A DNA stretch of 64,000 nucleotides from Stegostoma tigrinum (GCF_030684315.1 NC_081387.1:16399409-16463408), one strand, 5' to 3'. Positions 1 through 64,000 are shown, counted from the first letter of the stretch. The notes: generated by a model from the sequence alone, not told the origin. Made by a program: numbers and translations.

Positions 1-3000
1 AAACAGGCAGCTCTGAGGCAGGGAGAGCAGGAACAGTCAGCCCTGAGGCAGGGAGAGCGGGAACAGGCAGCACTGAGATAGGGAGACTGGGAACAGGCAG
101 CTCCGAGGCATTTAGAATGGGAACAGGCAGCCGTGAGACAGGCAGAGCTGGAACAGGCAGCCCTGAGGCAGGGAGAATGGAAACAGGCAGCCGTGAGGCA
201 GGAGAGCGGGAACAGACAGCTCTGAGGCAGGGAGAGTGGGAACAGTCAACCCCGAGGCAGGGAGAGCGGGAACAGGCATCCCTGAGGCACGGAGAATGGG
301 AACAGTCAGCCCCGAGGCAGGGAGAGCGGGTCAGGCAGCCCTGAGGCAGCGAGAGTGGGAACACTCAGCACCGAGGCAGGGGGAGTGGGAACAGGCAGCC
401 CTAAGACAAGGAGAGTGGGAACAGTCACCCTCAAGGCAGGGAGAATGGAAACAGGGAGCTGTGAGGCAGGGAGAGCGGGAACAGGCAGCCCTGAGGCAGG
501 GAGAGTGGGAACAGTCAGCCCCAAGGCAGGGAGAGCGGGAACAGTCAGCCCCGAGGCAGGGAGAGCGGGAACGGGCAGCCCTAAGACAGGGGGAGTGGGA
601 ACAGGCAGCTCTGAGGCATTGAGAATGGGAACAGGCAGCCGTGAGACAGGCAGAGCAGGAACAGGCAACTCTGAGGCAGGGAGAGTGGGAACAGGCAGCC
701 CCAAGGCAGGGAGAGTGGGAACAGTCAGCCCCGAGGCAGGGAGAGTGGGAATAGGAAGCCCTGAGGCAGGGAGAGCAGGAATAGTCAGCCCCGAGGCAGG
801 GGCAACGGGAACAGGCAGCCCTGAGATAGGGAGAATGGGAACAGGCAGCTCCGAGGCATTGAGAATGGGAACAGGCAGCCGTGAGACAGGCAGAGCAGGA
901 ACAGGCAACTCTGAGGCAGGGAGAGTGGGAACAGTCAGCCCCGAGGCAGGGAGAGCGGGAACAGTCAGCCCCGAGGCAGGGAGAGTGGGAATAGGCAGCC
1001 CTGAGGCAGGGAGAGCAGGAACAGTCAGCCCCGAGGCAGGGAGATCGGGAACAGGCAGCTCTGAGGCAGGGAGAGTGGGAACAGGCAGCCCTGACGCAGG
1101 GAGAGAGGGAACAGGCAGCCCTAAGACAAGGGGAGTGGGAACAGTCAGCCCCGAGGCAGGTAGATCGGGAACAGGCAGCTCTGAGGCAGGGAGAATGGAA
1201 ACAGGCAGCCCTGAGGCAGGGAGAGCAGGAACAGTCAACCCCGAGACAGGGAGAACGGGAACAGGCCGCCCTGAGGCAGGGAGAGTTGGAACACTCAGCC
1301 CCGAGGCATGGAGAGAGGGAACAGGCAGCCCTAAGACAAGGGGAGTGGGAACAGTCAGCTCCGAGGCAGGGAGAGCGGGAACAGCCAGCCCCGAGGCAGA
1401 GAGAGTGAGAACAGGCAGCCCTGAGACAGGGAGAGTGGGAACACTCAGCCCTCAGGCAGGGAGAATGGAAACAGGCAGCCCTGAGGCAGGGAGAACAGGA
1501 ACAGTCAGCCCCGAGTCAGGGAGATCGGGAACAGGCAGCCCTGAGGCAGGGAGAGTGGGAACACTCAGCCCCGAGGTAGGAAGAGTGGGAACAGGCAGCT
1601 CTGAGGCAGGGAGAGTGGGAACAGTCAGCCCCGAGGCAGGGAGAATGGGAACAGGCAGCCCTGAGGCAGGGAGAGCGGGAACAGTCAGCCCCGAGCCAGG
1701 GAGAGCGGGAACAGGCAGCCCTGAAGCAGGGAGAGTGGGAACCCTCAGCCCCGAGGCAGCGAGAGTGGGAACAGGCAGCCCTGAGGCAGGGAGAGTGGGA
1801 ACACGCAACCCCGAGGCAGAGAGAGAGGGAACAGTCAGCCCTAAGAAAGGCAGAGTGGGAACAGTCAGCTCCGAGGCAGGGAGAGCAGGAACAGGCAGCC
1901 CTGAGGCAGGGAGAGTTGGAACAAGCAGCCCCAAGGCAGGGAGAGTTGGAACAGTCAGCCCCGAGGCAGGGAGAGAGGGAACAGTCAGCCCTGAGGCAGG
2001 GAGAGCAGGAACAGTCAGCCCTGAGGCAGGCAGAGCAGGAACAGGCAGCCCTGAGGCAGGGAGAGTGGGAACAGGCAGCCCTAAGACAGGGAGAGTGGGA
2101 ACAGTCAGCCCCGAGGCAGGGAGAATGGAAACAGGCAGCCGTGAGGCAGGAGAGTGGGAACAGGCAGTCCTGAGGCAGCGAGAGTGGGAACAGTCAACCC
2201 CGAGGCAGGGATAGTGGGAACAGGCAGCCCTGAGGCAGGGGGAGTGGGAACCGTCAGCCCCGAGGCAGGGAGAATGGAAACAGGCAGCTCTGAGGCAGGG
2301 AGAGCAGGAACAGTCAACCCCGAGGCAGGGAGAGTGGGAACAGGCAGCCCTGAGGCATTGAGAATGGGCACAGGCAGCCGTGAGACAGGCAGAGCAGGAA
2401 CAGGCAACTCTGAGGCAGGGAGAGTGGGAACAGTCAACACCGAGGCAGGGAGAGTGGGAACAGGCAGCCCCGAGGCAGGGAGAGCGGGAACAGTCAGCCC
2501 CGAGGCAGGGAGAGCGGGAACAGGCAGCTCTGCGGCAGGGAGAGTGGGAACAGGCAGCCCTGAGGCAGCGAGAGCGGAAACAGTCAGCCTCGAGGTAGGG
2601 AGAGCGGGAACAGGCCGCCCTGAGGCAGGGAGAGTGGGAACAGGCCGCCCTGAAGCAGGGAGAGCGGGAACAGGCCGCCCTGAGGCAGGGAGAGCGGAAA
2701 CAGTCAGCCCCGAGGTAGGGAGAGCGGGAACAGGCCGCCCTGAGGCAGGGAGAGTGGGAACAGGCCGCTCTGAGGCAGGGAGAGCGGGAACAGGCCGCCC
2801 TGAGGCAGGGAGAGTGGGAACAGTCAGCCCTGAGGCAGGGAGAGAGGGAACAGGCAGCCCCAAGGCAGGGAGAGTGGGAACAGTCAGCTCCGACGCAGGG
2901 AGAGCGGGAACAGTCAGGCCCGAGGCAGGGAGAGCGGGAACGGGCAGCGCTAAGACAGGGGGAGTGGGAACAGTCAGCCCCGAGCCAGGGAGAATGGAAA

Positions 3001-4546
3001 CAGGCAGCTCTGAGGCAGGGAGAGCAGGAACAGTCAGCCCTGAGGCAGGGAGAGTGGGAATAGGCAGCCCTGAGGCAGGGAGAGCGGGAAGAGTCAGCCC
3101 CGAGGCAGGAAGAATGGAAACAGGCAGCCCTGAGGCAAGGAGAGCAGGAACAGTCAGCCCCGAGGCAGGGAGATCGGGAACAGGCAGCTCTGAGGCAGGG
3201 AGAGTGGGAACAGGCAGCCCTGAGGCAGGGAGAGTGGGAACACTCAGCCCCGAGGCAGGGAGAGAGGGAACAGGCAGCCCTAAGACAAGGAGAGTGGGAA
3301 CAGTCAGCTCCGAGGCAGGGAGAGCGGGAACAGCCAGGCCTGAGGCAGGGAGAGTGGGAACAGGCAGCCCCGACGCAGGGAGAGCCGGAACAGTCAGCCC
3401 CGAGGCAGGGAGAGCGGGAACGGGCAGCCCTAAGACAGTGGGAGTGGGAACAGTCAGCCCCGAGGCAGGGAGTGCGGGAACGGGCAGCCCTAAGACAGGG
3501 GGAGTGGGAACAGTCAGCCCCGAGGCAGGGAGAATGGAAACAGGCAGCTCTGAGGCAGGGAGAGCAGGAACAGTCAGCCCTGAGGCAGGGAGAGCGGGAA
3601 CAGGCAGCACTGAGATAGGGAGACTGGGAACAGGCAGCTCCGAGGCATTTAGAATGGGAACAGGCAGCCGTGAGACAGGCAGAGCTGGAACAGGCAGCCC
3701 TGAGGCAGGGAGAATGGAAACAGGCAGCCGTGAGGCAGGAGAGCGGGAACAGACAGCTCTGAGGCAGGGAGAGTGGGAACAGTCAACCCCGAGGCAGGGA
3801 GAGCGGGAACAGGCATCCCTGAGGCACGGAGAATGGGAACAGTCAGCCCCGAGGCAGGGGGAGTGCGAACAGTCAGCCCCGAGGCAGGGAGAATGGAAAC
3901 AGGCAGCTGTGAGGCAGGGAGAGCAGAAACAGGCAGCCCCAAGGCAGGGAGAGCGGGAACAGGCAGCCCTGAGATAGGGAGAATGGGAACAGGCAGCTCC
4001 AAGGCATTGAGAGTGGGCACAAGCAGCCATGAGACAGGCCACAGCAAGAACAGGCAACTCTGAGGCAGCGAGAGTGGGAACAGTCAACCCCGCGGCAGGG
4101 AGAGTGGGATCAGGCAGCCCTGAGGCAGGGAGAGTGGGAACACTCAGCCCCGAGGCAGGGAGAGCGTGAACAGGCAGCCCTGAGACAGGCAGCGTGGGAA
4201 CAGTCAGCTCCGAGGCAGGGAGAGCGGGAACAGGCAGCCCTGAGGCAGGGAGAGTGGGAACAGGCAGCCCCAAGGCAAGGAGAGTTGGAACAGTCAGCCC
4301 CGAGGCAGGGAGAGTGGGAACAGTCTTCCCAAGGCAGGGAGAGCGGGAACGGGCAGCCCCGAGGCAGGGAGAGCGGGAACAGGCAGCACTGAGATAGGGA
4401 GAATGGGAACAGGCAGCTCCGAGGCATTGAGAATGGGAGCAGGCAGCCGTGAGACAGGCAGAGCAGGAACAGGCAACTCTGAGGCAGGGAGAGTGGGAAC
4501 AGTCAACCCCGAGGCAGGGAGAGCGGGAGCAGGCATCCCGAGGCAG
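1..4546. repeat. 30-bp G-rich minisatellite array (~150 units, consensus about GGAACAG(G/T)CAGCCC(T/C)GAGGCAGGGAGAGTG), open at the window's left edge
   Basis: 30-nt period is directly visible. A few 1-bp indels shift the register (~200, ~2150, ~3740, ~4040, ~4326). Bases 1-~320 recur almost exactly at ~3538-3858. Confidence 0.97.
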
Positions 4547-4606
4547 CCAAGCTCAGGTCCCTGGCACTGTGGGCAGCAGTGCTAACCACTGGTAGACCAT
4601 ACCAGC
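4547..4606 (-). mobile_element. 5' (tRNA-like) head of a SINE abutting the minisatellite
   Basis: ggtccctggcactgtgggcagcagtgctaaccact is the reverse complement of the SINE head seen at 7720-7770 (A-box-like tggttagcactgctg; B-box decayed). Confidence 0.7.
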
Positions 4607-5224
4607 CAACTCATCCAACCTGGACACATTGTGGCTGGGTCATTGCTGTGTCCCAGCTTGAAAGCAACGCGTAGTGGCGCAGGATCTCCTATACTCTGTA
4701 AGGGTATGTGCCCACCACTTCCTCCATGCTGCTTCAGTCTCACAGGTCCACCACCCACTCCACATAATCACCTCATCAAGGCTTGTGGGCTGCAGCTCAT
4801 TCAAAAGTGCCCACTCAACATCTCTCAGCCACCCCATTTAACAACTCCACATTGTCTGCCATTTATTAGCCCATGCCCTTCCACTCCTACGTCCTGGAAT
4901 GATGTGACTAAAAGTTCCTGCCCTGTTCTGATCTTTATCCTATGCTGTTCCACTGAAACCCAACAAAAACATGGAGAACGATGACCTCATTTTCAACTAA
5001 ATAGCTGACACCTTTTCAAGCTCCTCAGCAGTTTTAGATCATATCCCCTGCTTCTAGTCGTTCAGATGGCAGCTGGTGGTTTCTGCCGGTCTGGATATTG
5101 CCTGTCATCCCTGCCTCAGTCCATCTTTTGTCTCTTGACTTGTCCCATTGCCACCATTCCCTTTGCCCTGCATCTTTAGCGCTTCCATCGCTGAATCTAT
5201 TCCGCCCGTTGCTATTTCAGACAA

Positions 5225-5880
5225 AGAACAAGCGAGAAGTACAGCACAGGAACAGGCCATTCGGCCCTCCAAGCCTGGGCTGATCATCATGTCCCGACTA
5301 AACTTGAAAACGAACTTTCTGCCCTTATTCCGCCCTCTACTTCCTCCCGATTCATGTAACCATGCCGATGTCTCCAAAATGTCGCCAATGTGCCTGCCTC
5401 CACCATCTCTTCAGTCCGGACATTCCAGGCTCCCACCACTCTCTGCGTGAAAAGCTTTCCTTGCACATCTTCTTTAAAATTTCCCCCTCTCACCTTGTAA
5501 TTGAAACTTCAATCCTGGGAGAAAGCCTCTGACTATCCATGCTACCTACTCCTCTCATAATTCTGTAGATTCCTACCGGGTCTCCTCTCAATCAACCATC
5601 TTTCTAGTGTGAACAATCCTAGTATTTTTTAGCTTTTCCTCATGGCCAATGCCCTCGAGACTGGGCAACGTTCTGGTGAGCGTTCTCTGCGCTGTCTCCA
5701 AAGCTTCCACATCCTCCTGGTAGTGGGGCAAACAAAACTACTCATGATACTTCAAATGTGGCCCAAGAAGGGTTTATATAGCTGCAAAATGTTTTGCCAA
5801 CTCTTGTACTCCATGCCCTGGCCAATGAAGGCAAGATTGCCATGTGCCTTGTTAATCACCTTGGACACTTGTGTTGCACA
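5225..5880 (-). mobile_element. CR1-type LINE 3' fragment (decayed)
   Basis: Minus-strand translation RGGNFKEDVQGKLFTQRVVGAWN is the CR1 ORF2 C-terminal motif; CR1-type 3' UTR follows. Confidence 0.85.
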
Positions 5881-6577
5881 AATCATTTCATCAGCTCTCC
5901 TACCCCACCATCAGTGTCAAGGACTCTTCACATGTCAATAAGAGGTGATTTGGTGACGGGATACCAGCCTCTAAGGAGTTATTTCGAATTGTGGCTGCGT
6001 GAGATAAATATGGTGTTAATTTAACAATTACTTACGAGTTAGACTATGTATTTAATAGTCTAACATTTCACAAGTAATTATTACTTTACTTCATCAGAAC
6101 CTCTGTGCCCTCCAATTTAAATGGAGACTTTCAGAGGATTCCATGCGTGGGAGAATTGCCAAGCGGAATATCCAACTTCCCTAGCAGTTCTTTTAGAGTG
6201 TGTTATGGTGGGGGGGGTTCTGCATAATGGGGACCTCCCCTCTACATTGGAATAAAGACTGTCTGTCCATCAAAAAACCTGACCCATTGATGTGTGATTT
6301 ACAACAGTCACAGTATTTTGTTGTTGATTCATTTTCAATGTCACACTCATAAAGTGTCTGGGTGAGAAACTTGACAGGGTGCAATAGACGGTGGGATGAA
6401 TAAGGTGTAACATGTAACACTTACATGGTGTGCAGCACTTGCATGGGATATAGTCATGTTTGCAATGGCTGCAATATGGACATGCTTTGTATTACTTCGG
6501 GGGCATAATAAGGGTGGATATCATGCTTGTACGGAGCACTTTACAGGAGATATCAGTGGAGAATTGGTGCGTGCACA

Positions 6578-6578
<1 letters not shown>

Positions 6579-6641
<63 letters not shown>
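6579..6641. repeat. (CA)n microsatellite
   Basis: About 31 perfect AC units. Confidence 0.98.
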
Positions 6642-6645
<4 letters not shown>

Positions 6646-7717
6646 GCACAGCCTATCTTGCAAGGGCATACGAACATCGGTTTGCACACTTACTCTATGC
6701 ACCTCTGCAGTAACTGCTAACATGTTGTTCTTGAAGGATCTAACAGCATGTATTGCCTCATATTTCAAAGCAATTGTTAAACCGCTATGATAGGCTTTTT
6801 ACAAGTAAGCTTGCCTTTGCTACCTGTGGTTAGATTTCAGTAAAAGTTGATTCAATGTTTTGGTGGGGGGTGGGGGGGTGTTGTGGGTGATAGGGGCATG
6901 TAGGTGCCATATGGCTGTGTTCTGCGTAGGGTCTCGAAGGCAAGATAGAACTTGCATTAACAATGCTGGGAGCATTTGGCTTCATTTCCCAGAGCAGGAT
7001 TAACCCAACCCCGTGTTCCAAAAAATCCTGCTCCCATTCAAACACCAGAAAGTCAGGATGCGTGTTCAGCAACATCAGCAACTGCTTTAAAACGCACTTT
7101 CCATTTCACAGCTTGTGGTGGGTGCTTGAGGATGCAGTAACGCCAACGACTCATCAAAAGCGTTGCCAGCACGTTCATTATCCTATTCATTCCAGAAGGA
7201 CCCATTTACATGAGACAGCAATTCCCGTTCAGCTTTCAGTGATTTTCCTTTGGTTATGCCCAAGGCTGTGTGGCATGTCCTGGCACAGGAAGGGGGGGTG
7301 AAAGAATTTTATTAATAACAAGAGGAAAACACACATCCATATTGACCTGTAAAGAGAGAGAAACAGAGTTAACAAGCTCAGTGTTATTTGGCTTGGAGTA
7401 GAGAGACTGCAGGGTCCAGGCTGTCAGATGTGAGAGTTACCCAGTACTACTCCCAGTCCGGCCCAATAGTCAGGATAGATACTTCTCTCATCAACCTACT
7501 CAGACAAGTTATGACACATCTGTAGAACAGGTGGGACTTGAAGCTGGTCCTCTTGGCACATTCCACCACCTTAGAGCAGCTGGGCGATTCCATTCGATTC
7601 AGTTAGGAGGCATATTGACATTGACCAAGAGCGCACAAGGTTAATTCAGGGAATATTGTGAGCTTCATGGGGAAGGGGGCCTACAGGCTTAATGTTAGCT
7701 GTGGCAGCTAAACTGAA

Positions 7718-7982
7718 CCAGTGGCTCAGCGGTTTGCACTGCTGCCTCGCAGCATCAGGGACCCGGGTTCAATGCTACCCTAAGGTGACTATCTGTATGG
7801 AATTTGCACTCTCTCCTTGTGTCTGTGTGGGTTTCCTCCCACAGTGCAAAGGTGTGCAGGTAAGGTCATTTGGACCTGGGATTTGTGAGTTTACAGGGTA
7901 AGGGGGTAGGAAGCTCTCTGTGGGCCAGTGTCGACTTGATGGGCTGAATGGTCGGCTTCCACACTGTAGGGGTTCTATGACG
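7718..7982 (+). mobile_element. tRNA-derived SINE (HE1-like shark SINE)
   Basis: gtggctcagcggtttgcactgctgcc (A box) ... gggttcaatgc (B box), central gtgggtttcctccc, and CR1-like 3' tail ending ttctatga. Confidence 0.8.
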
Positions 7983-8276
7983 TGGTGAGCCCAGTCTAGA
8001 GTGCTGCTGTTCATCCTACCCTACAAACTATGAGTTGTAGAGGATGAGATGTAGGCTTTAATGAGGTGGCTACTCAACCCTTCATGAAAACCCAGGCAGA
8101 GCCAATACAGAGGAAGCCATTCGCTCAGTAGAACCACCAGTGAGCAGGACCTCAGCTTTCTGAAACTGACGATATTGGAATCGCTGTGGTCTGCTGTCCT
8201 CTCCATTACATTCCCTGTGGAGAGGACCTTGAGTTTTTTTTATTGTTTAATCACTAATGGGAAGTGGGCATTGGTA

Positions 8277-9869
8277 AGATAATAAAATGTGAGGCTGGAT
8301 GAACACAGCAGGCCAAGCAGCATCTCAGGAGCACAAAAGCTGACGTTTCGGGCCTAGACCCTTCATCAGAGAGGGGGATGGGGGGAGGGAACTGGAATAA
8401 ATAGGGAGAGAGGGGGAGGCGGACCGAAGATGGAGAGTAAAGAAGATAGGTGGAGAGGGTGTAGGTGGGGAGGTAGGGAGGGGATAGGTCAGTCCAGGGA
8501 AGACGGACAGGTCAAGGAGGTGGGATGAGGTTAGTAGGTAGCTGGGGGTGCGGCTTGGGTGGGAGGAAGGGATGGGTGAGAGGAAAAACCGGTTAGGGAG
8601 GCAGAGACAGGTTGGACTGGTTTTGGGATGCAGTGGGTGGGGGGGAAGAGCTGGGCTGGTTGTGTGGTGCAGTGGGGGGAGGGGATGAACTGGGCTGGTT
8701 GAGGGATGCAGTGGGGGAAGGGGAGATTTTGAAACTGGTGAAGTCCACATTGATACCATATGGCTGCAGGGTTCCCAGGCGGAATATGAGTTGCTGTTCC
8801 TGCAACCTTCGGGTGGCATCATTGTGGCAGTGCAGGAGGCCCATGATGGACATGTCATCAAGAGAATGGGAGGGGGAGTGGAAATGGTTTGCGACTGGGA
8901 GGTGCAGTTGTTTGTTGCGAACTGAGCGGAGGTGTTCTGCAAAGCGGTCCCCAAGCCTCCGCTTGGTTTCCCCAATGTAGAGGAAGCCGCACCGGGTACA
9001 GTGGATGCAGTATACCACATTGGCAGATGTGCAGGTGAACCTCTGCTTAATGTGGAATGTCATCTTGGGGCCTGGGATGGGGGTGAGGGAGGAGGTGTGG
9101 GGACAAGTGTAGCATTTCCTGCGGTTGCAGGGGAAGGTGCCGGGTGTGGTGGGGTTGGAGGGCAGTGTGGAGCGAACAAGGGAGTCACGGAGAGAGTGGT
9201 CTCTCCGGAAAGCAGACAGGGGAGGGGATGGAAAAATGTCTTGGGTGGTGGGGTCGGATTGTAAATGGCGGAAGTGTCGGAGGATAATGCGTTGTATCCG
9301 GAGGTTGGTAGGGTGGTGTGTGAGAACGAGGGGGATCCTCTTGGGGCGGTTGTGGCGGGGGCGGGGTGTGAGGGATGTGTCGCGGGAGATGCGGGAGACG
9401 CGGTCAAGGGCGTTCTCAATCACCGTGGGGGGAAAGTTGCGGTCCTTAAAGAACTTGGACATCTGGGATGTGCGGGAGTGGAATGTCTTATCGTGGGAGC
9501 AGATGCGGCGGAGGCGGAGGAATTGGGAATAGGGGATGGAATTTTTGCAGGAGGGTGGGTGGGAGGAGGTGTATTCTAGGTAGCTGTGGGAGTCGGTGGG
9601 CTTGAAATGGACATCAGTTACAAGCTGGTTGCCTGAGATGGAGACTGAGAGGTCCAGGAAGGTGAGGGATGTGCTGGAGATGGCCCAGGTGAACTGAAGG
9701 TTGGGGTGGAAGGTGTTGGTGAAGTGGATGAACTGTTTGAGCTCCTCTGGGGAGCAAGAGGCGGCGCCGATACAGTCATCAATGTACCGGAGGAAGAGGT
9801 GGGGTTTGGGGCCTGTGTAGGTGCGGAAGATGGACTGTTCCACGTAACCTACAAAGAGGCAGGCATAGC
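8277..9869 (-). mobile_element. Penelope-like retroelement (PLE), 5'-truncated, young, with 12-bp TSD
   Basis: Uninterrupted frame with RT motifs (PSYACLFVG, LRYIDD, FLDL, KPTDSH) and a GIY-YIG endonuclease (NVVYCIHCTRCGFLYIGETKR...RFAEH). TSD tgggcattggta at 8265-8276 and 9870-9881. Confidence 0.95.
8342..8369 (-). ncRNA. Minimal hammerhead ribozyme motif in the PLE pseudo-LTR
   Basis: Minus strand reads CUGAUGA-aGGGUCUAGGCCC-GAAAC-GUC: both core boxes, stem II, loopless palindromic stem III (ACGU) and a GUC cleavage triplet. PLEs are known to carry such minimal HHRs. Stem I is very short. Confidence 0.7.
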
Positions 9870-9873
9870 TGGG
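8593..9873 (-). CDS. PLE reverse transcriptase (C-terminal half) + GIY-YIG endonuclease, 5'-truncated
   Basis: Part of ORF 8593..9948(-). The first ~25 codons of the track ORF come from flanking microsatellite/host DNA, not the element. Confidence 0.85.
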   Translation of the reverse strand, partial: PSYACLFVGYVEQSIFRTYTGPKPHLFLRYIDDCIGAASCSPEELKQFIHFTNTFHPNLQFTWAISSTSLTFLDLSVSISGNQLVTDVHFKPTDSHSYLEYTSSHPPSCKNSIPYSQFLRLRRICSHDKTFHSRTSQMSKFFKDRNFPPTVIENALDRVSRISRDTSLTPRPRHNRPKRIPLVLTHHPTNLRIQRIILRHFRHLQSDPTTQDIFPSPPLSAFRRDHSLRDSLVRSTLPSNPTTPGTFPCNRRKCYTCPHTSSLTPIPGPKMTFHIKQRFTCTSANVVYCIHCTRCGFLYIGETKRRLGDRFAEHLRSVRNKQLHLPVANHFHSPSHSLDDMSIMGLLHCHNDATRRLQEQQLIFRLGTLQPYGINVDFTSFKISPSPTASLNQPSSSPPPTAPHNQPSSSPPPTASQNQSNLSLPP

Positions 9874-9955
9874 CATTGGTAGCTGGGCCAGGGTATACAG
9901 ACAGACAGGCAGACGCACAGACACACACACACACATACACGCACACACACAAGTA

Positions 9956-10085
9956 NNNNNNNNNNNNNNNNNNNNNNNNNNNNNNNNNNNNNNNNNNNNN
10001 NNNNNNNNNNNNNNNNNNNNNNNNNNNNNNNNNNNNNNNNNNNNNNNNNNNNNNNNNNNNNNNNNNNNNNNNNNNNNNNNNNNNN
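9956..10085. other. Assembly gap (130 N) preceded by CA-rich microsatellite (~9896-9951)
   Basis: N run. Confidence 1.
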
Positions 10086-10179
10086 CCTTTGGTCTAACTC
10101 ATCCATGTCAACCAAGTTTCCCACAGTGACACGTGGGAGAAAGAATTTCTTAAAAGTAAAAGTAAAATATTTTTCAGCC

Positions 10180-13026
10180 CAATGGTATGGATATGAATGG
10201 GCATGATTTAGTGACCATTACAGAGACATGGTTACAGGATGGTCATGACTGGGAGTTAAATATCCAGGGGTATTAAACTGTTCAGAAGGACAGACAGGAA
10301 GGTATGGGAGGTGGTGTTGCTCTGAGTTTTGAGGATGATATCAGGACGGTAGTGAGAGATGATATAGGTTCTACTGAACAAAACGTTGAATCCATTTGGG
10401 TGGAAATTAGGAATAGCAGGGGAAGCAGTCACTGATAGGTGTGGCCTATAGGCCACTAAATAATGACATCGTGGTGGGGCGGGCAATAAACATAGAAATA
10501 GCGAAATCATGTAAAAACGGTACAGCAATTATCATGGGGGATTTTCATCTACATATCGATTGGTCAAACCAGGCCGGTCATGGCAGCCTTGAGGAGGGGT
10601 TCATAGAAGGCATCTGCGATAATTTCCATGAACAATATGTAATGGAACCTACAATGGAGCAAGCTATTCTAGATCAAGTCTTGTGTAATAAGACAGGAAT
10701 AATTAATGATCTCACAGTTAGAGATCCTCTCGGAAGGAGCGATCACAGTATGGTCGAATTTAAAATTCACATGGAGTGTGAGATGGTTAAATCTAGTTCC
10801 TATGTCCTATTCTTAAACAAAGGAGATTATGAAGGAATGAGGGAGGAGTTAGCTAATGTAGAATGGGAACAAAAACTTTACGGTGGGTCAATTGAGGAAC
10901 AGTGGAGGACTTTCAGAACGATTTTTCACAGTGCTCAGCAGAAGCATATTCCAGTGATAAGGAAGAACTGTAGGAATAGAGAGAGCCAGCCATAGATGTC
11001 TAAGGAAATAAAGGATAGTATCAGATTGAAAAAAAACACATACACAAAAACAAAGAGTAGTGGGAAACTAGTAGACTGGGAAATATTTAAAGGCCAACAG
11101 AAAGCAATAAAAAAGATATAAAGAAAAGTAAGATAGATTATGAGGGTCAACAAGCTCAAAATATAAAAACAGGCAGCAAAAGTTTCAATAAATATGTGAA
11201 TCGTAAAAGAGTGGTGAAGGTAAACATTGGTGCTTTACAGGATGAGAAGGCCAATTTAATAACTGGGAATGAGGAAATAGCCAAGACATTAAACAGTTAT
11301 TTTGTGTCGGTCTTCGCAGTGGAAGACACAAATAACATGCCGAAAACTGATAGCAAGAAGGTTATTAGCAGGTGAGGACCTAGAAACTATCATTATCACT
11401 AAGGAGGCAGTGCTGGGCAAGCTAATGGGGCTAAAGATTGACAAGTCTCCTGGCCCTGATGAAATGCATTCCAGGGTCGTAAAAGAGGTGATGGGGGAAA
11501 TAGCAAATGCACTAGTAATTATTTACCAAAATTCACTGGACTCTGGGGTGGTTCCCGCAGATTAGAAAACAGCCAAAGTGACGCCACTGTTTAAAAAAGG
11601 AAGTAGATAAAAGGCAGGTAACTATAGGCCAGTTAGCTTAAACTCGGTAGTGGGGAAAATGCTTGAATCTATCATCAAGGAAGAAATAGCAAGACATCTG
11701 GATATAAATTGTCCCATTGGAAACCCCCAGCATGGGTTCATGAAGGGCATGTCATGTTTAACTAATTTGGTGGAATTCTTTGAGGACATTACTTGTGTGG
11801 TGGGCAATGGGGAAACTGTGGATGTGGTGTATCTGGATTTCCAGAAGGCGTTTGACAAAGTGTCACATCAAATGCTGCTACATAAGATAAGTTTGCATGG
11901 TATTACAGGTAATGTATTGGCATGGATAGAGGATTGGTTGACCAGTAGAAAGCAAAGAGTAGGGGTAAATGGGTGTTTTTCTGGTTGGCGGTCAGTGGCT
12001 AGTGGTGCGCCTCAGGGGTCAGTGTTGGGACTGAAATTGTTTACAATTTACATAGATGATTTGGAGTTGGGGACTAAGTGTGGTGTGTCAAAATTTGCAG
12101 ATGACACTAAAGTGAGTGGTAGAGCAAAGTGTGCAGAAGACAGTGAAAGTCTGCAGAGGGATATAGATAGTCAAAGTGAGTGGGCAAAGGTCTGGCAGAT
12201 GGAGGGCAATGTTGATAAGTTTGAAGTCATCCATTTTGGTAGGAATAACAGCAAAATGGACTATGTTTTGAATTGTGAAAAAATGCAGCACGCTGCTATG
12301 CAGAGGGACTTGGGTGTCCTTGTGTGTGAATCGCTAAAGGTAGGATTGAAGGTACAGCAGGTAATCAAAAAGGCAAATGGAATTTTGCCTGCCATTGCTA
12401 GAGAGATGGAGTTTAAAAACAGGGAGGCTATGCTGCAACTGTGTAGGGTCTTGGTGAGGCCCCACCTGGAGTATTGTGTATAGTTTTGGTCTCCTTACTT
12501 GAGAAGAGATATACTAGCAATGGAGGGGGTGCAGAGGAGATTCACTCGGTTGATTCCAGAGTTGAGAGGTTTGGATTAGGAGGAGAGACTGAGTAGAATG
12601 GGATTATACTCACTAGAATTAGAAGAATGAGGGGAAACCAGAAACATATAAGATTATGAAGGCAATAGATAAGGTGGAGGCAGGGAGGCTGTTTCCGCTA
12701 GCAGGTGAAACTAGGACTAGAGGGCATCACCTCAAAATAAAGGGAAGCAGATGTAGGACGGAGTTCAGGAGGAACATTTTCACCCAAAGGGTTGTGAATC
12801 TGTGGAATTCCCTGCCCAGTGAAGTGGCAGAAGCTACCTCACTGAATGTTTTTAAGGCAAGGCTAGATAAATTTTTGAAAGGTAAGAGAATTAAGAGTTG
12901 TGGTGAGTGGGTGAGTAAGTGGAATTGAGTCTCAAAGATTCTATTAAATGGCAGGGCAGGCTCAAGGGGCCAGATGGCCTACTCCTGCTCCTAGTTCTTA
13001 CGTTCGTTATGTTCTTAGGTTCTTAA
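10180..13026 (+). mobile_element. CR1 LINE, near-complete ORF2 (APE endonuclease + RT), inactivated by stops/frameshifts
   Basis: AYRP, IIMGDFH, GRSDHSMV (APE); KSPGPD, YLDFQKAFDKV, GAPQGSVLG, KFADDTK (RT); FTQRVVNLWN; short-repeat 3' tail (ttcttatg-like). Confidence 0.95.
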
Positions 13027-13564
13027 CCTCGACAGTAATGTACTTTTCCAGAGCCCAAATACTGCCATCAATGCTGTAATCGATTAACCATCGAGCTCAA
13101 TGTTTTCCAAATACTTCTCTTAACTTCTCCAGATCTGCATAAATTAGAAATTATCACTCCAAACATTCTCCAGAGGCATTCTTTATTTTGGAAAGTTGCT
13201 GTTCCACGCGAGTTGGTCTTTGAAAAATGGTTCTATTGTACACTTCTGAACCCTTACTTCAGGCGGATCAGAAACAAGTTTGATGGTGGTATCAGTCTGT
13301 TAATAGACAATGTGCTGACACTACAGCCAGATTCCAGACGCAACTGAATCCGCCTTTGACTTCAAACTCATCAAAACCTAGTTCTGGGAGCAACCTTATA
13401 TCCACTGGGAAATAGAACTCCAATCTAATCTCACCTTCATCAACTTAAAAAGGAATTCAGCGAGTTTAGCCACATTACATACCTGTACTCACTATTCTTG
13501 TGGTCTCAGTCAAAATCCATGTGAATTAATCCTCATATCTTTCAGTTATTCCTGATTGTAGACA

Positions 13565-13683
13565 AGGATCCTAACACAAAATGTCAACTTTCCTGCTCCT
13601 CTGATGCTGCCTGGCGTGCTGTGTTCTTCCAGCCCCACACTGTGTTATCTCTGACTCCAGCCTCGACAGTTCTCACTGTCTCT
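13565..13683 (+). mobile_element. PLE pLTR-derived short element (single arm, decayed)
   Basis: cctgctcctctgatgctgcctgg...gttatctctgactccagc matches the arms of the palindromic elements elsewhere in the window. Confidence 0.75.
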
Positions 13684-14224
13684 ATTTCCTTTCCTTCTTG
13701 GATTTTCTCTTGCTGGTATGCTTGTGCACAGCTATTTTGTTACAAAAATTGCCCCCTGGGTTTGAATGCAAAAACAAGCTATAATTTTGGTTTGCAAGAT
13801 TGCCGCAGGCCCCTCAAAAGTTGGACTTCATAAACTGAAGGTTTGGAGATGTGACGCAACCAAGCCTATTTCAGAAGAGAGATAAAAAAAACTTTTGAAA
13901 AGCTCTGCTTACAGCAGAAGAGGAGAACATTTAAATATTTTAACACTGTCTCTCTCTCTCTCTCTCTCTCTCCCCCTTTCCATACCACAGGGCTCTTTGA
14001 TATAACACCCAGTCAAACAGTATGCTTGTGTCCAGAGCTGTCACACTCACCTCACCTCTGGAATTCAGCTCTTTTGTCCATGTTCGAATCAAGGCTGTAA
14101 TGAGGACAGGAGCTGAGTGGCCCTGGTGGCACCCAAACTAGGCTTCAGTAAGTAGGATTTTGCTAACTCTAACCTAACCCTAAAAATAACGATAACCCTA
14201 ATCCTGTTGATGGCATGAATAGAA

Positions 14225-14548
14225 TAAAACCCTTACAGTGTGGAAGCAGGCCACTCATCTCATCAAGTCCACACCGACTCTCTGATGAGCATCTCATCCA
14301 GACCCACCGCTGACTATATCCATACATTTCCAATGGCTTATCCACCTAAATCATGCATCCCTGGACACTATGGGCCAATTTCTCATGGCCAATCCACCTA
14401 GCCTGTGCATCTTTGGATTTTTGGAGGAAACTGGAACACCCAAAAGAAACCCACACAGACATGGGGGGATTGTGCGAACTCCACAGAGACAGTTGCCCGA
14501 GGGTAAAACAAAACCCAGGCCCCTGGCGTTATGAGGCATTGAACAAAT
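14225..14548 (-). mobile_element. tRNA-derived SINE
   Basis: Reverse complement of the 7718-7982 family (ccaatccacctagcctgtgcatctttgga...gccaccgtgcc). Confidence 0.8.
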
Positions 14549-15500
14549 GATGCCACCGTGCCAACCCAACCTTCCGTCTGTTTACTGATGATTGAAAGTA
14601 GACCGCTGAGGCAGTAATTGGCAGGATTGGATTTGTACTGCTTTTTGTGCACAAGACATACCTGGGCAAGTCTCTAGTTATTGGGAAGATGCTAGTGTTG
14701 TAGTTGCTCTGGAACAATTTGGCTTTGGGTGCAGATAGTTCTGGAGCACCAGTCTTCAGTTCAGCTGCTGGAATGTTGTCAGGGTCCACTGCCCTTTCGG
14801 AATCCATTGTCCACGGCCATTTCTTGCTATCACATGGAGTGAATTGAATTGATTGAAGAATTAGATCTCAAATTCTAGGGACATCAGGAGGCGGCTAAGA
14901 TGAATCACTTGACGTTGATGCAAATTCTTCAGCCTTGCCTTCTACATTGATGTGCTTTGCTGAAAAGTCATTGAGGACATTGATCTTCTTCCTCCAGTTA
15001 ATTTTTCAACTGCCCACCACTATTCACAATTCGATTTGCTGTGGGATCACTTAGCCATATTGATCACAGGCTGATCCTGTCGTTCGGCATTCAAACAGTC
15101 CTGCCTTGTTACATTATCAACCTCCTTTTTAGGAGGGCTGCTCCTGGCTTGCCCTCCTGCACTCTCCATTGAACCAGAGTTGACCCCTTGGCCTGAAGAC
15201 AGTGGTAGACTGGGGGATAGGCCAGGTTACAGGTTGCGGTTCAATACAATTCTCCTGCTGACGTCCCACCTCTAGATGCAAATTGAGTTGCTGTTCAACT
15301 GTTAACTTAAAGTGAAAGTAGTGTCATGCTAGATGGTGGAGTGTGCCCTTAAAGTGAAGATGGGATTTTGTTTGCACAAGGACTGTGTGGGGCACACGCC
15401 TAACAATACTTTCAATAAGAGGTGGCTTCACTACAGGTAAAGCTGGTGGGCAGCCGTGCCAACTGCTGAGCCGCAGTGCCACCCTTGAAAGGAAGGATTT
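14549..15500 (-). mobile_element. Decayed CR1/L2-superfamily LINE ORF2 fragment (also ~14040-14165)
   Basis: Minus ORF AVDPDNIPAAELKTGAPELSAP..LFQ and PANYCLSGLLSII match the RT N-terminal region. Confidence 0.75.
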
Positions 15501-15959
15501 CACACGTTCAGAGCCCTGAGACATTTCCGTGGGTGTAGGCTGAGTGCTCTGAGCTCACAATTACTGTGCTTTACAAGATGGCGGTTTTTTTAAACATGTC
15601 CTTTTCGAGTTGAAGTTAAAAACGGAATGTTTCGAGAAGGGAGATGGTGAAAGTCTGATAAACACCTCAGTTCTAAGAAGTAGGCTGTGATCTCAGGTTG
15701 CCATGGGGAGAGAGAGAGAGAGAAAGTGAGAGAGAGGGAGAAAAAAACCAAATAGCAATGACTTAATCTGAAATCTGAAGCCTACCTTTTCTTCAGCTTG
15801 AAGGATTTATTGTGTTCCTCAGTTTGACTACTTTCAGACAGGGAACACCTCCACCATTGTGGGTTCTCTCTCAGGCACTTGAAACAAAGTTGAAAAGCAG
15901 AGAGATTAGGGCCGCTCTGTGGGCCAATGCCAGATGCCCGTTTCACGTGCAAGTTTCCC

Positions 15960-17320
15960 GTCTCAGTGGCTGCTCAACAGTATCTCAATGGCACTGTGTC
16001 TAACTGAGGGCTCATTCAGTGTCCACCCATTCCGTGCTACAGAGCAACACACCCTGAGGCTGTTCAGTTGATGTGTCTGCTGAAAGATCCACACACAGAG
16101 GCCTGTTCTACACTGGGGCCTGGGGTTCCTGACCTCTTGCCGAGCCATTGAACCTACTCTGGCGCTGGATCCAAACTTGGAGCTGACCAGGAGAGGACAC
16201 CTGCACCCATTCCTGCATAGCCCAGGCTCCCTTCAGCAATAGGGAAGGTGCATAACAGTATGCATCCGGAAGCTAGCGTGCACAAACCCATGAGGAAAGG
16301 CATCATGGCCCTCGTCTACCAGCTCAGGAGTGCGGGCGGGGGGAATTAGAAACTGGCGACCATTCTTACTGCTGAAGGCAGACTACAAAATCCTGTGCAA
16401 GCTCACTTCCAAACCATATCATGTCTGCTCTGGGATCAGTGATTCACCCCGACCAAATCTGTGCTACGTCAGGCAGGATGATCTCTGAGAGTTGTGTGAT
16501 ACTCAAGGGTATGATCAGCTACGTGAAGTGGTGGGGATGAACGTCTGACTTATCAGCCTGGACCAGGAGCAAGCCTCTGAAGGGATATTGAACTCATACA
16601 TGTGGGATGCACTCTCCAAAAATAGGCTTTGGGGAGGGAATTCACATCCAGATCCAACTGGATCTACTCCGACATTGCTAGTGCAGTCCCAATCAATGAG
16701 TTTCCCGATCCAGCATCAGGCAGGGCTGCCCGCTCTCTCCTGCCTTGTCTGTGTGCTGTATCAAGGGCTTTGCCGGGTCCATCAGGAAAGATGTGAGCCT
16801 GAGAGGGGTGACATTCCAGGCAGCAGGGGCCTGCAGGTTATGGGTGATGTTGCCATTTTCTGCTCAGATCCACTCTTAGCGCACAGGCTCATGAGCATCC
16901 GCAACAAGTTCGAACTGGCCTCAGAAACAGAGATAAATCAAGGCAAGAGTGAGGCCATGTTCTTCAGGGACTGCGCCGGCTGATCATTCATCCCCTTCAC
17001 TGTCAGGGCAGATTTCCTGAAGGTGCTGGGAATATGGTTCGGAGGGGCTGGGGCGTGCACAAAATCTTGGGAGGAGAGCATCACCAAGGTGAGGCAGAAA
17101 CTAGGCAGATGGGAGTACTGCTCCCTCACCATTGTGGGTAATAACCTGGTTATCGGGTGTGCAGAACTCTCTCTCTGTTGTTGTATGTGGCACAGCTCTG
17201 GCCCATTCCTGGAGGCTACACCACTGAAGTCACCTGAGCCGTCTTCTACTTCATTTGGAGGTCCAAGATGGAATGGGTATGAAGGGACACCATGTATAAA
17301 GTGTTAGACAAGGAGGGAAA
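15960..17320 (+). mobile_element. Tx1/L1-clade LINE ORF2 remnant
   Basis: NWRP..LL..DYKIL, HPDQ.C, DV.IF, INQGKSEAM, VLGIWFG, LGRWEYCSLTIVGNNLVI, with frameshifts. A matching 3' end lies at ~20030-20160. Confidence 0.85.
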
Positions 17321-18067
17321 GAAATAACATCGGGGATTGTGCTCAATGATTTGGAAGGCTTTGTGAATCACCAAATGGTCTGTTAATGTTAGTTCCATCA
17401 TTTTAAGCTTGACAGTGTGGTTCTTGGCTCCCCTTCTTTGTTTACTTGATAAGTTATGCCTATGGCAGGATGTGTCCTTCACACTATGCTAATGTATTTA
17501 GCACCTACTTGCTCTTTGTGTCTGGTGCCTGGGTTTTGTGACATTAGAGCTTTACTTGGCCAATGTACCCAGAATTCCTTGCTGTTTGGCAATCTGCCTG
17601 TGCTTTGACAGCCAGGAGGCTGCTTCATTTAGCTGTCAAACACATCTCTGAGGGGAATCCTCTGTGCTACTCAGGGTTAAGAAAGTTCTCCCAATGTAGA
17701 AAGATAGGACCACCCACGGGCAAGAGAGTGGCGCAGAAGTGCTGTCTCTGGATCAAAAATCCGGGGACCTGTGCTCAAACCCCAAAGCAGCTCTTGGAAT
17801 TCAAACTAGCTTAATCAATAACTCGAAATGAAAGCCAGTTTAGTATGTGAGATGTGTACAGGGGAGAGCTTTGTATTGATTCGGGAAAATTACAGGTGCG
17901 TGAAAGGGAAGGATCTGTTAGGAAATCATCACTGACAGATGTAAAAACACAACTAGTTCTTTTATAGAGCAAAGTCTGATGTCCTTACCTGCTAGGTCTA
18001 TATGTGATTTCAGATCCACAGCAATATGGTTGGCTCTGAAAGGGGCCTGAAAGCCATTCAAAGATAC

Positions 18068-18283
18068 CAGATCAGAAAGCACACTCCACCAGGTTATAAT
18101 CCAACACGTTTATATGAAAGCACAACCTTACAGAGCTTCAGCCCTTCTTCAGGTGTTAGCGAACACCTGAAGAAAGAGCGCGGCTCTGAAAACTTGTAGT
18201 TTCAAATAAACCTGTTGGACTATAACCTGGTGTCATGTGATTTCTGGCCTTGTCCACCTCAGTCCAACATCGGCACCTCCACA
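18068..18283. mobile_element. Palindromic PLE-derived element, second family (decayed HHR ctgaagaaagagcgcggctctgaaa)
   Basis: Imperfect inverted repeat centred on ttcttcaggtgtt-agcg-aacacctgaagaa; arms caccaggttataatccaaca / tgttggactataacctggtg. Confidence 0.75.
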
Positions 18284-18439
18284 ACAAAAATACCAGATGA
18301 AGGGCAGTGGTTCCAGAGTGCGGCTCACCATCACCGTCTCAAGGAAACACTGATCTTGCCAGTGATTCTCAGGTCTCATTTTAACCTTTGTTCCCACCCC
18401 CATCGTGAAAATCAAGCTTAACTTAGCAGAACTGAGAGG

Positions 18440-18820
18440 GAGAGATAGTAAGAGCTGCAGATGCTGGAGAATCTGAGATAACAAGGCGTAGAGCTGGATG
18501 AACACAACAGGCCAAGCAGCATCACAGGAACAGACATATTTCTAGCACCTTCATGTACTCTGCCCTGACAGTGAAGGGGATGAACGATCAGCAGGCCCAG
18601 TCCCTGAAGAACATGGCCTCACTCTTGCCTTGATTTGCCTCGGCTCCTGAGGCCAGTTCGAACTGGTTGCAGATACTCATGAGTCTGTGCGCTGAGAGTG
18701 GATCTGAGCAGAAAATGACAACATCATCCATGTACAGGGAGGCTTTGACCTGCAGGCCCCTGCTCCTCTGGTGCTGCTTGGCCTGCTGAGTTCGTCCAGC
18801 TCTATACCTTGTTGTCTCAG
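18440..18820. mobile_element. Palindromic PLE pLTR element whose centre is replaced by a ~225-bp inverted Tx1/L1 RT fragment
   Basis: Arms ~18440-18533 and ~18760-18820 are inverted copies; the insert 18534-18760 (-) reads VKASLYMDDVVIFCSD...NQGKSEAMFF and is similar to 16825-17036. Confidence 0.8.
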
Positions 18821-19768
18821 GGGTGAGAGGGAAACAGCTTTGAAGCACAGAGAGAGGGAATCTAGGAAGATGGCGGCTAAGGAAGCAAATAAAGTCTGTG
18901 ATAGGATGGAAGAGAGAAAAGAGTAAATGTCAAAACAATAGTGGTGCAGATAAAAGGCATCTTAAAGGCTTCTGTACACAACTTTGAGTTTAGCAATTTC
19001 ATGGCCTTTGTTCGCAGCTTTTCAGATGGCAGCTGGTGGTAGCAAACTTTCTTCATTTAACACCTGCCCTGGACCCACCTCTTGCCCCTCTCCCATCAGC
19101 AGCAATCTCGGAATTTACTGAAACCCATTATTTTGTTAGCTCTTTTCAGTGCTGACAAGACATCGTCATCAACATGAAGAATGAGTTCTCTTTCTCTCTC
19201 CGAAACCCTGCTGAGATTTTCCATCGGCTTTGTAATTTGTTGCGTTTTGCTTTTGCTTGAAACCACTGTCCAATCAGGGCTTGGCTCATTTTGTTCCTTG
19301 TTATCACAAAAGAAAGCTTGCTTTTGTACCATGAATGTATCTTCGCTCTAGGAGGCTATAGTTAGCAAGAGAGAATATATATATTACAACCGCGGAAAAC
19401 AATCCCAACAGTTGCATTGGGCAAAGAAAGACTGCATTTATAGAGGACTTTCTCTTTTGCTGCATAAACCTTTATTGAATGTTGGCATCACTGTAACAAA
19501 GTAAATGTAATAGCTAAGTTGCACAAAATAAGATCCCAGGAACGATACAAAGGTAAAGCTACCACTGTCTTGCCAGATCATAGCTTGCAGGCTGGCACAT
19601 TCCAAGGCCCAGGACTACATGCTTGCAGCTTTGGGCAGCTGCCAGCAAGGAGCAGGGGGAAAAACACCACTACCTGAAGTTTTCCTGCTGAGGGTAAATG
19701 TGAGTCTACTCAGTTATTGGACACTCCCAGTATCTCAATGCATGTATAATAGACTGGTTCAAGTAAGA

Positions 19769-20013
19769 CATAACAAGGTGTACAGCTGGATGAACCCAGC
19801 AGGCCAAGCAGCACCAGAAGAGCAGGATGGCTGATGTTTCGGGCCTCCTGCTATCTCTGAAACAATTTTAACCCCACTGCGGCATTTCTGAAGAAGGGTC
19901 TAGGCCCGAAACTTCAGCCTTCCTGCTCCTCTGATGCTGCTTGGCCTGCTGTGTTCATCCAACTTTACACCGTGTTATCTCAGATTCTCCAGCATCTGTA
20001 GTTCCTACAATCT
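19769..20013. mobile_element. Palindromic PLE pLTR element with 15-bp TSD
   Basis: Inverted arms; HHR-like ctgaagaagggtctaggcccgaaac; TSD ctggttcaagtaaga at 19754-19768 and 20014-20028. Confidence 0.85.
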
Positions 20014-20562
20014 CTGGTTCAAGTAAGAGATGCCCTTGATTTGTTTGGAGAGAGTCAAACTCCAATGTTTCTTTGTTTCCTTGATACACTACTGTACAGA
20101 ACCAAACTGTGTTTGTGACTATACATATAAGATTTTTTATGAATAAAGTGTATTTTGCAATATTACAAGTCAAGCTGCTTTCTCATTGGAAAGAAATGAC
20201 TGGGGACAGTTTAACTGGAGGGTCATCCTGCCCCACATGGGGGGGTAATGGTTGAGAATTAGAATCCTTCATGGTACTCCTGACTGGTGTGAGAATTGAA
20301 CCTATGCTATTAGCATCACTCTGCAGTGCGCAGCCAACTGCACTAAAGTAACCCCAGTAGCAGGTAACTGGCCAAATAGTAGTGATATTGTTGAGGCACA
20401 CAGACTTTTACACGCACTTATGTCTCTGACACTTTCACTTCCATAATGAGAGGGCCTATTCATTCACAGAAGATACCTCCCACTTCTTAATAATGGAATT
20501 ACCAGCATTTCCCAAGCAAGTAGCACCTTTTCACTGTCGATCACTGCACACACAGTAATATG

Positions 20563-20692
20563 AAGCAAAGAACTGCGGATACTGGAGATCTGAAACAAAG
20601 CCAGAAATTGCAGGAGAAGCGCAGCAGGTCTGGCAACATCTGTGGGGAGAGAACCACAATTTACGTTTCGAGTCCAGTGACCCTTCATCAGA
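20563..20692 (-). mobile_element. PLE-type short element, third family (single arm, HHR-like ctgatgaagggtcactggactcgaaacgt)
   Basis: Same family at ~19160-19260, ~30845-30965, ~42018-42178 and ~53025-53155. Confidence 0.7.
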
Positions 20693-21467
20693 TCAGTTGC
20701 CAGATCTGCCTAGTTTCTTCAGAAAGTTTTGATTTTGTTGCGACATGAATGGTGGGCTCAGTTGAAATGGAATTAAACGTTTGCCTGCAACCCTTTCTTT
20801 TACATTAATTTAAACACTGCCGAGCACCCCCCGTACCCCCACAATCTGAACAAAAATACTGAAAACCAACAGGCGCTCACACAACCAACTAGTACATTAA
20901 AGCACAGAGGCAAAAAAAACAAAGAATTTATTCAAATTTGTCACATATGTCTCTTTGATGGCCATATATAAATTGCAGCCACAGATAAAGATTTTGATGT
21001 CTCAAATATGAAAGGATGAAAAGAGCGGCAGTTTATCACATTATCTAAAGCCACTAGTGTGAAGCCATGGCTGTGAGTGTGTTGCAGAACTGCAAAGAGC
21101 CTAACCTCAAGTATTAGTTTCAGAGTGAGTGTTGGTCAAATGTGTTGTATAGATTTGTTTTAGTTTCCATTGGTTGAGGTACAATTTCATAATCTACATC
21201 TCTCCTTTCCCTTGAATTAATGGGAAAATCTTTCCTCTATAAGCATGTGTAATGATTTGTAATTGGTAAGAGCAATTCTACCCTGCTCAGTACAGATCCT
21301 TATCTTTCAAACATCTGTAATTTCCGCTAATCGAAAAGAGGCTCTTCCTCAATTCGCATCTGGCAAATATACAAGGGATTATTTTCCCATGTGAATCTCA
21401 TTCTAAATCCTCTTTTATTTCAAATAATTTTGTTGATGGGAACTTTCATTTCTCCCTTCAATAACGT

Positions 21468-24400
21468 TTACATATTATTGTGGTACTTTACATTAATAAG
21501 ACAACTTTAAAAGAAAGACATGAGAAAACAAGGGAAATTTGAAGTGTTGAAATGTGAGATGTTTACTTTGACACCATCAAATGTGTCAGATGCAAAAAAC
21601 TGGAACAGATCAGCAAGACTTAGCAGAATTAACATTCGATTCATAAAAACAGAGCATCAACTGTTTTTATTAGTAATCACATGATTTGTTGAGTTTAACA
21701 GTTGATGAGAAAACGGGAACACATTCAGATTCTTACCACCAAGCTTGTGCGTTTGTGAAGGAATTTGTAACAAACATCCAGGAGAATGGCACATAGATTG
21801 TAGTTTTTGTATCTTTGCTCTCTTTCCTGGAGCACAGTGATAAACATTACAGTTTGATCAATAGTCTGATATGTTGGTTACACTCACATTTTTGCATAGT
21901 TCTCTTGGAAAGTACAGCAGAGAGCTGACATAATTGTGACAACATAGCATGATAAGCAAAAGAAATTTAAACACAAGTGTAACAACATGATTACGATTCT
22001 AAATAGAATAATGAGTTCAAGGCAGTAGCTGAACAAGAGAATTTGCTGATTTTGGAGGTAACTGAAACATGGCAATTCACCAGCTTTCCAAATTAAGGGC
22101 TGAATCAACATTTAAAGTTTATGAGTGACGAGTGCTAATTGGCTGCTGAGTACACACTGCTAAAGGCAATGCCATGGCAAATGTATCAGTTCATGCTAAT
22201 TGACAGTTAAGTGCCAGGCTTTTTTTTAATAGGGACCTTTAATCAGGTTAACCAAGGCGCTGCCTTGAAAGATGAACCAGAGTATGGCTGTCACCTATTT
22301 TGCTGAGTTGAAGCAGGCACTATACGTGCAAGTACCCGTTCTGCCTGCAAAGAACAGGGTGTTTTTCATGGCCATATGTAGCTTTCAGCACACACGAGTG
22401 CACCACACTGCAATCCTGACGAACAATACCAAATTTAAACAAAGCCTCGCAGTTAACTGTCAGTCATCATTAATTTATTCATTCTCCATAGCAAATCTTT
22501 CGAACATTCAGAGTCTACTAGCCAACCGAACAATGCTCATCTCTCCTACAGTATAAATGTTAGTCTCCCCCTTAACTTGGTATTCCTGCAAATTGTCTTG
22601 ATGGGAAACAAATAGATTATGAGGAAATCCAGATGAATGTAAACTGTCAGAAAATCCTGAAATAAAAAGAGACTAAAACACAGTGTGATATCTTTAACAG
22701 AGTAATTAACAGACATTAAGAGTAATGTATTGCAATGTACCCACAAAGCAAGTAAACAAATAATATGAGATGACAGACACATGAATAACTAAAGGGAAGA
22801 TAAAATCTAAATTAAAGGACGCATGAAAAATGTTTGTACATAATAATGGTGAGGAGGAGACAAAAACAGAAAGCAAGATATTAGGAGCAAGTTCATAAAC
22901 CATTAGGGATTCAAAGAGAGATCACGAAATCGTTATGAAGGAACATTCAGCACATACATAACATAATGAAAACTTGAGTAGAAGTAAGTTTGTTGTTGAA
23001 TGAACTAGATAAACTCACCGGTGATGATAGAAGAACATCTAATCTACTGAATAATTGCTTGCCCTGTCTATTATCAGAGATGCCAACACATTGTCTTTAT
23101 TCATAATGGCCAATCTTGCATAAGAGTTGACCTCTAACCTTCGGCAAAAACAGAATCATGCAGTAGGCCATCCAGTCCCCTGAGGCAGTTCTACCATGTG
23201 GTTGATCAGATTGTATACTCAAGTACATGTTCCCAGCTCCGCTGGTAACGTTTTGCCCTGTGCCATTCACCTCTGCTTTAAAATAATCAAAAACTCTACT
23301 TTCAAAGGAACAGAGTTCCAAAGACTACAAACTTCTGAAAGAAATACTTTCACTTCATCTGTGTTCTAAGTGGGCAGCCCATTAATTTTAAACAGTGACT
23401 GCTAGTTCTTGTCACTCCCAGAAGAATTACCCCATCCTGTCAAATCTCTGTTTACTCTTCTGAACTCTAGCAGATACAAGCCTCATCAGGCAAATCTTTT
23501 CATAAAACAACTAGACCATTCCAGGTGAACCCTCTCTAAACTGTTTTGAATGTATTTATGTTGTCCCATAAATAAGGTGACACATAATGTACACAGTACT
23601 CTCATAGTGATCTCGTCAGGGCCTGTATAACAGTGGAATAACCACCCACCTTTTGTATTCAATGCCCTTTGTGATAAATAATAGCATTCTCTTAGCTTAG
23701 AGACACAGAGGTGTACAGCACAGCAACAGACCCTTTGGTTCAACTCATCTATGCCAACCAGATTACCTAAACTGATCTAATTCCATCCACCTGCATTTGG
23801 CCCATTACCCTCTAAACCCTTCTATTTCATGTATCCATCCAGATTTCTTTTTCCACCATCTTCCTTGGCAGCTCATTCCATACATGTACCATGCTCTTGT
23901 GAAAAATTTCCCCCTTAAGTCCCTTTTAAATCTTTCCCCTCTCGCCTTAAACTTATGCACCCTAGTTTTGGACTCCCATAGCCTGGAGAAACAATTATCT
24001 AGAACATAGAACATTACAGCACAGTACAGGCCCTTCGGCCCTCGATGTTGTGCCGACCTGTCATACCGATCTCAAGCCCGTCTAACCTACACTATTCCAT
24101 GTACATCCATATGCTTGTCCAATGACGACTTAAATGTACCTAAAGTTGGCGAATCTACTACCGTTGCAGCCAAAGCGTTCCATTGCCTTACTACTCTCTG
24201 AGTAAAGCAACTACCTCTGACATCTGTCCTATACCTTTCACCCCTCAATTTAAAGCTATGCCCCCTCGTGCTCACCATCACCATCCTAGGTAAAAGGCTC
24301 TCCCTATCCACCCTATCTAACCCTCTGATTATTTTATATGTTTCAATTAAGTCACTTCTCAACCTTCTCTCTAGGGAAAACAGCCTCAAGTCCCTCAATC

Positions 24401-27400
24401 TTTCCTCGTAAGACCTTCCCTCCATACCAGGCAACATCCTAGTAAATCTCCTCTGCACCCTTTCCAAAGCTTCCACATCCTTCTTATAATGCAGTGACCA
24501 GAACTGTCCGCAATACTCCAAGTGCGGCCGCACCAGAGTTTTGTACAGCTGCAGCATAACCTCTTGGTTCCGGAACTCGATCCCTCTATTAATAAAAGCT
24601 AAAACACTGTATGCCTTCTAAACAGCCCTATCAACCTGAGTGGCAACTTTCAAGGATCTGTGTACATGGACACCGAGATGTCTCTGCTCATCTACATTAC
24701 TAAGAATCTTACCATTAGCCCAGTACTTTGCTTTCCGGTTACTCCTACCAAAGTGCATCACCTCACACTTGTCTGCTTTAAACTCCATTTGCCACCTCTC
24801 AGCCCAGCTCTGCAGCTTATCTATGACTCTCTGCAACCTACAGTATCCTTCGTCACTATCCACAACTCCACCGACCTTAGTGTTGTCTGCAAATTTACTA
24901 ACCCATCCTTCTACGCCCTCATCCAGGTCATTTATAAAAATGACAAACAGCAGTGAACCCAACACCAACCGTTGCGGTACACCACTAGTAACTGGTCTCC
25001 AGGATGAACATTTCCCATCAACTACCACCCTCTGTCTACTTTCAGCAAGCCAATTTCCGATCCAAACTGCTATATCTCCCACAATCCCATTCCTCTGCAT
25101 TTTGTACAATAGCCTATTGTGGGGAACCTTATCGAACACCTTGCTGAAATCCATATACACCACATCAACCGGTTTACTCTCATCTACCTGTTTGGTCACC
25201 TTCTCAAAGAACTCAGTAAGGTTTGTGAGGCACGACCTTTCCTTCACAAAACCATGCTGACTATCCCTAATCAATTTATTCTTTTCTAGATGATTATAAT
25301 TCCTATCCCTTATAACCTTTTCCAACACTTTACCAATAACTGAGGTAAGGCTCACTGGTCTATAATTACCAGGGTTGTCTCTACTCCCCTTCTTGAACAG
25401 CAGAACCACATTTGCTATCCTCCAGTCATCTGGCACTATTCCTGTAGACAATGACAATGACATATCTATGCCCTTCATGATTTTATAGACCTCTATAACG
25501 TCACCCCTCAGCCTCCGATACTTCAGGGAAAATGGCCCCAGCCTATTTAGCCCCTCCCTATAGCTCAAACCCTCCAACCCTGGCAACATCCTTGTAAATC
25601 TTTTCTTAACACTTTCAAGTTTCATAACATCTTTCCTATAGCAGGGAGATCAGAATCAAATGCAATGTTTCAACAGCGACCTATCCAATGTCCTGTACAC
25701 CCACAATGTATTACTTACCGTGCCTGCGTACTAGTTTATTACATTATGTATCCATGCATGTCAGAGTTGTGCAAACTCCCATCATTTCAATCATATATAA
25801 TATACAGTATAATATAATAAATAATATTTATTTTTTATTCTTGCTGCCAAGTGGACAATTACACATTTCCCAAGAGTGTACTCCACATACCGGAACTTTA
25901 TCCACTCACCAAACCTACTGAAATCTTTTTGATTGATAAGAAGCAGTTGAGACAAATGTAGCAAGTTTTCAAAAGGAAATGAGGCAAAACACAAGAAAAC
26001 ATGGAAATGAAGATTAATCAAAATGCTGAAATGGGAGGAGGCTTGTCGAAACTTTAGTTGGAAGAATGGCCTGTTTCTGAACCGTATGTTCAACGTAATG
26101 AAGTAAAACAGTTGGGGCCCTTGACAACATGAGGGTAACATTAGATATGGATACATTTGTGGAATGTTGCACAGTGGCCAAAAGGCTAGGGGGATCTTGA
26201 AACAGGACATTGATAGAAAGATTTGATTCACTTCCTGTGTATACTCACAGGAAGTAGAGTGAACCCACAACAGCTTTTAAAAACAAGACAAAGGGCTACA
26301 TTTCCCCACCTTTGGCCAATTTTCTTTTCAGGCAGATCTATGATAGGCAGTCCTCACATAATCACACGCTCTTAATTTAATTTATTATGCATTCGGCCTC
26401 TATAGTGCCCACAGGTGGAGAATATACCAAGTTGGATCAAAGGGAATCTCTCATTTAGGGGCACCAGGACGTCCACAAAGAATTGATTGAGCTCTATGAT
26501 GCTGCTTTCATCTCCCATTATTACCAGTGCTTCTCTATAACAAGCTTTTGGTCCTTCCTTATGTCTAATTACTTGTCATCTCCCAGGCAGCATCAGTGGG
26601 AGTCCATGAACGAATATGATAAAGAGGTCAGTACCTCCTAGCCTTAAATCAACCTCCACCCTGAGGAGGAGGATACACAACACTCAGATGATGCACTAAC
26701 AATGCTTTCACCCCTTAGTGTCCGTCCTCTAGCTCACGCCTCACCTCAGTGGGCTCTCTTTCTCAATTAGACCCAGGAGCACGCTCTGGCGAGGACATCA
26801 CTGATGCCACTCTGCAGCTGGCTGAGGAACTAATGCCATAGGTTGCTGGAGACCAGGAACCCACTCATCTCCAGATATAAGATGATCCCAGGCTCTTCTC
26901 ATTAATGTGTTTGTGAAAATGCACAGACTGACACAGGAATGGTAGGCAAGCTAGCCTGGGACAGTTGCAAAACTAGATAAAAGGATAGAAGAGTCCACCA
27001 ATGGTTGATATTATCAGTATCATGTTGTCTCTGGTATATGTCTGGTTGCCTCCATGGACAGACTGGTGACCACCTGCTGGATATGAACATACATGCACTA
27101 CATTCCAATGCTCTAAGTGTGGCGTTCAGCAAATCGGGGTTATTGACCCCTTACGTAATGGATACAGTGCCTGCTTATCCATTCTATCTCTGCCCCTCAT
27201 AACTCTGTACACCTTATCCAAAAACCTTCTCAACCCAATATTTCCTCATATCTCAGGTTCCCCAGCCCTAGTATTATCCTGGTAAATCACGTCTCAGTAC
27301 AGTCACATCCTTTCCATAATGAGGTAATCAGAACTGCAACCAGGACTGCAGCTGCGGCACAGCCAGCATCTTATACAGTTTGTCTGCTTTTGTACTCTTG

Positions 27401-30400
27401 ACTAGTAAAGGCAAGAATTCCCATATGCATTCTTAGCCACCTTTTCTACCTGCCCTACTAACTTCAGTGGTCTGTGGACAAGAACACTAAAATCTCCTTG
27501 ACCTTCAGCACTTCTCAGTTCCTCGCCAGTTATAACACAATCTCTTTTGTTGTTCACCCTCCCCAAGTCCATTTTCTCACCCTTTGCCAGGTTGAATTGT
27601 ATTTGTCACTGCGCTGCCCAAACGGCATCCAACTGCAGGTTTCTTTTTTAAATTCATTCACAGGATGATGGGACATCACTGGCCAGGCAGCATTTATTGC
27701 CCATCCCTAATTCCCCAGAGGGCAGTTAACTACATTGTTGTGGGCCTGGAGTCACATGCAGGATTGACCAGGTAAGGATGGCATTTCCTATCCTAAAGGA
27801 CATCGGTGAGTCAGATGGGATTTTTCCAACAATTGACAATTGATTGCACAGTCGTTATTAGATTCTTAATTCCAGATATTTTATTGAATTCGAATTCCAC
27901 CATCTGCCATGGCGGGATTCGAAGCCGGGTCCCCAGAATGTTGTCTAGGTCTCCGGGTCAACAGGTCATCACCTCCTCCACAGTTTCAGGTTATTACATG
28001 TTACAGCTACCCTCTTCGTGATTAAATTTCATGTCATCCACAAGCTTCTTGTTTCATTCCAAATCATTAATGCACACCAATAACAGAGTAGATCTCAGCA
28101 CTGTTTCCTGTGGAATCTCACCAGAAACAGATGTCAAGTCTCAGAAACATCCCACTCTATTATTTTCCTCTTCTTCCTGTCAACATACAGATTGCTTTGC
28201 GCACTCTATCTTTCTTGATCATCTGCCATGATGGACGTCATTAAAAGATATGCTGAATTTACAGAGATCACAATAAATCCATTACCCCATCAACACTCCT
28301 GGCTATCTCTACACACAAATTTGTCAAGCAAGGTCTCTCTTTATCAAATCCACACTGATTACTCCTGATAAATCCATGCCTCTCCAAATGTAGATATATT
28401 CTGTCCCTTAGAATTCTTTCCAATAATGTCCCCACCACTGAGGTTAGAATGATCCCTTCCTTCCTTTAGTAATAATGGAACAGGCCTCCAGCTCTTTGGC
28501 ACCTCATCTGTGGCCAGAGAGGATTTAAAAATTATTGCCAGGGTGTCTGATATCTCTGCCCTTGCACCCCTCAACAGCCTGGGATACATCTCACCCAGCC
28601 TTGCAGATTTATCCAAATGTGGCTCTGTGAAATCCACTCACACATGCTTGCGCTCTGGGTTAATTCGTTCGAATAATTCACTGTCCTCCACTCCGTTGTC
28701 TTTTTCTGCATTGTTCTTTTTCCATTACAAGGACTGAAACAAAGTATTAATTGAGGAATGTGTTCATTTCTCTAGTTTCACAAACAGATTAACCCCCCAG
28801 TGCAGAATTGTCCTCTCTCGTTGAACTTTCGTCACACAAGCTTAAAGAAATAATCTCCTTGATACAGTTTAAGAATTTTGTTCCTTCTCTACCTTCTGCA
28901 CAGAAACTATCCCAAGTAATATTCAGGTATCTTTGAAATTTGATCACATCCTGTATCTCTCCATGACTGTTTGACCACTTATAGTACGCCCCCAACTGTG
29001 TGTTTGACACTTTTCTGTTTTTATCTATTTCCGTTTTGCCTCATTTGACGATCCTTCCAATATAAATGCCTCCTCACTGCTGTAAATGATTTCTCAATCA
29101 ATATTGGAACTGCCTGCATCCCTCCTTCTATCCCTCTTTCTGTGTCATCTGAATGATTAGCTGGCAATCCTGCCAATCTTTCAGTCAATGTGGATCATTG
29201 CTGGTCGCTTGAGAGGCTGTGTGGCAGCCATGGAGATTGCTGTTCGTGCTGGCTTTGTGACAATATGGTGCCTTCTTCGACACTGTTCTTGCATATTCAC
29301 CAAAGTCACGAGGGACCCTCCAAGCATAGGTTCCATGCCAGATATGTAATCTGTGGATAATGTCAGAAATAGAACAGTGCGTCACTAATGGTACTTCATA
29401 TCACTCATATCAATCACAATGAAGCACTTGCCCTATCTGATAGAAGCATGGAGGGTTCACAAGGATGCCAATGTTTTACCTCAGTATGGAGCTCCGAGCT
29501 CAGTAACCTTTTACAGATGCATGTTGCAGCTCCAAAGTGCTAAAGATGGTTTCCTTTATTTCAAAAAATGTACCTTATTCATAAAAATGTATACAATATC
29601 ACAAAAGCAGTTCAGTTCTGTACAGTTGCATGTCAAGTAAGTAAACAAAAACATTGAATTTTAACTCTATCCAGAAAACCAAACACCTCTCTTGCACATA
29701 CAATACTAATAGTTACATACATTTGGGGCACGAGAAGTTATGATAACTGAGGAGACCCCCATTTACCTTCAACAGTAAGACTTCAGGCAGTGGTCTTTCC
29801 CCACTGCGCTTTGGTGGCAATCGCCCTAAGCTTTAGTATGTCCCTCAGCACGTAGTCCGGGACCTTGGAATGCACCAGTCTGCAACACTTGGTCGGGGTC
29901 AACTCCTTGCTCTGGAAAACCAACAAAGTTCGGATAGATCAAAGACCGTCTTTCACCGAGTTGATTGCCCTCCAGGCTCAGCTGATGTTCATCCAAAGCC
30001 CTAAAGCTACAGTGTTAGAGGTGGGAGAGGTGGTTGAAATTCAGACCCTCATCTACCATGAGCACACACTTAACACTAACCCTTGAATATCATAGTCCAT
30101 ATTATTGCATACTTACTGTTAGGTGAGGGAATGTGGCAGCTCCAAAGCAATCTCTTTCATTGTCAAGCATGAGAAGAAATGCAGAAAATGAAAACCCAGC
30201 TGAGGCTTTTAAATTTAATCTGAATCATTGTGCACATTTTACCAGACGAGTGGTCAATTGGTGCAAATTTTGTCATGGTCCAAATTGCTTGAGGCCATAA
30301 TTTTTAATGTTGATTGTTGACAGGATTTATTGACACGTTTCAATTAAATCTAATTTGATGGCAGTTGCATGGCACTACACAGTCAGTGGGTGCATGATTA

Positions 30401-31909
30401 TAATAATTTTGCCTAGAATGGCCTCATCTGCAGAGGATTTAACTCCACATCCCAAATATAAAAGGCAGCAACTTAATTCTGCATGTGCTAAGAGCTGTTC
30501 TCTCTCATTATTTTGTAGCTGAGTTTGGTGTGAAGATGAGATAATGGGAGCTGCAGATGCTGGAGAATCCAAGACAACAAAATGTGAGGCTGGATGAACA
30601 CAGCAGGCCAAGCAGCATCTCAGGAGCACAAAAGCTGACGTTTCGGGCCTAGACTCTGATGAAGGTCTAGGCCCGAAACGTCAGCTTTTGTGCTCCTGAG
30701 ATGCTGCTTGGCCTGCTGTGTTCATCCAGCCTCACATTTTGTTGTCTTGGTGTGAAGATGGCAAGCTCTCAGCTCTCTGTCCTTGTGAGAGACTTGCAGG
30801 CTCCATCTTAAAGAAATGATCAGGAGCATTCTTTACAGTATATAGGAGTAGATGCTGGAATCTGTACTGAAAACAACCAATGCTGGAGATCACAGTGGGT
30901 CAGACAGCATCCATGGGGAGAGAGAAAGCTAATGTTTTGAGTCTAGATGACTCTTCATCAGAGCTGAAGTGACGTGTGAAGGGGGCAACATTTATGCAAT
31001 ACGTGGGGTATTTGGAATAGGGTTCTGGTAGAGAAAAGATGTCAATATTTAACAAAGAGATAGTAAGAACTGCTGATGCTGGAGTCCGAGATTACGCAGT
31101 GTGAAGCTGGAGGAGCACAGCGGGCCAGGCAGCATCAGAGGAGCAGGAAAACTGATGCTTCAGGTCAGAACCCTTCTTCAGAAATGGGCTATTGATAGTT
31201 AACGAAGATGTACAAAGAGTCAACCGGAATTCCTGTCGTAGGGAAGAGCAAAACTTCTTCAGGGTAGGCATTCCTCAAAGAGATGTGGAGAGCTGTCCTT
31301 TAGGGAAGGAGACTGCATTGTCTATTCTTTACAGTTTAGGCAGGCAAGAAACCTTCTCTAGGAAAAGTGAAATGGGTATTGAGGATCTGTCATAAAAACA
31401 GAATTATATTAATTCAATATATCAACATCAATCATTCCCCATCCATCAAATTCCCTTTTGAGGTACTGTCCCTATTTCTCCAATGATCTTATGGCATCCC
31501 ATCACTTCCATTCCTTGACCAAATTTTTCGTCACCTATGTTACAAGGTGTCATTCTTTCTTTGATTGAGTTCCTGTGCATTACCTTAGCTAGTTTTAAGA
31601 TGCTGTGTAAATGTACATTTTTGTTGTTTTCATTGAAACACTAAAGAGACCGCTTCCATTAAAAACAACATTTAAAATACAATTGATATATTTCTGTTTC
31701 TATGTCAAATCTCCGTCATCTGCCGTACCTTAGTTTTATTTGAGAAGGTTACTGTAAAAGAACGCTATACATTTTTAATGCAGCACATAAGACTAATTAT
31801 TGATTTCAGTAAACAGAAGAAAAGGGTTTGACTGACTCACATTCCATTAGTAAGCTTTATATTACCTTTCCTTCCATTGCAAAGAGTTATAGTATATATT
31901 TACTGACAT
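21468..31909 (-). CDS. Speculative small spliced gene (93 aa): exons 31909-31866, 21998-21888, 21826-21737, 21504-21468
   Basis: All four exons have GT-AG boundaries and join in phase 2; AATAAA ~50 nt after the stop (21419-21414). No recognisable homology; one intron is only 61 nt. Confidence 0.2.
22130..22550. repeat. Old element with imperfect terminal inverted repeats (MITE-like); related copy at ~61150-61600
   Basis: ttgacagttaagtgccaggctttt (~22200) versus aaagcctcgcagttaactgtcag (~22440); gcagttaactgtcagtcatc recurs at ~61420. Confidence 0.45.
23150..23700 (-). mobile_element. Old CR1 3' fragment
   Basis: Decayed CR1 3' UTR and ORF2 end (gcagtaggccatccagtcccc...). Confidence 0.65.
23705..25710 (-). 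mobile_element. CR1 3' fragment (host: 23705-24000 and ~25460-25710) interrupted by a younger CR1
   Basis: KFKARGERFKRDLRGKFFTR on the left piece and KRFTRMLPGLEGLSYRE...YKIMKGID on the right piece are consecutive parts of one ORF2. Confidence 0.8.
24001..25460 (-). mobile_element. Younger 5'-truncated CR1 LINE (RT domain), nested insertion
   Basis: NYRPVSLTS, QHGF, YMDFSKVFDKV, SGVPQ, KFADNTK, LVRPHLEYC, FTQRVV; (agaacat)2 tail at 24001. Confidence 0.95.
27110..29150 (-). mobile_element. Decayed CR1 fragments with an inserted SINE-like repeat (~27645-27980)
   Basis: Minus ORF MYPRLLRGARAEISDTLAIIFKSSLATDEVPKSWR; SINE-type gcagcatttattgcccatccctaatt. Confidence 0.7.
29548..29995 (-). mobile_element. 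Tx1/L1-clade LINE 3' end
   Basis: 3' terminus with AATAAA-like signals (reverse complement resembles 20090-20160); minus-strand translation includes LVFQSKELTPTKCCRLVHSKVPDYVLRD. Confidence 0.7.
30539..30746. mobile_element. Young palindromic PLE pLTR element: perfect 86-bp inverted repeat, hammerhead core at the centre, 14-bp TSD
   Basis: Arms 30569-30654 and 30665-30750, 10-nt spacer tctgatgaag; TSD ttggtgtgaagatg at 30525-30538 and 30747-30760. Confidence 0.92.
31056..31188 (-). mobile_element. PLE pLTR single arm with tail
   Basis: agagatagtaagaactgctgatgctgga...cccttcttcaga, homologous to the long arm of the palindromes. Confidence 0.75.
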
Positions 31910-34900
31910 TTTTGTAACTCTAAATATTACAACATTAGAGACTAGAGGTTCTGCTGAGGTCTTGGTTAGTCATGATAGCTGGAACACTGGTTAGAGTTCC
32001 TGCCTAGTACTCTGGTTAGAGGCTCTGGCTCTTATACCAGTTAAAGGTCTAGATGGGACCCTGTTGAGAGGTTCTGGCTGTGACACTGATTAGGGCTTCT
32101 GACTGAGACTAGTTGGATGCCCTTTTTTGGATAAGTTTGAGGTTTTGTCTTGGCTGTTAGTTCTGGTTTTAGTCCAAAACACATTTTAAAGTCTCTGGGA
32201 AATAGCGGACAGATATTGCATTGTCGGGTGGTGGTAGGAAAGTGACGGTTACATCTCCAAGCTTCTGTATTAAAGCTCAACCTGCGGGCATTTGATGGTG
32301 GTTGGGCCATTACTTGGCTGAAGCTAGCCTTTGATCACTATCAGTGATGAACTTCCGCCTCGTAGAGCTGCTAGCCAATCTGTAGCTCTCTTCTCCCTGG
32401 CATCAGTGGTTTCTGCAGGCAGTGCTGAAGAAGAGACGTGGAGCTGGTATGAGGCTGAGCCGGAAGTCTCACTGGAGACCAGAAGGACAAACTTCAGAGA
32501 AGGAAGCCCTGGAGTCAGGGTCAACAAAGTATGGGCAGGGGGAATGCAGAGTTGGGAAATAAATTGGGAAGTCTTTGATTAGCACGAGCTGAACCATTGC
32601 CCCTTTTCAACCCAACCTTGCAACCTGAACACTAAGGAAAGATCAAAGGGGTGCAGGAGGCAGCATGCTTATTCATTAGACAGTTACACGAGCTACAATG
32701 AGCCTCTGACAAGTGAGCCATTGCGGTTACAGTAACTGTCGAGGTGGGATGTGGAATCAGTAAGTGGCAGACACCAGATCAGTGCAATGGTGCCCAGCTG
32801 ATGATCCACCCTTGCATTTGCCAGCTTTTTTCAGAGAAGTGTACAATTCTGGCCAGAGGGCACTTGTAATCCAGTGGTAGCTGCCTCTAAGGCGGGAGGT
32901 CTGGGTTCAAACCCCATCTGGCCATTACTTGCTGAAGCAGGCTGTTCACAACTCTGGCCAAACTCTCTGTTAGCCAGTGTTTACAATTTCACAACCTTTG
33001 GCGATTTCCAGCTGAAACATCATTAATGCTTGCTATTTCAAGCATGAATTTCAGGACAAGAGGAATAAGAATATAGGACAAATCCCCTTTGACAAAGCAG
33101 CACTCTGCCAAATAAGGCTTACTTGGGGTGCACTTTCAAGAAACTCAGAAAAGAAAGCAAAAGCTCATCACAGGAAATCAGGACACCACGGAGAATTTCG
33201 CAGCCTGCTCAGTGCTTCAGAAGAGCAGCTGTTATAATGAGTGAAGCAAGCAGCAAATTTACTATACAACAAGCTTCGGTGGAAATCAATTAGGTGAGCC
33301 TCTAATTACGTTCTTTTTGCCGTAGTTGTTTGATGGATAAATATTAACCAGCAGAGTTCTAATTCCAAATGTTGCAGTGGGATTTTCTTTTACACCTACC
33401 AAAGAGAGGCAGCAGCTACTTGGTCTGACCCAAAAGTTAGTAAGGGTGAAATGGTGATGTATTCCCATTGGGTTCAATAGCCCGTCTGAGGATTTTCGTG
33501 AGGATCTGTGACAGGCACAGAGAAATGAGATGACTGGGGTTTTCACACTTAGAGAGTGGGCTGCTTGAAGCCACTATACACAGGAAGAAGCCTGTGGCTC
33601 TTACTGTGGTTATTGCTGCATTAAACAGAAGTGATCCAAGCAAAGGCTTGCAGCATTCAGATCCTATTTGTCAAGAATGGCTCCAACGTCCTACACCGAG
33701 CTGTTTCAAATTGTAGACAGTGTACAGTGAAGTGATAGCATTGCGAGACATGTGGGAGTTGTTACTGTTGGTGAGAGCGCCAGTGGAGGTGAGATGGTGC
33801 TGAAGATAGGCGAAGGCGTGGTGCAAGCAGCTCATGGGCCATGGCCCATGACAGAGCGCTTAACAAGAAGCACTGCAAGGCTGGGCACTCTCTTCACTGT
33901 TCTATACATATTGTTCACATATATTCTATGTTTTGGCTCATTTTTCTGAGTTTTAATAAGGCATCTGAGAGGTGGGACACCATGCAACGCTTTTCGCTGC
34001 ATTTTGTAATGACCTGCACATGACAATAAATACATCAAATCAAACAAGTTTTAAACAGATGTTTCAAAGCAGAAGTGACTTTGCTTTCAGATAAGGTGTT
34101 GAACCTGCCTTCTCGGGAGACACTACTTTGAAAAAGAGAAGTCAGATTCTTCATGGTGACCTGATCAATTAATCTGATCTGCCTTCACTAAAAGAGATCC
34201 TTTTACAGCTCGGCCTACCGAAATATGCAACATAGGCTCTGCTAGGAACTCGTCAATGTGTGTATCTGATCATCTCATAGTCAGCCTCTCCTGTAACAGT
34301 GACTTGGTTTAGACATATCTTAGACCTCTGAAGAGATACCCACACCTCTTCTCAAGCCTGAAGCCAATGTCCTATTACTGTAATACAAAGACACAGTTCA
34401 GGAGGAAGTCATTACCTGTGGAGACAGTAAAAGTGTTAATGTTTCGGGTCTAATATTACTCTTTATTTTTAGTATCAAACATTAATTGTTCAGTACTTAG
34501 TATGTAACAAACTACTTTTTGTTCAAGCACGTGCCTGTTCTGTTGAATATTTATTCATGATTAATCCTACATCACTTATTACCAGTGCGTGAATTGCGAG
34601 ATGAGCTGGTTGCAGCCAATGTATCCAAAGCAGATCCAAGCACAACCAAGTGCCAGGTGTGGCCACCTCTAACAACAGTGGCCAAGACTGTCATTGACTT
34701 TCTCACTTGCTCTAACTGACTCCAGAACCACAGCAATGTGGTTGACTCATAACTAGCTTCTGCAGTGACCAGATGAGTCATTATATTCAAGAACATTGGC
34801 TTGCCTTACCAATGGCACCCACAGCTCGCAAACTAGTTTTTAAGAAAGGCAACTAGTGCACCAATTACCTTTCCTTGGTCTGGCCTATGTGACACCAGGT

Positions 34901-37341
34901 TCATGCTGACAAAAGCTAGTTCGGCTGTTTCAGATAACAATTTAGGGCAGATAAGGATTTGAAGAATGAGTAAGATTAAACTTTTCTGGTGATTGAAATT
35001 ACGGATGGTATAACATTTAAAAAGAGCTGAATGATGGAGCCTGCTACAAGAGATGGTGATGGCCAAGTGATAGTAATGCTTGACCCATAAATCCAAAAGA
35101 CCAGGCAATGTTCAGGGGACATAAGTTTAAATCCTGCTCTGGTGGATGGTAGAGTTTAAATCCAATAAAAATCTGGAATTAAGAGTCTAATAATGGCCAA
35201 CAAAACTGTCATCAGTTATTGGGGAAGACCCATTTGGCTCATTAATATCCTTTCGGGTAGGAAACTTTTCTCTATATGTGACTCACGTCCAACAATGACA
35301 CCTACATCAAATGAATTAAAAAGCCACCCAGACCTGCCAAAAACAAAATAACCCATGAACTGGGGAATGGAACTGGTCTAAGCAATGTCGTTTTGAGACA
35401 GAAACCTGTTGTTCTCACATGCTCGGACCTGAATGTGACTCCACTCCTAATGCTCTTAGGAGTGATTTATGTATGGTATATAAATGTCACTCTTTTTAAT
35501 GCTTCTGGCTCGAAATTTTGAAAAGATGGGACCTCATCGGAACTAGCTAATGAAGAATTTTTTGAAGTGTATGAGGTGATCATTACATCAGAAAATGATT
35601 AAAGATGGCCAATATTGAGTTGAATGACCATTGTACACCTACTTATTTTTTTCTTCTGCTGACTTCAATAAACAGGAAAATTGTGTTGGTGTATCAGAGT
35701 AGCTTAATTTCCTCTGTGCATTTTACACCATCACCAAAAAGATAAAATTACCTCTGTATGTTCTAACTGATTTGCTAAAACGTTAACCCTTCTTAACTTG
35801 CACTCAGGCGCTCTGTTAATGCAGAGTTTCAAATATTGCATGCCACGTAAACTGATCTATTTCTGATCTTTGTTTTCTATACATATGAGTCACCAAGTTA
35901 CATTACAGAAATAAACCTCTCTTTTAAAAGAAAGAACATTATCCCTTCCAATGGTTATTTATAAGTGTAATGATATCAAATAATGGGCATCCCTCACACT
36001 TTGGTTAAAAGCCTTTGCAATATAACATATTGGAAGTAAGTGCTGATAATGACAGCGAGGGCAATGGGACCAATAATTGTATAAAAATTCCAAAATGCAA
36101 AAAAGCACACTTGTTTAAACAAAAACGTAAATCTTAATTATGGATGTTCTGAAGGTAATCCATCAAGCTCCTTGCAGCAGTCCAGCTAGATTGTAATGTG
36201 AAAGCAATAATCCACAAAATTTAAGGGCTTTGTTTAGAGAGAGTCAACAGAAGAAAGATAGGTTTGAGTCAAAACAGTTAGAAATAAGAGATGGGCAAGT
36301 TGGATCATAAGAGAAAAGGGAAAATGAGACAAAACAAAATTGAAATTGTAGCTTGCCAATTTAAATCTTTCAACAATTCACTTCCTGAAGGGTTAAGACG
36401 TTAGTGTTTGAATTTTCAGGGACTTGATTTGGCAGACATTAACTACAGTCTGTAGTTAAATAGGAACTTCAGCTGGGCAACATGGCTCAAAGCACCTCAG
36501 AGGAGTGATGATCGAACAAATCTTGACACCAAGCTACATATAAAACTTAATCAAAAAAGTAAAGTTTTGAGGAGCAAAGAAAGGAACACAGGTAGAGCTA
36601 TTTCAAGAGGGAATTCTGGAACTTGGGCTAAAGGCATAACCCACCAGTACTGGAGTGGTTATAATCAGTGGTACTCAAGAAGCTAGGATTGAGAATAGCA
36701 AGTAACTTGGAGAATTATAGAAATGGATGAGATGACAGATTTATGGAGTGGTGGACAACACAGAGATATGAAATCCAGGAAGAGTATTTGAATAATTGAG
36801 TTTTGCCTAGCAGGTAGCAAAGATAGATGAATGACATTGATGCAAGTTATAAAATGGAAAGCAATGTTTTAGTGGTGCTCAACTTTACAGAGTGTGTGAT
36901 CGGATTATTTCATAATTTAATTATCAGCAGGTCATTTACCGGGCATTTCACATGTCCCTAATAAAAATTTTATGATACATGAGGGAATGGTGAAAGGGAC
37001 AATGATTTGTATGATCATCAAGCTACCCTTCAAATGGATTAATGTGAGTAACTTCAATGAGCTCCTTGTAGCAGCAAGTTCCAAATCTTGTCACTCTGTG
37101 CAAGAAAATGATTCCTAAATTGTTTTAGTGGTGTTTCACCCCCAAACTTAATGCTGGGGCAGCCATTGAACACCTTCCTAATTTGTCTAAGTTTCAAATT
37201 CCATTCACAAGTCCATTTCTACTAAATAAAACATCCAATAACCAATTACATTATATCATGGATGCATTTAGAAATAAGTGGTTTGTTGTTATAATTGAAG
37301 TCTTTAGGCTGCAGTGTCCTGTGAATATTTTGGCCCTGGGG

Positions 37342-37560
37342 GATAACAAGGTGTGGAGCTGGATGAACACAGCAGGACAAGCAGCATCAGAGGAGCAGGA
37401 AGGCTGACGTTTCGGATCTGGGACCTTCTTCAGAAATGGTGGGGGGTGGGGAGAGGTGATGGTAGAGGGTGGATAGAGGGGCAGCTAGGTAGAGAGAAGA
37501 TGGACAGGTCAAGGAGGCGGGGGAAAAGCCAGTAAAGGTGAGTGTATGTAGGGAGTTGGT
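37342..37560 (-). mobile_element. PLE 3' end fragment
   Basis: gataacaaggtgtggagctggatgaacacagc...ccttcttcaga followed by a G-rich 3' UTR like 8370-8560. Confidence 0.75.
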
Positions 37561-38849
37561 CATTGAGGATGACTGTTGTTACTTTCCGTCTGACTCCCAA
37601 ATTAACAATGACGGATGGTCATTGGGCTCGAAACTTAACTTCGTCTTTCCCCTCTCTCCACTGGTGCTGTCAGACCTGCTGAGCTCCTCTAACACTGACT
37701 GGGGATTTTTTGGCTTGTTACAGATCTATAGCACCCCGGTTCTTTCTTTCTATTTTACATTCACTTTTATGTTATTGGCACGCTGTTCGTTATGGTTCGC
37801 CCTGACTCTGCCTGTGCATCGATGTCCGAGTCACTTCAAGGAATTACCAATTTGCGCTTTCAACCTTCCCGGGCAGCAGCCTTTGCTTTTGTCCCGGAAA
37901 CTCACAACTTCTCATATTCGAACCCCCACACATTGTAGACAGATGAACAACGACCACGATACAAACTAGTAAATAGTCCAAAACTCAGGTTACGTGCTGA
38001 AGGGGGGGGGGGGGGTCGTCGCTGGGGTTGGAATAAGCATTTTTTTTTGCACACTGTTCGCGCCTCGGACATCCCTCGGCAACGATTCACGCCCGGCTGG
38101 GTTGAACACAGATGGAAATAGTTTCAATGGGGTCATTCTGCTGATCAGAGCACAATGCACATTCTCCCTCGACGCGCAAGTAGATGGTGAGAGGCACAAT
38201 CTATCCCAATGCAATCGGCCACACTGTGCTACAAATTAATGGTTTTCTGTTTCCTCTCTGTTACACGAGATAACGCATTGATTCGTGCGTTTGGGAGTAT
38301 CGCCTGCTGCAAGGCGATCCGTGGGGCTAAGGATAGAATATGTTACCAGCCAAAGAAAAAATGCACAGTGTAATTGTCCAATTCTCCACCTTTTAACGGT
38401 TGAGAATTACGTGAAAATCTACACTAAGCTAAAAGTTGTATTGGTGTCTACTGGTTAGCAAGCTCAATATTTTTGGATTTTTTTTAGAAAAGGCCATAAA
38501 ACACGTGGAGGTTATATTCCAAGCACATTGCTGAATCAAGGCACTACATTTTGTGAAATCGTTCACTAGGGGAGGGCAAACCGACTCGGATTGGTAGTAA
38601 AAGGTCAGATCGATATTAAAAGGCCGTTGACGAACAGTCTCGGTTAAAAATCTTGATTTTTTTTTCCGGCCGGTTCGATGCATTCTGCCGGGTTACACTC
38701 ACATGCTCATCAGAAATTTGACAACAAGCAAATGCGAGTCGTTCACCCGGTCTGGAATTTAACATTAACGCAAACATCGCAGCTTCAAAGCTGGCTCGGC
38801 TCTCAAGGTCATTGTGAGCTGTCTTGCTCACCTTGTCCTGTATGCAGAC

Positions 38850-38926
38850 CGATGGACAGTGAGGAGCGATGGGCAGGAGCGATGGACAGTGAGAAGCGAT
38901 GGACAGGAGCGATGGACAGTGAGGAG
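38850..38926. repeat. 30-bp tandem repeat x2.5 (gatggacagtgaggagcgatgggcaggagc)
   Basis: Directly visible. Confidence 0.9.
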
Positions 38927-39834
38927 TTGTTCCATCGAGGGAGAGATGCTGGCAGATCTGTCGGAGCTAACCTCTCTGGGCTGAGGTGTCACAGGACCCG
39001 AAACATTAACGCTGTTCTTTTCTTCCTTCACAGATGCCCCCAGAGCTTTCTTCTCCCCCCGCACCGCCACCCCCACCCCAGCAACTTACTCTGCCCTCTT
39101 ACCCCTTCTCAGCGCGGGAGCTGAGGGGAGGCCTGACTTCATAGCAGCAAGTGAGAGTCAGAAATCTATTCCCCAGATCTACTTCTGTCAGGCATGGATT
39201 TGTCTGCACAGCACGCAAAACAATACTGTTCACTGCGTGTCTGTACATGTTACAATGATAAATCAAACTCACAGTACCTGCGAGGTTAAATTTAGGGCAC
39301 TTTGAGTGCAGGCAGCATTCATTTGGTGCTTGTTTCGAGAGGCTGTTTTGAAGGGGTTGCTGCAGTTTCTGTACTGCTCTGGAGCCTGGGTGTATGTCTA
39401 GATTTGCTGCACCTCACCGGGCGACTGTGAGGATGTCAGAAACCCAATGGTTGCGGAGAGGAGAAACGGAAAGACTGCAAAGTTACAATAGGTACTGATG
39501 CCTAAGATAGAGCGGAGGTGGGGGGTGGGTTGCCGGGGGAGGTGGTATGAAGTCACGGAGAAACCAAGCTATGTTAGAGACTATTCTGAACGAGCAATGA
39601 CACCCATTTAAACGGGGTCATGTGGCGCTGGGCCCCCGAGTTAAATGTGTGTTTTTTTTTTGCTCTCTGTCTGTCTCGCCTCAACTGCAACATGTGATTT
39701 CCGACGCTGTTCAATGACTGGGCCAATTACTTCAGCTTCAAATACAGGATCATCCCTGGGCTCCTACACGGCGAGGCTTTTTACAGTGTTCTGTCCCCTC
39801 TCTCCAAGGGACGGGGGGAGCCGGGACGCTCGGT

Positions 39835-39907
39835 ATGTGCAAGGAACCGAGCATTTTACAACTCGCCAGCGTTCTCCTCCTCGGCTATTACTTCATTTGC
39901 CTCTTCG
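39835..39907 (+). CDS. IgV inhibitory receptor, coding exon 1: signal peptide MCKEPSILQLASVLLLGYYFICLF
   Basis: ATG, hydrophobic stretch, strong donor G|gtaagt in phase 1; joins the IgV exon to give ...CLFAPGNSA|ISL, a plausible cleavage site. Confidence 0.8.
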
Positions 39908-40027
39908 GTAAGTAACGTTTCCCTCACTTGTATAAATGCAATTTTTGAGTGCCTCCTGCCTCTGGGCTTTAATGGGAGCTGGAGGCATGGAATGCATTTA
40001 CCGCTCCCTGACTTCCTACAAAAGAAG

Positions 40028-40219
40028 ATGAGATAACAAGGATGAACACTGCAGGCCAAGCAGCATCGGACGAGCAGGAAAACTGACTTTTCAGGTCGGG
40101 ACCCTTCTTCAGGAAACGTCAGCCTTCCTGCTCCTCTGATGCTGCTTGGCCTGACGTGTTCATCCAGCTCTACCCGTTGATACCTCAGATTCCCCAGCAT
40201 CTGCAGTTCCTACTATCTC
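40028..40219. mobile_element. Palindromic PLE pLTR element in intron 1
   Basis: Inverted arms; degenerate TSD cttcctacaaaagaa (40012-40026) / cttcctattaaagaa (40219-40233). Confidence 0.8.
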
Positions 40220-43200
40220 TTCCTATTAAAGAAACTGGTTTCTTGCTTTAAATCTTGTTGTTGGTTTAATCTAGCTCCTGTGAACGGGATGGGGCGGGGG
40301 GAGGGGCGTACAATTTCCCTTCAATTTGCTGGCGAAACTGGTCACTGAGCTGCATGCCTGCTGGAACCGTTTACGAGTGAATCAATCCATCTCCCAAATC
40401 TGTCAGCGTGATGAGTACCTGCTGTGCACGCTGTTATCTTGAGTCAGCTAGAAGTTTTGTTTTGCATTAGTTTGACGAGCGGTTCACTCAGCTAGGCTGA
40501 TCCTTCAGAGCTGAGGAGAGCTAGCAATCTCCCCTACCTCCTCCTGTCATGCTCCTGAGGATAGGTAACCAGAGTCGTTGGGCTTCTCTCAGCTGACAGC
40601 CCTGCCTCTGTTAGGAATGCAAATGCCCCTGAGTCAAGGAGGTGCTGAATTCAAAACTGGGTGCAGGACTTGGCAATGCTTCAGCTGACTCACATACTAA
40701 AACAGAATGAACACCCAACCCCAGACTACTTCCTCAATAGAGAAATTACTAATTAATATTTTCTTACTAGCTGAGAGATTTTCTGTCAATAGTCGACGCA
40801 CGACAAGAAGCATTTGTACAGCACCGCGGACAAAATGAAACAAGGGTCCCAAGGTGCCTCAAGGAAAATAAATTATATTCAAATAAAATTTGACCCTCAG
40901 CAACAGAGAAGATGTTGGGCCCAGGAGGTCAACTTTCAGAGGCATTTTAAAGAGAAACATGAAGTTAGGAGAGAATACGAATTAAGAGGGGATTTCCAGA
41001 GCTTGGGGACAACTGAAGCAATTGCCGAGTCATACACTCTTTTACAACCTGGAAAATGGCCCTTTACCCCACTGGATCCACGTCGGTTATCCAGTATCTA
41101 TCTACTTGTATCCCTTTTTCCAATGTGCAGCCTGTAGCCTCAATACCTAGCTCGTCTAAATACTTCTGAAAAAGCATTTAGTTTCACATTACAACTGGGA
41201 ATGCACATCAGGGCAGAATTGGAACAATAAAGCCCTTTTCCAGGATTGTAAGGCTGGAGGGCTTCATACAGATTGGAAAAGACAAGCTTATGGAAGGCTT
41301 GAAAATTAAAGTTGACTAGGAGATAGTATAAGTCAGAGAGTACCAGGGCAAACTGGACCTAATGTAAGACAAGACATATATGTTCGTGATGACTTAAACA
41401 TAGAGGGTAGAATACTGGAGACCAGTTAGTATAAACCCTTGGGGAGAAGAATCCCTCAAAACTCAAAACATTTTTATCTCTCGACCAATGTAGTTAAAGC
41501 AGATTGTCTGGATACTATCAGCTTGATATTAGAGACATCTTATGGCATGAAAGTTGATGCCGTATGTCTTACACTACAACAGAGGTCACAATCTTTAATG
41601 AAAGTAAAGACCTTTGGGACACCATGAGATCAAGTAACACGCGATACAAAAGGAAGCTTTTATTTATTTGTAGTTTGTGGACAAATTGGTTGTGATGTTT
41701 GCTACAGTTGCTATTTTTGAAATGTTGTCATTGTTGGTTTATAGATAAAATACCTTGGTAGACACAAAGGAAATAAAGGTACTTAGGTGTAAATTCAGAT
41801 GACTTTATTCTTTGATGAAAATGCAGGTGTTTAGTGGCTTTGCAAGAACAGAAGATATGGTTGAGGTTACATGAGTTCTGTTGCAGAACAGAAGAATCAT
41901 ATTCAGCTCGGAACATTAAATTTACATCTCTTCCAATGGCATTGTCAGAGCTGCTAACCATTTCACCCCCGTCCCTTCCCTTTATTCAGGCATATGAACT
42001 GGCATTTTCCCAGCCACCATCAGTTCTGAGGAAGGGTAACGGGACCCGAAACGTTCACTCTTTTTTTCCTCCATGGATGCTGCCAGACCTGCTGAGCTTT
42101 TTCAGCGACTTTGTTTGTGAACCATTTCCAGCACTTTGCGGTTTTAGATTTCCAGCGTCTGCAGTGTCTTGCTTTTGCCAAATTGAAGGGTGGTCTAATT
42201 GGTGCATTTAAAATGGTGAAAGAATTGATTAGGGTCGATGGAGAGAAACTATTTCCTCTGGTGGGTCAGTTCAGAACAAGAAGTGCACGCCGAAAATGGA
42301 GTTGGGCTTTTCAGTACTGGAATAGAGGCATGTTTTTGCACAGAAGTCAGCGGAGATCTGGTACACTGTATTGAATTTAAACAGAAAAAGGTTAGATAGA
42401 TGACACATGGAAAAACAGACAAGTGTGCCAAAATTGCTGAAAAATGACAGTGTGTAAGTGATAGACACTATTAATGTGTTTTAACACATCATAATAAAAC
42501 TTCCACCCCATGTTTGCACTTAAATGTTTAAATACAGTAAGTAGTCACTTTTATTAAGTGATTTAGCAACATCACAACATAAATGTAACACAGATAGCGG
42601 TTTGCTGCTGTCTAGTAGTCCCGCCACAGAATGAAATTTAAAAGTGCCAACAGCTGTGCTTTTGGATTCTGTTTTCTTTAATGATGAAGGGGTTCAATTG
42701 CCTAGAATATGCAGAAACTGTTCACACACATTGGTAATTCTGCAGTCAATGAGCCATAGATTTAAGAAAGACATGAATGGACCGAGAAAATAGTTCAGGA
42801 AGGACTTTATTTCTTATGATGACCAATTAACTTGTGGAAGTTACGTAATGTTGATGAAAGTAACATATATATGTTGAAAACGGAGCTGGGTTCACACACA
42901 AACAGCTGTTTGCCCTCCAGTTCCCCTTATTTTTGAGAACTGGTTTTTCACGTAAAAGGCCACTGAAATTGCCACAAAAGTGAAGCAGTGGTCATTATGC
43001 AGACAAAACATTTCAGATCAGGAGGAATTAAATGCAGGTATACATATATCCTTACCACCTCATTCTTTCCCAAAGTTCCAGGGTTTCCTGTGAGTTCAGG
43101 TTCATGGAATTTGGAGTATCCTAAAATTGTGGAAGGAGCCATGTAAATTCAAATGCTAACTTCTCATGTTGGAGGTAAAATCATCCATTTCTTTCAGCAA

Positions 43201-44109
43201 AGGGTGACAAGAGTTGGCAAATAACTAAGATCTACTGCAAATCATCACAAATGTCAGAGATACCTGGGTTGGATCACTTTGTTTTCAGACAGCTGAGGGG
43301 TGATCAAACTGGAATGTTTAACAAAGCAAGTGGGTTAGATAGTACAGACAGAGAAAATGCTGTGAAAACCAGAACATGAGCTTTAAATTAGGCTTAAGCT
43401 ATTTGGGAGTGAAATGATAAAGTGTACATTTTCACAAACTGGGTAGCAGAATTCTGGAATGCTCGCCCCTAAAATATTATGGGCATGGACCGATCAAGGT
43501 AGTCCAGAATGAAATGGGCAGATGTTGTATTCATTAAAAGATAGCAAGGAAATTCGATCAAGAACAATTGGCAGAGTTGAGATACAATCTGCTTTCAACA
43601 CAAGCATTAGTTATTTTATTTTCTAAATACACATGTGTCTCCACTCAAAGATACAACTGATACAGGAATATATTAATGGTGTCCATATTATACAATCAAC
43701 TGAAGCGCTGCTTTATAATTCTCATCCTGCGATTCATCTTAAAGATGATTCATGTATTTAATCAATTTACAGATCTGACGAACAAAGTACAGTAAGTTGT
43801 ATTTATGGGAAGATTCTCTCTGGTCTCTATCGTAGAATTACTTGAGAGTCCAGTCTTCAAAATATACCAAACCATGACTGTGAGAGGCAAATGAAAGGTT
43901 GGGGAATATTAGAATTTTGATTAAAATTGTGGTTGATCTAATTTTGATCTCAAATCTGCTTTCCTGCTACTCCTTGGGACCAAAATGTAAATAGTTGCAA
44001 CCAAACCTAATTTTATATTCCATTCTTACTTGTAATAAAGGCCAACGTTGCATTTGACTTCTTAGTCATTTGCTGCACCTGCATAATGACAGTTTTTTTT
44101 GTGTGATTT

Positions 44110-45420
44110 AATGTACCAAGACACCTTTGTACCATTACACTTTGCAATCGCTCTCTATTTAAATAGTAAATTGCTTTTTTATTCTTCTGATCAAAGTGTA
44201 AGAAGCAAAAAAAAAGCAGAAAACCAGGAACATTGGGAAATACCATAGTGCAAGAGCAGGAGGTAGCTATTAAGATGTGTCTCAGGAGCACAAATGCTGA
44301 TGTTTCGGGCCGAGACCCTTCATCCTCTCTGATGAAGGGTCTAGGCCCGAAACGTCAGCTTTCGTGCTCCTGACATGCTGCTTGGCCTGTTGTGTTCATC
44401 CAGCCCCACACTTTGTTATCTTGGATTCTCCAACATGTGCAGTTCCCATTATCTCTGAGCTATTGAGATGTAGTGTGATCATGGAATTTTCTTGGCAATC
44501 TTGCATCATATCCTTAAAACCTTTGGATAAATCTATTCGTTTCCAATTTGAAAATTGGGAATTGAGCTAGGATGTTCTTTTTTGTGCATGTGTGGATGAG
44601 AGGTCCAAACTTTGGTGGAGATAATGCAAGCCAATTGGTATTTTGGATGCATAGGCCATTCAGTTCCTCACGCTTCTTCCACCATTCAATTAAATCATGA
44701 CTTATCTGTGGTCTAACTTCATATACCTGCCTTTCAATCATCTCCCTTAATATTTTAGCTGAACAGAACAGCAGGGTTGGAAGCATAGTGACAATGTTAC
44801 TGAATCCAAGAAATCTAGAATCATAATTCAGAGGATATGAGTTTAAATCCAATTTGATCTAATTTCAAATTGAAGTTGGCAGTAGTCGGGTTGTTACTAA
44901 CTCATTAACCTCTTTCCTGGGCGACACAGTCTCCTAGCTATACAGGTTACTCTGAAATAGTCTCTGAAGCCATTCAGTTACATGCAATCTAAAAATGACC
45001 AGCATTTTCTACAGCCTATTGGTGGCAGGCAATAAATTCTCACAAGAACAAGGACAAATTCAAAAGATCCTGCCTCAAACTTAAAATCAGAGATGGTGCA
45101 GCATTTATAAAGGGAGAGAGAGAGAGTGAAGAAAATGTACAGCCATCTTATGGAAAGCATTCTAGAAATGTTTGATTTTAAATGAATACAACCCCTACGG
45201 TTCAGTGAGAGGCCATTTGACTCAGCAAGTCCGCACTGACCCTCCAAACAGAACTCCAAACAGACCCAGCCGCCACTCTATGCCTGTTACCCTGCATTTA
45301 GCATGGCCAATCCACCTCAGCTGCACATGTTCGGACTGTGGGAGGAAACTGGAGCAAAGTCAGACAGAGACAGGGAGAACACGCAAACTCCACACAAATG
45401 GGCACTCAGTTGCAGAATCA
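44110..45420 (+). repeat. Local segmental duplication, copy A (upstream of the IgV exon)
   Basis: Collinear with ~46278-47560 across several TE-fragment junctions (taaaacctttggataa, ggaagcatagtgac, ctgggcgacacagtctc, caggcaataaattctcacaaga). Confidence 0.9.
44279..44457. mobile_element. Palindromic PLE pLTR element with intact hammerhead core (44329-44356, +) and 14-bp TSD
   Basis: ctgatgaagggtctaggcccgaaacgtc; TSD agctattaagatgt (44265-44278) / agctattgagatgt (44458-44471). Confidence 0.88.
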
Positions 45421-45475
45421 AACTCGGGTTTCTGGCGGGGCAGCAGCGCTAACTACTGAGCCACCGCGCTGCCCG
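45200..45475 (-). mobile_element. tRNA-derived SINE
   Basis: gcagcagcgctaactactgagccaccgcgctgccc is the reverse-complemented SINE head. Confidence 0.8.
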
Positions 45476-45734
45476 TGTGTCTGCTTTTCTCGCTGAGTTA
45501 TGCGTTTTATTAACGTATACCACTGATTTTAAAAACATGTCAGAAGTTAGAGGAAGTCTGTTGGAACTTTTGTTTTTCCTGTGGAAAGTTACTTATATCG
45601 TCAAGTTGTGTACTTTCGGCGCACTCAGCTATCCCTCTCTCTATCTGGAGATTTTGCTGCGTAGACTGTAACTGATTGATGCGATGAGACTGAGATGCGG
45701 CTGGAAACTGATGTTGTGTGTGATCTTGTTACAG

Positions 45735-46130
45735 CCCCTGGAAACAGTGCTATTTCCCTGAGTGTCTCTCAGAGAGAAGTGAACGGGTCAGTGAGCCAGT
45801 CTGTCCGTCTCTCCGTCTCCTATTCCACACTCACACCCTCCTCCACTTTAGGGATCCTGTGGTATTTTTTGCCCGGAGACACTCCAATTGTGAGCCTGAT
45901 CCGGTCAAACTGCTCTTCAGATGCTGCCAGATGCTGTTATAACTGCTCAGATCACCAGATGTCAGCTCCTTCCCACCGACACCGAGTTGACGTCGACCCA
46001 GAGACGGGATCGTTGTGTTTGCGGGATTTACAGCCCAGCGACAGCGGCGTGTATGTGATACAAGTTTATGCAGACGGTGCGGACACAGCCGTTAAAGAGA
46101 ATGTGACTTTAACGGTCTGTAATGTGACAG
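45735..46130 (+). CDS. IgV inhibitory receptor, exon 2: V-set Ig domain (CD2/SLAM/CEACAM/HEPACAM/VSTM5-like, no canonical disulfide)
   Basis: Acceptor tcttgttacag|, donor ACAG|gtaaga, 396 nt, phase 1-1. VNGSVSQSVRLSVSY (A'/B), ILWYF (C strand Trp), RHRV..DPETGSLCLRDLQPSDSGVYVIQV (D-E-F), VTLTV (G). Confidence 0.93.
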
Positions 46131-46277
46131 GTAAGAGTTTACATTCTGCCCCTCCCTCTCGCTGGAGTTGGGGTGGAGTGTCGGGGGGCAGCGGGTGATA
46201 TGCAGGTGTGGATTGACTTAAAATGATTTAAAATTCTGAAAGGCTTTTGGACAGGAGGCATATGGCCAGGTTGGAAT

Positions 46278-46658
46278 TTACCTAGGCACCTCAGTACCAT
46301 CACACTTTGCAATCTTTTTTCTGTTTACATAATAATAAATTGCTTTTCTCGTCTTCTGACTAAAGTGGACAAAGCAAAACATGACGAATACAGAATAGCA
46401 GGAAATACTGCAAGAACAGAAGGAAGTCATTCCGACCTTCGAACTTGCCTCATGTCCATAAAACCTTTGGATAAGTCTATTCATTTCAGATTTGAAAATT
46501 GACAACTGATCCAGTCTCATAGTGTGTGCATGTGTACTTGTGTGTCACTGTGCGTGTGTGTATGTCTGTGTGTATTTGTATGTGTCCGTGTGTGTGTATG
46601 AGTGTCTGTGTGTACTTGAGTCTGTGTATTTTTGTGTGTCTGTGCGTGTGTAGGAAGC

Positions 46659-46698
<40 letters not shown>

Positions 46699-47560
46699 CG
46701 TGTGTGTGTATGAGACTTCCAAACCTTTTCTAAAACAACCCAATTGGTATTTCGGGTTCATAGGAACAGGAATATGCTGTTCAGCCCTCCAAGCCCATTC
46801 CATCACTCAATGACAGAACTGTGATCTGACTTCATCTACCTTTGGCCCATATCGCTTAATGCCATGGCTTAGCAAAACAGCTGTGTTCGGTGGGTTAGGA
46901 AGCATAGTGACTGTGTCACTGAATCCTAGAAATCTAGATTCAAAATTCAGAGGATGCAAGAGTAAATCCAATTTGATTTAATTTCAAGTCGGAGCTGGCA
47001 GTGATGACATTGAAGCAGTCTGATTGTTATTAACTCATAACTCCCTTACCTTTTGTCTGGGCGACACAGTCTCAAAGCTATCCAGGTTCCTCTGAAATAG
47101 CCTCTGAAACCGTGGAGTAATATGAAATCTCGAGCTACCAGCATTTTCTACAGGCAATCAGTGACAGGCAATAAATTCTCACAAGACAAGGACAAATTCA
47201 AATGATCCTGCCTCAACTTTGAAATATGTCAGAGATGGCGCAGGATTTATAAAGGGAGAAAGCAAAAAAAAAACAAAGAAAACACAGCCATATTTTGTAG
47301 AGGATTGCTGTAATGTTTGTGATTTTAAAAGGTTTCCTACATTTCAGAAAGAGACCATTGACCCATCGAATCTGTACCGGCCCTCCAAAGAGCATCCCAC
47401 CCAACTGCCCTATCTCACAATACCATATTTGCCATGGCTAGCCCACTCAGCCTACACATCTCTGGATGCTCTTGGCAAATTACCATGGCCAATCCACCTA
47501 ACCTGCACATCTCTGGACCATGGGAAGAAACTAGAGCACCCAGGGTAAACTCACACGGAC
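46278..47560 (+). repeat. Local segmental duplication, copy B (downstream of the IgV exon), containing a TG-rich microsatellite at ~46522-46710
   Basis: Collinear with ~44110-45420. Confidence 0.9.
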
Positions 47561-47684
47561 ATTTAAACACAAACAATTAAACTGGAGTCAGCCATTTGAT
47601 GACTATAGAGGGGCTGTAATTTACAAATGTCCAATTTACTAATGGTTTACTAATGACTCATTTTTACGTCATTCAGATCGTTAA

Positions 47685-47895
47685 AAACTGCTGATGCTGG
47701 AGTCAGAGACAACACAATGTAGAGCTGGAGGAACACAGCAGGCCAGGCAGCATCAGAGGAGCAGGAAAACTGAAGTTTCGGGTCAGAATTCTTCTTCAGA
47801 AATGGGGGTCCCTATCCGAAACACCAGCTTTCCTGCTCCCCTGATGCTGCCTGACCTGCTGTGTTCCTCCAGCTCCACACTGTGCTATCTCTGAC
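47685..47895. mobile_element. Palindromic PLE pLTR element (older)
   Basis: Inverted arms gtcagagacaacacaatgtagagctggaggaacacagcagg / cctgctgtgttcctccagctccacactgtgctatctctgac. Confidence 0.8.
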
Positions 47896-49064
47896 CCCTT
47901 CATATTGTGTTCCACTTGCATACAAATCAACTTGAAAACAGACACCAGAATGGAACCATTTGCCACCCAGGCACTGCCAGTATTTGGATGGAAATGGCAT
48001 ACAGGGATATGGGGAAAAGGCAGGAGATTGGCACGAGTTAATAGAACTGGGTGCTGAATGTCTTCCTTCTGTGCGGTAACAATTCTGTCATCAGGAGGGA
48101 TAACCCAATGTGACAACGGCTTGAGATGTCTTCACCAGTGGGTCCTTCCAGGGTTCCACAGGGCACATGCCCAGTGAAAGGCTAAGCAGATAGTGTTAAA
48201 CAACAGAATCTACGCTTGTCAGTCCAGGTTCAAAGTATAAGTGGTTTCCTCACATACACATGAACAGCTCAAAGCCTCGCTGGCGACCCAAACGCAGTCA
48301 CGACTTTTATACATAAAACACACTTACATACCACACTCTTGCTGGACGATCTACCTATCACTCGCCTCGGTACATGACACGTGTACCAAGTACAAACAAT
48401 GTTTAAGCTGGCTGTTCTGTATCTGAAATGCCTCACACAAAATGGAACTTTACTACAATTAAGTGGGATCAACTTCTTCGAAGGTAAATGCATGCTCCCT
48501 GAAAAAGGCTGCAAAGTTAACATATTTTCCTAACAGCATCACGTTGTTTAAGTGCGTAACTTTCTAATTAGCTATCCTAAATGGCATATGTCCTGATGGG
48601 TCAGAAGATGCAAGCCTGACCCCTGACCTCAGGCATTTGACCTGGGAGTTATCCCAATGAGTATCCTGGTTCCGTACAAAAGATTTGTTGGCTGATACTG
48701 ACAGGGTTGTTGAGTTATAACCTGAAACAATGGGGGGAAACTCTGTTATCTTTGTGCCCAATTACACTGTAACTCAACAAATCACAGATTCAGAGTCTCC
48801 TTTTCGTTCATTTCCGGTCAGTTTTTCAAAGGCAAAAAGGTCATTCTTTGCATCTTCCACCTCCTTCTTTCAGATATCCATCCTGTATGTTTATACAATG
48901 CTACCTCAGTAATTTTCTCCACTATGAACTACTTTAACCCTTTACATCCTTCCTTTTCCTTATAAAACTGCACTTTATTTTACTTTTTATTTCACCCTCA
49001 ATGCTGAATATACCGGTCTGCCATGCACAAATGTCCTGGGGGTAGCAGGCTCCCTCTTCAGGAG

Positions 49065-49600
49065 AGCGAATACGGCGTGGAAACAGACCCTTCAAACCAA
49101 CTCAGCCGTGCCGACCAGGCATCCTGATCTAAACTAGTCCCATTTGTCAACATCCGGCCCATATTTCCTCCAAACCCTTTCTATTCGTGTGCTCATCCAG
49201 ATGTCTTTAAAATGTTGTAGTTTTACCAGCCTCCACCACTTCCTCTGGCAGCTCATTCCATACAATGCACCACTCTCTGCGTGAAAAAGAAATTATCCCG
49301 CAGGTTCTTAAATCTTTCCCATTACCCCTTAAACCTACGCATTCTAGTTTTGGATTCTCCAATCGTTGTAAAAAGACCTTGGCTATTCACTCTATCTCCG
49401 CTCCTCGAAATTTTATAAACATCTGTAAGGTCACCTCTCATGCTCCAATGATCGAGGGAAAAGAAACCCAGTCTGTTCAGCCTCTCCCTATAGCTCAAAC
49501 CCAGCAATATCCTTGTGAATCCTTTCTGCACCCTCGCACGTTTTACGATATCCTTCCTATAGAAGGGCGACCGGAATTGTGCACAATATCATCAATGTGG
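49065..49600 (-). mobile_element. CR1 3' fragment
   Basis: Minus ORF GFTRILLGLSYRERLNRLGFFSL...RGDLTDVYKI. Confidence 0.85.
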
Positions 49601-49659
49601 CAAACGGTTTTGCAAAGTTCAGCACCAACTCTGTAGAACCAGGCAGCCAATACAGTGAC

Positions 49660-50230
49660 AACTGATGCAAGCACAGAGTCCGACACAATTCAGGGCAGAA
49701 CGCTCTTTACATGGGCGGCACTGCGAGATCCTTCAGATTAACCCACCTCGTTAGCAGACAGCAGTTTCACTCTATGCAAGTGCAGCTAGTCTGTGTTCAG
49801 AGGAAACAGGTCTATCCAGGGAGCTCATACGATGCACAGAACCTGAAGAAATTGCAAGTGCCGCCAGCGTTTGTTCCACTTCCTCCTTGATTGTAGGGCT
49901 GGCTCACTGGTAGCAGAGGGGCCCTCTCTGACGGTATCCATGAAGAATGTGGAAAGTACAGCAGAGGCTGGTGACAACAGCAATAATAGATACAGTGGTG
50001 ACAATAATACAATGGTGACAAGATGACACAATAGAACTGCAGAAAATGAGGTTCTGCTATTTGGACCATTCAAGCACTTGCAAATACAATATCCAGGACC
50101 ACTGTGTTGTGTTGTAGCCTGCACAACCTTGCCCAGCAAAGAAAGGAGGATTTTGCAGCTGGTGGGGTGGGATGCACTGCATGAGGAGGAAGGGGAAGGC
50201 AATGCTGCTGATGAGAGAGTAATCATTGTA
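49660..50230 (+). mobile_element. PIF/Harbinger transposase (HARBI1-like DDE) remnant
   Basis: In order: FHSMQVQLVC, YPGSSYDA, GWLTG, KMRFCYLD, VLCCSLHNLAQ, which match conserved Harbinger motifs; frameshifted. Confidence 0.75.
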
Positions 50231-51359
50231 GTATAGCACCAGAAGCCAGGGCAATGGAGCAACACAGCATACAGGCCTGAGGCAATTTTATCACCGCCAG
50301 GATTCAGGATGAGTGACGCACTCTTGGTCGCCAATACACTGTACATTATAATCCTGTGTTGCCTGGCAGGCTGTGCTTCCCTATTGGGCACAGATGATTT
50401 TGTTTCATTTCATTGCTCTGGTGCTGCATTAAGTTTTGCACTTTCACATTGAAATCTTTGACGTTGTAACCCTGTGGGTGAGTCAATCTGTAAACAAATG
50501 CATTTTGCTTGTGTAAAATGTGCTGGTTTAGAGCCAGCAGGAGTACCTGGGGAAACACTGCACACGCTGTGACCTCTGAACATTGCTGAAGCTCCTTGGC
50601 ACAAGCAAGCCCGCGTGCATGCTAAATCAGAAGCTGCACGCACTGTTAATTTGGCCGCGGTCCACTCAAGTCTCACTGACGCAGGCTCCAAATTGGGGAA
50701 ATCCCTTGCTAGTAACTCAGTCATGTAAGGCAGCAGCTGGACACACTGCCTCAGTAGCAGGTACTGCTGAAATAACAGCTTCAGAAGGATAATAATCAGA
50801 GGAAGGTAACTCATTGACAAAAGGATGCTCTAGTTTCATTCCTACATGTCGGTATAAGCAAAAATGTTGCTACTGATGCTGTGATAATGTAAATGGTGCA
50901 CCAAAGGCGTGCATTATCTAAGGCCGATTGAGAACAAAATGCAATGACCTCAAATAGATGCAATGTCTGCAGCAACCAGCATCCCAATTCAAGCTTGCTG
51001 ATTTGAGATTTGATTACACAAAGGCACAAAGGCTTGAAGATCGTGAAGCGAGATTCTCTGTTGCATTTGCGGCTCAGTCAATGCAAGCAGGAGGGGAGTT
51101 AAGGATAAACAAGGAACTATTTAAAGTGTCTAAATGGTAAGAAACAATAAGGGAATGAAGACACTTGTGGAAGTAATCTAAAACTCCGTAACAGTAGCTG
51201 TTCTGTAGGGCACAGAATCAGTCATCAGAATTGTCCTATATCCTTGCTGGGAGCTCACCACCATCTTCCCAAGGGGTGGGGGGGCAACTAGCAATGAGCA
51301 AGAAATGGTGGGCAGCCAGCGATGCCTGCACCCCACAGAATGAATGAATAAAAATTAAA

Positions 51360-52460
51360 TAAATTAACTTAAACGAGGGCAATTATGTAAGAGTAAGGGC
51401 AGAGTTGGCTGGACTGGGCTGGAAAAAGAGTTTAGCAGAAAAACTGGTTGACAAACACTGGCAGGTCCTGAAGAAAATAGTTTGTGACTTGCAGAAAATA
51501 TATATCCCAGCCAGTCATGAAGAATCTAGTAATATATAGTTTATCTAATAAATTTAGAATAGAATCAAATTGAAAGAAAATGCAAACAAAGATTAGTGGA
51601 AAACCAGAAAATTGGGAAAGTTTTAGAAACCAATAAACAATGTTCAGAAAAAGAAGAGAGAAAGGAGACCATGAGTGAAAACTAGCAAGTAGCATAAAAA
51701 CACACAGAGCTTCTTTAAATGTGTAAAAAGGAAGAGAAGACCCATTGCGAAAATAGGTCGCTTAGAGAATGAGGCTAGTAAAATAATCATAACAAGCCGG
51801 AAAATGGAAGAGCAGTTGAATAAATATTTTGCATCAGGCTTCACAGTGAAATATGCTCACCACTTTCTAATTTATTAAATATTCAAGAGGTTTATGTGGG
51901 GAGAAAATGAACACAGTCAGTATCACAAGAGAAAAAAAGTAAGAACTAATGGGGTTAAAACTGATAGGTTCCCAGCACCATCCTATGATTTTAACAGAAG
52001 TAGCTAACAAGGTGATGAATGTGCTGGTAATAATCGTCCAAGAATCTAAAGATTCTGGAAAAGCCCCAGAGGACTGGAAAACTTCCAAAGAAAACCCTTA
52101 TTCAAAAAGGGAGTCAAAAAAGTAACTTGAGGTGAGTAACCTTAATGTTTGACATGAGGAAAATGTTAGAGTCTATTATAAAGGATGTAGCAGTGGATCA
52201 TTTGGAAACACAGTTTAATTAAGCAAGGTCAGCACAACTTCATGAAGGTGAAATCATGCCTTCTAAATTTATTGCAGTTCTTTGTGAAGATAACAAGCAG
52301 AATAGATAAAGCAGAACTAGTAAATGTAATATATTTGGATTTTCAAAAGGTATTTGTTGAGATACTGCGCATCAGGCAACTTGATAAGTTAAAAGCCTAT
52401 GGTGTTAGAGGAGGTATGTTAGCATGGATAGAATCTTGGCTAACTAATCGAAGGCATTCA
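51360..52460 (+). mobile_element. Decayed CR1 ORF2 fragment
   Basis: SCLLNLLQFF...IYLDFQKVF...AWIESWLTNR. Confidence 0.85.
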
Positions 52461-52642
52461 TGTAAATTATGAACAGAGTAAGCCCCTGTGGAATGCCACT
52501 TCCTAACTTCCGCCATGCTCTCACTACATCCGCTCTTCCCTTACTGTTTTAAACTTGTCTCTTCAGAGTGTTAGTCTGAGGCTCTAGATTAATCCGGTGA
52601 TACTACCAGTAAACCATTAAATCACCAAGTGTTTTGTTACAG

Positions 52643-52789
52643 ATGGTGAAAGTACGACCCCAGCTGTTTCAACAACAAATCAATCTTCGACTGAAAATAC
52701 AGAAATGTATATCATTACCTCTGCTGCTATGTGTTTCTTCATTGTTCTCATCTGTTTCATCTACTTGTTGGTAACAAAGAAACACAGAG
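52643..52789 (+). CDS. IgV inhibitory receptor, exon 3: S/T-rich stalk + transmembrane helix + stop-transfer
   Basis: Acceptor gttttgttacag|, donor AG|gtacgt, 147 nt, phase 1-1: (D)GESTTPAVSTTNQSSTENTEMYIITSAAMCFFIVLICFIYLLVTKKHR. Confidence 0.88.
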
Positions 52790-53974
52790 GTACGTTACCA
52801 TTCTCCATGATCAGACCATATACCGGTGAATGAGCAGTTGCAATCAGGAAAGGTGAAAAAGCCTGACAATGACTGCAGTTAATGTGATAGATTATCATTT
52901 TATCAAAGAGTGATGGGCTGAGATGTAGAAATTCAAATTGTCCAGCTACCCAATCTTCACTTCTATAGAGTTCAATATTAAGGAACATTGGGGAAGACAT
53001 ATACAGGATAGTTTGATAAAAACCGAAAGAACTGCGGATGCAGTAAATCAGGAACAAAAACAAAGTTGCTGGAAAAGCTCAGCAAGTCTGGCATCATCTG
53101 CGAAGGGAAAAAACAGAGTTAACATTTCAGGCCCAGTGACCCTTCCTCAGAACTGGTTGATATCATGAGTTTTATACAAGTTACCACAGTTAAACGTACA
53201 GCCTATAGCCAAGTGACTATCTGGCTGCTATTGTCGAAATCTCCTCAGTCCATGGGCTGGGAAATGAAATTCACTCAATTCTTGTACTGCCCTCAATCTC
53301 CTGATTCCCATTTCCGACTGAATTATCTACCATGTGTTCTTCTGCATACCCTTCTCATATAGCTTACTGAATGGGCTGAATCAAATTTTCCCTTTCTGAA
53401 AGGAGCAAAGGTTGGGATGATGATCTGAGAGCAGATTAACGTTGAATCATTAATGACTGTACATAATACATGTAAACAGATCCTCGATATTTCAGCTACC
53501 ATTGCAGTTTGTAGTTAGTTTTATTTTACTGATCAATACACTTCATTATGAGCTGGTGATCAAATTAAGATTTAACTATGGGTTATCTGAATCTCACTAT
53601 TTGTTATATCTATTTAAATAATTCATGCACAATGGATATTGGAAAATAGTTAATAGTGGTTATTTCTTGACTTTGCCACAAATCTGACCATTTGACCGGA
53701 CTTTGCTTCTGTTCTGCACAGATTTTTAATAATTAACTGTATGTGTTTGGTGTGAGATTTTAATTAACCCTTCAGGTAATGGTCTCCATTGATGAAGAAA
53801 ATAAAATAAATTGAGTGACAAAACGCAAAACTGGAGCTTGCATTGACAAATCGAAAAGCATTGGCAAGCTGCCTTTTTTATACAATGGTGCCTTTATCAA
53901 GTTTTGAGGTGCATTACATCTTGTCATTCACACACAAGTCAAACAATTTCATATCTTGGAATATTTTAATTCAG

Positions 53975-54054
53975 GTTGTCGTCTGCAACAGGATTCTGTT
54001 GTCATGGAAACATCTATTCAGTCGATTGAGGGAATGAGGCAAGGCTTGACTGAG
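53975..54054 (+). CDS. IgV inhibitory receptor, exon 4: membrane-proximal cytoplasmic segment
   Basis: Acceptor ttttaattcag|, donor GAG|gtaaga, 80 nt, phase 1-0: (G)CRLQQDSVVMETSIQSIEGMRQGLTE. Confidence 0.75.
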
Positions 54055-54214
54055 GTAAGAGTGGAGTTGATTATTATGAGTTTAGATTCTTACTCAAAGA
54101 GCATTAACATCTATTTTGCAAAGTGCACTTCTTTTTTTATCAGGCTGACAGACCATTGAAAAAATGATGGGATTGGAACAACACTAGTTTTATATCCCAG
54201 TGATTTTAATTTCT

Positions 54215-54880
54215 ATTGATTTGGTTTGATTTATTGTTGTCATATGTATCGAGATACAGCGAAAAGTGTTGTTTTGCATGTTCTGCAGACAGATCGCTCC
54301 ATACTAAAAGTGCAGTGCCAAGAAGGTGCAGAGAGAAAGAGATCAGAATTAACATTTGAAAGTTTTAGCAATCAGCATTTGAAAGAATTAACAATTTGAA
54401 AATGGTGAGGAAGAAGCTATTTTTTGAATCTGTTCATATACATTTTCAGACTTTTATCTGTTGTGCCCAACCATTGCGGGTGGAGGAGAGTATAACTGGG
54501 GTGGAAGGGGTCTTCGATTATGTTGGTTGTTTTCCCAAAGCAGCAGGACACATCGATGGAGTCAATGGATAGAAAGCTGGTTTGTGTCATGGACGGGACT
54601 GTGTTCTGTAGAGCCTGGCAGAATTGGGCAGACCAATTGCCATAGGATGCTGTGATGCATCCAGATAGGCCACTGTCCATAGTGCATCTCTCAGAACGGG
54701 GAGGCATCTTTGCGGACATGCTGAATTTCCTCAGTCTCCAGAGGAGGTAATTGTTGTGCTTTCTTGACCATTGTGTCAACGTGGGGTGGGCCAGGACAGA
54801 TTGTTGGTGATCATCACTCCCAGGAACCTGACGCTCTTAACCATCTCCTTCTCAGCACCATTGATGTAGACAGCATGTCA
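54215..54880 (-). mobile_element. Rex1/Babar-type LINE 3' fragment
   Basis: Minus ORF LRKFSMSAKM...SGLSGCITASYGNWSAQ...IIEDPFHPSYTLL; similar 3' end at ~33860-34045 (+). Confidence 0.7.
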
Positions 54881-55049
54881 ATATCTGATGCTGTGACAAA
54901 TAATGAAAGTATTGGGATGGCAGATGAATTGCCAGGGTATGTTGCATCAGTCAACACTGTACAAGGAGCATCCTAGAAGCTGTAAATCAGGAAATGGAAG
55001 ACAAAAGAAGCTCAAGAAACTCACAAGCAGACTATCTGGATGGTTTTGG

Positions 55050-56520
55050 TGAGCAAATTGATAAAGCTGTAGGCTGATAGAATCCCAAGTCCTGATGGAC
55101 CACATGTTTTCATCTTAAAAGAAATGGCTAGTGAAATAGTTGAAGCATTTGTGTTAATTTTTGTGAAATTTCTATAGACTTGAAGAGGTTCCTATTGGAT
55201 AGGAAAATATTGTTCATTTCCTGCAAAGGTATGCAAGAGAGAAAGTAGGAAACTTCTTCGACCCTTGAATTCTTTAAAGTTTGAAGTTTGCATCACGTAT
55301 AGACAGAATGGTTAAGAAGGTATTTAGCACACTTGCCTTCATTGCTCAGAAGGTGGGACATCATGTTAACGTTATACAGGACCTTGAAGAGGACTCTTCT
55401 GGCGTTCTGTGTCCAGTTCGGGTCGCCCTGCTATATGAAGGATATTATTAAGCTGCAAAGGGTTCAGAAGAGATTTACCAGGATGTTGCCAGTAACGGAG
55501 GGTTTGAGTTACAAAGAGATACTGGATAGGCCGGGACTGTTTTCACTGGAGTACAGGAGGTTGAGGGGTGACCTTATAGAGGTCTGTAAAATCATGAAGT
55601 GTACAGATAAAGTGAATGGCAGATGTCTTTTTCCTAGTGTGTGACTAGGGGGCATATTTTTAAGGTGAGAGGAGAAATTTTAAAAAAAGATGTGAGGCCA
55701 ATTTTTTTTACAGAGAGAGTGGCTCATGTGTGGAATAAACTTCCAGAGAAAGTGATAGATGTGGGTAGAGTCACAGTGTTTAAAGACATTTAGATAAGTA
55801 CATGAATAAGAAGTGTTTGGAATGATATAGGCTAGGTGCAGACAAGTGGGACTAGAGATAACAAAGTGTGAAGCTGGATGAACGCAGCAGGCCAATCAGA
55901 GGAGCACAAAAGCTGATGTTTCGGGTCTAGACCCTTCATCAGAAAAGGAGAAGAGGGAGAGAGTTCTGAAATAAATATAGAGGGGGAGGTGGATCGAAGA
56001 CGGATAGAAGTGAAGATAGGTGGAGAGGAGACAGACAAGTTAAAGAGTCGGGGATGGAGCCAGTAGAGGTGAATGTCGTTGGGCTAGTTTAGTTTGGCGG
56101 ATTATGGTCGGCATGTACTGGTTGGACAGAAGGGTCTGTTTCCATGCCGCTTGCTCCTATGACTTTATGTTAAAACAGCACACTTCGATAAGTTCAAGGT
56201 AAGTAAGCAGAGCCAACATGGTTTTGTGAGAGGGAGTTCATGTTCAGCCAATTTATTAGAGTGCTTTCAGGAAGTATAATGTGCTTTGGATGATGGGAAA
56301 TTGGTGGGCATAATTTAATTAGATTTACAGAAAATATTTAGTAAAGTGCAACATCAAAGGTTATTGTAGTTAAAGTAAAAAGCTGATGGTGTAGGGTATA
56401 ATATATTGACACAGTGAGATGATTAGTTGATTAACAAGAAATGGAGCAGACATGAATTCGGTTGGCAAGATGTAATGAACGGTGTGCCACAAGGGATAAA
56501 CACTGTGACCTCAATGTTTA
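55050..56520 (+). mobile_element. Nested CR1 fragments with a PLE 3' end inserted at ~55855-56080 (-)
   Basis: LYRTL..LAFCVQFGSP...QKRFTRMLP; PLE arm with HHR-like ctgatgaagggtctagacccgaaacatc on the minus strand. Confidence 0.8.
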
Positions 56521-56589
56521 AAATTTATCTCGGAGGAAGCGTGGGTGGCAATTGTAACTCTGTTCAGCCTCAGTCAGAGGGCTGCGTTA

Positions 56590-57200
56590 CAGAGTAATCA
56601 GCCGTGGTTGCAGTGGGGAGCCCTTGCCCTCAGTAACCAGCCTTGCAAGGCACCTGCACCCGCAAACTCTGCAAGTACTTGAGAGTGTAGGGGTGATGGC
56701 AGCTGCCAGGGCAGAGGGCACACAGCAAGTGGAACCCATGAGCATCTGCACATTGGTGAAATGGATGCCCTTCCTATTGATGAACATCATTGTGTTGGGA
56801 TGTGGGCATCTCTGCTCTGGTGCACAATGAGTGTGCCTGGAGATGTTCCCACCAGGAGTCCAAACTGGAAGTCCAGAGGACAAACTGATGAGCTGGAGTC
56901 GCTTGGAATTTCAAGTTGGGAATTCTTGGTGTCCAGTTTATTCATAACATGTTGCAGGATAGAAAGCTACGGGTGAATGAGGCAAGATGTACAGTTAATG
57001 AGGGTGAAAATGAGCACTAGCCCCAGTTAATAGGCATCTCATCACTCCCAAGCAAGAATGTTGTCCCACCCGAGCAGAAGCTCAGTTGCAAAATGCAATG
57101 AGTTGCTCTTGACATTGGGAAAGGCCTCCCCTGCCTTCTCATGCCATTCTGTCAGATTGCCTGCCATTGGCCACATCATCATACAGGCCCCTTTAAGGTT
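56590..57200 (-). mobile_element. PIF/Harbinger transposase remnant
   Basis: Minus strand: FINRKGIHFTNVQM, PGSCH, and GWLL..GSPLQPRLIT (compare GWLLGD.GYPL..WLMTP). Confidence 0.7.
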
Positions 57201-58014
57201 CTGCCCAATGAGTAAAGCCAAGCTCAAGTAGAACACAAAAGCCATCTGTCTTTTCCCTTCTTCACCACTTCAATATTCCTCTGATAGTGACAATGCTGTT
57301 TGACATCAGTTTAATGATGTGAAAGAGTGCAACTTCTCATTGAACCTCGGAAAGCACAGTTCCCACTCTGTGCTGTGAAAATCAGTGTAAAAGGGACCCT
57401 CTGTTTGAATTACAAGCTGAACCAGACATGATATGCTTAGATGTCACACATCAACTACAGTGAAGCAGAGTTGCATAATGTTAAACTAACTAATTGATAA
57501 AATTGGATTGTTTGATCATAACATAAATGAAAATTAATTATTAAACATGATTATCCCTCCTTTAATAATAAATAGTTAGCTTGTCTTACAGTGGTTTTGG
57601 TTGAGACGGATATTGATCAGGCTGCGCCTGGTCTTTTTCGCAATACTATAGTTCTTTGGGGTCTTATACATTAATCTAAGTGCGCAGGGGTAGGATCTTT
57701 GTTTTAGGGTTCCATCCAAAAGTGGCACCTCTTTATTTAACAATTTCTAAACATATAAAATAAATTTTTAAAAATCTAATGTGGAATAATATCAATATAA
57801 CCATTATATCATGGCTGTCATTGAAAATGGTGAAGGAAAACTGGACAGCTCAGAGCTGGGATATTAGCATGTTTTGAAAAAGGGTGGGGAAGTTTTACCC
57901 AGTAGCCTGCGTAATATTTATCTGAACCAAAATCAATGAAAAACAGGATGCTGAGATCAATTGGGCTTTCACGAATGAGATGGATTGAGTTTTGTTGGCT
58001 TAAGGTATCAAAGG

Positions 58015-58590
58015 ATATATTATACAGGGTCTTGGTGAGACCACCCCTGGGGTATTGCATGTTAGTTTTGGCTTCCCTATGTTCCTGAGGATAGACTTGC
58101 TAAAGAGAGAGTGCAACAAATGTTTGCAAGGCTAATACCACAGATGGCAGTACTGTCACATGAGGAGAGATAAGTTTGCCTGGGTTTCTATTCTCCAGGG
58201 ATCACAACTACAAGAGGGGATCTGGTTGAAATGTATAAAATTCAAGCAGGGTTGGAACGACTAGATGCAAGGAGGACGTTTCCCCTGGATGGAGAGTTGA
58301 GAACCAGTGGGTCACCATCTCAGGGTATGGGAGAGTAATTAAGACTAAAATGAGGACACTTCTACTCTTTCAGAAGATGGCCAACCCACAGAAGGCTGTG
58401 GAGGCTGGATCACTGAGCGTATTCAAGAAAGAGGTCGATACATTTTCAGTTATTATAAGCGTCAGAGTGTTTGAAGAGGCAGAGAGAATATGGCATTGAG
58501 GTAAAGGATGAGCTGTGGCCATAATGAATGGCAGATAAGGAGTCAAGGGCTGAATGGCCGACTGCTGCCTATAGTTTCAATGTTTCCATA
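58015..58590 (+). mobile_element. Old CR1 3' fragment
   Basis: ttatacagggtcttggtgagacca... (LYRVLVRP) through gggctgaatggccgactgctgcc. Confidence 0.75.
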
Positions 58591-58862
58591 TGGAGCAGGA
58601 GCACGTGGACAGAGTTGACATGCAGATTAATTATGGTCTTACTGAATGGTGGATCAGGCCCAGGGCTGGATGGCCTTAGGCTGTTCCTCACAGTAGGGTA
58701 CCAAAGGGTGACTTTTACTGCACCCACTGGTTGGATAAATTTCCTTGTCGGGAGAGCTGAAGCAGTTGTCGCTGTCAATGTTTGTACATTTTCATCTGTT
58801 TTCTTCCAAGGCCTTTATGATTTCACACATCCTGAAAGCTGTGCCTTTTGCTTTCTGTGCAG

Positions 58863-59009
58863 GGCCAGGATACGTTAACAAACAGTGAACTCACATATTC
58901 CCTTCTGCAGTGGTCCAAGGACAGGAACCCACAGGCTTCAGGAGCTGACACACAAGAGACAGGTCTGCAGACAGTATATGCTTTTCCACAGATGGTGAAC
59001 TGCAGGTGA
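58863..59009 (+). CDS. IgV inhibitory receptor, last coding exon: ITIM + ITSM-like tail
   Basis: Acceptor gccttttgctttctgtgcag|, phase 0: GQDTLTNSELTYSLLQWSKDRNPQASGADTQETGLQTVYAFPQMVNCR*. Possible polyA signal ATTAAA at 59717-59722. Confidence 0.82.
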   Translation, partial: GQDTLTNSELTYSLLQWSKDRNPQASGADTQETGLQTVYAFPQMVNCR

Positions 59010-60129
59010 AGTGCCTGGGCTTGAGAGACAGGGAATTGGATCAACATTCTCACGGACATTGGGCTGTGGGGTTGTTGCAACGACTGGATTGACATTAGCA
59101 GCCATTAAGCCAATGCGCTTCCATGGGGACTTCACGTAAATGCAGTGAGAAACCTTCCTTGGGACTCCTTGATGTGCAATCAATTACCAATCAGGACCGG
59201 TCTAAAGGGCCCCTGCTATGCAAAGGACACATTGGTGTGTTAACAGCACTGAACAAAATCAGGGGAATTGAAACCACCTCTGAATGTGATTTGGATAGGA
59301 ACTCCTGCCCCCAACCTTCAAAACACAGGGGATTATATCTCTGCTCTGTGCTGTGACCTAGTCGTAGCAGGTCAGCAGGTCACATTGCACCAGTCCCTAT
59401 TTATTCCAATGGGAGTAAAAATTAGGGAAAGTTGCAATTGGGACTGTCAACTTGGTTATGTTCTCCTTATACATTATCCTCGAAAATGACCGCAGTGCAT
59501 TGACAGAGGGAGGAGGGGTTCTGACGCTCACTGTTCCTAAGTTCAAGTGTGATGGTGCTGAGGACAAATGCGCAAAAATACATTGACTGCTTCTTCTCTG
59601 CATTTCTGAAGCATCCATAATTACCTGGTAAACATTATTCAAATACTGTCTTATTTATTCAAATGATGAATACTCATTATTGCAGAAACAAAAGGTCGCT
59701 TTCATTTGTCCTTTGTATTAAACAAGCTGGACGTTAGTCTCATTTTCTGTCGCTAATGCAGGCCATGTGCCATTTTTATTTAATCAGCTGTATCAACAGT
59801 TACATTCAATTTTATACAAAGATCCACAGCCACAACAGCTCTGTCTTTTACTCAACCACTCTGTTGCCTGGAATTGTAATGAATCTCAATGGAGCTCTGT
59901 TCCATTTTGTCGGAGGAAGTTATAACACACGGTGGTTATATTTAGAAGCAATAGGTTGGTTAGCTTGGGTGGCTGGTTTGCAAAGCAGAGTGATGCCCAG
60001 AGGGCGTGTTCAATTCCTGCATCCAAGGGTCAGGTTGTGGTTATCATGAAGGACTCCCTTTCACAATTTCTCCCTTTGCCTGAAGTGTGGTGACCATCAG
60101 GTTAAACCACCAGTCCAGGGGAGGGCTGC

Positions 60130-60805
60130 CAAACAAAGAGACCTGGAGGGTACAAGTTCATAGTTCCTTTAAGGTGGAAGACAGGGTGATGAAGAAGGCG
60201 TTTAGTACGTGTGCCTTCATTGATCAGTGCATTGAGTATAGGAGTTGGGAGGTCATGTTGCCGCTGTACAGGACACTGGTTCGGCCACAGTTGGACTACT
60301 GCATGCAATTCAGGTCTCCCTGCTACAAGAAAACATGTTTTGGAACCTGGAAGGGTGCAGAAAAGATTGTTGCAAGGGTTGGAGGGTTTGAGCTGGTGGG
60401 AGAGGCTGAATAGGCTGGGGCTATTTTCCCTGGAGCATCGGAGGCTGAGGGGTGACCTTGTAGAGATTTATATAATTATGAGAGGCATGGATATGGTGTA
60501 TAGCCAAGGTCTTTCTTCCAGGCTGTGCCTAGGTTGAAGGGGAGAGGGGAAAGAGTCAAGATGGACCTAAGGGACAACTTTTTCATGCAGAGGGTGTTGC
60601 GTGTATAGAATGAGCGGCCAGAGGAAGTAGCACAATTACAACATTTAAAAAGCATCTGGATGGGTACTTGGATAGGAACGAATTAGAGGGATATGGGCCA
60701 AATGTTCGCAATGAGAATAGATTAATTTGGGACATCTGGTAGGCATGGATGAGTTGGACCGAAGAGTCTGTTTTTGTGCCGTACAGCTCTATGACAATAT
60801 GACAC
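60130..60805 (+). mobile_element. CR1 3' fragment (preceded by a SINE-like repeat at ~59950-60115)
   Basis: LYRTLVRPQLDYCMQF, ERLNRLGLFSLEHRRLRGDL. Confidence 0.85.
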
Positions 60806-63039
60806 TCATTCTCTTTTTCTAAGAGGACACTTTTTCTAAGTGACTACACCATTCCCTTCACCATGGGTTGAATTGGACCCTTTTGGTTACAATGTCAATT
60901 GGGAAATATTGCATCTGCTGCCTTTCACAGCCTGTATGTTTTCTTGTTCAACAGTGACAGGACAGGTACACACTGGGGAATTTGTCCAATATCAGTGTAT
61001 TTTAAGCTTTCCCTTTGGATCACAGAGCAGATGTTGATCCTCTTAGCAACTGATATGGAGCAAATGGCCTTTTCTTTGTTCATTCTTGTGCAGGTACAAC
61101 GTATTGCCTACTGGTATTAACTATACAGGTCTAATATCTGAAAACAGTTACTTGATTGGACCAGCCTTAGCAACTCAAGATTATTTGACAAATACTACAA
61201 CAGGATAAGGCTGAACACCAACTTAAGGTGTTTAGTTGAGCTCTTTCATGTCCTGAAAGCTAGCTATACGAATACCCATGGCCCTATTCCTTGCAGACAG
61301 AAAGAGTACATTCTGTACCTGTTTTCAGTAAAAACAAAAGTGGTGACAACCACTGTCTGATTCATTTCCTAAGGTAGCGCCTTAATCAATCAGTGTCAAT
61401 CTGGCTGGTTTGAAGCCTGGCAGTTAACTGTCAGTCATCATCTAACAAGTGCATTTCTCCATGACAAAATCTGTAGCAAACAACAGTCTTTTCTCAAACA
61501 GGACAAAATGATGTCTTCTGTTACATAAATATTGCCCTGATGGGTACAAACTATGTATTTTTTTCCAACAATAATCAATTTCTATAGCACCGAGCAACTG
61601 TACTCAGAATGTATAAAATTCAATAAGGGATTGAGAACAAATGCCTTTATCAGACAATGGTAGTTGAGTAATCAGAACTTGCTGTCACGTGGACTGTATG
61701 AGACAGGTAGCAGAGGTTCACTTCTGGAAACATTGGATCAACAACCGAGGCAGAAGAGAGAAGAAGGGGATGTGGATGAGGAGGATAGAGCAGAGGTCAG
61801 AGAAAGCTCATGTGCAGCAAAAAGAACAGCATAGGTCATTGCGGTGGAGTGACCTACCACCAAAGAGAACAGGGCCAGCTCCATGAAAACATTTCCACTC
61901 TGTTTCTTCTCTTGTCCTCCCACACTGCACCATTTAGGTAACGTTCAGACGAAGTCTGATTGAAGGTTTCGCAATGACTGTACAATCTGGCAGCTGATGA
62001 TTCATTTTTTGAAAATGAGATGCAGCCAATTCTGCAGGTCGTGTGTGATTTGGGGCATACCTTTCAAATTTGAGAACAAGGACTTCTTTTGAAAGCTAGT
62101 CTGCAGGGCACGTGGGGAAAGAAAGAGAACCAATGGATTGGTATCTGCAGAGAGCTAGCACACAGACAATGGGCCAGTTGGCCTCCTGTAATCATTCGAT
62201 GGCTCTGCACGTCCAGCCATTTCCCCACCCCGGCTTGTCTTGATCATTTTGTTCATCGTATAGCCATTTTTCCTCAGTATATATGTTTATCCTGCCACCT
62301 GGGGATTGTCATTTACTGTCTTTTGTGTAATGACTGAGGGTTTGGAAGACACATCTCCTTTCAGAGGATCCCGAACAACCAGATCTGTTTTCTCTGAATC
62401 TGCGTGAAGTTACAGAAACAATGGATCCAAAGTCAATGGGAAGGATTTTTTAGGTGGTGACACCCCCTTCCTGTGGGTAAAAAGATCTGCAGGTCCAACA
62501 GTGCCACCAGGAGCAATGACCACTGCTGGACCTGCACCGATCCCAAAAGTGTAAGAGCAGATAGTTACAGGGTCTCATGATGGGGGTAAGAGGGGAGTCC
62601 AGGGGCAGGAGACATTGCTAGGAATGGTAAAGGGCAATGCGATGGGTGTGGGTGGAGGCGGGGAAGGCATCGAGGTCCACTATCAGACAAAATGGTTTAT
62701 GAGTGAGGCTTCCCCAATTTCTCAGCCAAGGCTTACGTAGAGTAACCAGCCTTGTGCCCCCTCTCCCCCATTCCTGAGATCTATCTGCTGGGCTCAAGGA
62801 AGGAAGCAGAACTCAATAATGCAGTTGAATCATGGATCCTAAGACTTGCCAGCCGTCCCCGACCACAACATCCCCCACTGCTGCAAAAAGTCAGACATGT
62901 TGGGAATGGGGTGTGTCCGGGACAGGAACCTAGAGAATCTTACAGGTTTCCCCACCTACAGAATGGGGCCTAGGAAGCGTAACCTTTCACTCTGTGTGTC
63001 ATGAAGTCAAATAATCCCCCATTTCAAACCATCAATACA

Positions 63040-63730
63040 TTTTATACAGTAAATGGCAGAGCCCTTGGAAGCATGAACATACAGAAGGCTCTAGATATAC
63101 AGGTCCTCAGTTCTCTGTTGCAATGCAACAAGTAGATAAGCTGGTCAAGAATGCATGTGGCATGCTTGCTTGCCTTTATTGGTCAGGGTACAAATAAACA
63201 AAAAAGTTAGCAATTCAAGTTGCAACTGTAGAGAGCTTTATTTAGGCCACATTCAGAATATTGCGTATAGTTCTGGTCGCCACACTACCAGAAGGATCTG
63301 GATGCTTTTGAGAGGGTACAGCAATGGTTTACTGGGACACTGCCTGGTTTGGAGGGTATTAGCTATAATGAGTGATCGGACAAACTTGGATCATTTTCAT
63401 TTGAAGAATGAGGAGTGACTTGACAGAAGTTTGAGGGAGGCGTGGCCAGAATTGACAGTCGGAGTCTTTTTCCCCAAGATGAAAATGCCAATTATTCTGG
63501 GACATAGGTTTAAGGTGAAAGGGAGATAGTTTTTTTCGTAAGTGCCTGGAATGCACTGCCAGAGGAGATGGTGGAGGTGGATACAACAGCAACATTTAAG
63601 AGACAGCTCGACAGATATATGAATAGGCAGGGAATACGGACTGTGCAGAGACCAGGGGATTTTAGTTTAGAAAGGCACCATGTGTCAGTATAGGCTTGGT
63701 GGGCTGAAGGGCCAGGTCCTATGCTTTTCT
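63040..63730 (+). mobile_element. Decayed CR1 3' fragment
   Basis: RPHSEYCV.FWSPHYQKD-like sequence and CR1 3' UTR (ggcttggtgggctgaagggcc). Confidence 0.8.
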
Positions 63731-64000
63731 TTGTGCTTTATAAATACCTAGAGCTGGCTGAAAATATACCATGAGGGCAATCAATGATTGGAAGTCAGAA
63801 GCAAATGCTGGAAATGGGGAACGCATTAGTAAACAACCCAGAAAATGTCGGGAAAATAACAGTTATTAAAGTAATAATCAAATCCAGAAACTGGTGACAA
63901 AAAATGCAGGGGAACTTTACTGGGCAGGGGCCAAAACTCTTCAGTTTCCCAGAAAAGGGTTACAATTCTTCACTGAGGTCTCAGAAACCTTCAGATGGAT

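What the first reader, a model, noticed from the sequence alone, without database searches (positions are those of the whole stretch)
39835..59009. Hand-assembled single-IgV inhibitory receptor with PD-1-like exon plan but a CD2/CEACAM-type domain
Seen: five GT-AG exons (73, 396, 147, 80, 147 nt; phases 1,1,1,0) splice into an uninterrupted 280-aa protein: signal peptide, IgV, S/T stalk, TM, then LTYSLL and TVYAFP with the tyrosines 27 aa apart. Only the IgV exon and exon 4 appear in the ORF track. Established: LxYxxL is a canonical ITIM; PDCD1 has the same five-exon SP/IgV/stalk-TM/short/ITIM+ITSM layout, and CEACAM1 has a similarly spaced tandem tyrosine tail. Inference: a checkpoint-like receptor of a cartilaginous fish that I cannot assign to a named gene. 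It is not simply PD-1, because the IgV lacks the B- and F-strand cysteines.
Basis: partly seen in the sequence, partly recalled or inferred. Interest (0 to 1): 0.85.

Follow-up and report, generated by a model that had tools for sequence, protein, structure and literature searches.

The report
Shark single-IgV inhibitory (ITIM) receptor gene
This is a real five-exon zebra-shark gene for a one-domain cell-surface receptor with a conserved inhibitory tail; databases already predict it but give it no name, and it belongs to an unnamed receptor family found in sharks, rays, birds and reptiles.

Summary
Five GT-AG exons (39835-39907, 45735-46130, 52643-52789, 53975-54054, 58863-59009; phases 1,1,1,0) encode a signal peptide, a V-set domain, an S/T stalk plus TM, a short linker, and a tail with LTYSLL and TVYAFP whose tyrosines are 27 aa apart.

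It is not a new gene. Exons 1-4 and most of exon 5 equal RefSeq "uncharacterized protein LOC125446602" of Stegostoma tigrinum.

The gene is the orectolobiform orthologue of an elasmobranch-wide family. Both tail tyrosines are invariant in the 13 aligned tails. Three species also have partners with an Arg in the TM segment, and their IgV is 90-98% identical to the same-species ITIM gene. That pattern indicates paired receptors evolving in concert.

Clear relatives, almost all "uncharacterized", occur in birds (including chicken), turtles, alligator, amphibians and coelacanth.

- **Not PD-1:** the canonical cysteines are absent and no PD-1 similarity was found.
- **CEACAM membership not established:** sequence similarity covers only the D-F strands, the predicted fold is a full-size V-set, and relatives exist in fowl, which are reported to lack CEACAM genes.

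RNA reads and synteny could not be tested. Inhibitory signalling through SHP phosphatases is inferred. It is a new member of a known kind and of moderate interest.

The parts
39835..39907 (+). Exon 1: start codon and the first 24 residues of the signal peptide (MCKEPSILQLASVLLLGYYFICLF). Phase-1 donor TCG|GTAAGT.
   Evidence: Identical to residues 1-24 of RefSeq P0182 and P0001. tblastn hit.
45735..46130 (+). Exon 2: end of the leader plus the V-set domain (131 aa). V27 and I108 replace the canonical B/F cysteines, and W42, R83, D102 and Y106 are kept. The family-specific Cys pair is C59 (45911-45913) and C70 (45944-45946), within NCS...NCS. Stegostoma has four extra Cys (66, 67, 94, 128).
   Evidence: Pfam V-set E 2.3e-10. 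100% identical to P0001. AlphaFold model pLDDT 88.5. Residue coordinates. Family conservation.
52643..52789 (+). Exon 3: S/T-rich stalk, an uncharged TM segment (about 52705-52776, MYIITSAAMCFFIVLICFIYLLVT) and a KKHR stop-transfer. It is phase 1 to 1 and 147 nt long, so skipping it keeps the reading frame.
   Evidence: Present in RefSeq X1 (P0182) and skipped in X2 (P0001). Orthologues hit it by tblastn.
53975..54054 (+). Exon 4: an 80-nt juxtamembrane cytoplasmic exon (CRLQQDSVVMETSIQSIEGMRQGLTE), phase 1 in and phase 0 out.
   Evidence: Present in both RefSeq isoforms. Orthologue tblastn hits.
58863..59009 (+). Exon 5: the cytoplasmic tail with the ITIM LTYSLL (58890-58907), a second tyrosine motif TVYAFP (58971-58988) and the stop codon.
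   Evidence: Aligned with 12 orthologue C-termini, both Tyr are invariant.
58954..58971 (+). Weak internal donor (CAG|GTCTGC, exon end at 58962). Both RefSeq isoforms use it to splice to an exon beyond the window, which removes the second tyrosine motif.
   Evidence: P0182 and P0001 match exon 5 for 33 aa and then diverge. The alternative end is not encoded anywhere in the window. The donor matches 6 of 9 consensus positions, against 7-8 for the other donors.

Best explanation
The locus is the zebra-shark (Stegostoma tigrinum) gene LOC125446602. It encodes the inhibitory member of an elasmobranch-wide family of single-IgV type I membrane receptors.

The ectodomain is one V-set domain that lacks the B-F disulfide. 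It carries instead a conserved Cys pair across the C'-C'' hairpin. An O-glycosylatable stalk and an uncharged TM segment follow.

The tail carries a canonical ITIM ([LIVT]xYxx[LI]) and a second invariant tyrosine 22-27 residues downstream.

Inferred mechanism: ligand binding by the V domain leads to Src-family phosphorylation of the two tyrosines. The tandem SH2 domains of SHP-1 or SHP-2 then dock on them and dampen activating signals.

Three other shark species have sister genes with almost the same V domain, an Arg in the TM segment and no ITIM. These presumably signal through an acidic-TM ITAM adaptor, which would make this a paired inhibitory/activating system.

Skipping the in-frame stalk/TM exon would give a secreted form.

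Shown: the gene structure, its conservation, the motifs and the paired paralogues. Inferred: expression, the ligand, phosphatase recruitment and adaptor pairing.
For: - **Gene model:** exact exons and phases. Exons 1-4 are identical to RefSeq X1.
- **Domain:** Pfam V-set above its cut-off. Confident V-set model, pLDDT 88.5.
- **Orthologues:** found in Hemiscyllium, Chiloscyllium (two species), Scyliorhinus (two species), Mustelus, Carcharodon, Cetorhinus, Heterodontus and Heptranchias, and in the rays Pristis, Mobula, Narcine and Rhinoraja. All have the same layout.
- **Tail:** both tyrosines are invariant in the 13 aligned tails, and the first always fits the ITIM consensus. The two rays checked only by motif scan, Mobula and Rhinoraja, show the same pair of motifs in duplicate.
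- **Orthology:** in the IgV tree the window gene groups with the other orectolobiform genes (support 94/91).
- **Paired partners:** Arg-in-TM genes P0006, P0007 and P0012 are 98%, 92% and 90% identical in IgV to the same-species ITIM gene. Congeneric orthologues are only 83-88% identical. The partners cluster by species in the tree (100/98 and 99/92; weak, 85/25, for Hemiscyllium).
- **Secreted form:** TM-exon-skipped isoforms are annotated in four species (P0001, P0003, P0181, P0005).
- **Single V domain:** no second Ig exon lies in the window.
Against: - There is no direct RNA evidence here.
- Both RefSeq isoforms end differently and lack the second tyrosine.
- The second motif has P, A, V or S at +3, so it is not a canonical ITIM or ITSM. 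Its SH2 partner is uncertain.
- The Stegostoma V domain sits on a long branch (0.5, against 0.03-0.09 for its orectolobiform relatives) and has four extra cysteines. This could mean relaxed constraint.
- No Arg-TM partner was found for Stegostoma itself.
- Nothing shows immune-cell expression, so an adhesion role is possible.
Confidence: 0.65

Rival explanations
1. It is a true CEACAM-family gene: a single-N-domain, CEACAM1-like inhibitory receptor, with the Arg-TM genes as its CEACAM3-like counterparts.
For: - The V domain lacks the disulfide, and the leader is split in phase 1 so that its last part lies in the N exon, as described for CEACAM genes.
- Both tyrosine motifs lie in one last exon behind a phase-0 intron, as in the published opossum and Xenopus CEACAM tails (EEVSYASVNF...ETIYSEIKKK). 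Shark consensus is LTYSLLQW...ETIYAF.
- The tyrosine spacing of 22-27 compares with 24 in opossum CEACAM1.
- Among disulfide-less V domains in the PDB, CEACAMs are the best profile hits (CEACAM6 1.5e-8, CEACAM1 1.1e-7).
- NCBI names stingray, newt and frog relatives 'CEACAM3-like'.
- CEACAMs are known paired receptors that undergo gene conversion.
Against: - The PDB similarity covers only about 40 residues (strands D-F), and JAML scores better.
- No CEACAM appears in the top 50 structural neighbours.
- There are no IgC2 exons.
- A conserved C'-C'' Cys pair is absent from the published human CEACAM1 and Xenopus N domains.
- Clear relatives exist in chicken, duck, quail and guineafowl. Zimmermann and Kammerer report that these birds have no intact CEACAM genes (PMC13278318).
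- None of the 120 best profile hits carries a CEACAM name.
- Synteny with LIPE, BCL3, TOMM40 or CXCL17 could not be tested.
Confidence: 0.2
2. It is a HEPACAM-like homophilic adhesion molecule of non-immune tissues. The tyrosines would then serve endocytosis or adaptor binding (YxxP) rather than immune inhibition.
For: - Several sources name family members 'hepatocyte cell adhesion molecule-like', 'HEPACAM family member 2', 'HECAM' or 'HECA2'.
- The second motif is YxxP in orectolobiform sharks and in two rays (Pristis, Mobula). From general knowledge, YxxP is a Crk/Abl-type SH2 motif.
- No expression data tie the gene to leukocytes.
Against: - HEPACAM proteins have V plus C2 domains and long proline-rich tails (from memory, not tested). 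This gene has one V domain and a 75-residue tail.
- An invariant ITIM, together with charged-TM partners whose V domains evolve in concert, is the signature of immune paired receptors, not of adhesion molecules.
Confidence: 0.1
3. In Stegostoma the gene is under relaxed constraint and on its way to becoming a pseudogene. The family would then be functional elsewhere but not in this species.
For: - A long terminal branch, with only 59-64% IgV identity even to other orectolobiforms, which are 84-88% identical to each other.
- Four lineage-specific cysteines, including one that replaces the conserved Tyr or His at the end of the G strand.
- The RefSeq transcripts skip the second tyrosine motif.
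Against: - All five exons are open and all splice sites are canonical.
- The ITIM and the second Tyr are intact, and W42, R83, D102 and Y106 are kept.
- Fast V-domain evolution is expected for paired receptors.
Confidence: 0.05

Closest known systems
CEACAM1 with its CEACAM3-type partners (paired inhibitory/activating CEACAMs)
   Same: The N-terminal V domain lacks the B-F disulfide. The leader is split in phase 1 with its end in the V exon. An ITIM and a second Tyr lie about 24-27 residues apart in one last exon behind a phase-0 intron. An 'ETIY' stretch precedes the second Tyr. There are inhibitory and activating genes whose V exons stay alike within a species. An exon whose skipping changes the product is present.
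   Different: There are no IgC2 domains. The V domain is longer (131 aa against about 108), with a long disulfide-bridged C'-C'' hairpin. The second motif ends in P, A, V or S, not V or I. Activation appears to run through an Arg in the TM segment rather than a cytoplasmic ITAM. Relatives are present in fowl, which are reported to lack CEACAM genes. Synteny is untested.
Unnamed sauropsid/amphibian V-set family (for example chicken LOC771657, duck LOC110351392, turtle, alligator, caecilian and salamander genes; coelacanth LOC106701837)
   Same: The V-domain signature is shared: (Q)xxVNGTVGQSVLLPVSY...W...NCS-x(9-11)-C...Y+GR..fPeNgSLLLrdLQlsDSGvY, with no B-F cysteines. Profile E-values range from 1e-40 to 1e-120. 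The tails carry two tyrosine motifs.
   Different: They form a separate clade (99/98). Many have two to six tandem V domains. Their tails read TxYxx[IV]...TxYxx[IV] with about 20-residue spacing. None has been characterised.
HEPACAM / HEPACAM2
   Same: Several annotation pipelines pick this name for family members. The V domain lacks the canonical cysteines, and I recall a similar GTVG-S-LL-V...NGSLLL-DLQ pattern from memory (untested).
   Different: HEPACAM has V plus C2 domains and a long proline-rich tail without an ITIM, and it is an adhesion molecule. No HEPACAM sequence was available here for comparison.
PD-1 (PDCD1)
   Same: A five-exon layout of leader, V, stalk-TM, short exon and tail. 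One V domain. An ITIM followed by a second Tyr motif.
   Different: PD-1 has the canonical C23-C104 pair. No PD-1 appears among the 60 listed sequence hits or the 50 listed structural hits. The chondrichthyan PD-1 candidates in the literature are linked to muc4/tnk2/rtp and lack conserved ITIM motifs (PMC11599192). The family's motifs are absent from that paper's supplement.
Other paired IgSF receptor families of non-mammals (skate MDIR, teleost NITR, LITR and NILT, chicken CHIR)
   Same: The logic is the same: ITIM-bearing and charged-TM members share similar ectodomains and form multigene clusters.
   Different: As far as I recall, those families use canonical disulfide-bonded V or C2 domains. 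No sequence relation was seen in any search here.

Membership tests
Pfam V-set (PF07686) | HMM score above the gathering threshold | tested here: met
   41.1 bits against a cut-off of 26, E 2.3e-10, covering profile positions 2-108 of 109. All 18 family members tested also match.
ITIM-bearing inhibitory receptor | Type I membrane protein with an uncharged TM segment and a cytoplasmic (S/I/V/L)xYxx(I/V/L) | tested here: met
   The TM segment MYIITSAAMCFFIVLICFIYLLVT has no charged residue. LTYSLL lies 43 residues after KKHR. The ITIM tyrosine is invariant in the 13 aligned species tails.
ITIM-bearing inhibitory receptor | Phosphotyrosine-dependent recruitment of SHP-1, SHP-2 or SHIP | not testable with these tools
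   This needs phosphopeptide pull-down or reporter assays.
ITSM (TxYxx[V/I]) | Thr at -2 and Val or Ile at +3 of the second tyrosine | tested here: not met
   TVYAFP has Pro at +3. Orthologues read TIYAFP, TIYAFA, TIYALA, AIYALA, VIYTAP, IIYSAP, IVYTVS and VVYAVS. Only Heptranchias (NIYAFV) has V at +3, and it lacks the Thr.
Paired (inhibitory/activating) receptor family | Sister genes with near-identical ectodomains, a charged TM residue and no ITIM | tested here: met
   This is met for the family. P0006, P0007 and P0012 have an Arg in the TM segment and 98%, 92% and 90% IgV identity to the same-species ITIM gene. It is not shown for Stegostoma itself, and no such exon lies in the window.
CEACAM | N-terminal V domain without the B-F disulfide, encoded by an exon that also carries the end of the leader | tested here: met
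   V27 and I108 occupy the Cys positions. The leader is split in phase 1 at 39907/45735. The criterion is as described in PMC13278318.
CEACAM | Significant sequence similarity to bona fide CEACAM N domains over the whole domain | tested here: inconclusive
   Profile hits to CEACAM6, CEACAM1, CEACAM7 and CEACAM8 reach E 1.5e-8 to 5e-6 but cover only about 40 residues. JAML, B7-H3 and DSCAM score similarly. No CEACAM is in the VIA top 50.
CEACAM | Location in the conserved CEA locus (LIPE, BCL3, TOMM40, CD79A, CXCL17 neighbourhood) | not testable with these tools
CEACAM | Taxonomic distribution consistent with CEACAM genes | tested here: not met
   Family members are present in chicken, duck, goose, quail, guineafowl and pheasant. 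PMC13278318 reports no intact CEACAM genes in Galloanserae.
PD-1 / CD28 family | V domain with the canonical Cys pair and detectable PD-1 or CD28 similarity | tested here: not met
   The cysteines are absent. No PD-1 or CD28-family chain is among the 60 listed PDB profile hits or the 50 listed VIA hits. The family's motifs are not in the CD28-family survey supplement.
CD2/SLAM family | A V domain without a disulfide, followed by a C2 domain, with TxYxx[V/I] tails for SLAM members | tested here: not met
   There is no C2 exon and no canonical ITSM. CD48 and CD58 are only weak hits (E 2e-4; Z 13.3 at rank 40).
HEPACAM family | V plus C2 ectodomain, long proline-rich tail, sequence similarity to HEPACAM or HEPACAM2 | not tested
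   The only support is the names given by sources. No HEPACAM reference sequence could be obtained by reference. The architecture (single V domain, short tail) does not fit.

The most novel reading that the evidence does not exclude
The gene represents an ancient, so far undescribed gnathostome receptor family. Its V-set domain has a C'-C'' disulfide in place of the B-F one. The family is retained in sharks, rays, coelacanth, amphibians, turtles, crocodilians and birds, and it was not seen in mammals or teleosts. In elasmobranchs it forms a paired inhibitory/activating system whose V domains are homogenised within species. That would make it an early-vertebrate analogue of the CEACAM1/CEACAM3 or SIRP arms-race systems, with an unknown and possibly pathogen-derived ligand.
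Probability: 0.4. Interest if true: 0.6.

Novelty: new member of a known kind. Interest (0 to 1): 0.42.

Why it matters
ITIM receptors with charged-TM partners are central to immune regulation in mammals, but their deep history is patchy. This locus gives a clean, conserved example in cartilaginous fish. Both tail tyrosines are invariant in every shark and ray tail examined, which implies long-standing selection on the signalling tail. The within-species homogenisation of the V domains suggests ligand-driven co-evolution.

The wider family is abundant in birds and reptiles, including chicken and duck, yet almost every member is labelled 'uncharacterized'. A functional study in sharks or in chicken would therefore annotate hundreds of database entries.

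There is also a practical point. The RefSeq models for Stegostoma probably have a non-conserved 3' end that hides the second tyrosine motif.

Tried and rejected
- **RNA evidence.** The look-up of sequencing runs listed five holder runs, none recorded as RNA. No junction could therefore be tested.
- **Synteny.** The scan's earlier notes on this genome hold nothing on the same piece.
- **Direct PDB sequence search with the exon alone.** Only weak generic V-set hits came back.
- **Foldseek and VIA structure searches.** These returned generic V-set neighbours (VCBP3, PD-L1, TIGIT, CAR, VSIG4) and do not discriminate between families.
- **ESM Atlas.** The nearest clusters are a mix of 2B4-like, VSIG10L2, TIGIT and CEACAM, which gives a lead only.
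- **Literature.** No paper mentions LOC125446602, its orthologue LOC ids or chicken LOC771657. Searches for shark ITIM paired receptors and HEPACAM-like genes found nothing relevant.
- **PD-1 orthology.** Rejected, as set out in the membership test.
- **A second Ig exon or a paralogue in the window.** None was found.
- **The alternative RefSeq terminal exon.** It is not in the window.

Full report
**1. The observation**

The five exons exist exactly as described. Their coordinates are 39835-39907, 45735-46130, 52643-52789, 53975-54054 and 58863-59009, giving sizes of 73, 396, 147, 80 and 147 nt. Each internal exon is preceded by a pyrimidine-rich tract and AG, and each of the four donors is GT. 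The donors match 7-8 of 9 consensus positions.

The split codons at the three phase-1 junctions read Ala, Asp and Gly, and the last intron is phase 0. The sizes sum to 843 nt, which is 280 codons plus TGA.

Exon 5 translates to GQDTLTNSELTYSLLQWSKDRNPQASGADTQETGLQTVYAFPQMVNCR*. Its tyrosines are at positions 12 and 39, so they are 27 apart. It was checked exon by exon, by reference.

**2. The gene is real but already predicted**

A search with the ORF that holds the IgV exon returned [quoted passage not shown]. That protein is 100% identical over the exon. A second search returned isoform X1 (P0182, 298 aa). The window is therefore zebra-shark DNA.

The translations of exons 1-4 are exact substrings of X1, and X2 lacks exon 3.

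Both RefSeq isoforms follow exon 5 for 33 residues. They then leave it at a weak internal donor (CAG|GTCTGC, exon end 58962, 6 of 9 consensus positions) for an exon that is not in the window. This replaces the second tyrosine motif with an unrelated end.

It is therefore the conserved product.

**3. Conservation**

Proteins of the same layout occur in many elasmobranchs:

- **Sharks:** Hemiscyllium ocellatum, Chiloscyllium punctatum and C. plagiosum, Scyliorhinus canicula and S. torazame, Mustelus asterias, Carcharodon carcharias, Cetorhinus maximus, Heterodontus francisci and Heptranchias perlo.
- **Rays:** Pristis, Mobula, Narcine and Rhinoraja.

Shark proteins hit all five window exons by tblastn, and every exon except the leader is matched by several species. 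Only one Ig exon exists in the 64-kb window.

In the 13 aligned tails both tyrosines are invariant. The first motif always fits the ITIM consensus:

- LTYSLL, LTYSML, LTYSFL and LVYSLL
- LTYCLI and VTYSYL
- TVYSTL and ITYCLL

The second tyrosine follows 22-27 residues later. Its −1 residue is I or V and its +1 residue is A, S or T, but +3 is P, A, V or S. It is therefore not a canonical ITSM. Mobula and Rhinoraja, checked only by motif scan, carry the same pair of motifs in duplicate.

**4. The V domain**

Pfam V-set is matched above its threshold. An AlphaFold model built with the family alignment is confident (pLDDT 88.5) and shows the full A-A'-B-C-C'-C''-D-E-F-G strand set.

V27 and I108 occupy the usual Cys positions. 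W42, R83, D102 and Y106 are kept.

Two cysteines, C59 and C70, each within an NCS sequon, are invariant or nearly so across the family. They lie opposite each other on the predicted C' (50-61) and C'' (68-76) hairpin. From that geometry I infer a cross-strand disulfide.

Stegostoma has four extra cysteines, at positions 66, 67, 94 and 128.

Structural searches give generic full-size V-sets. VCBP3 scores Z 17.1, followed by VSIG4, B7-H3, TCR delta and PVR in the VIA search, and PD-L1, TIGIT and CAR rank high by Foldseek. CD58 appears at rank 40, and no CEACAM is in the top 50.

By profile-to-sequence search of the PDB the best hits are:

| Hit | E-value |
|---|---|
| JAML | 2.8e-11 |
| CEACAM6 | 1.5e-8 |
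| B7-H3 | 2.9e-8 |
| CEACAM1 | 1.1e-7 |
| CD48 | 2e-4 |

For the CEACAM hits, and for the JAML alignment that was printed, the match covers only the D-E-F stretch (y.gR…fPeNgSLLLrdLq..DsGvY).

**5. Paired receptors**

Three species have a second gene with the same V domain, a different stalk and a TM segment containing Arg (…LLVRVSTL…, …LLLRGSIVGG…). These genes have a short tail without an ITIM (P0006, P0007, P0012).

| Comparison | IgV identity |
|---|---|
| C. punctatum ITIM vs Arg-TM gene | 98% |
| Hemiscyllium ITIM vs Arg-TM gene | 92% |
| S. canicula ITIM vs Arg-TM gene | 90% |
| Two Chiloscyllium ITIM orthologues | 88% |
| Two Scyliorhinus ITIM orthologues | 83% |

In a maximum-likelihood tree the Arg-TM genes pair with the ITIM gene of their own species. 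Support is 100/98 for C. punctatum, 99/92 for S. canicula, and weak (85/25) for Hemiscyllium. This is the pattern of paired receptors kept alike by gene conversion or by repeated duplication.

The window gene groups with the other orectolobiform ITIM genes (94/91), so it is their orthologue. It sits on a long branch (0.5), which points to fast change in the V domain.

**6. The wider family**

A profile of the family finds more than 100 proteins at E values from 1e-40 to 1e-120. The hosts include:

- **Birds of all major clades.** Chicken LOC771657, ducks, goose, quail, guineafowl, ostrich, emu, kiwi, pigeon, gulls, cormorants, eagles and owls.
- **Reptiles.** Turtles and alligator.
- **Amphibians.** A caecilian and salamanders.

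Coelacanth, gecko and frog relatives came from the single-sequence HMMER search.

Almost all are "uncharacterized". A few are called HEPACAM-like, and a few ray, newt and frog members are called CEACAM3-like or CEACAM5-like.

They share the V-domain signature, including the Cys pair. Many have tails with two TxYxx[IV] motifs.

The tree has two well-supported halves, each at 99/98. One holds the tetrapods. The other holds coelacanth plus two elasmobranch clades, one of which contains the neighbouring Stegostoma gene LOC125446604.

No mammalian or teleost protein was among the 120 best hits. However, only proteins of 152-485 aa were candidates, and only the 8000 candidates sharing most words with the query were scored. 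Absence is therefore not shown. Teleost multi-V proteins share only the D-F stretch.

**7. Comparison with known families**

*PD-1.* The exon plan is generic. The cysteines are missing and no sequence or fold search returns PD-1. A 2024 survey places chondrichthyan PD-1 candidates next to muc4/tnk2/rtp and notes that they lack the conserved ITIM. Its supplement contains none of this family's motifs.

*CEACAM.* Published material shows several shared features: a leader/N-exon split, an ITIM plus a second Tyr in one last exon behind a phase-0 intron, and tails such as EEVSYASVNF…ETIYSEIKKK. These resemble LTYSLLQW…ETIYAF.

Published knowledge of cartilaginous-fish CEACAMs rests on little-skate ESTs. 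It remains possible that this family is what those ESTs represent.

Against membership, there are no C2 domains and the V domain is larger and differently bridged. In addition, relatives abound in Galloanserae, where Zimmermann and Kammerer find no intact CEACAM genes. Synteny, the criterion those authors rely on, could not be tested.

I therefore file the gene as [quoted passage not shown].

**8. Mechanism**

The features shown are a type I membrane protein with one V domain, five N-glycan sequons in the V domain, an S/T stalk, an uncharged TM segment, an invariant ITIM and a second invariant Tyr.

From established ITIM biology I infer phosphorylation by Src-family kinases and bidentate docking of SHP-1 or SHP-2. 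This would oppose signals from the Arg-TM partner, which would act through an acidic-TM ITAM adaptor.

Exon 3 is 147 nt and phase 1 to 1, so skipping it keeps the frame. Such isoforms are annotated in four species (P0001, P0003, P0181, P0005), which suggests a secreted decoy form.

Exon 4 is 80 nt, so skipping it would shift the frame and remove the motifs. This parallels the 53-bp exon of CEACAM1 but has not been observed here.

**9. Limits**

- There are no RNA reads.
- None of the five holder runs is recorded as RNA.
- HEPACAM and CEACAM reference sequences could not be brought in by reference, so no joint phylogeny was made.

**10. Verdict**

The gene is a conserved ITIM receptor of an unnamed but widespread V-set family. 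It is a new member of a known kind (paired IgSF receptors) and of moderate interest.

Noticed in passing
window 2-4546: A 30-bp minisatellite (consensus AACAGGCAGCCCTGAGGCAGGGAGAGTGGG) with about 152 copies and 80% matches. It is GC-rich (63-65%) with strong G and A strand bias, and it produces long spurious ORFs on both strands.
   Followed up: partly
window 44500-44990 and 46444-47130: The IgV exon is flanked on both sides by copies of the same dispersed repeat in direct orientation. Three collinear blocks are 81-84% identical at a spacing of about 2.0-2.1 kb. The scan also noted this as s1-881753. It could be a substrate for exon-restricted exchange between paired-receptor genes, or it could simply be transposon copies.
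   Followed up: partly
window 58885-58912: The ITIM codons (…TATTCCCTTCTGCAG|TGG) form a pyrimidine tract followed by CAG, which is a potential in-frame alternative acceptor inside exon 5 (scan note s1-881803). No data on its use.
   Followed up: no
window 8593-9948 (-), 10441-12483 (+), 24087-25625 (-), 55333-55793 (+), 60087-60537 (+): Reverse-transcriptase and endonuclease ORF fragments of LINE-type retroelements fill much of the window, with the recurring 'RVQRRFTRMLPG…LFSLE.RRLRGDLIE' C-terminal motif. No second cellular gene was seen in the 64 kb.
   Followed up: no
window 9956-10085: A run of 130 N, either an assembly gap or masking. Left as it is.
   Followed up: no
window 46520-46810: A degenerate (TG/CA)n-type microsatellite just downstream of the IgV exon. 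It gives His-Thr and Cys-Val repeat ORFs.
   Followed up: no
window 1-57700, including 30525-30760: No Rfam family reaches its gathering score anywhere in 1-57700. That includes the stretch the scan noted as a hammerhead-like hairpin (s1-881804).
   Followed up: partly
   Followed up: no
related proteins P0171 and P0173 (Rissa tridactyla) and P0209 (Platysternon): Some bird and turtle family members are fused in annotation to neighbouring genes (TMLHE in the kittiwake, 'Aprataxin and PNK-like factor' in a turtle). These are probably gene-model errors. The TMLHE case hints at the family's genomic neighbourhood in birds.
   Followed up: no
related proteins P0168 (Mobula hypostoma) and P0198 (Rhinoraja longicauda): In two ray lineages the ITIM plus second-Tyr module is duplicated in tandem in the tail (ITYTLL…IIYSAP…LMYSLL…IIYSAP, and TTYCLL…VVYAVS…TTYCLL…IVYAVS).
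   Followed up: no
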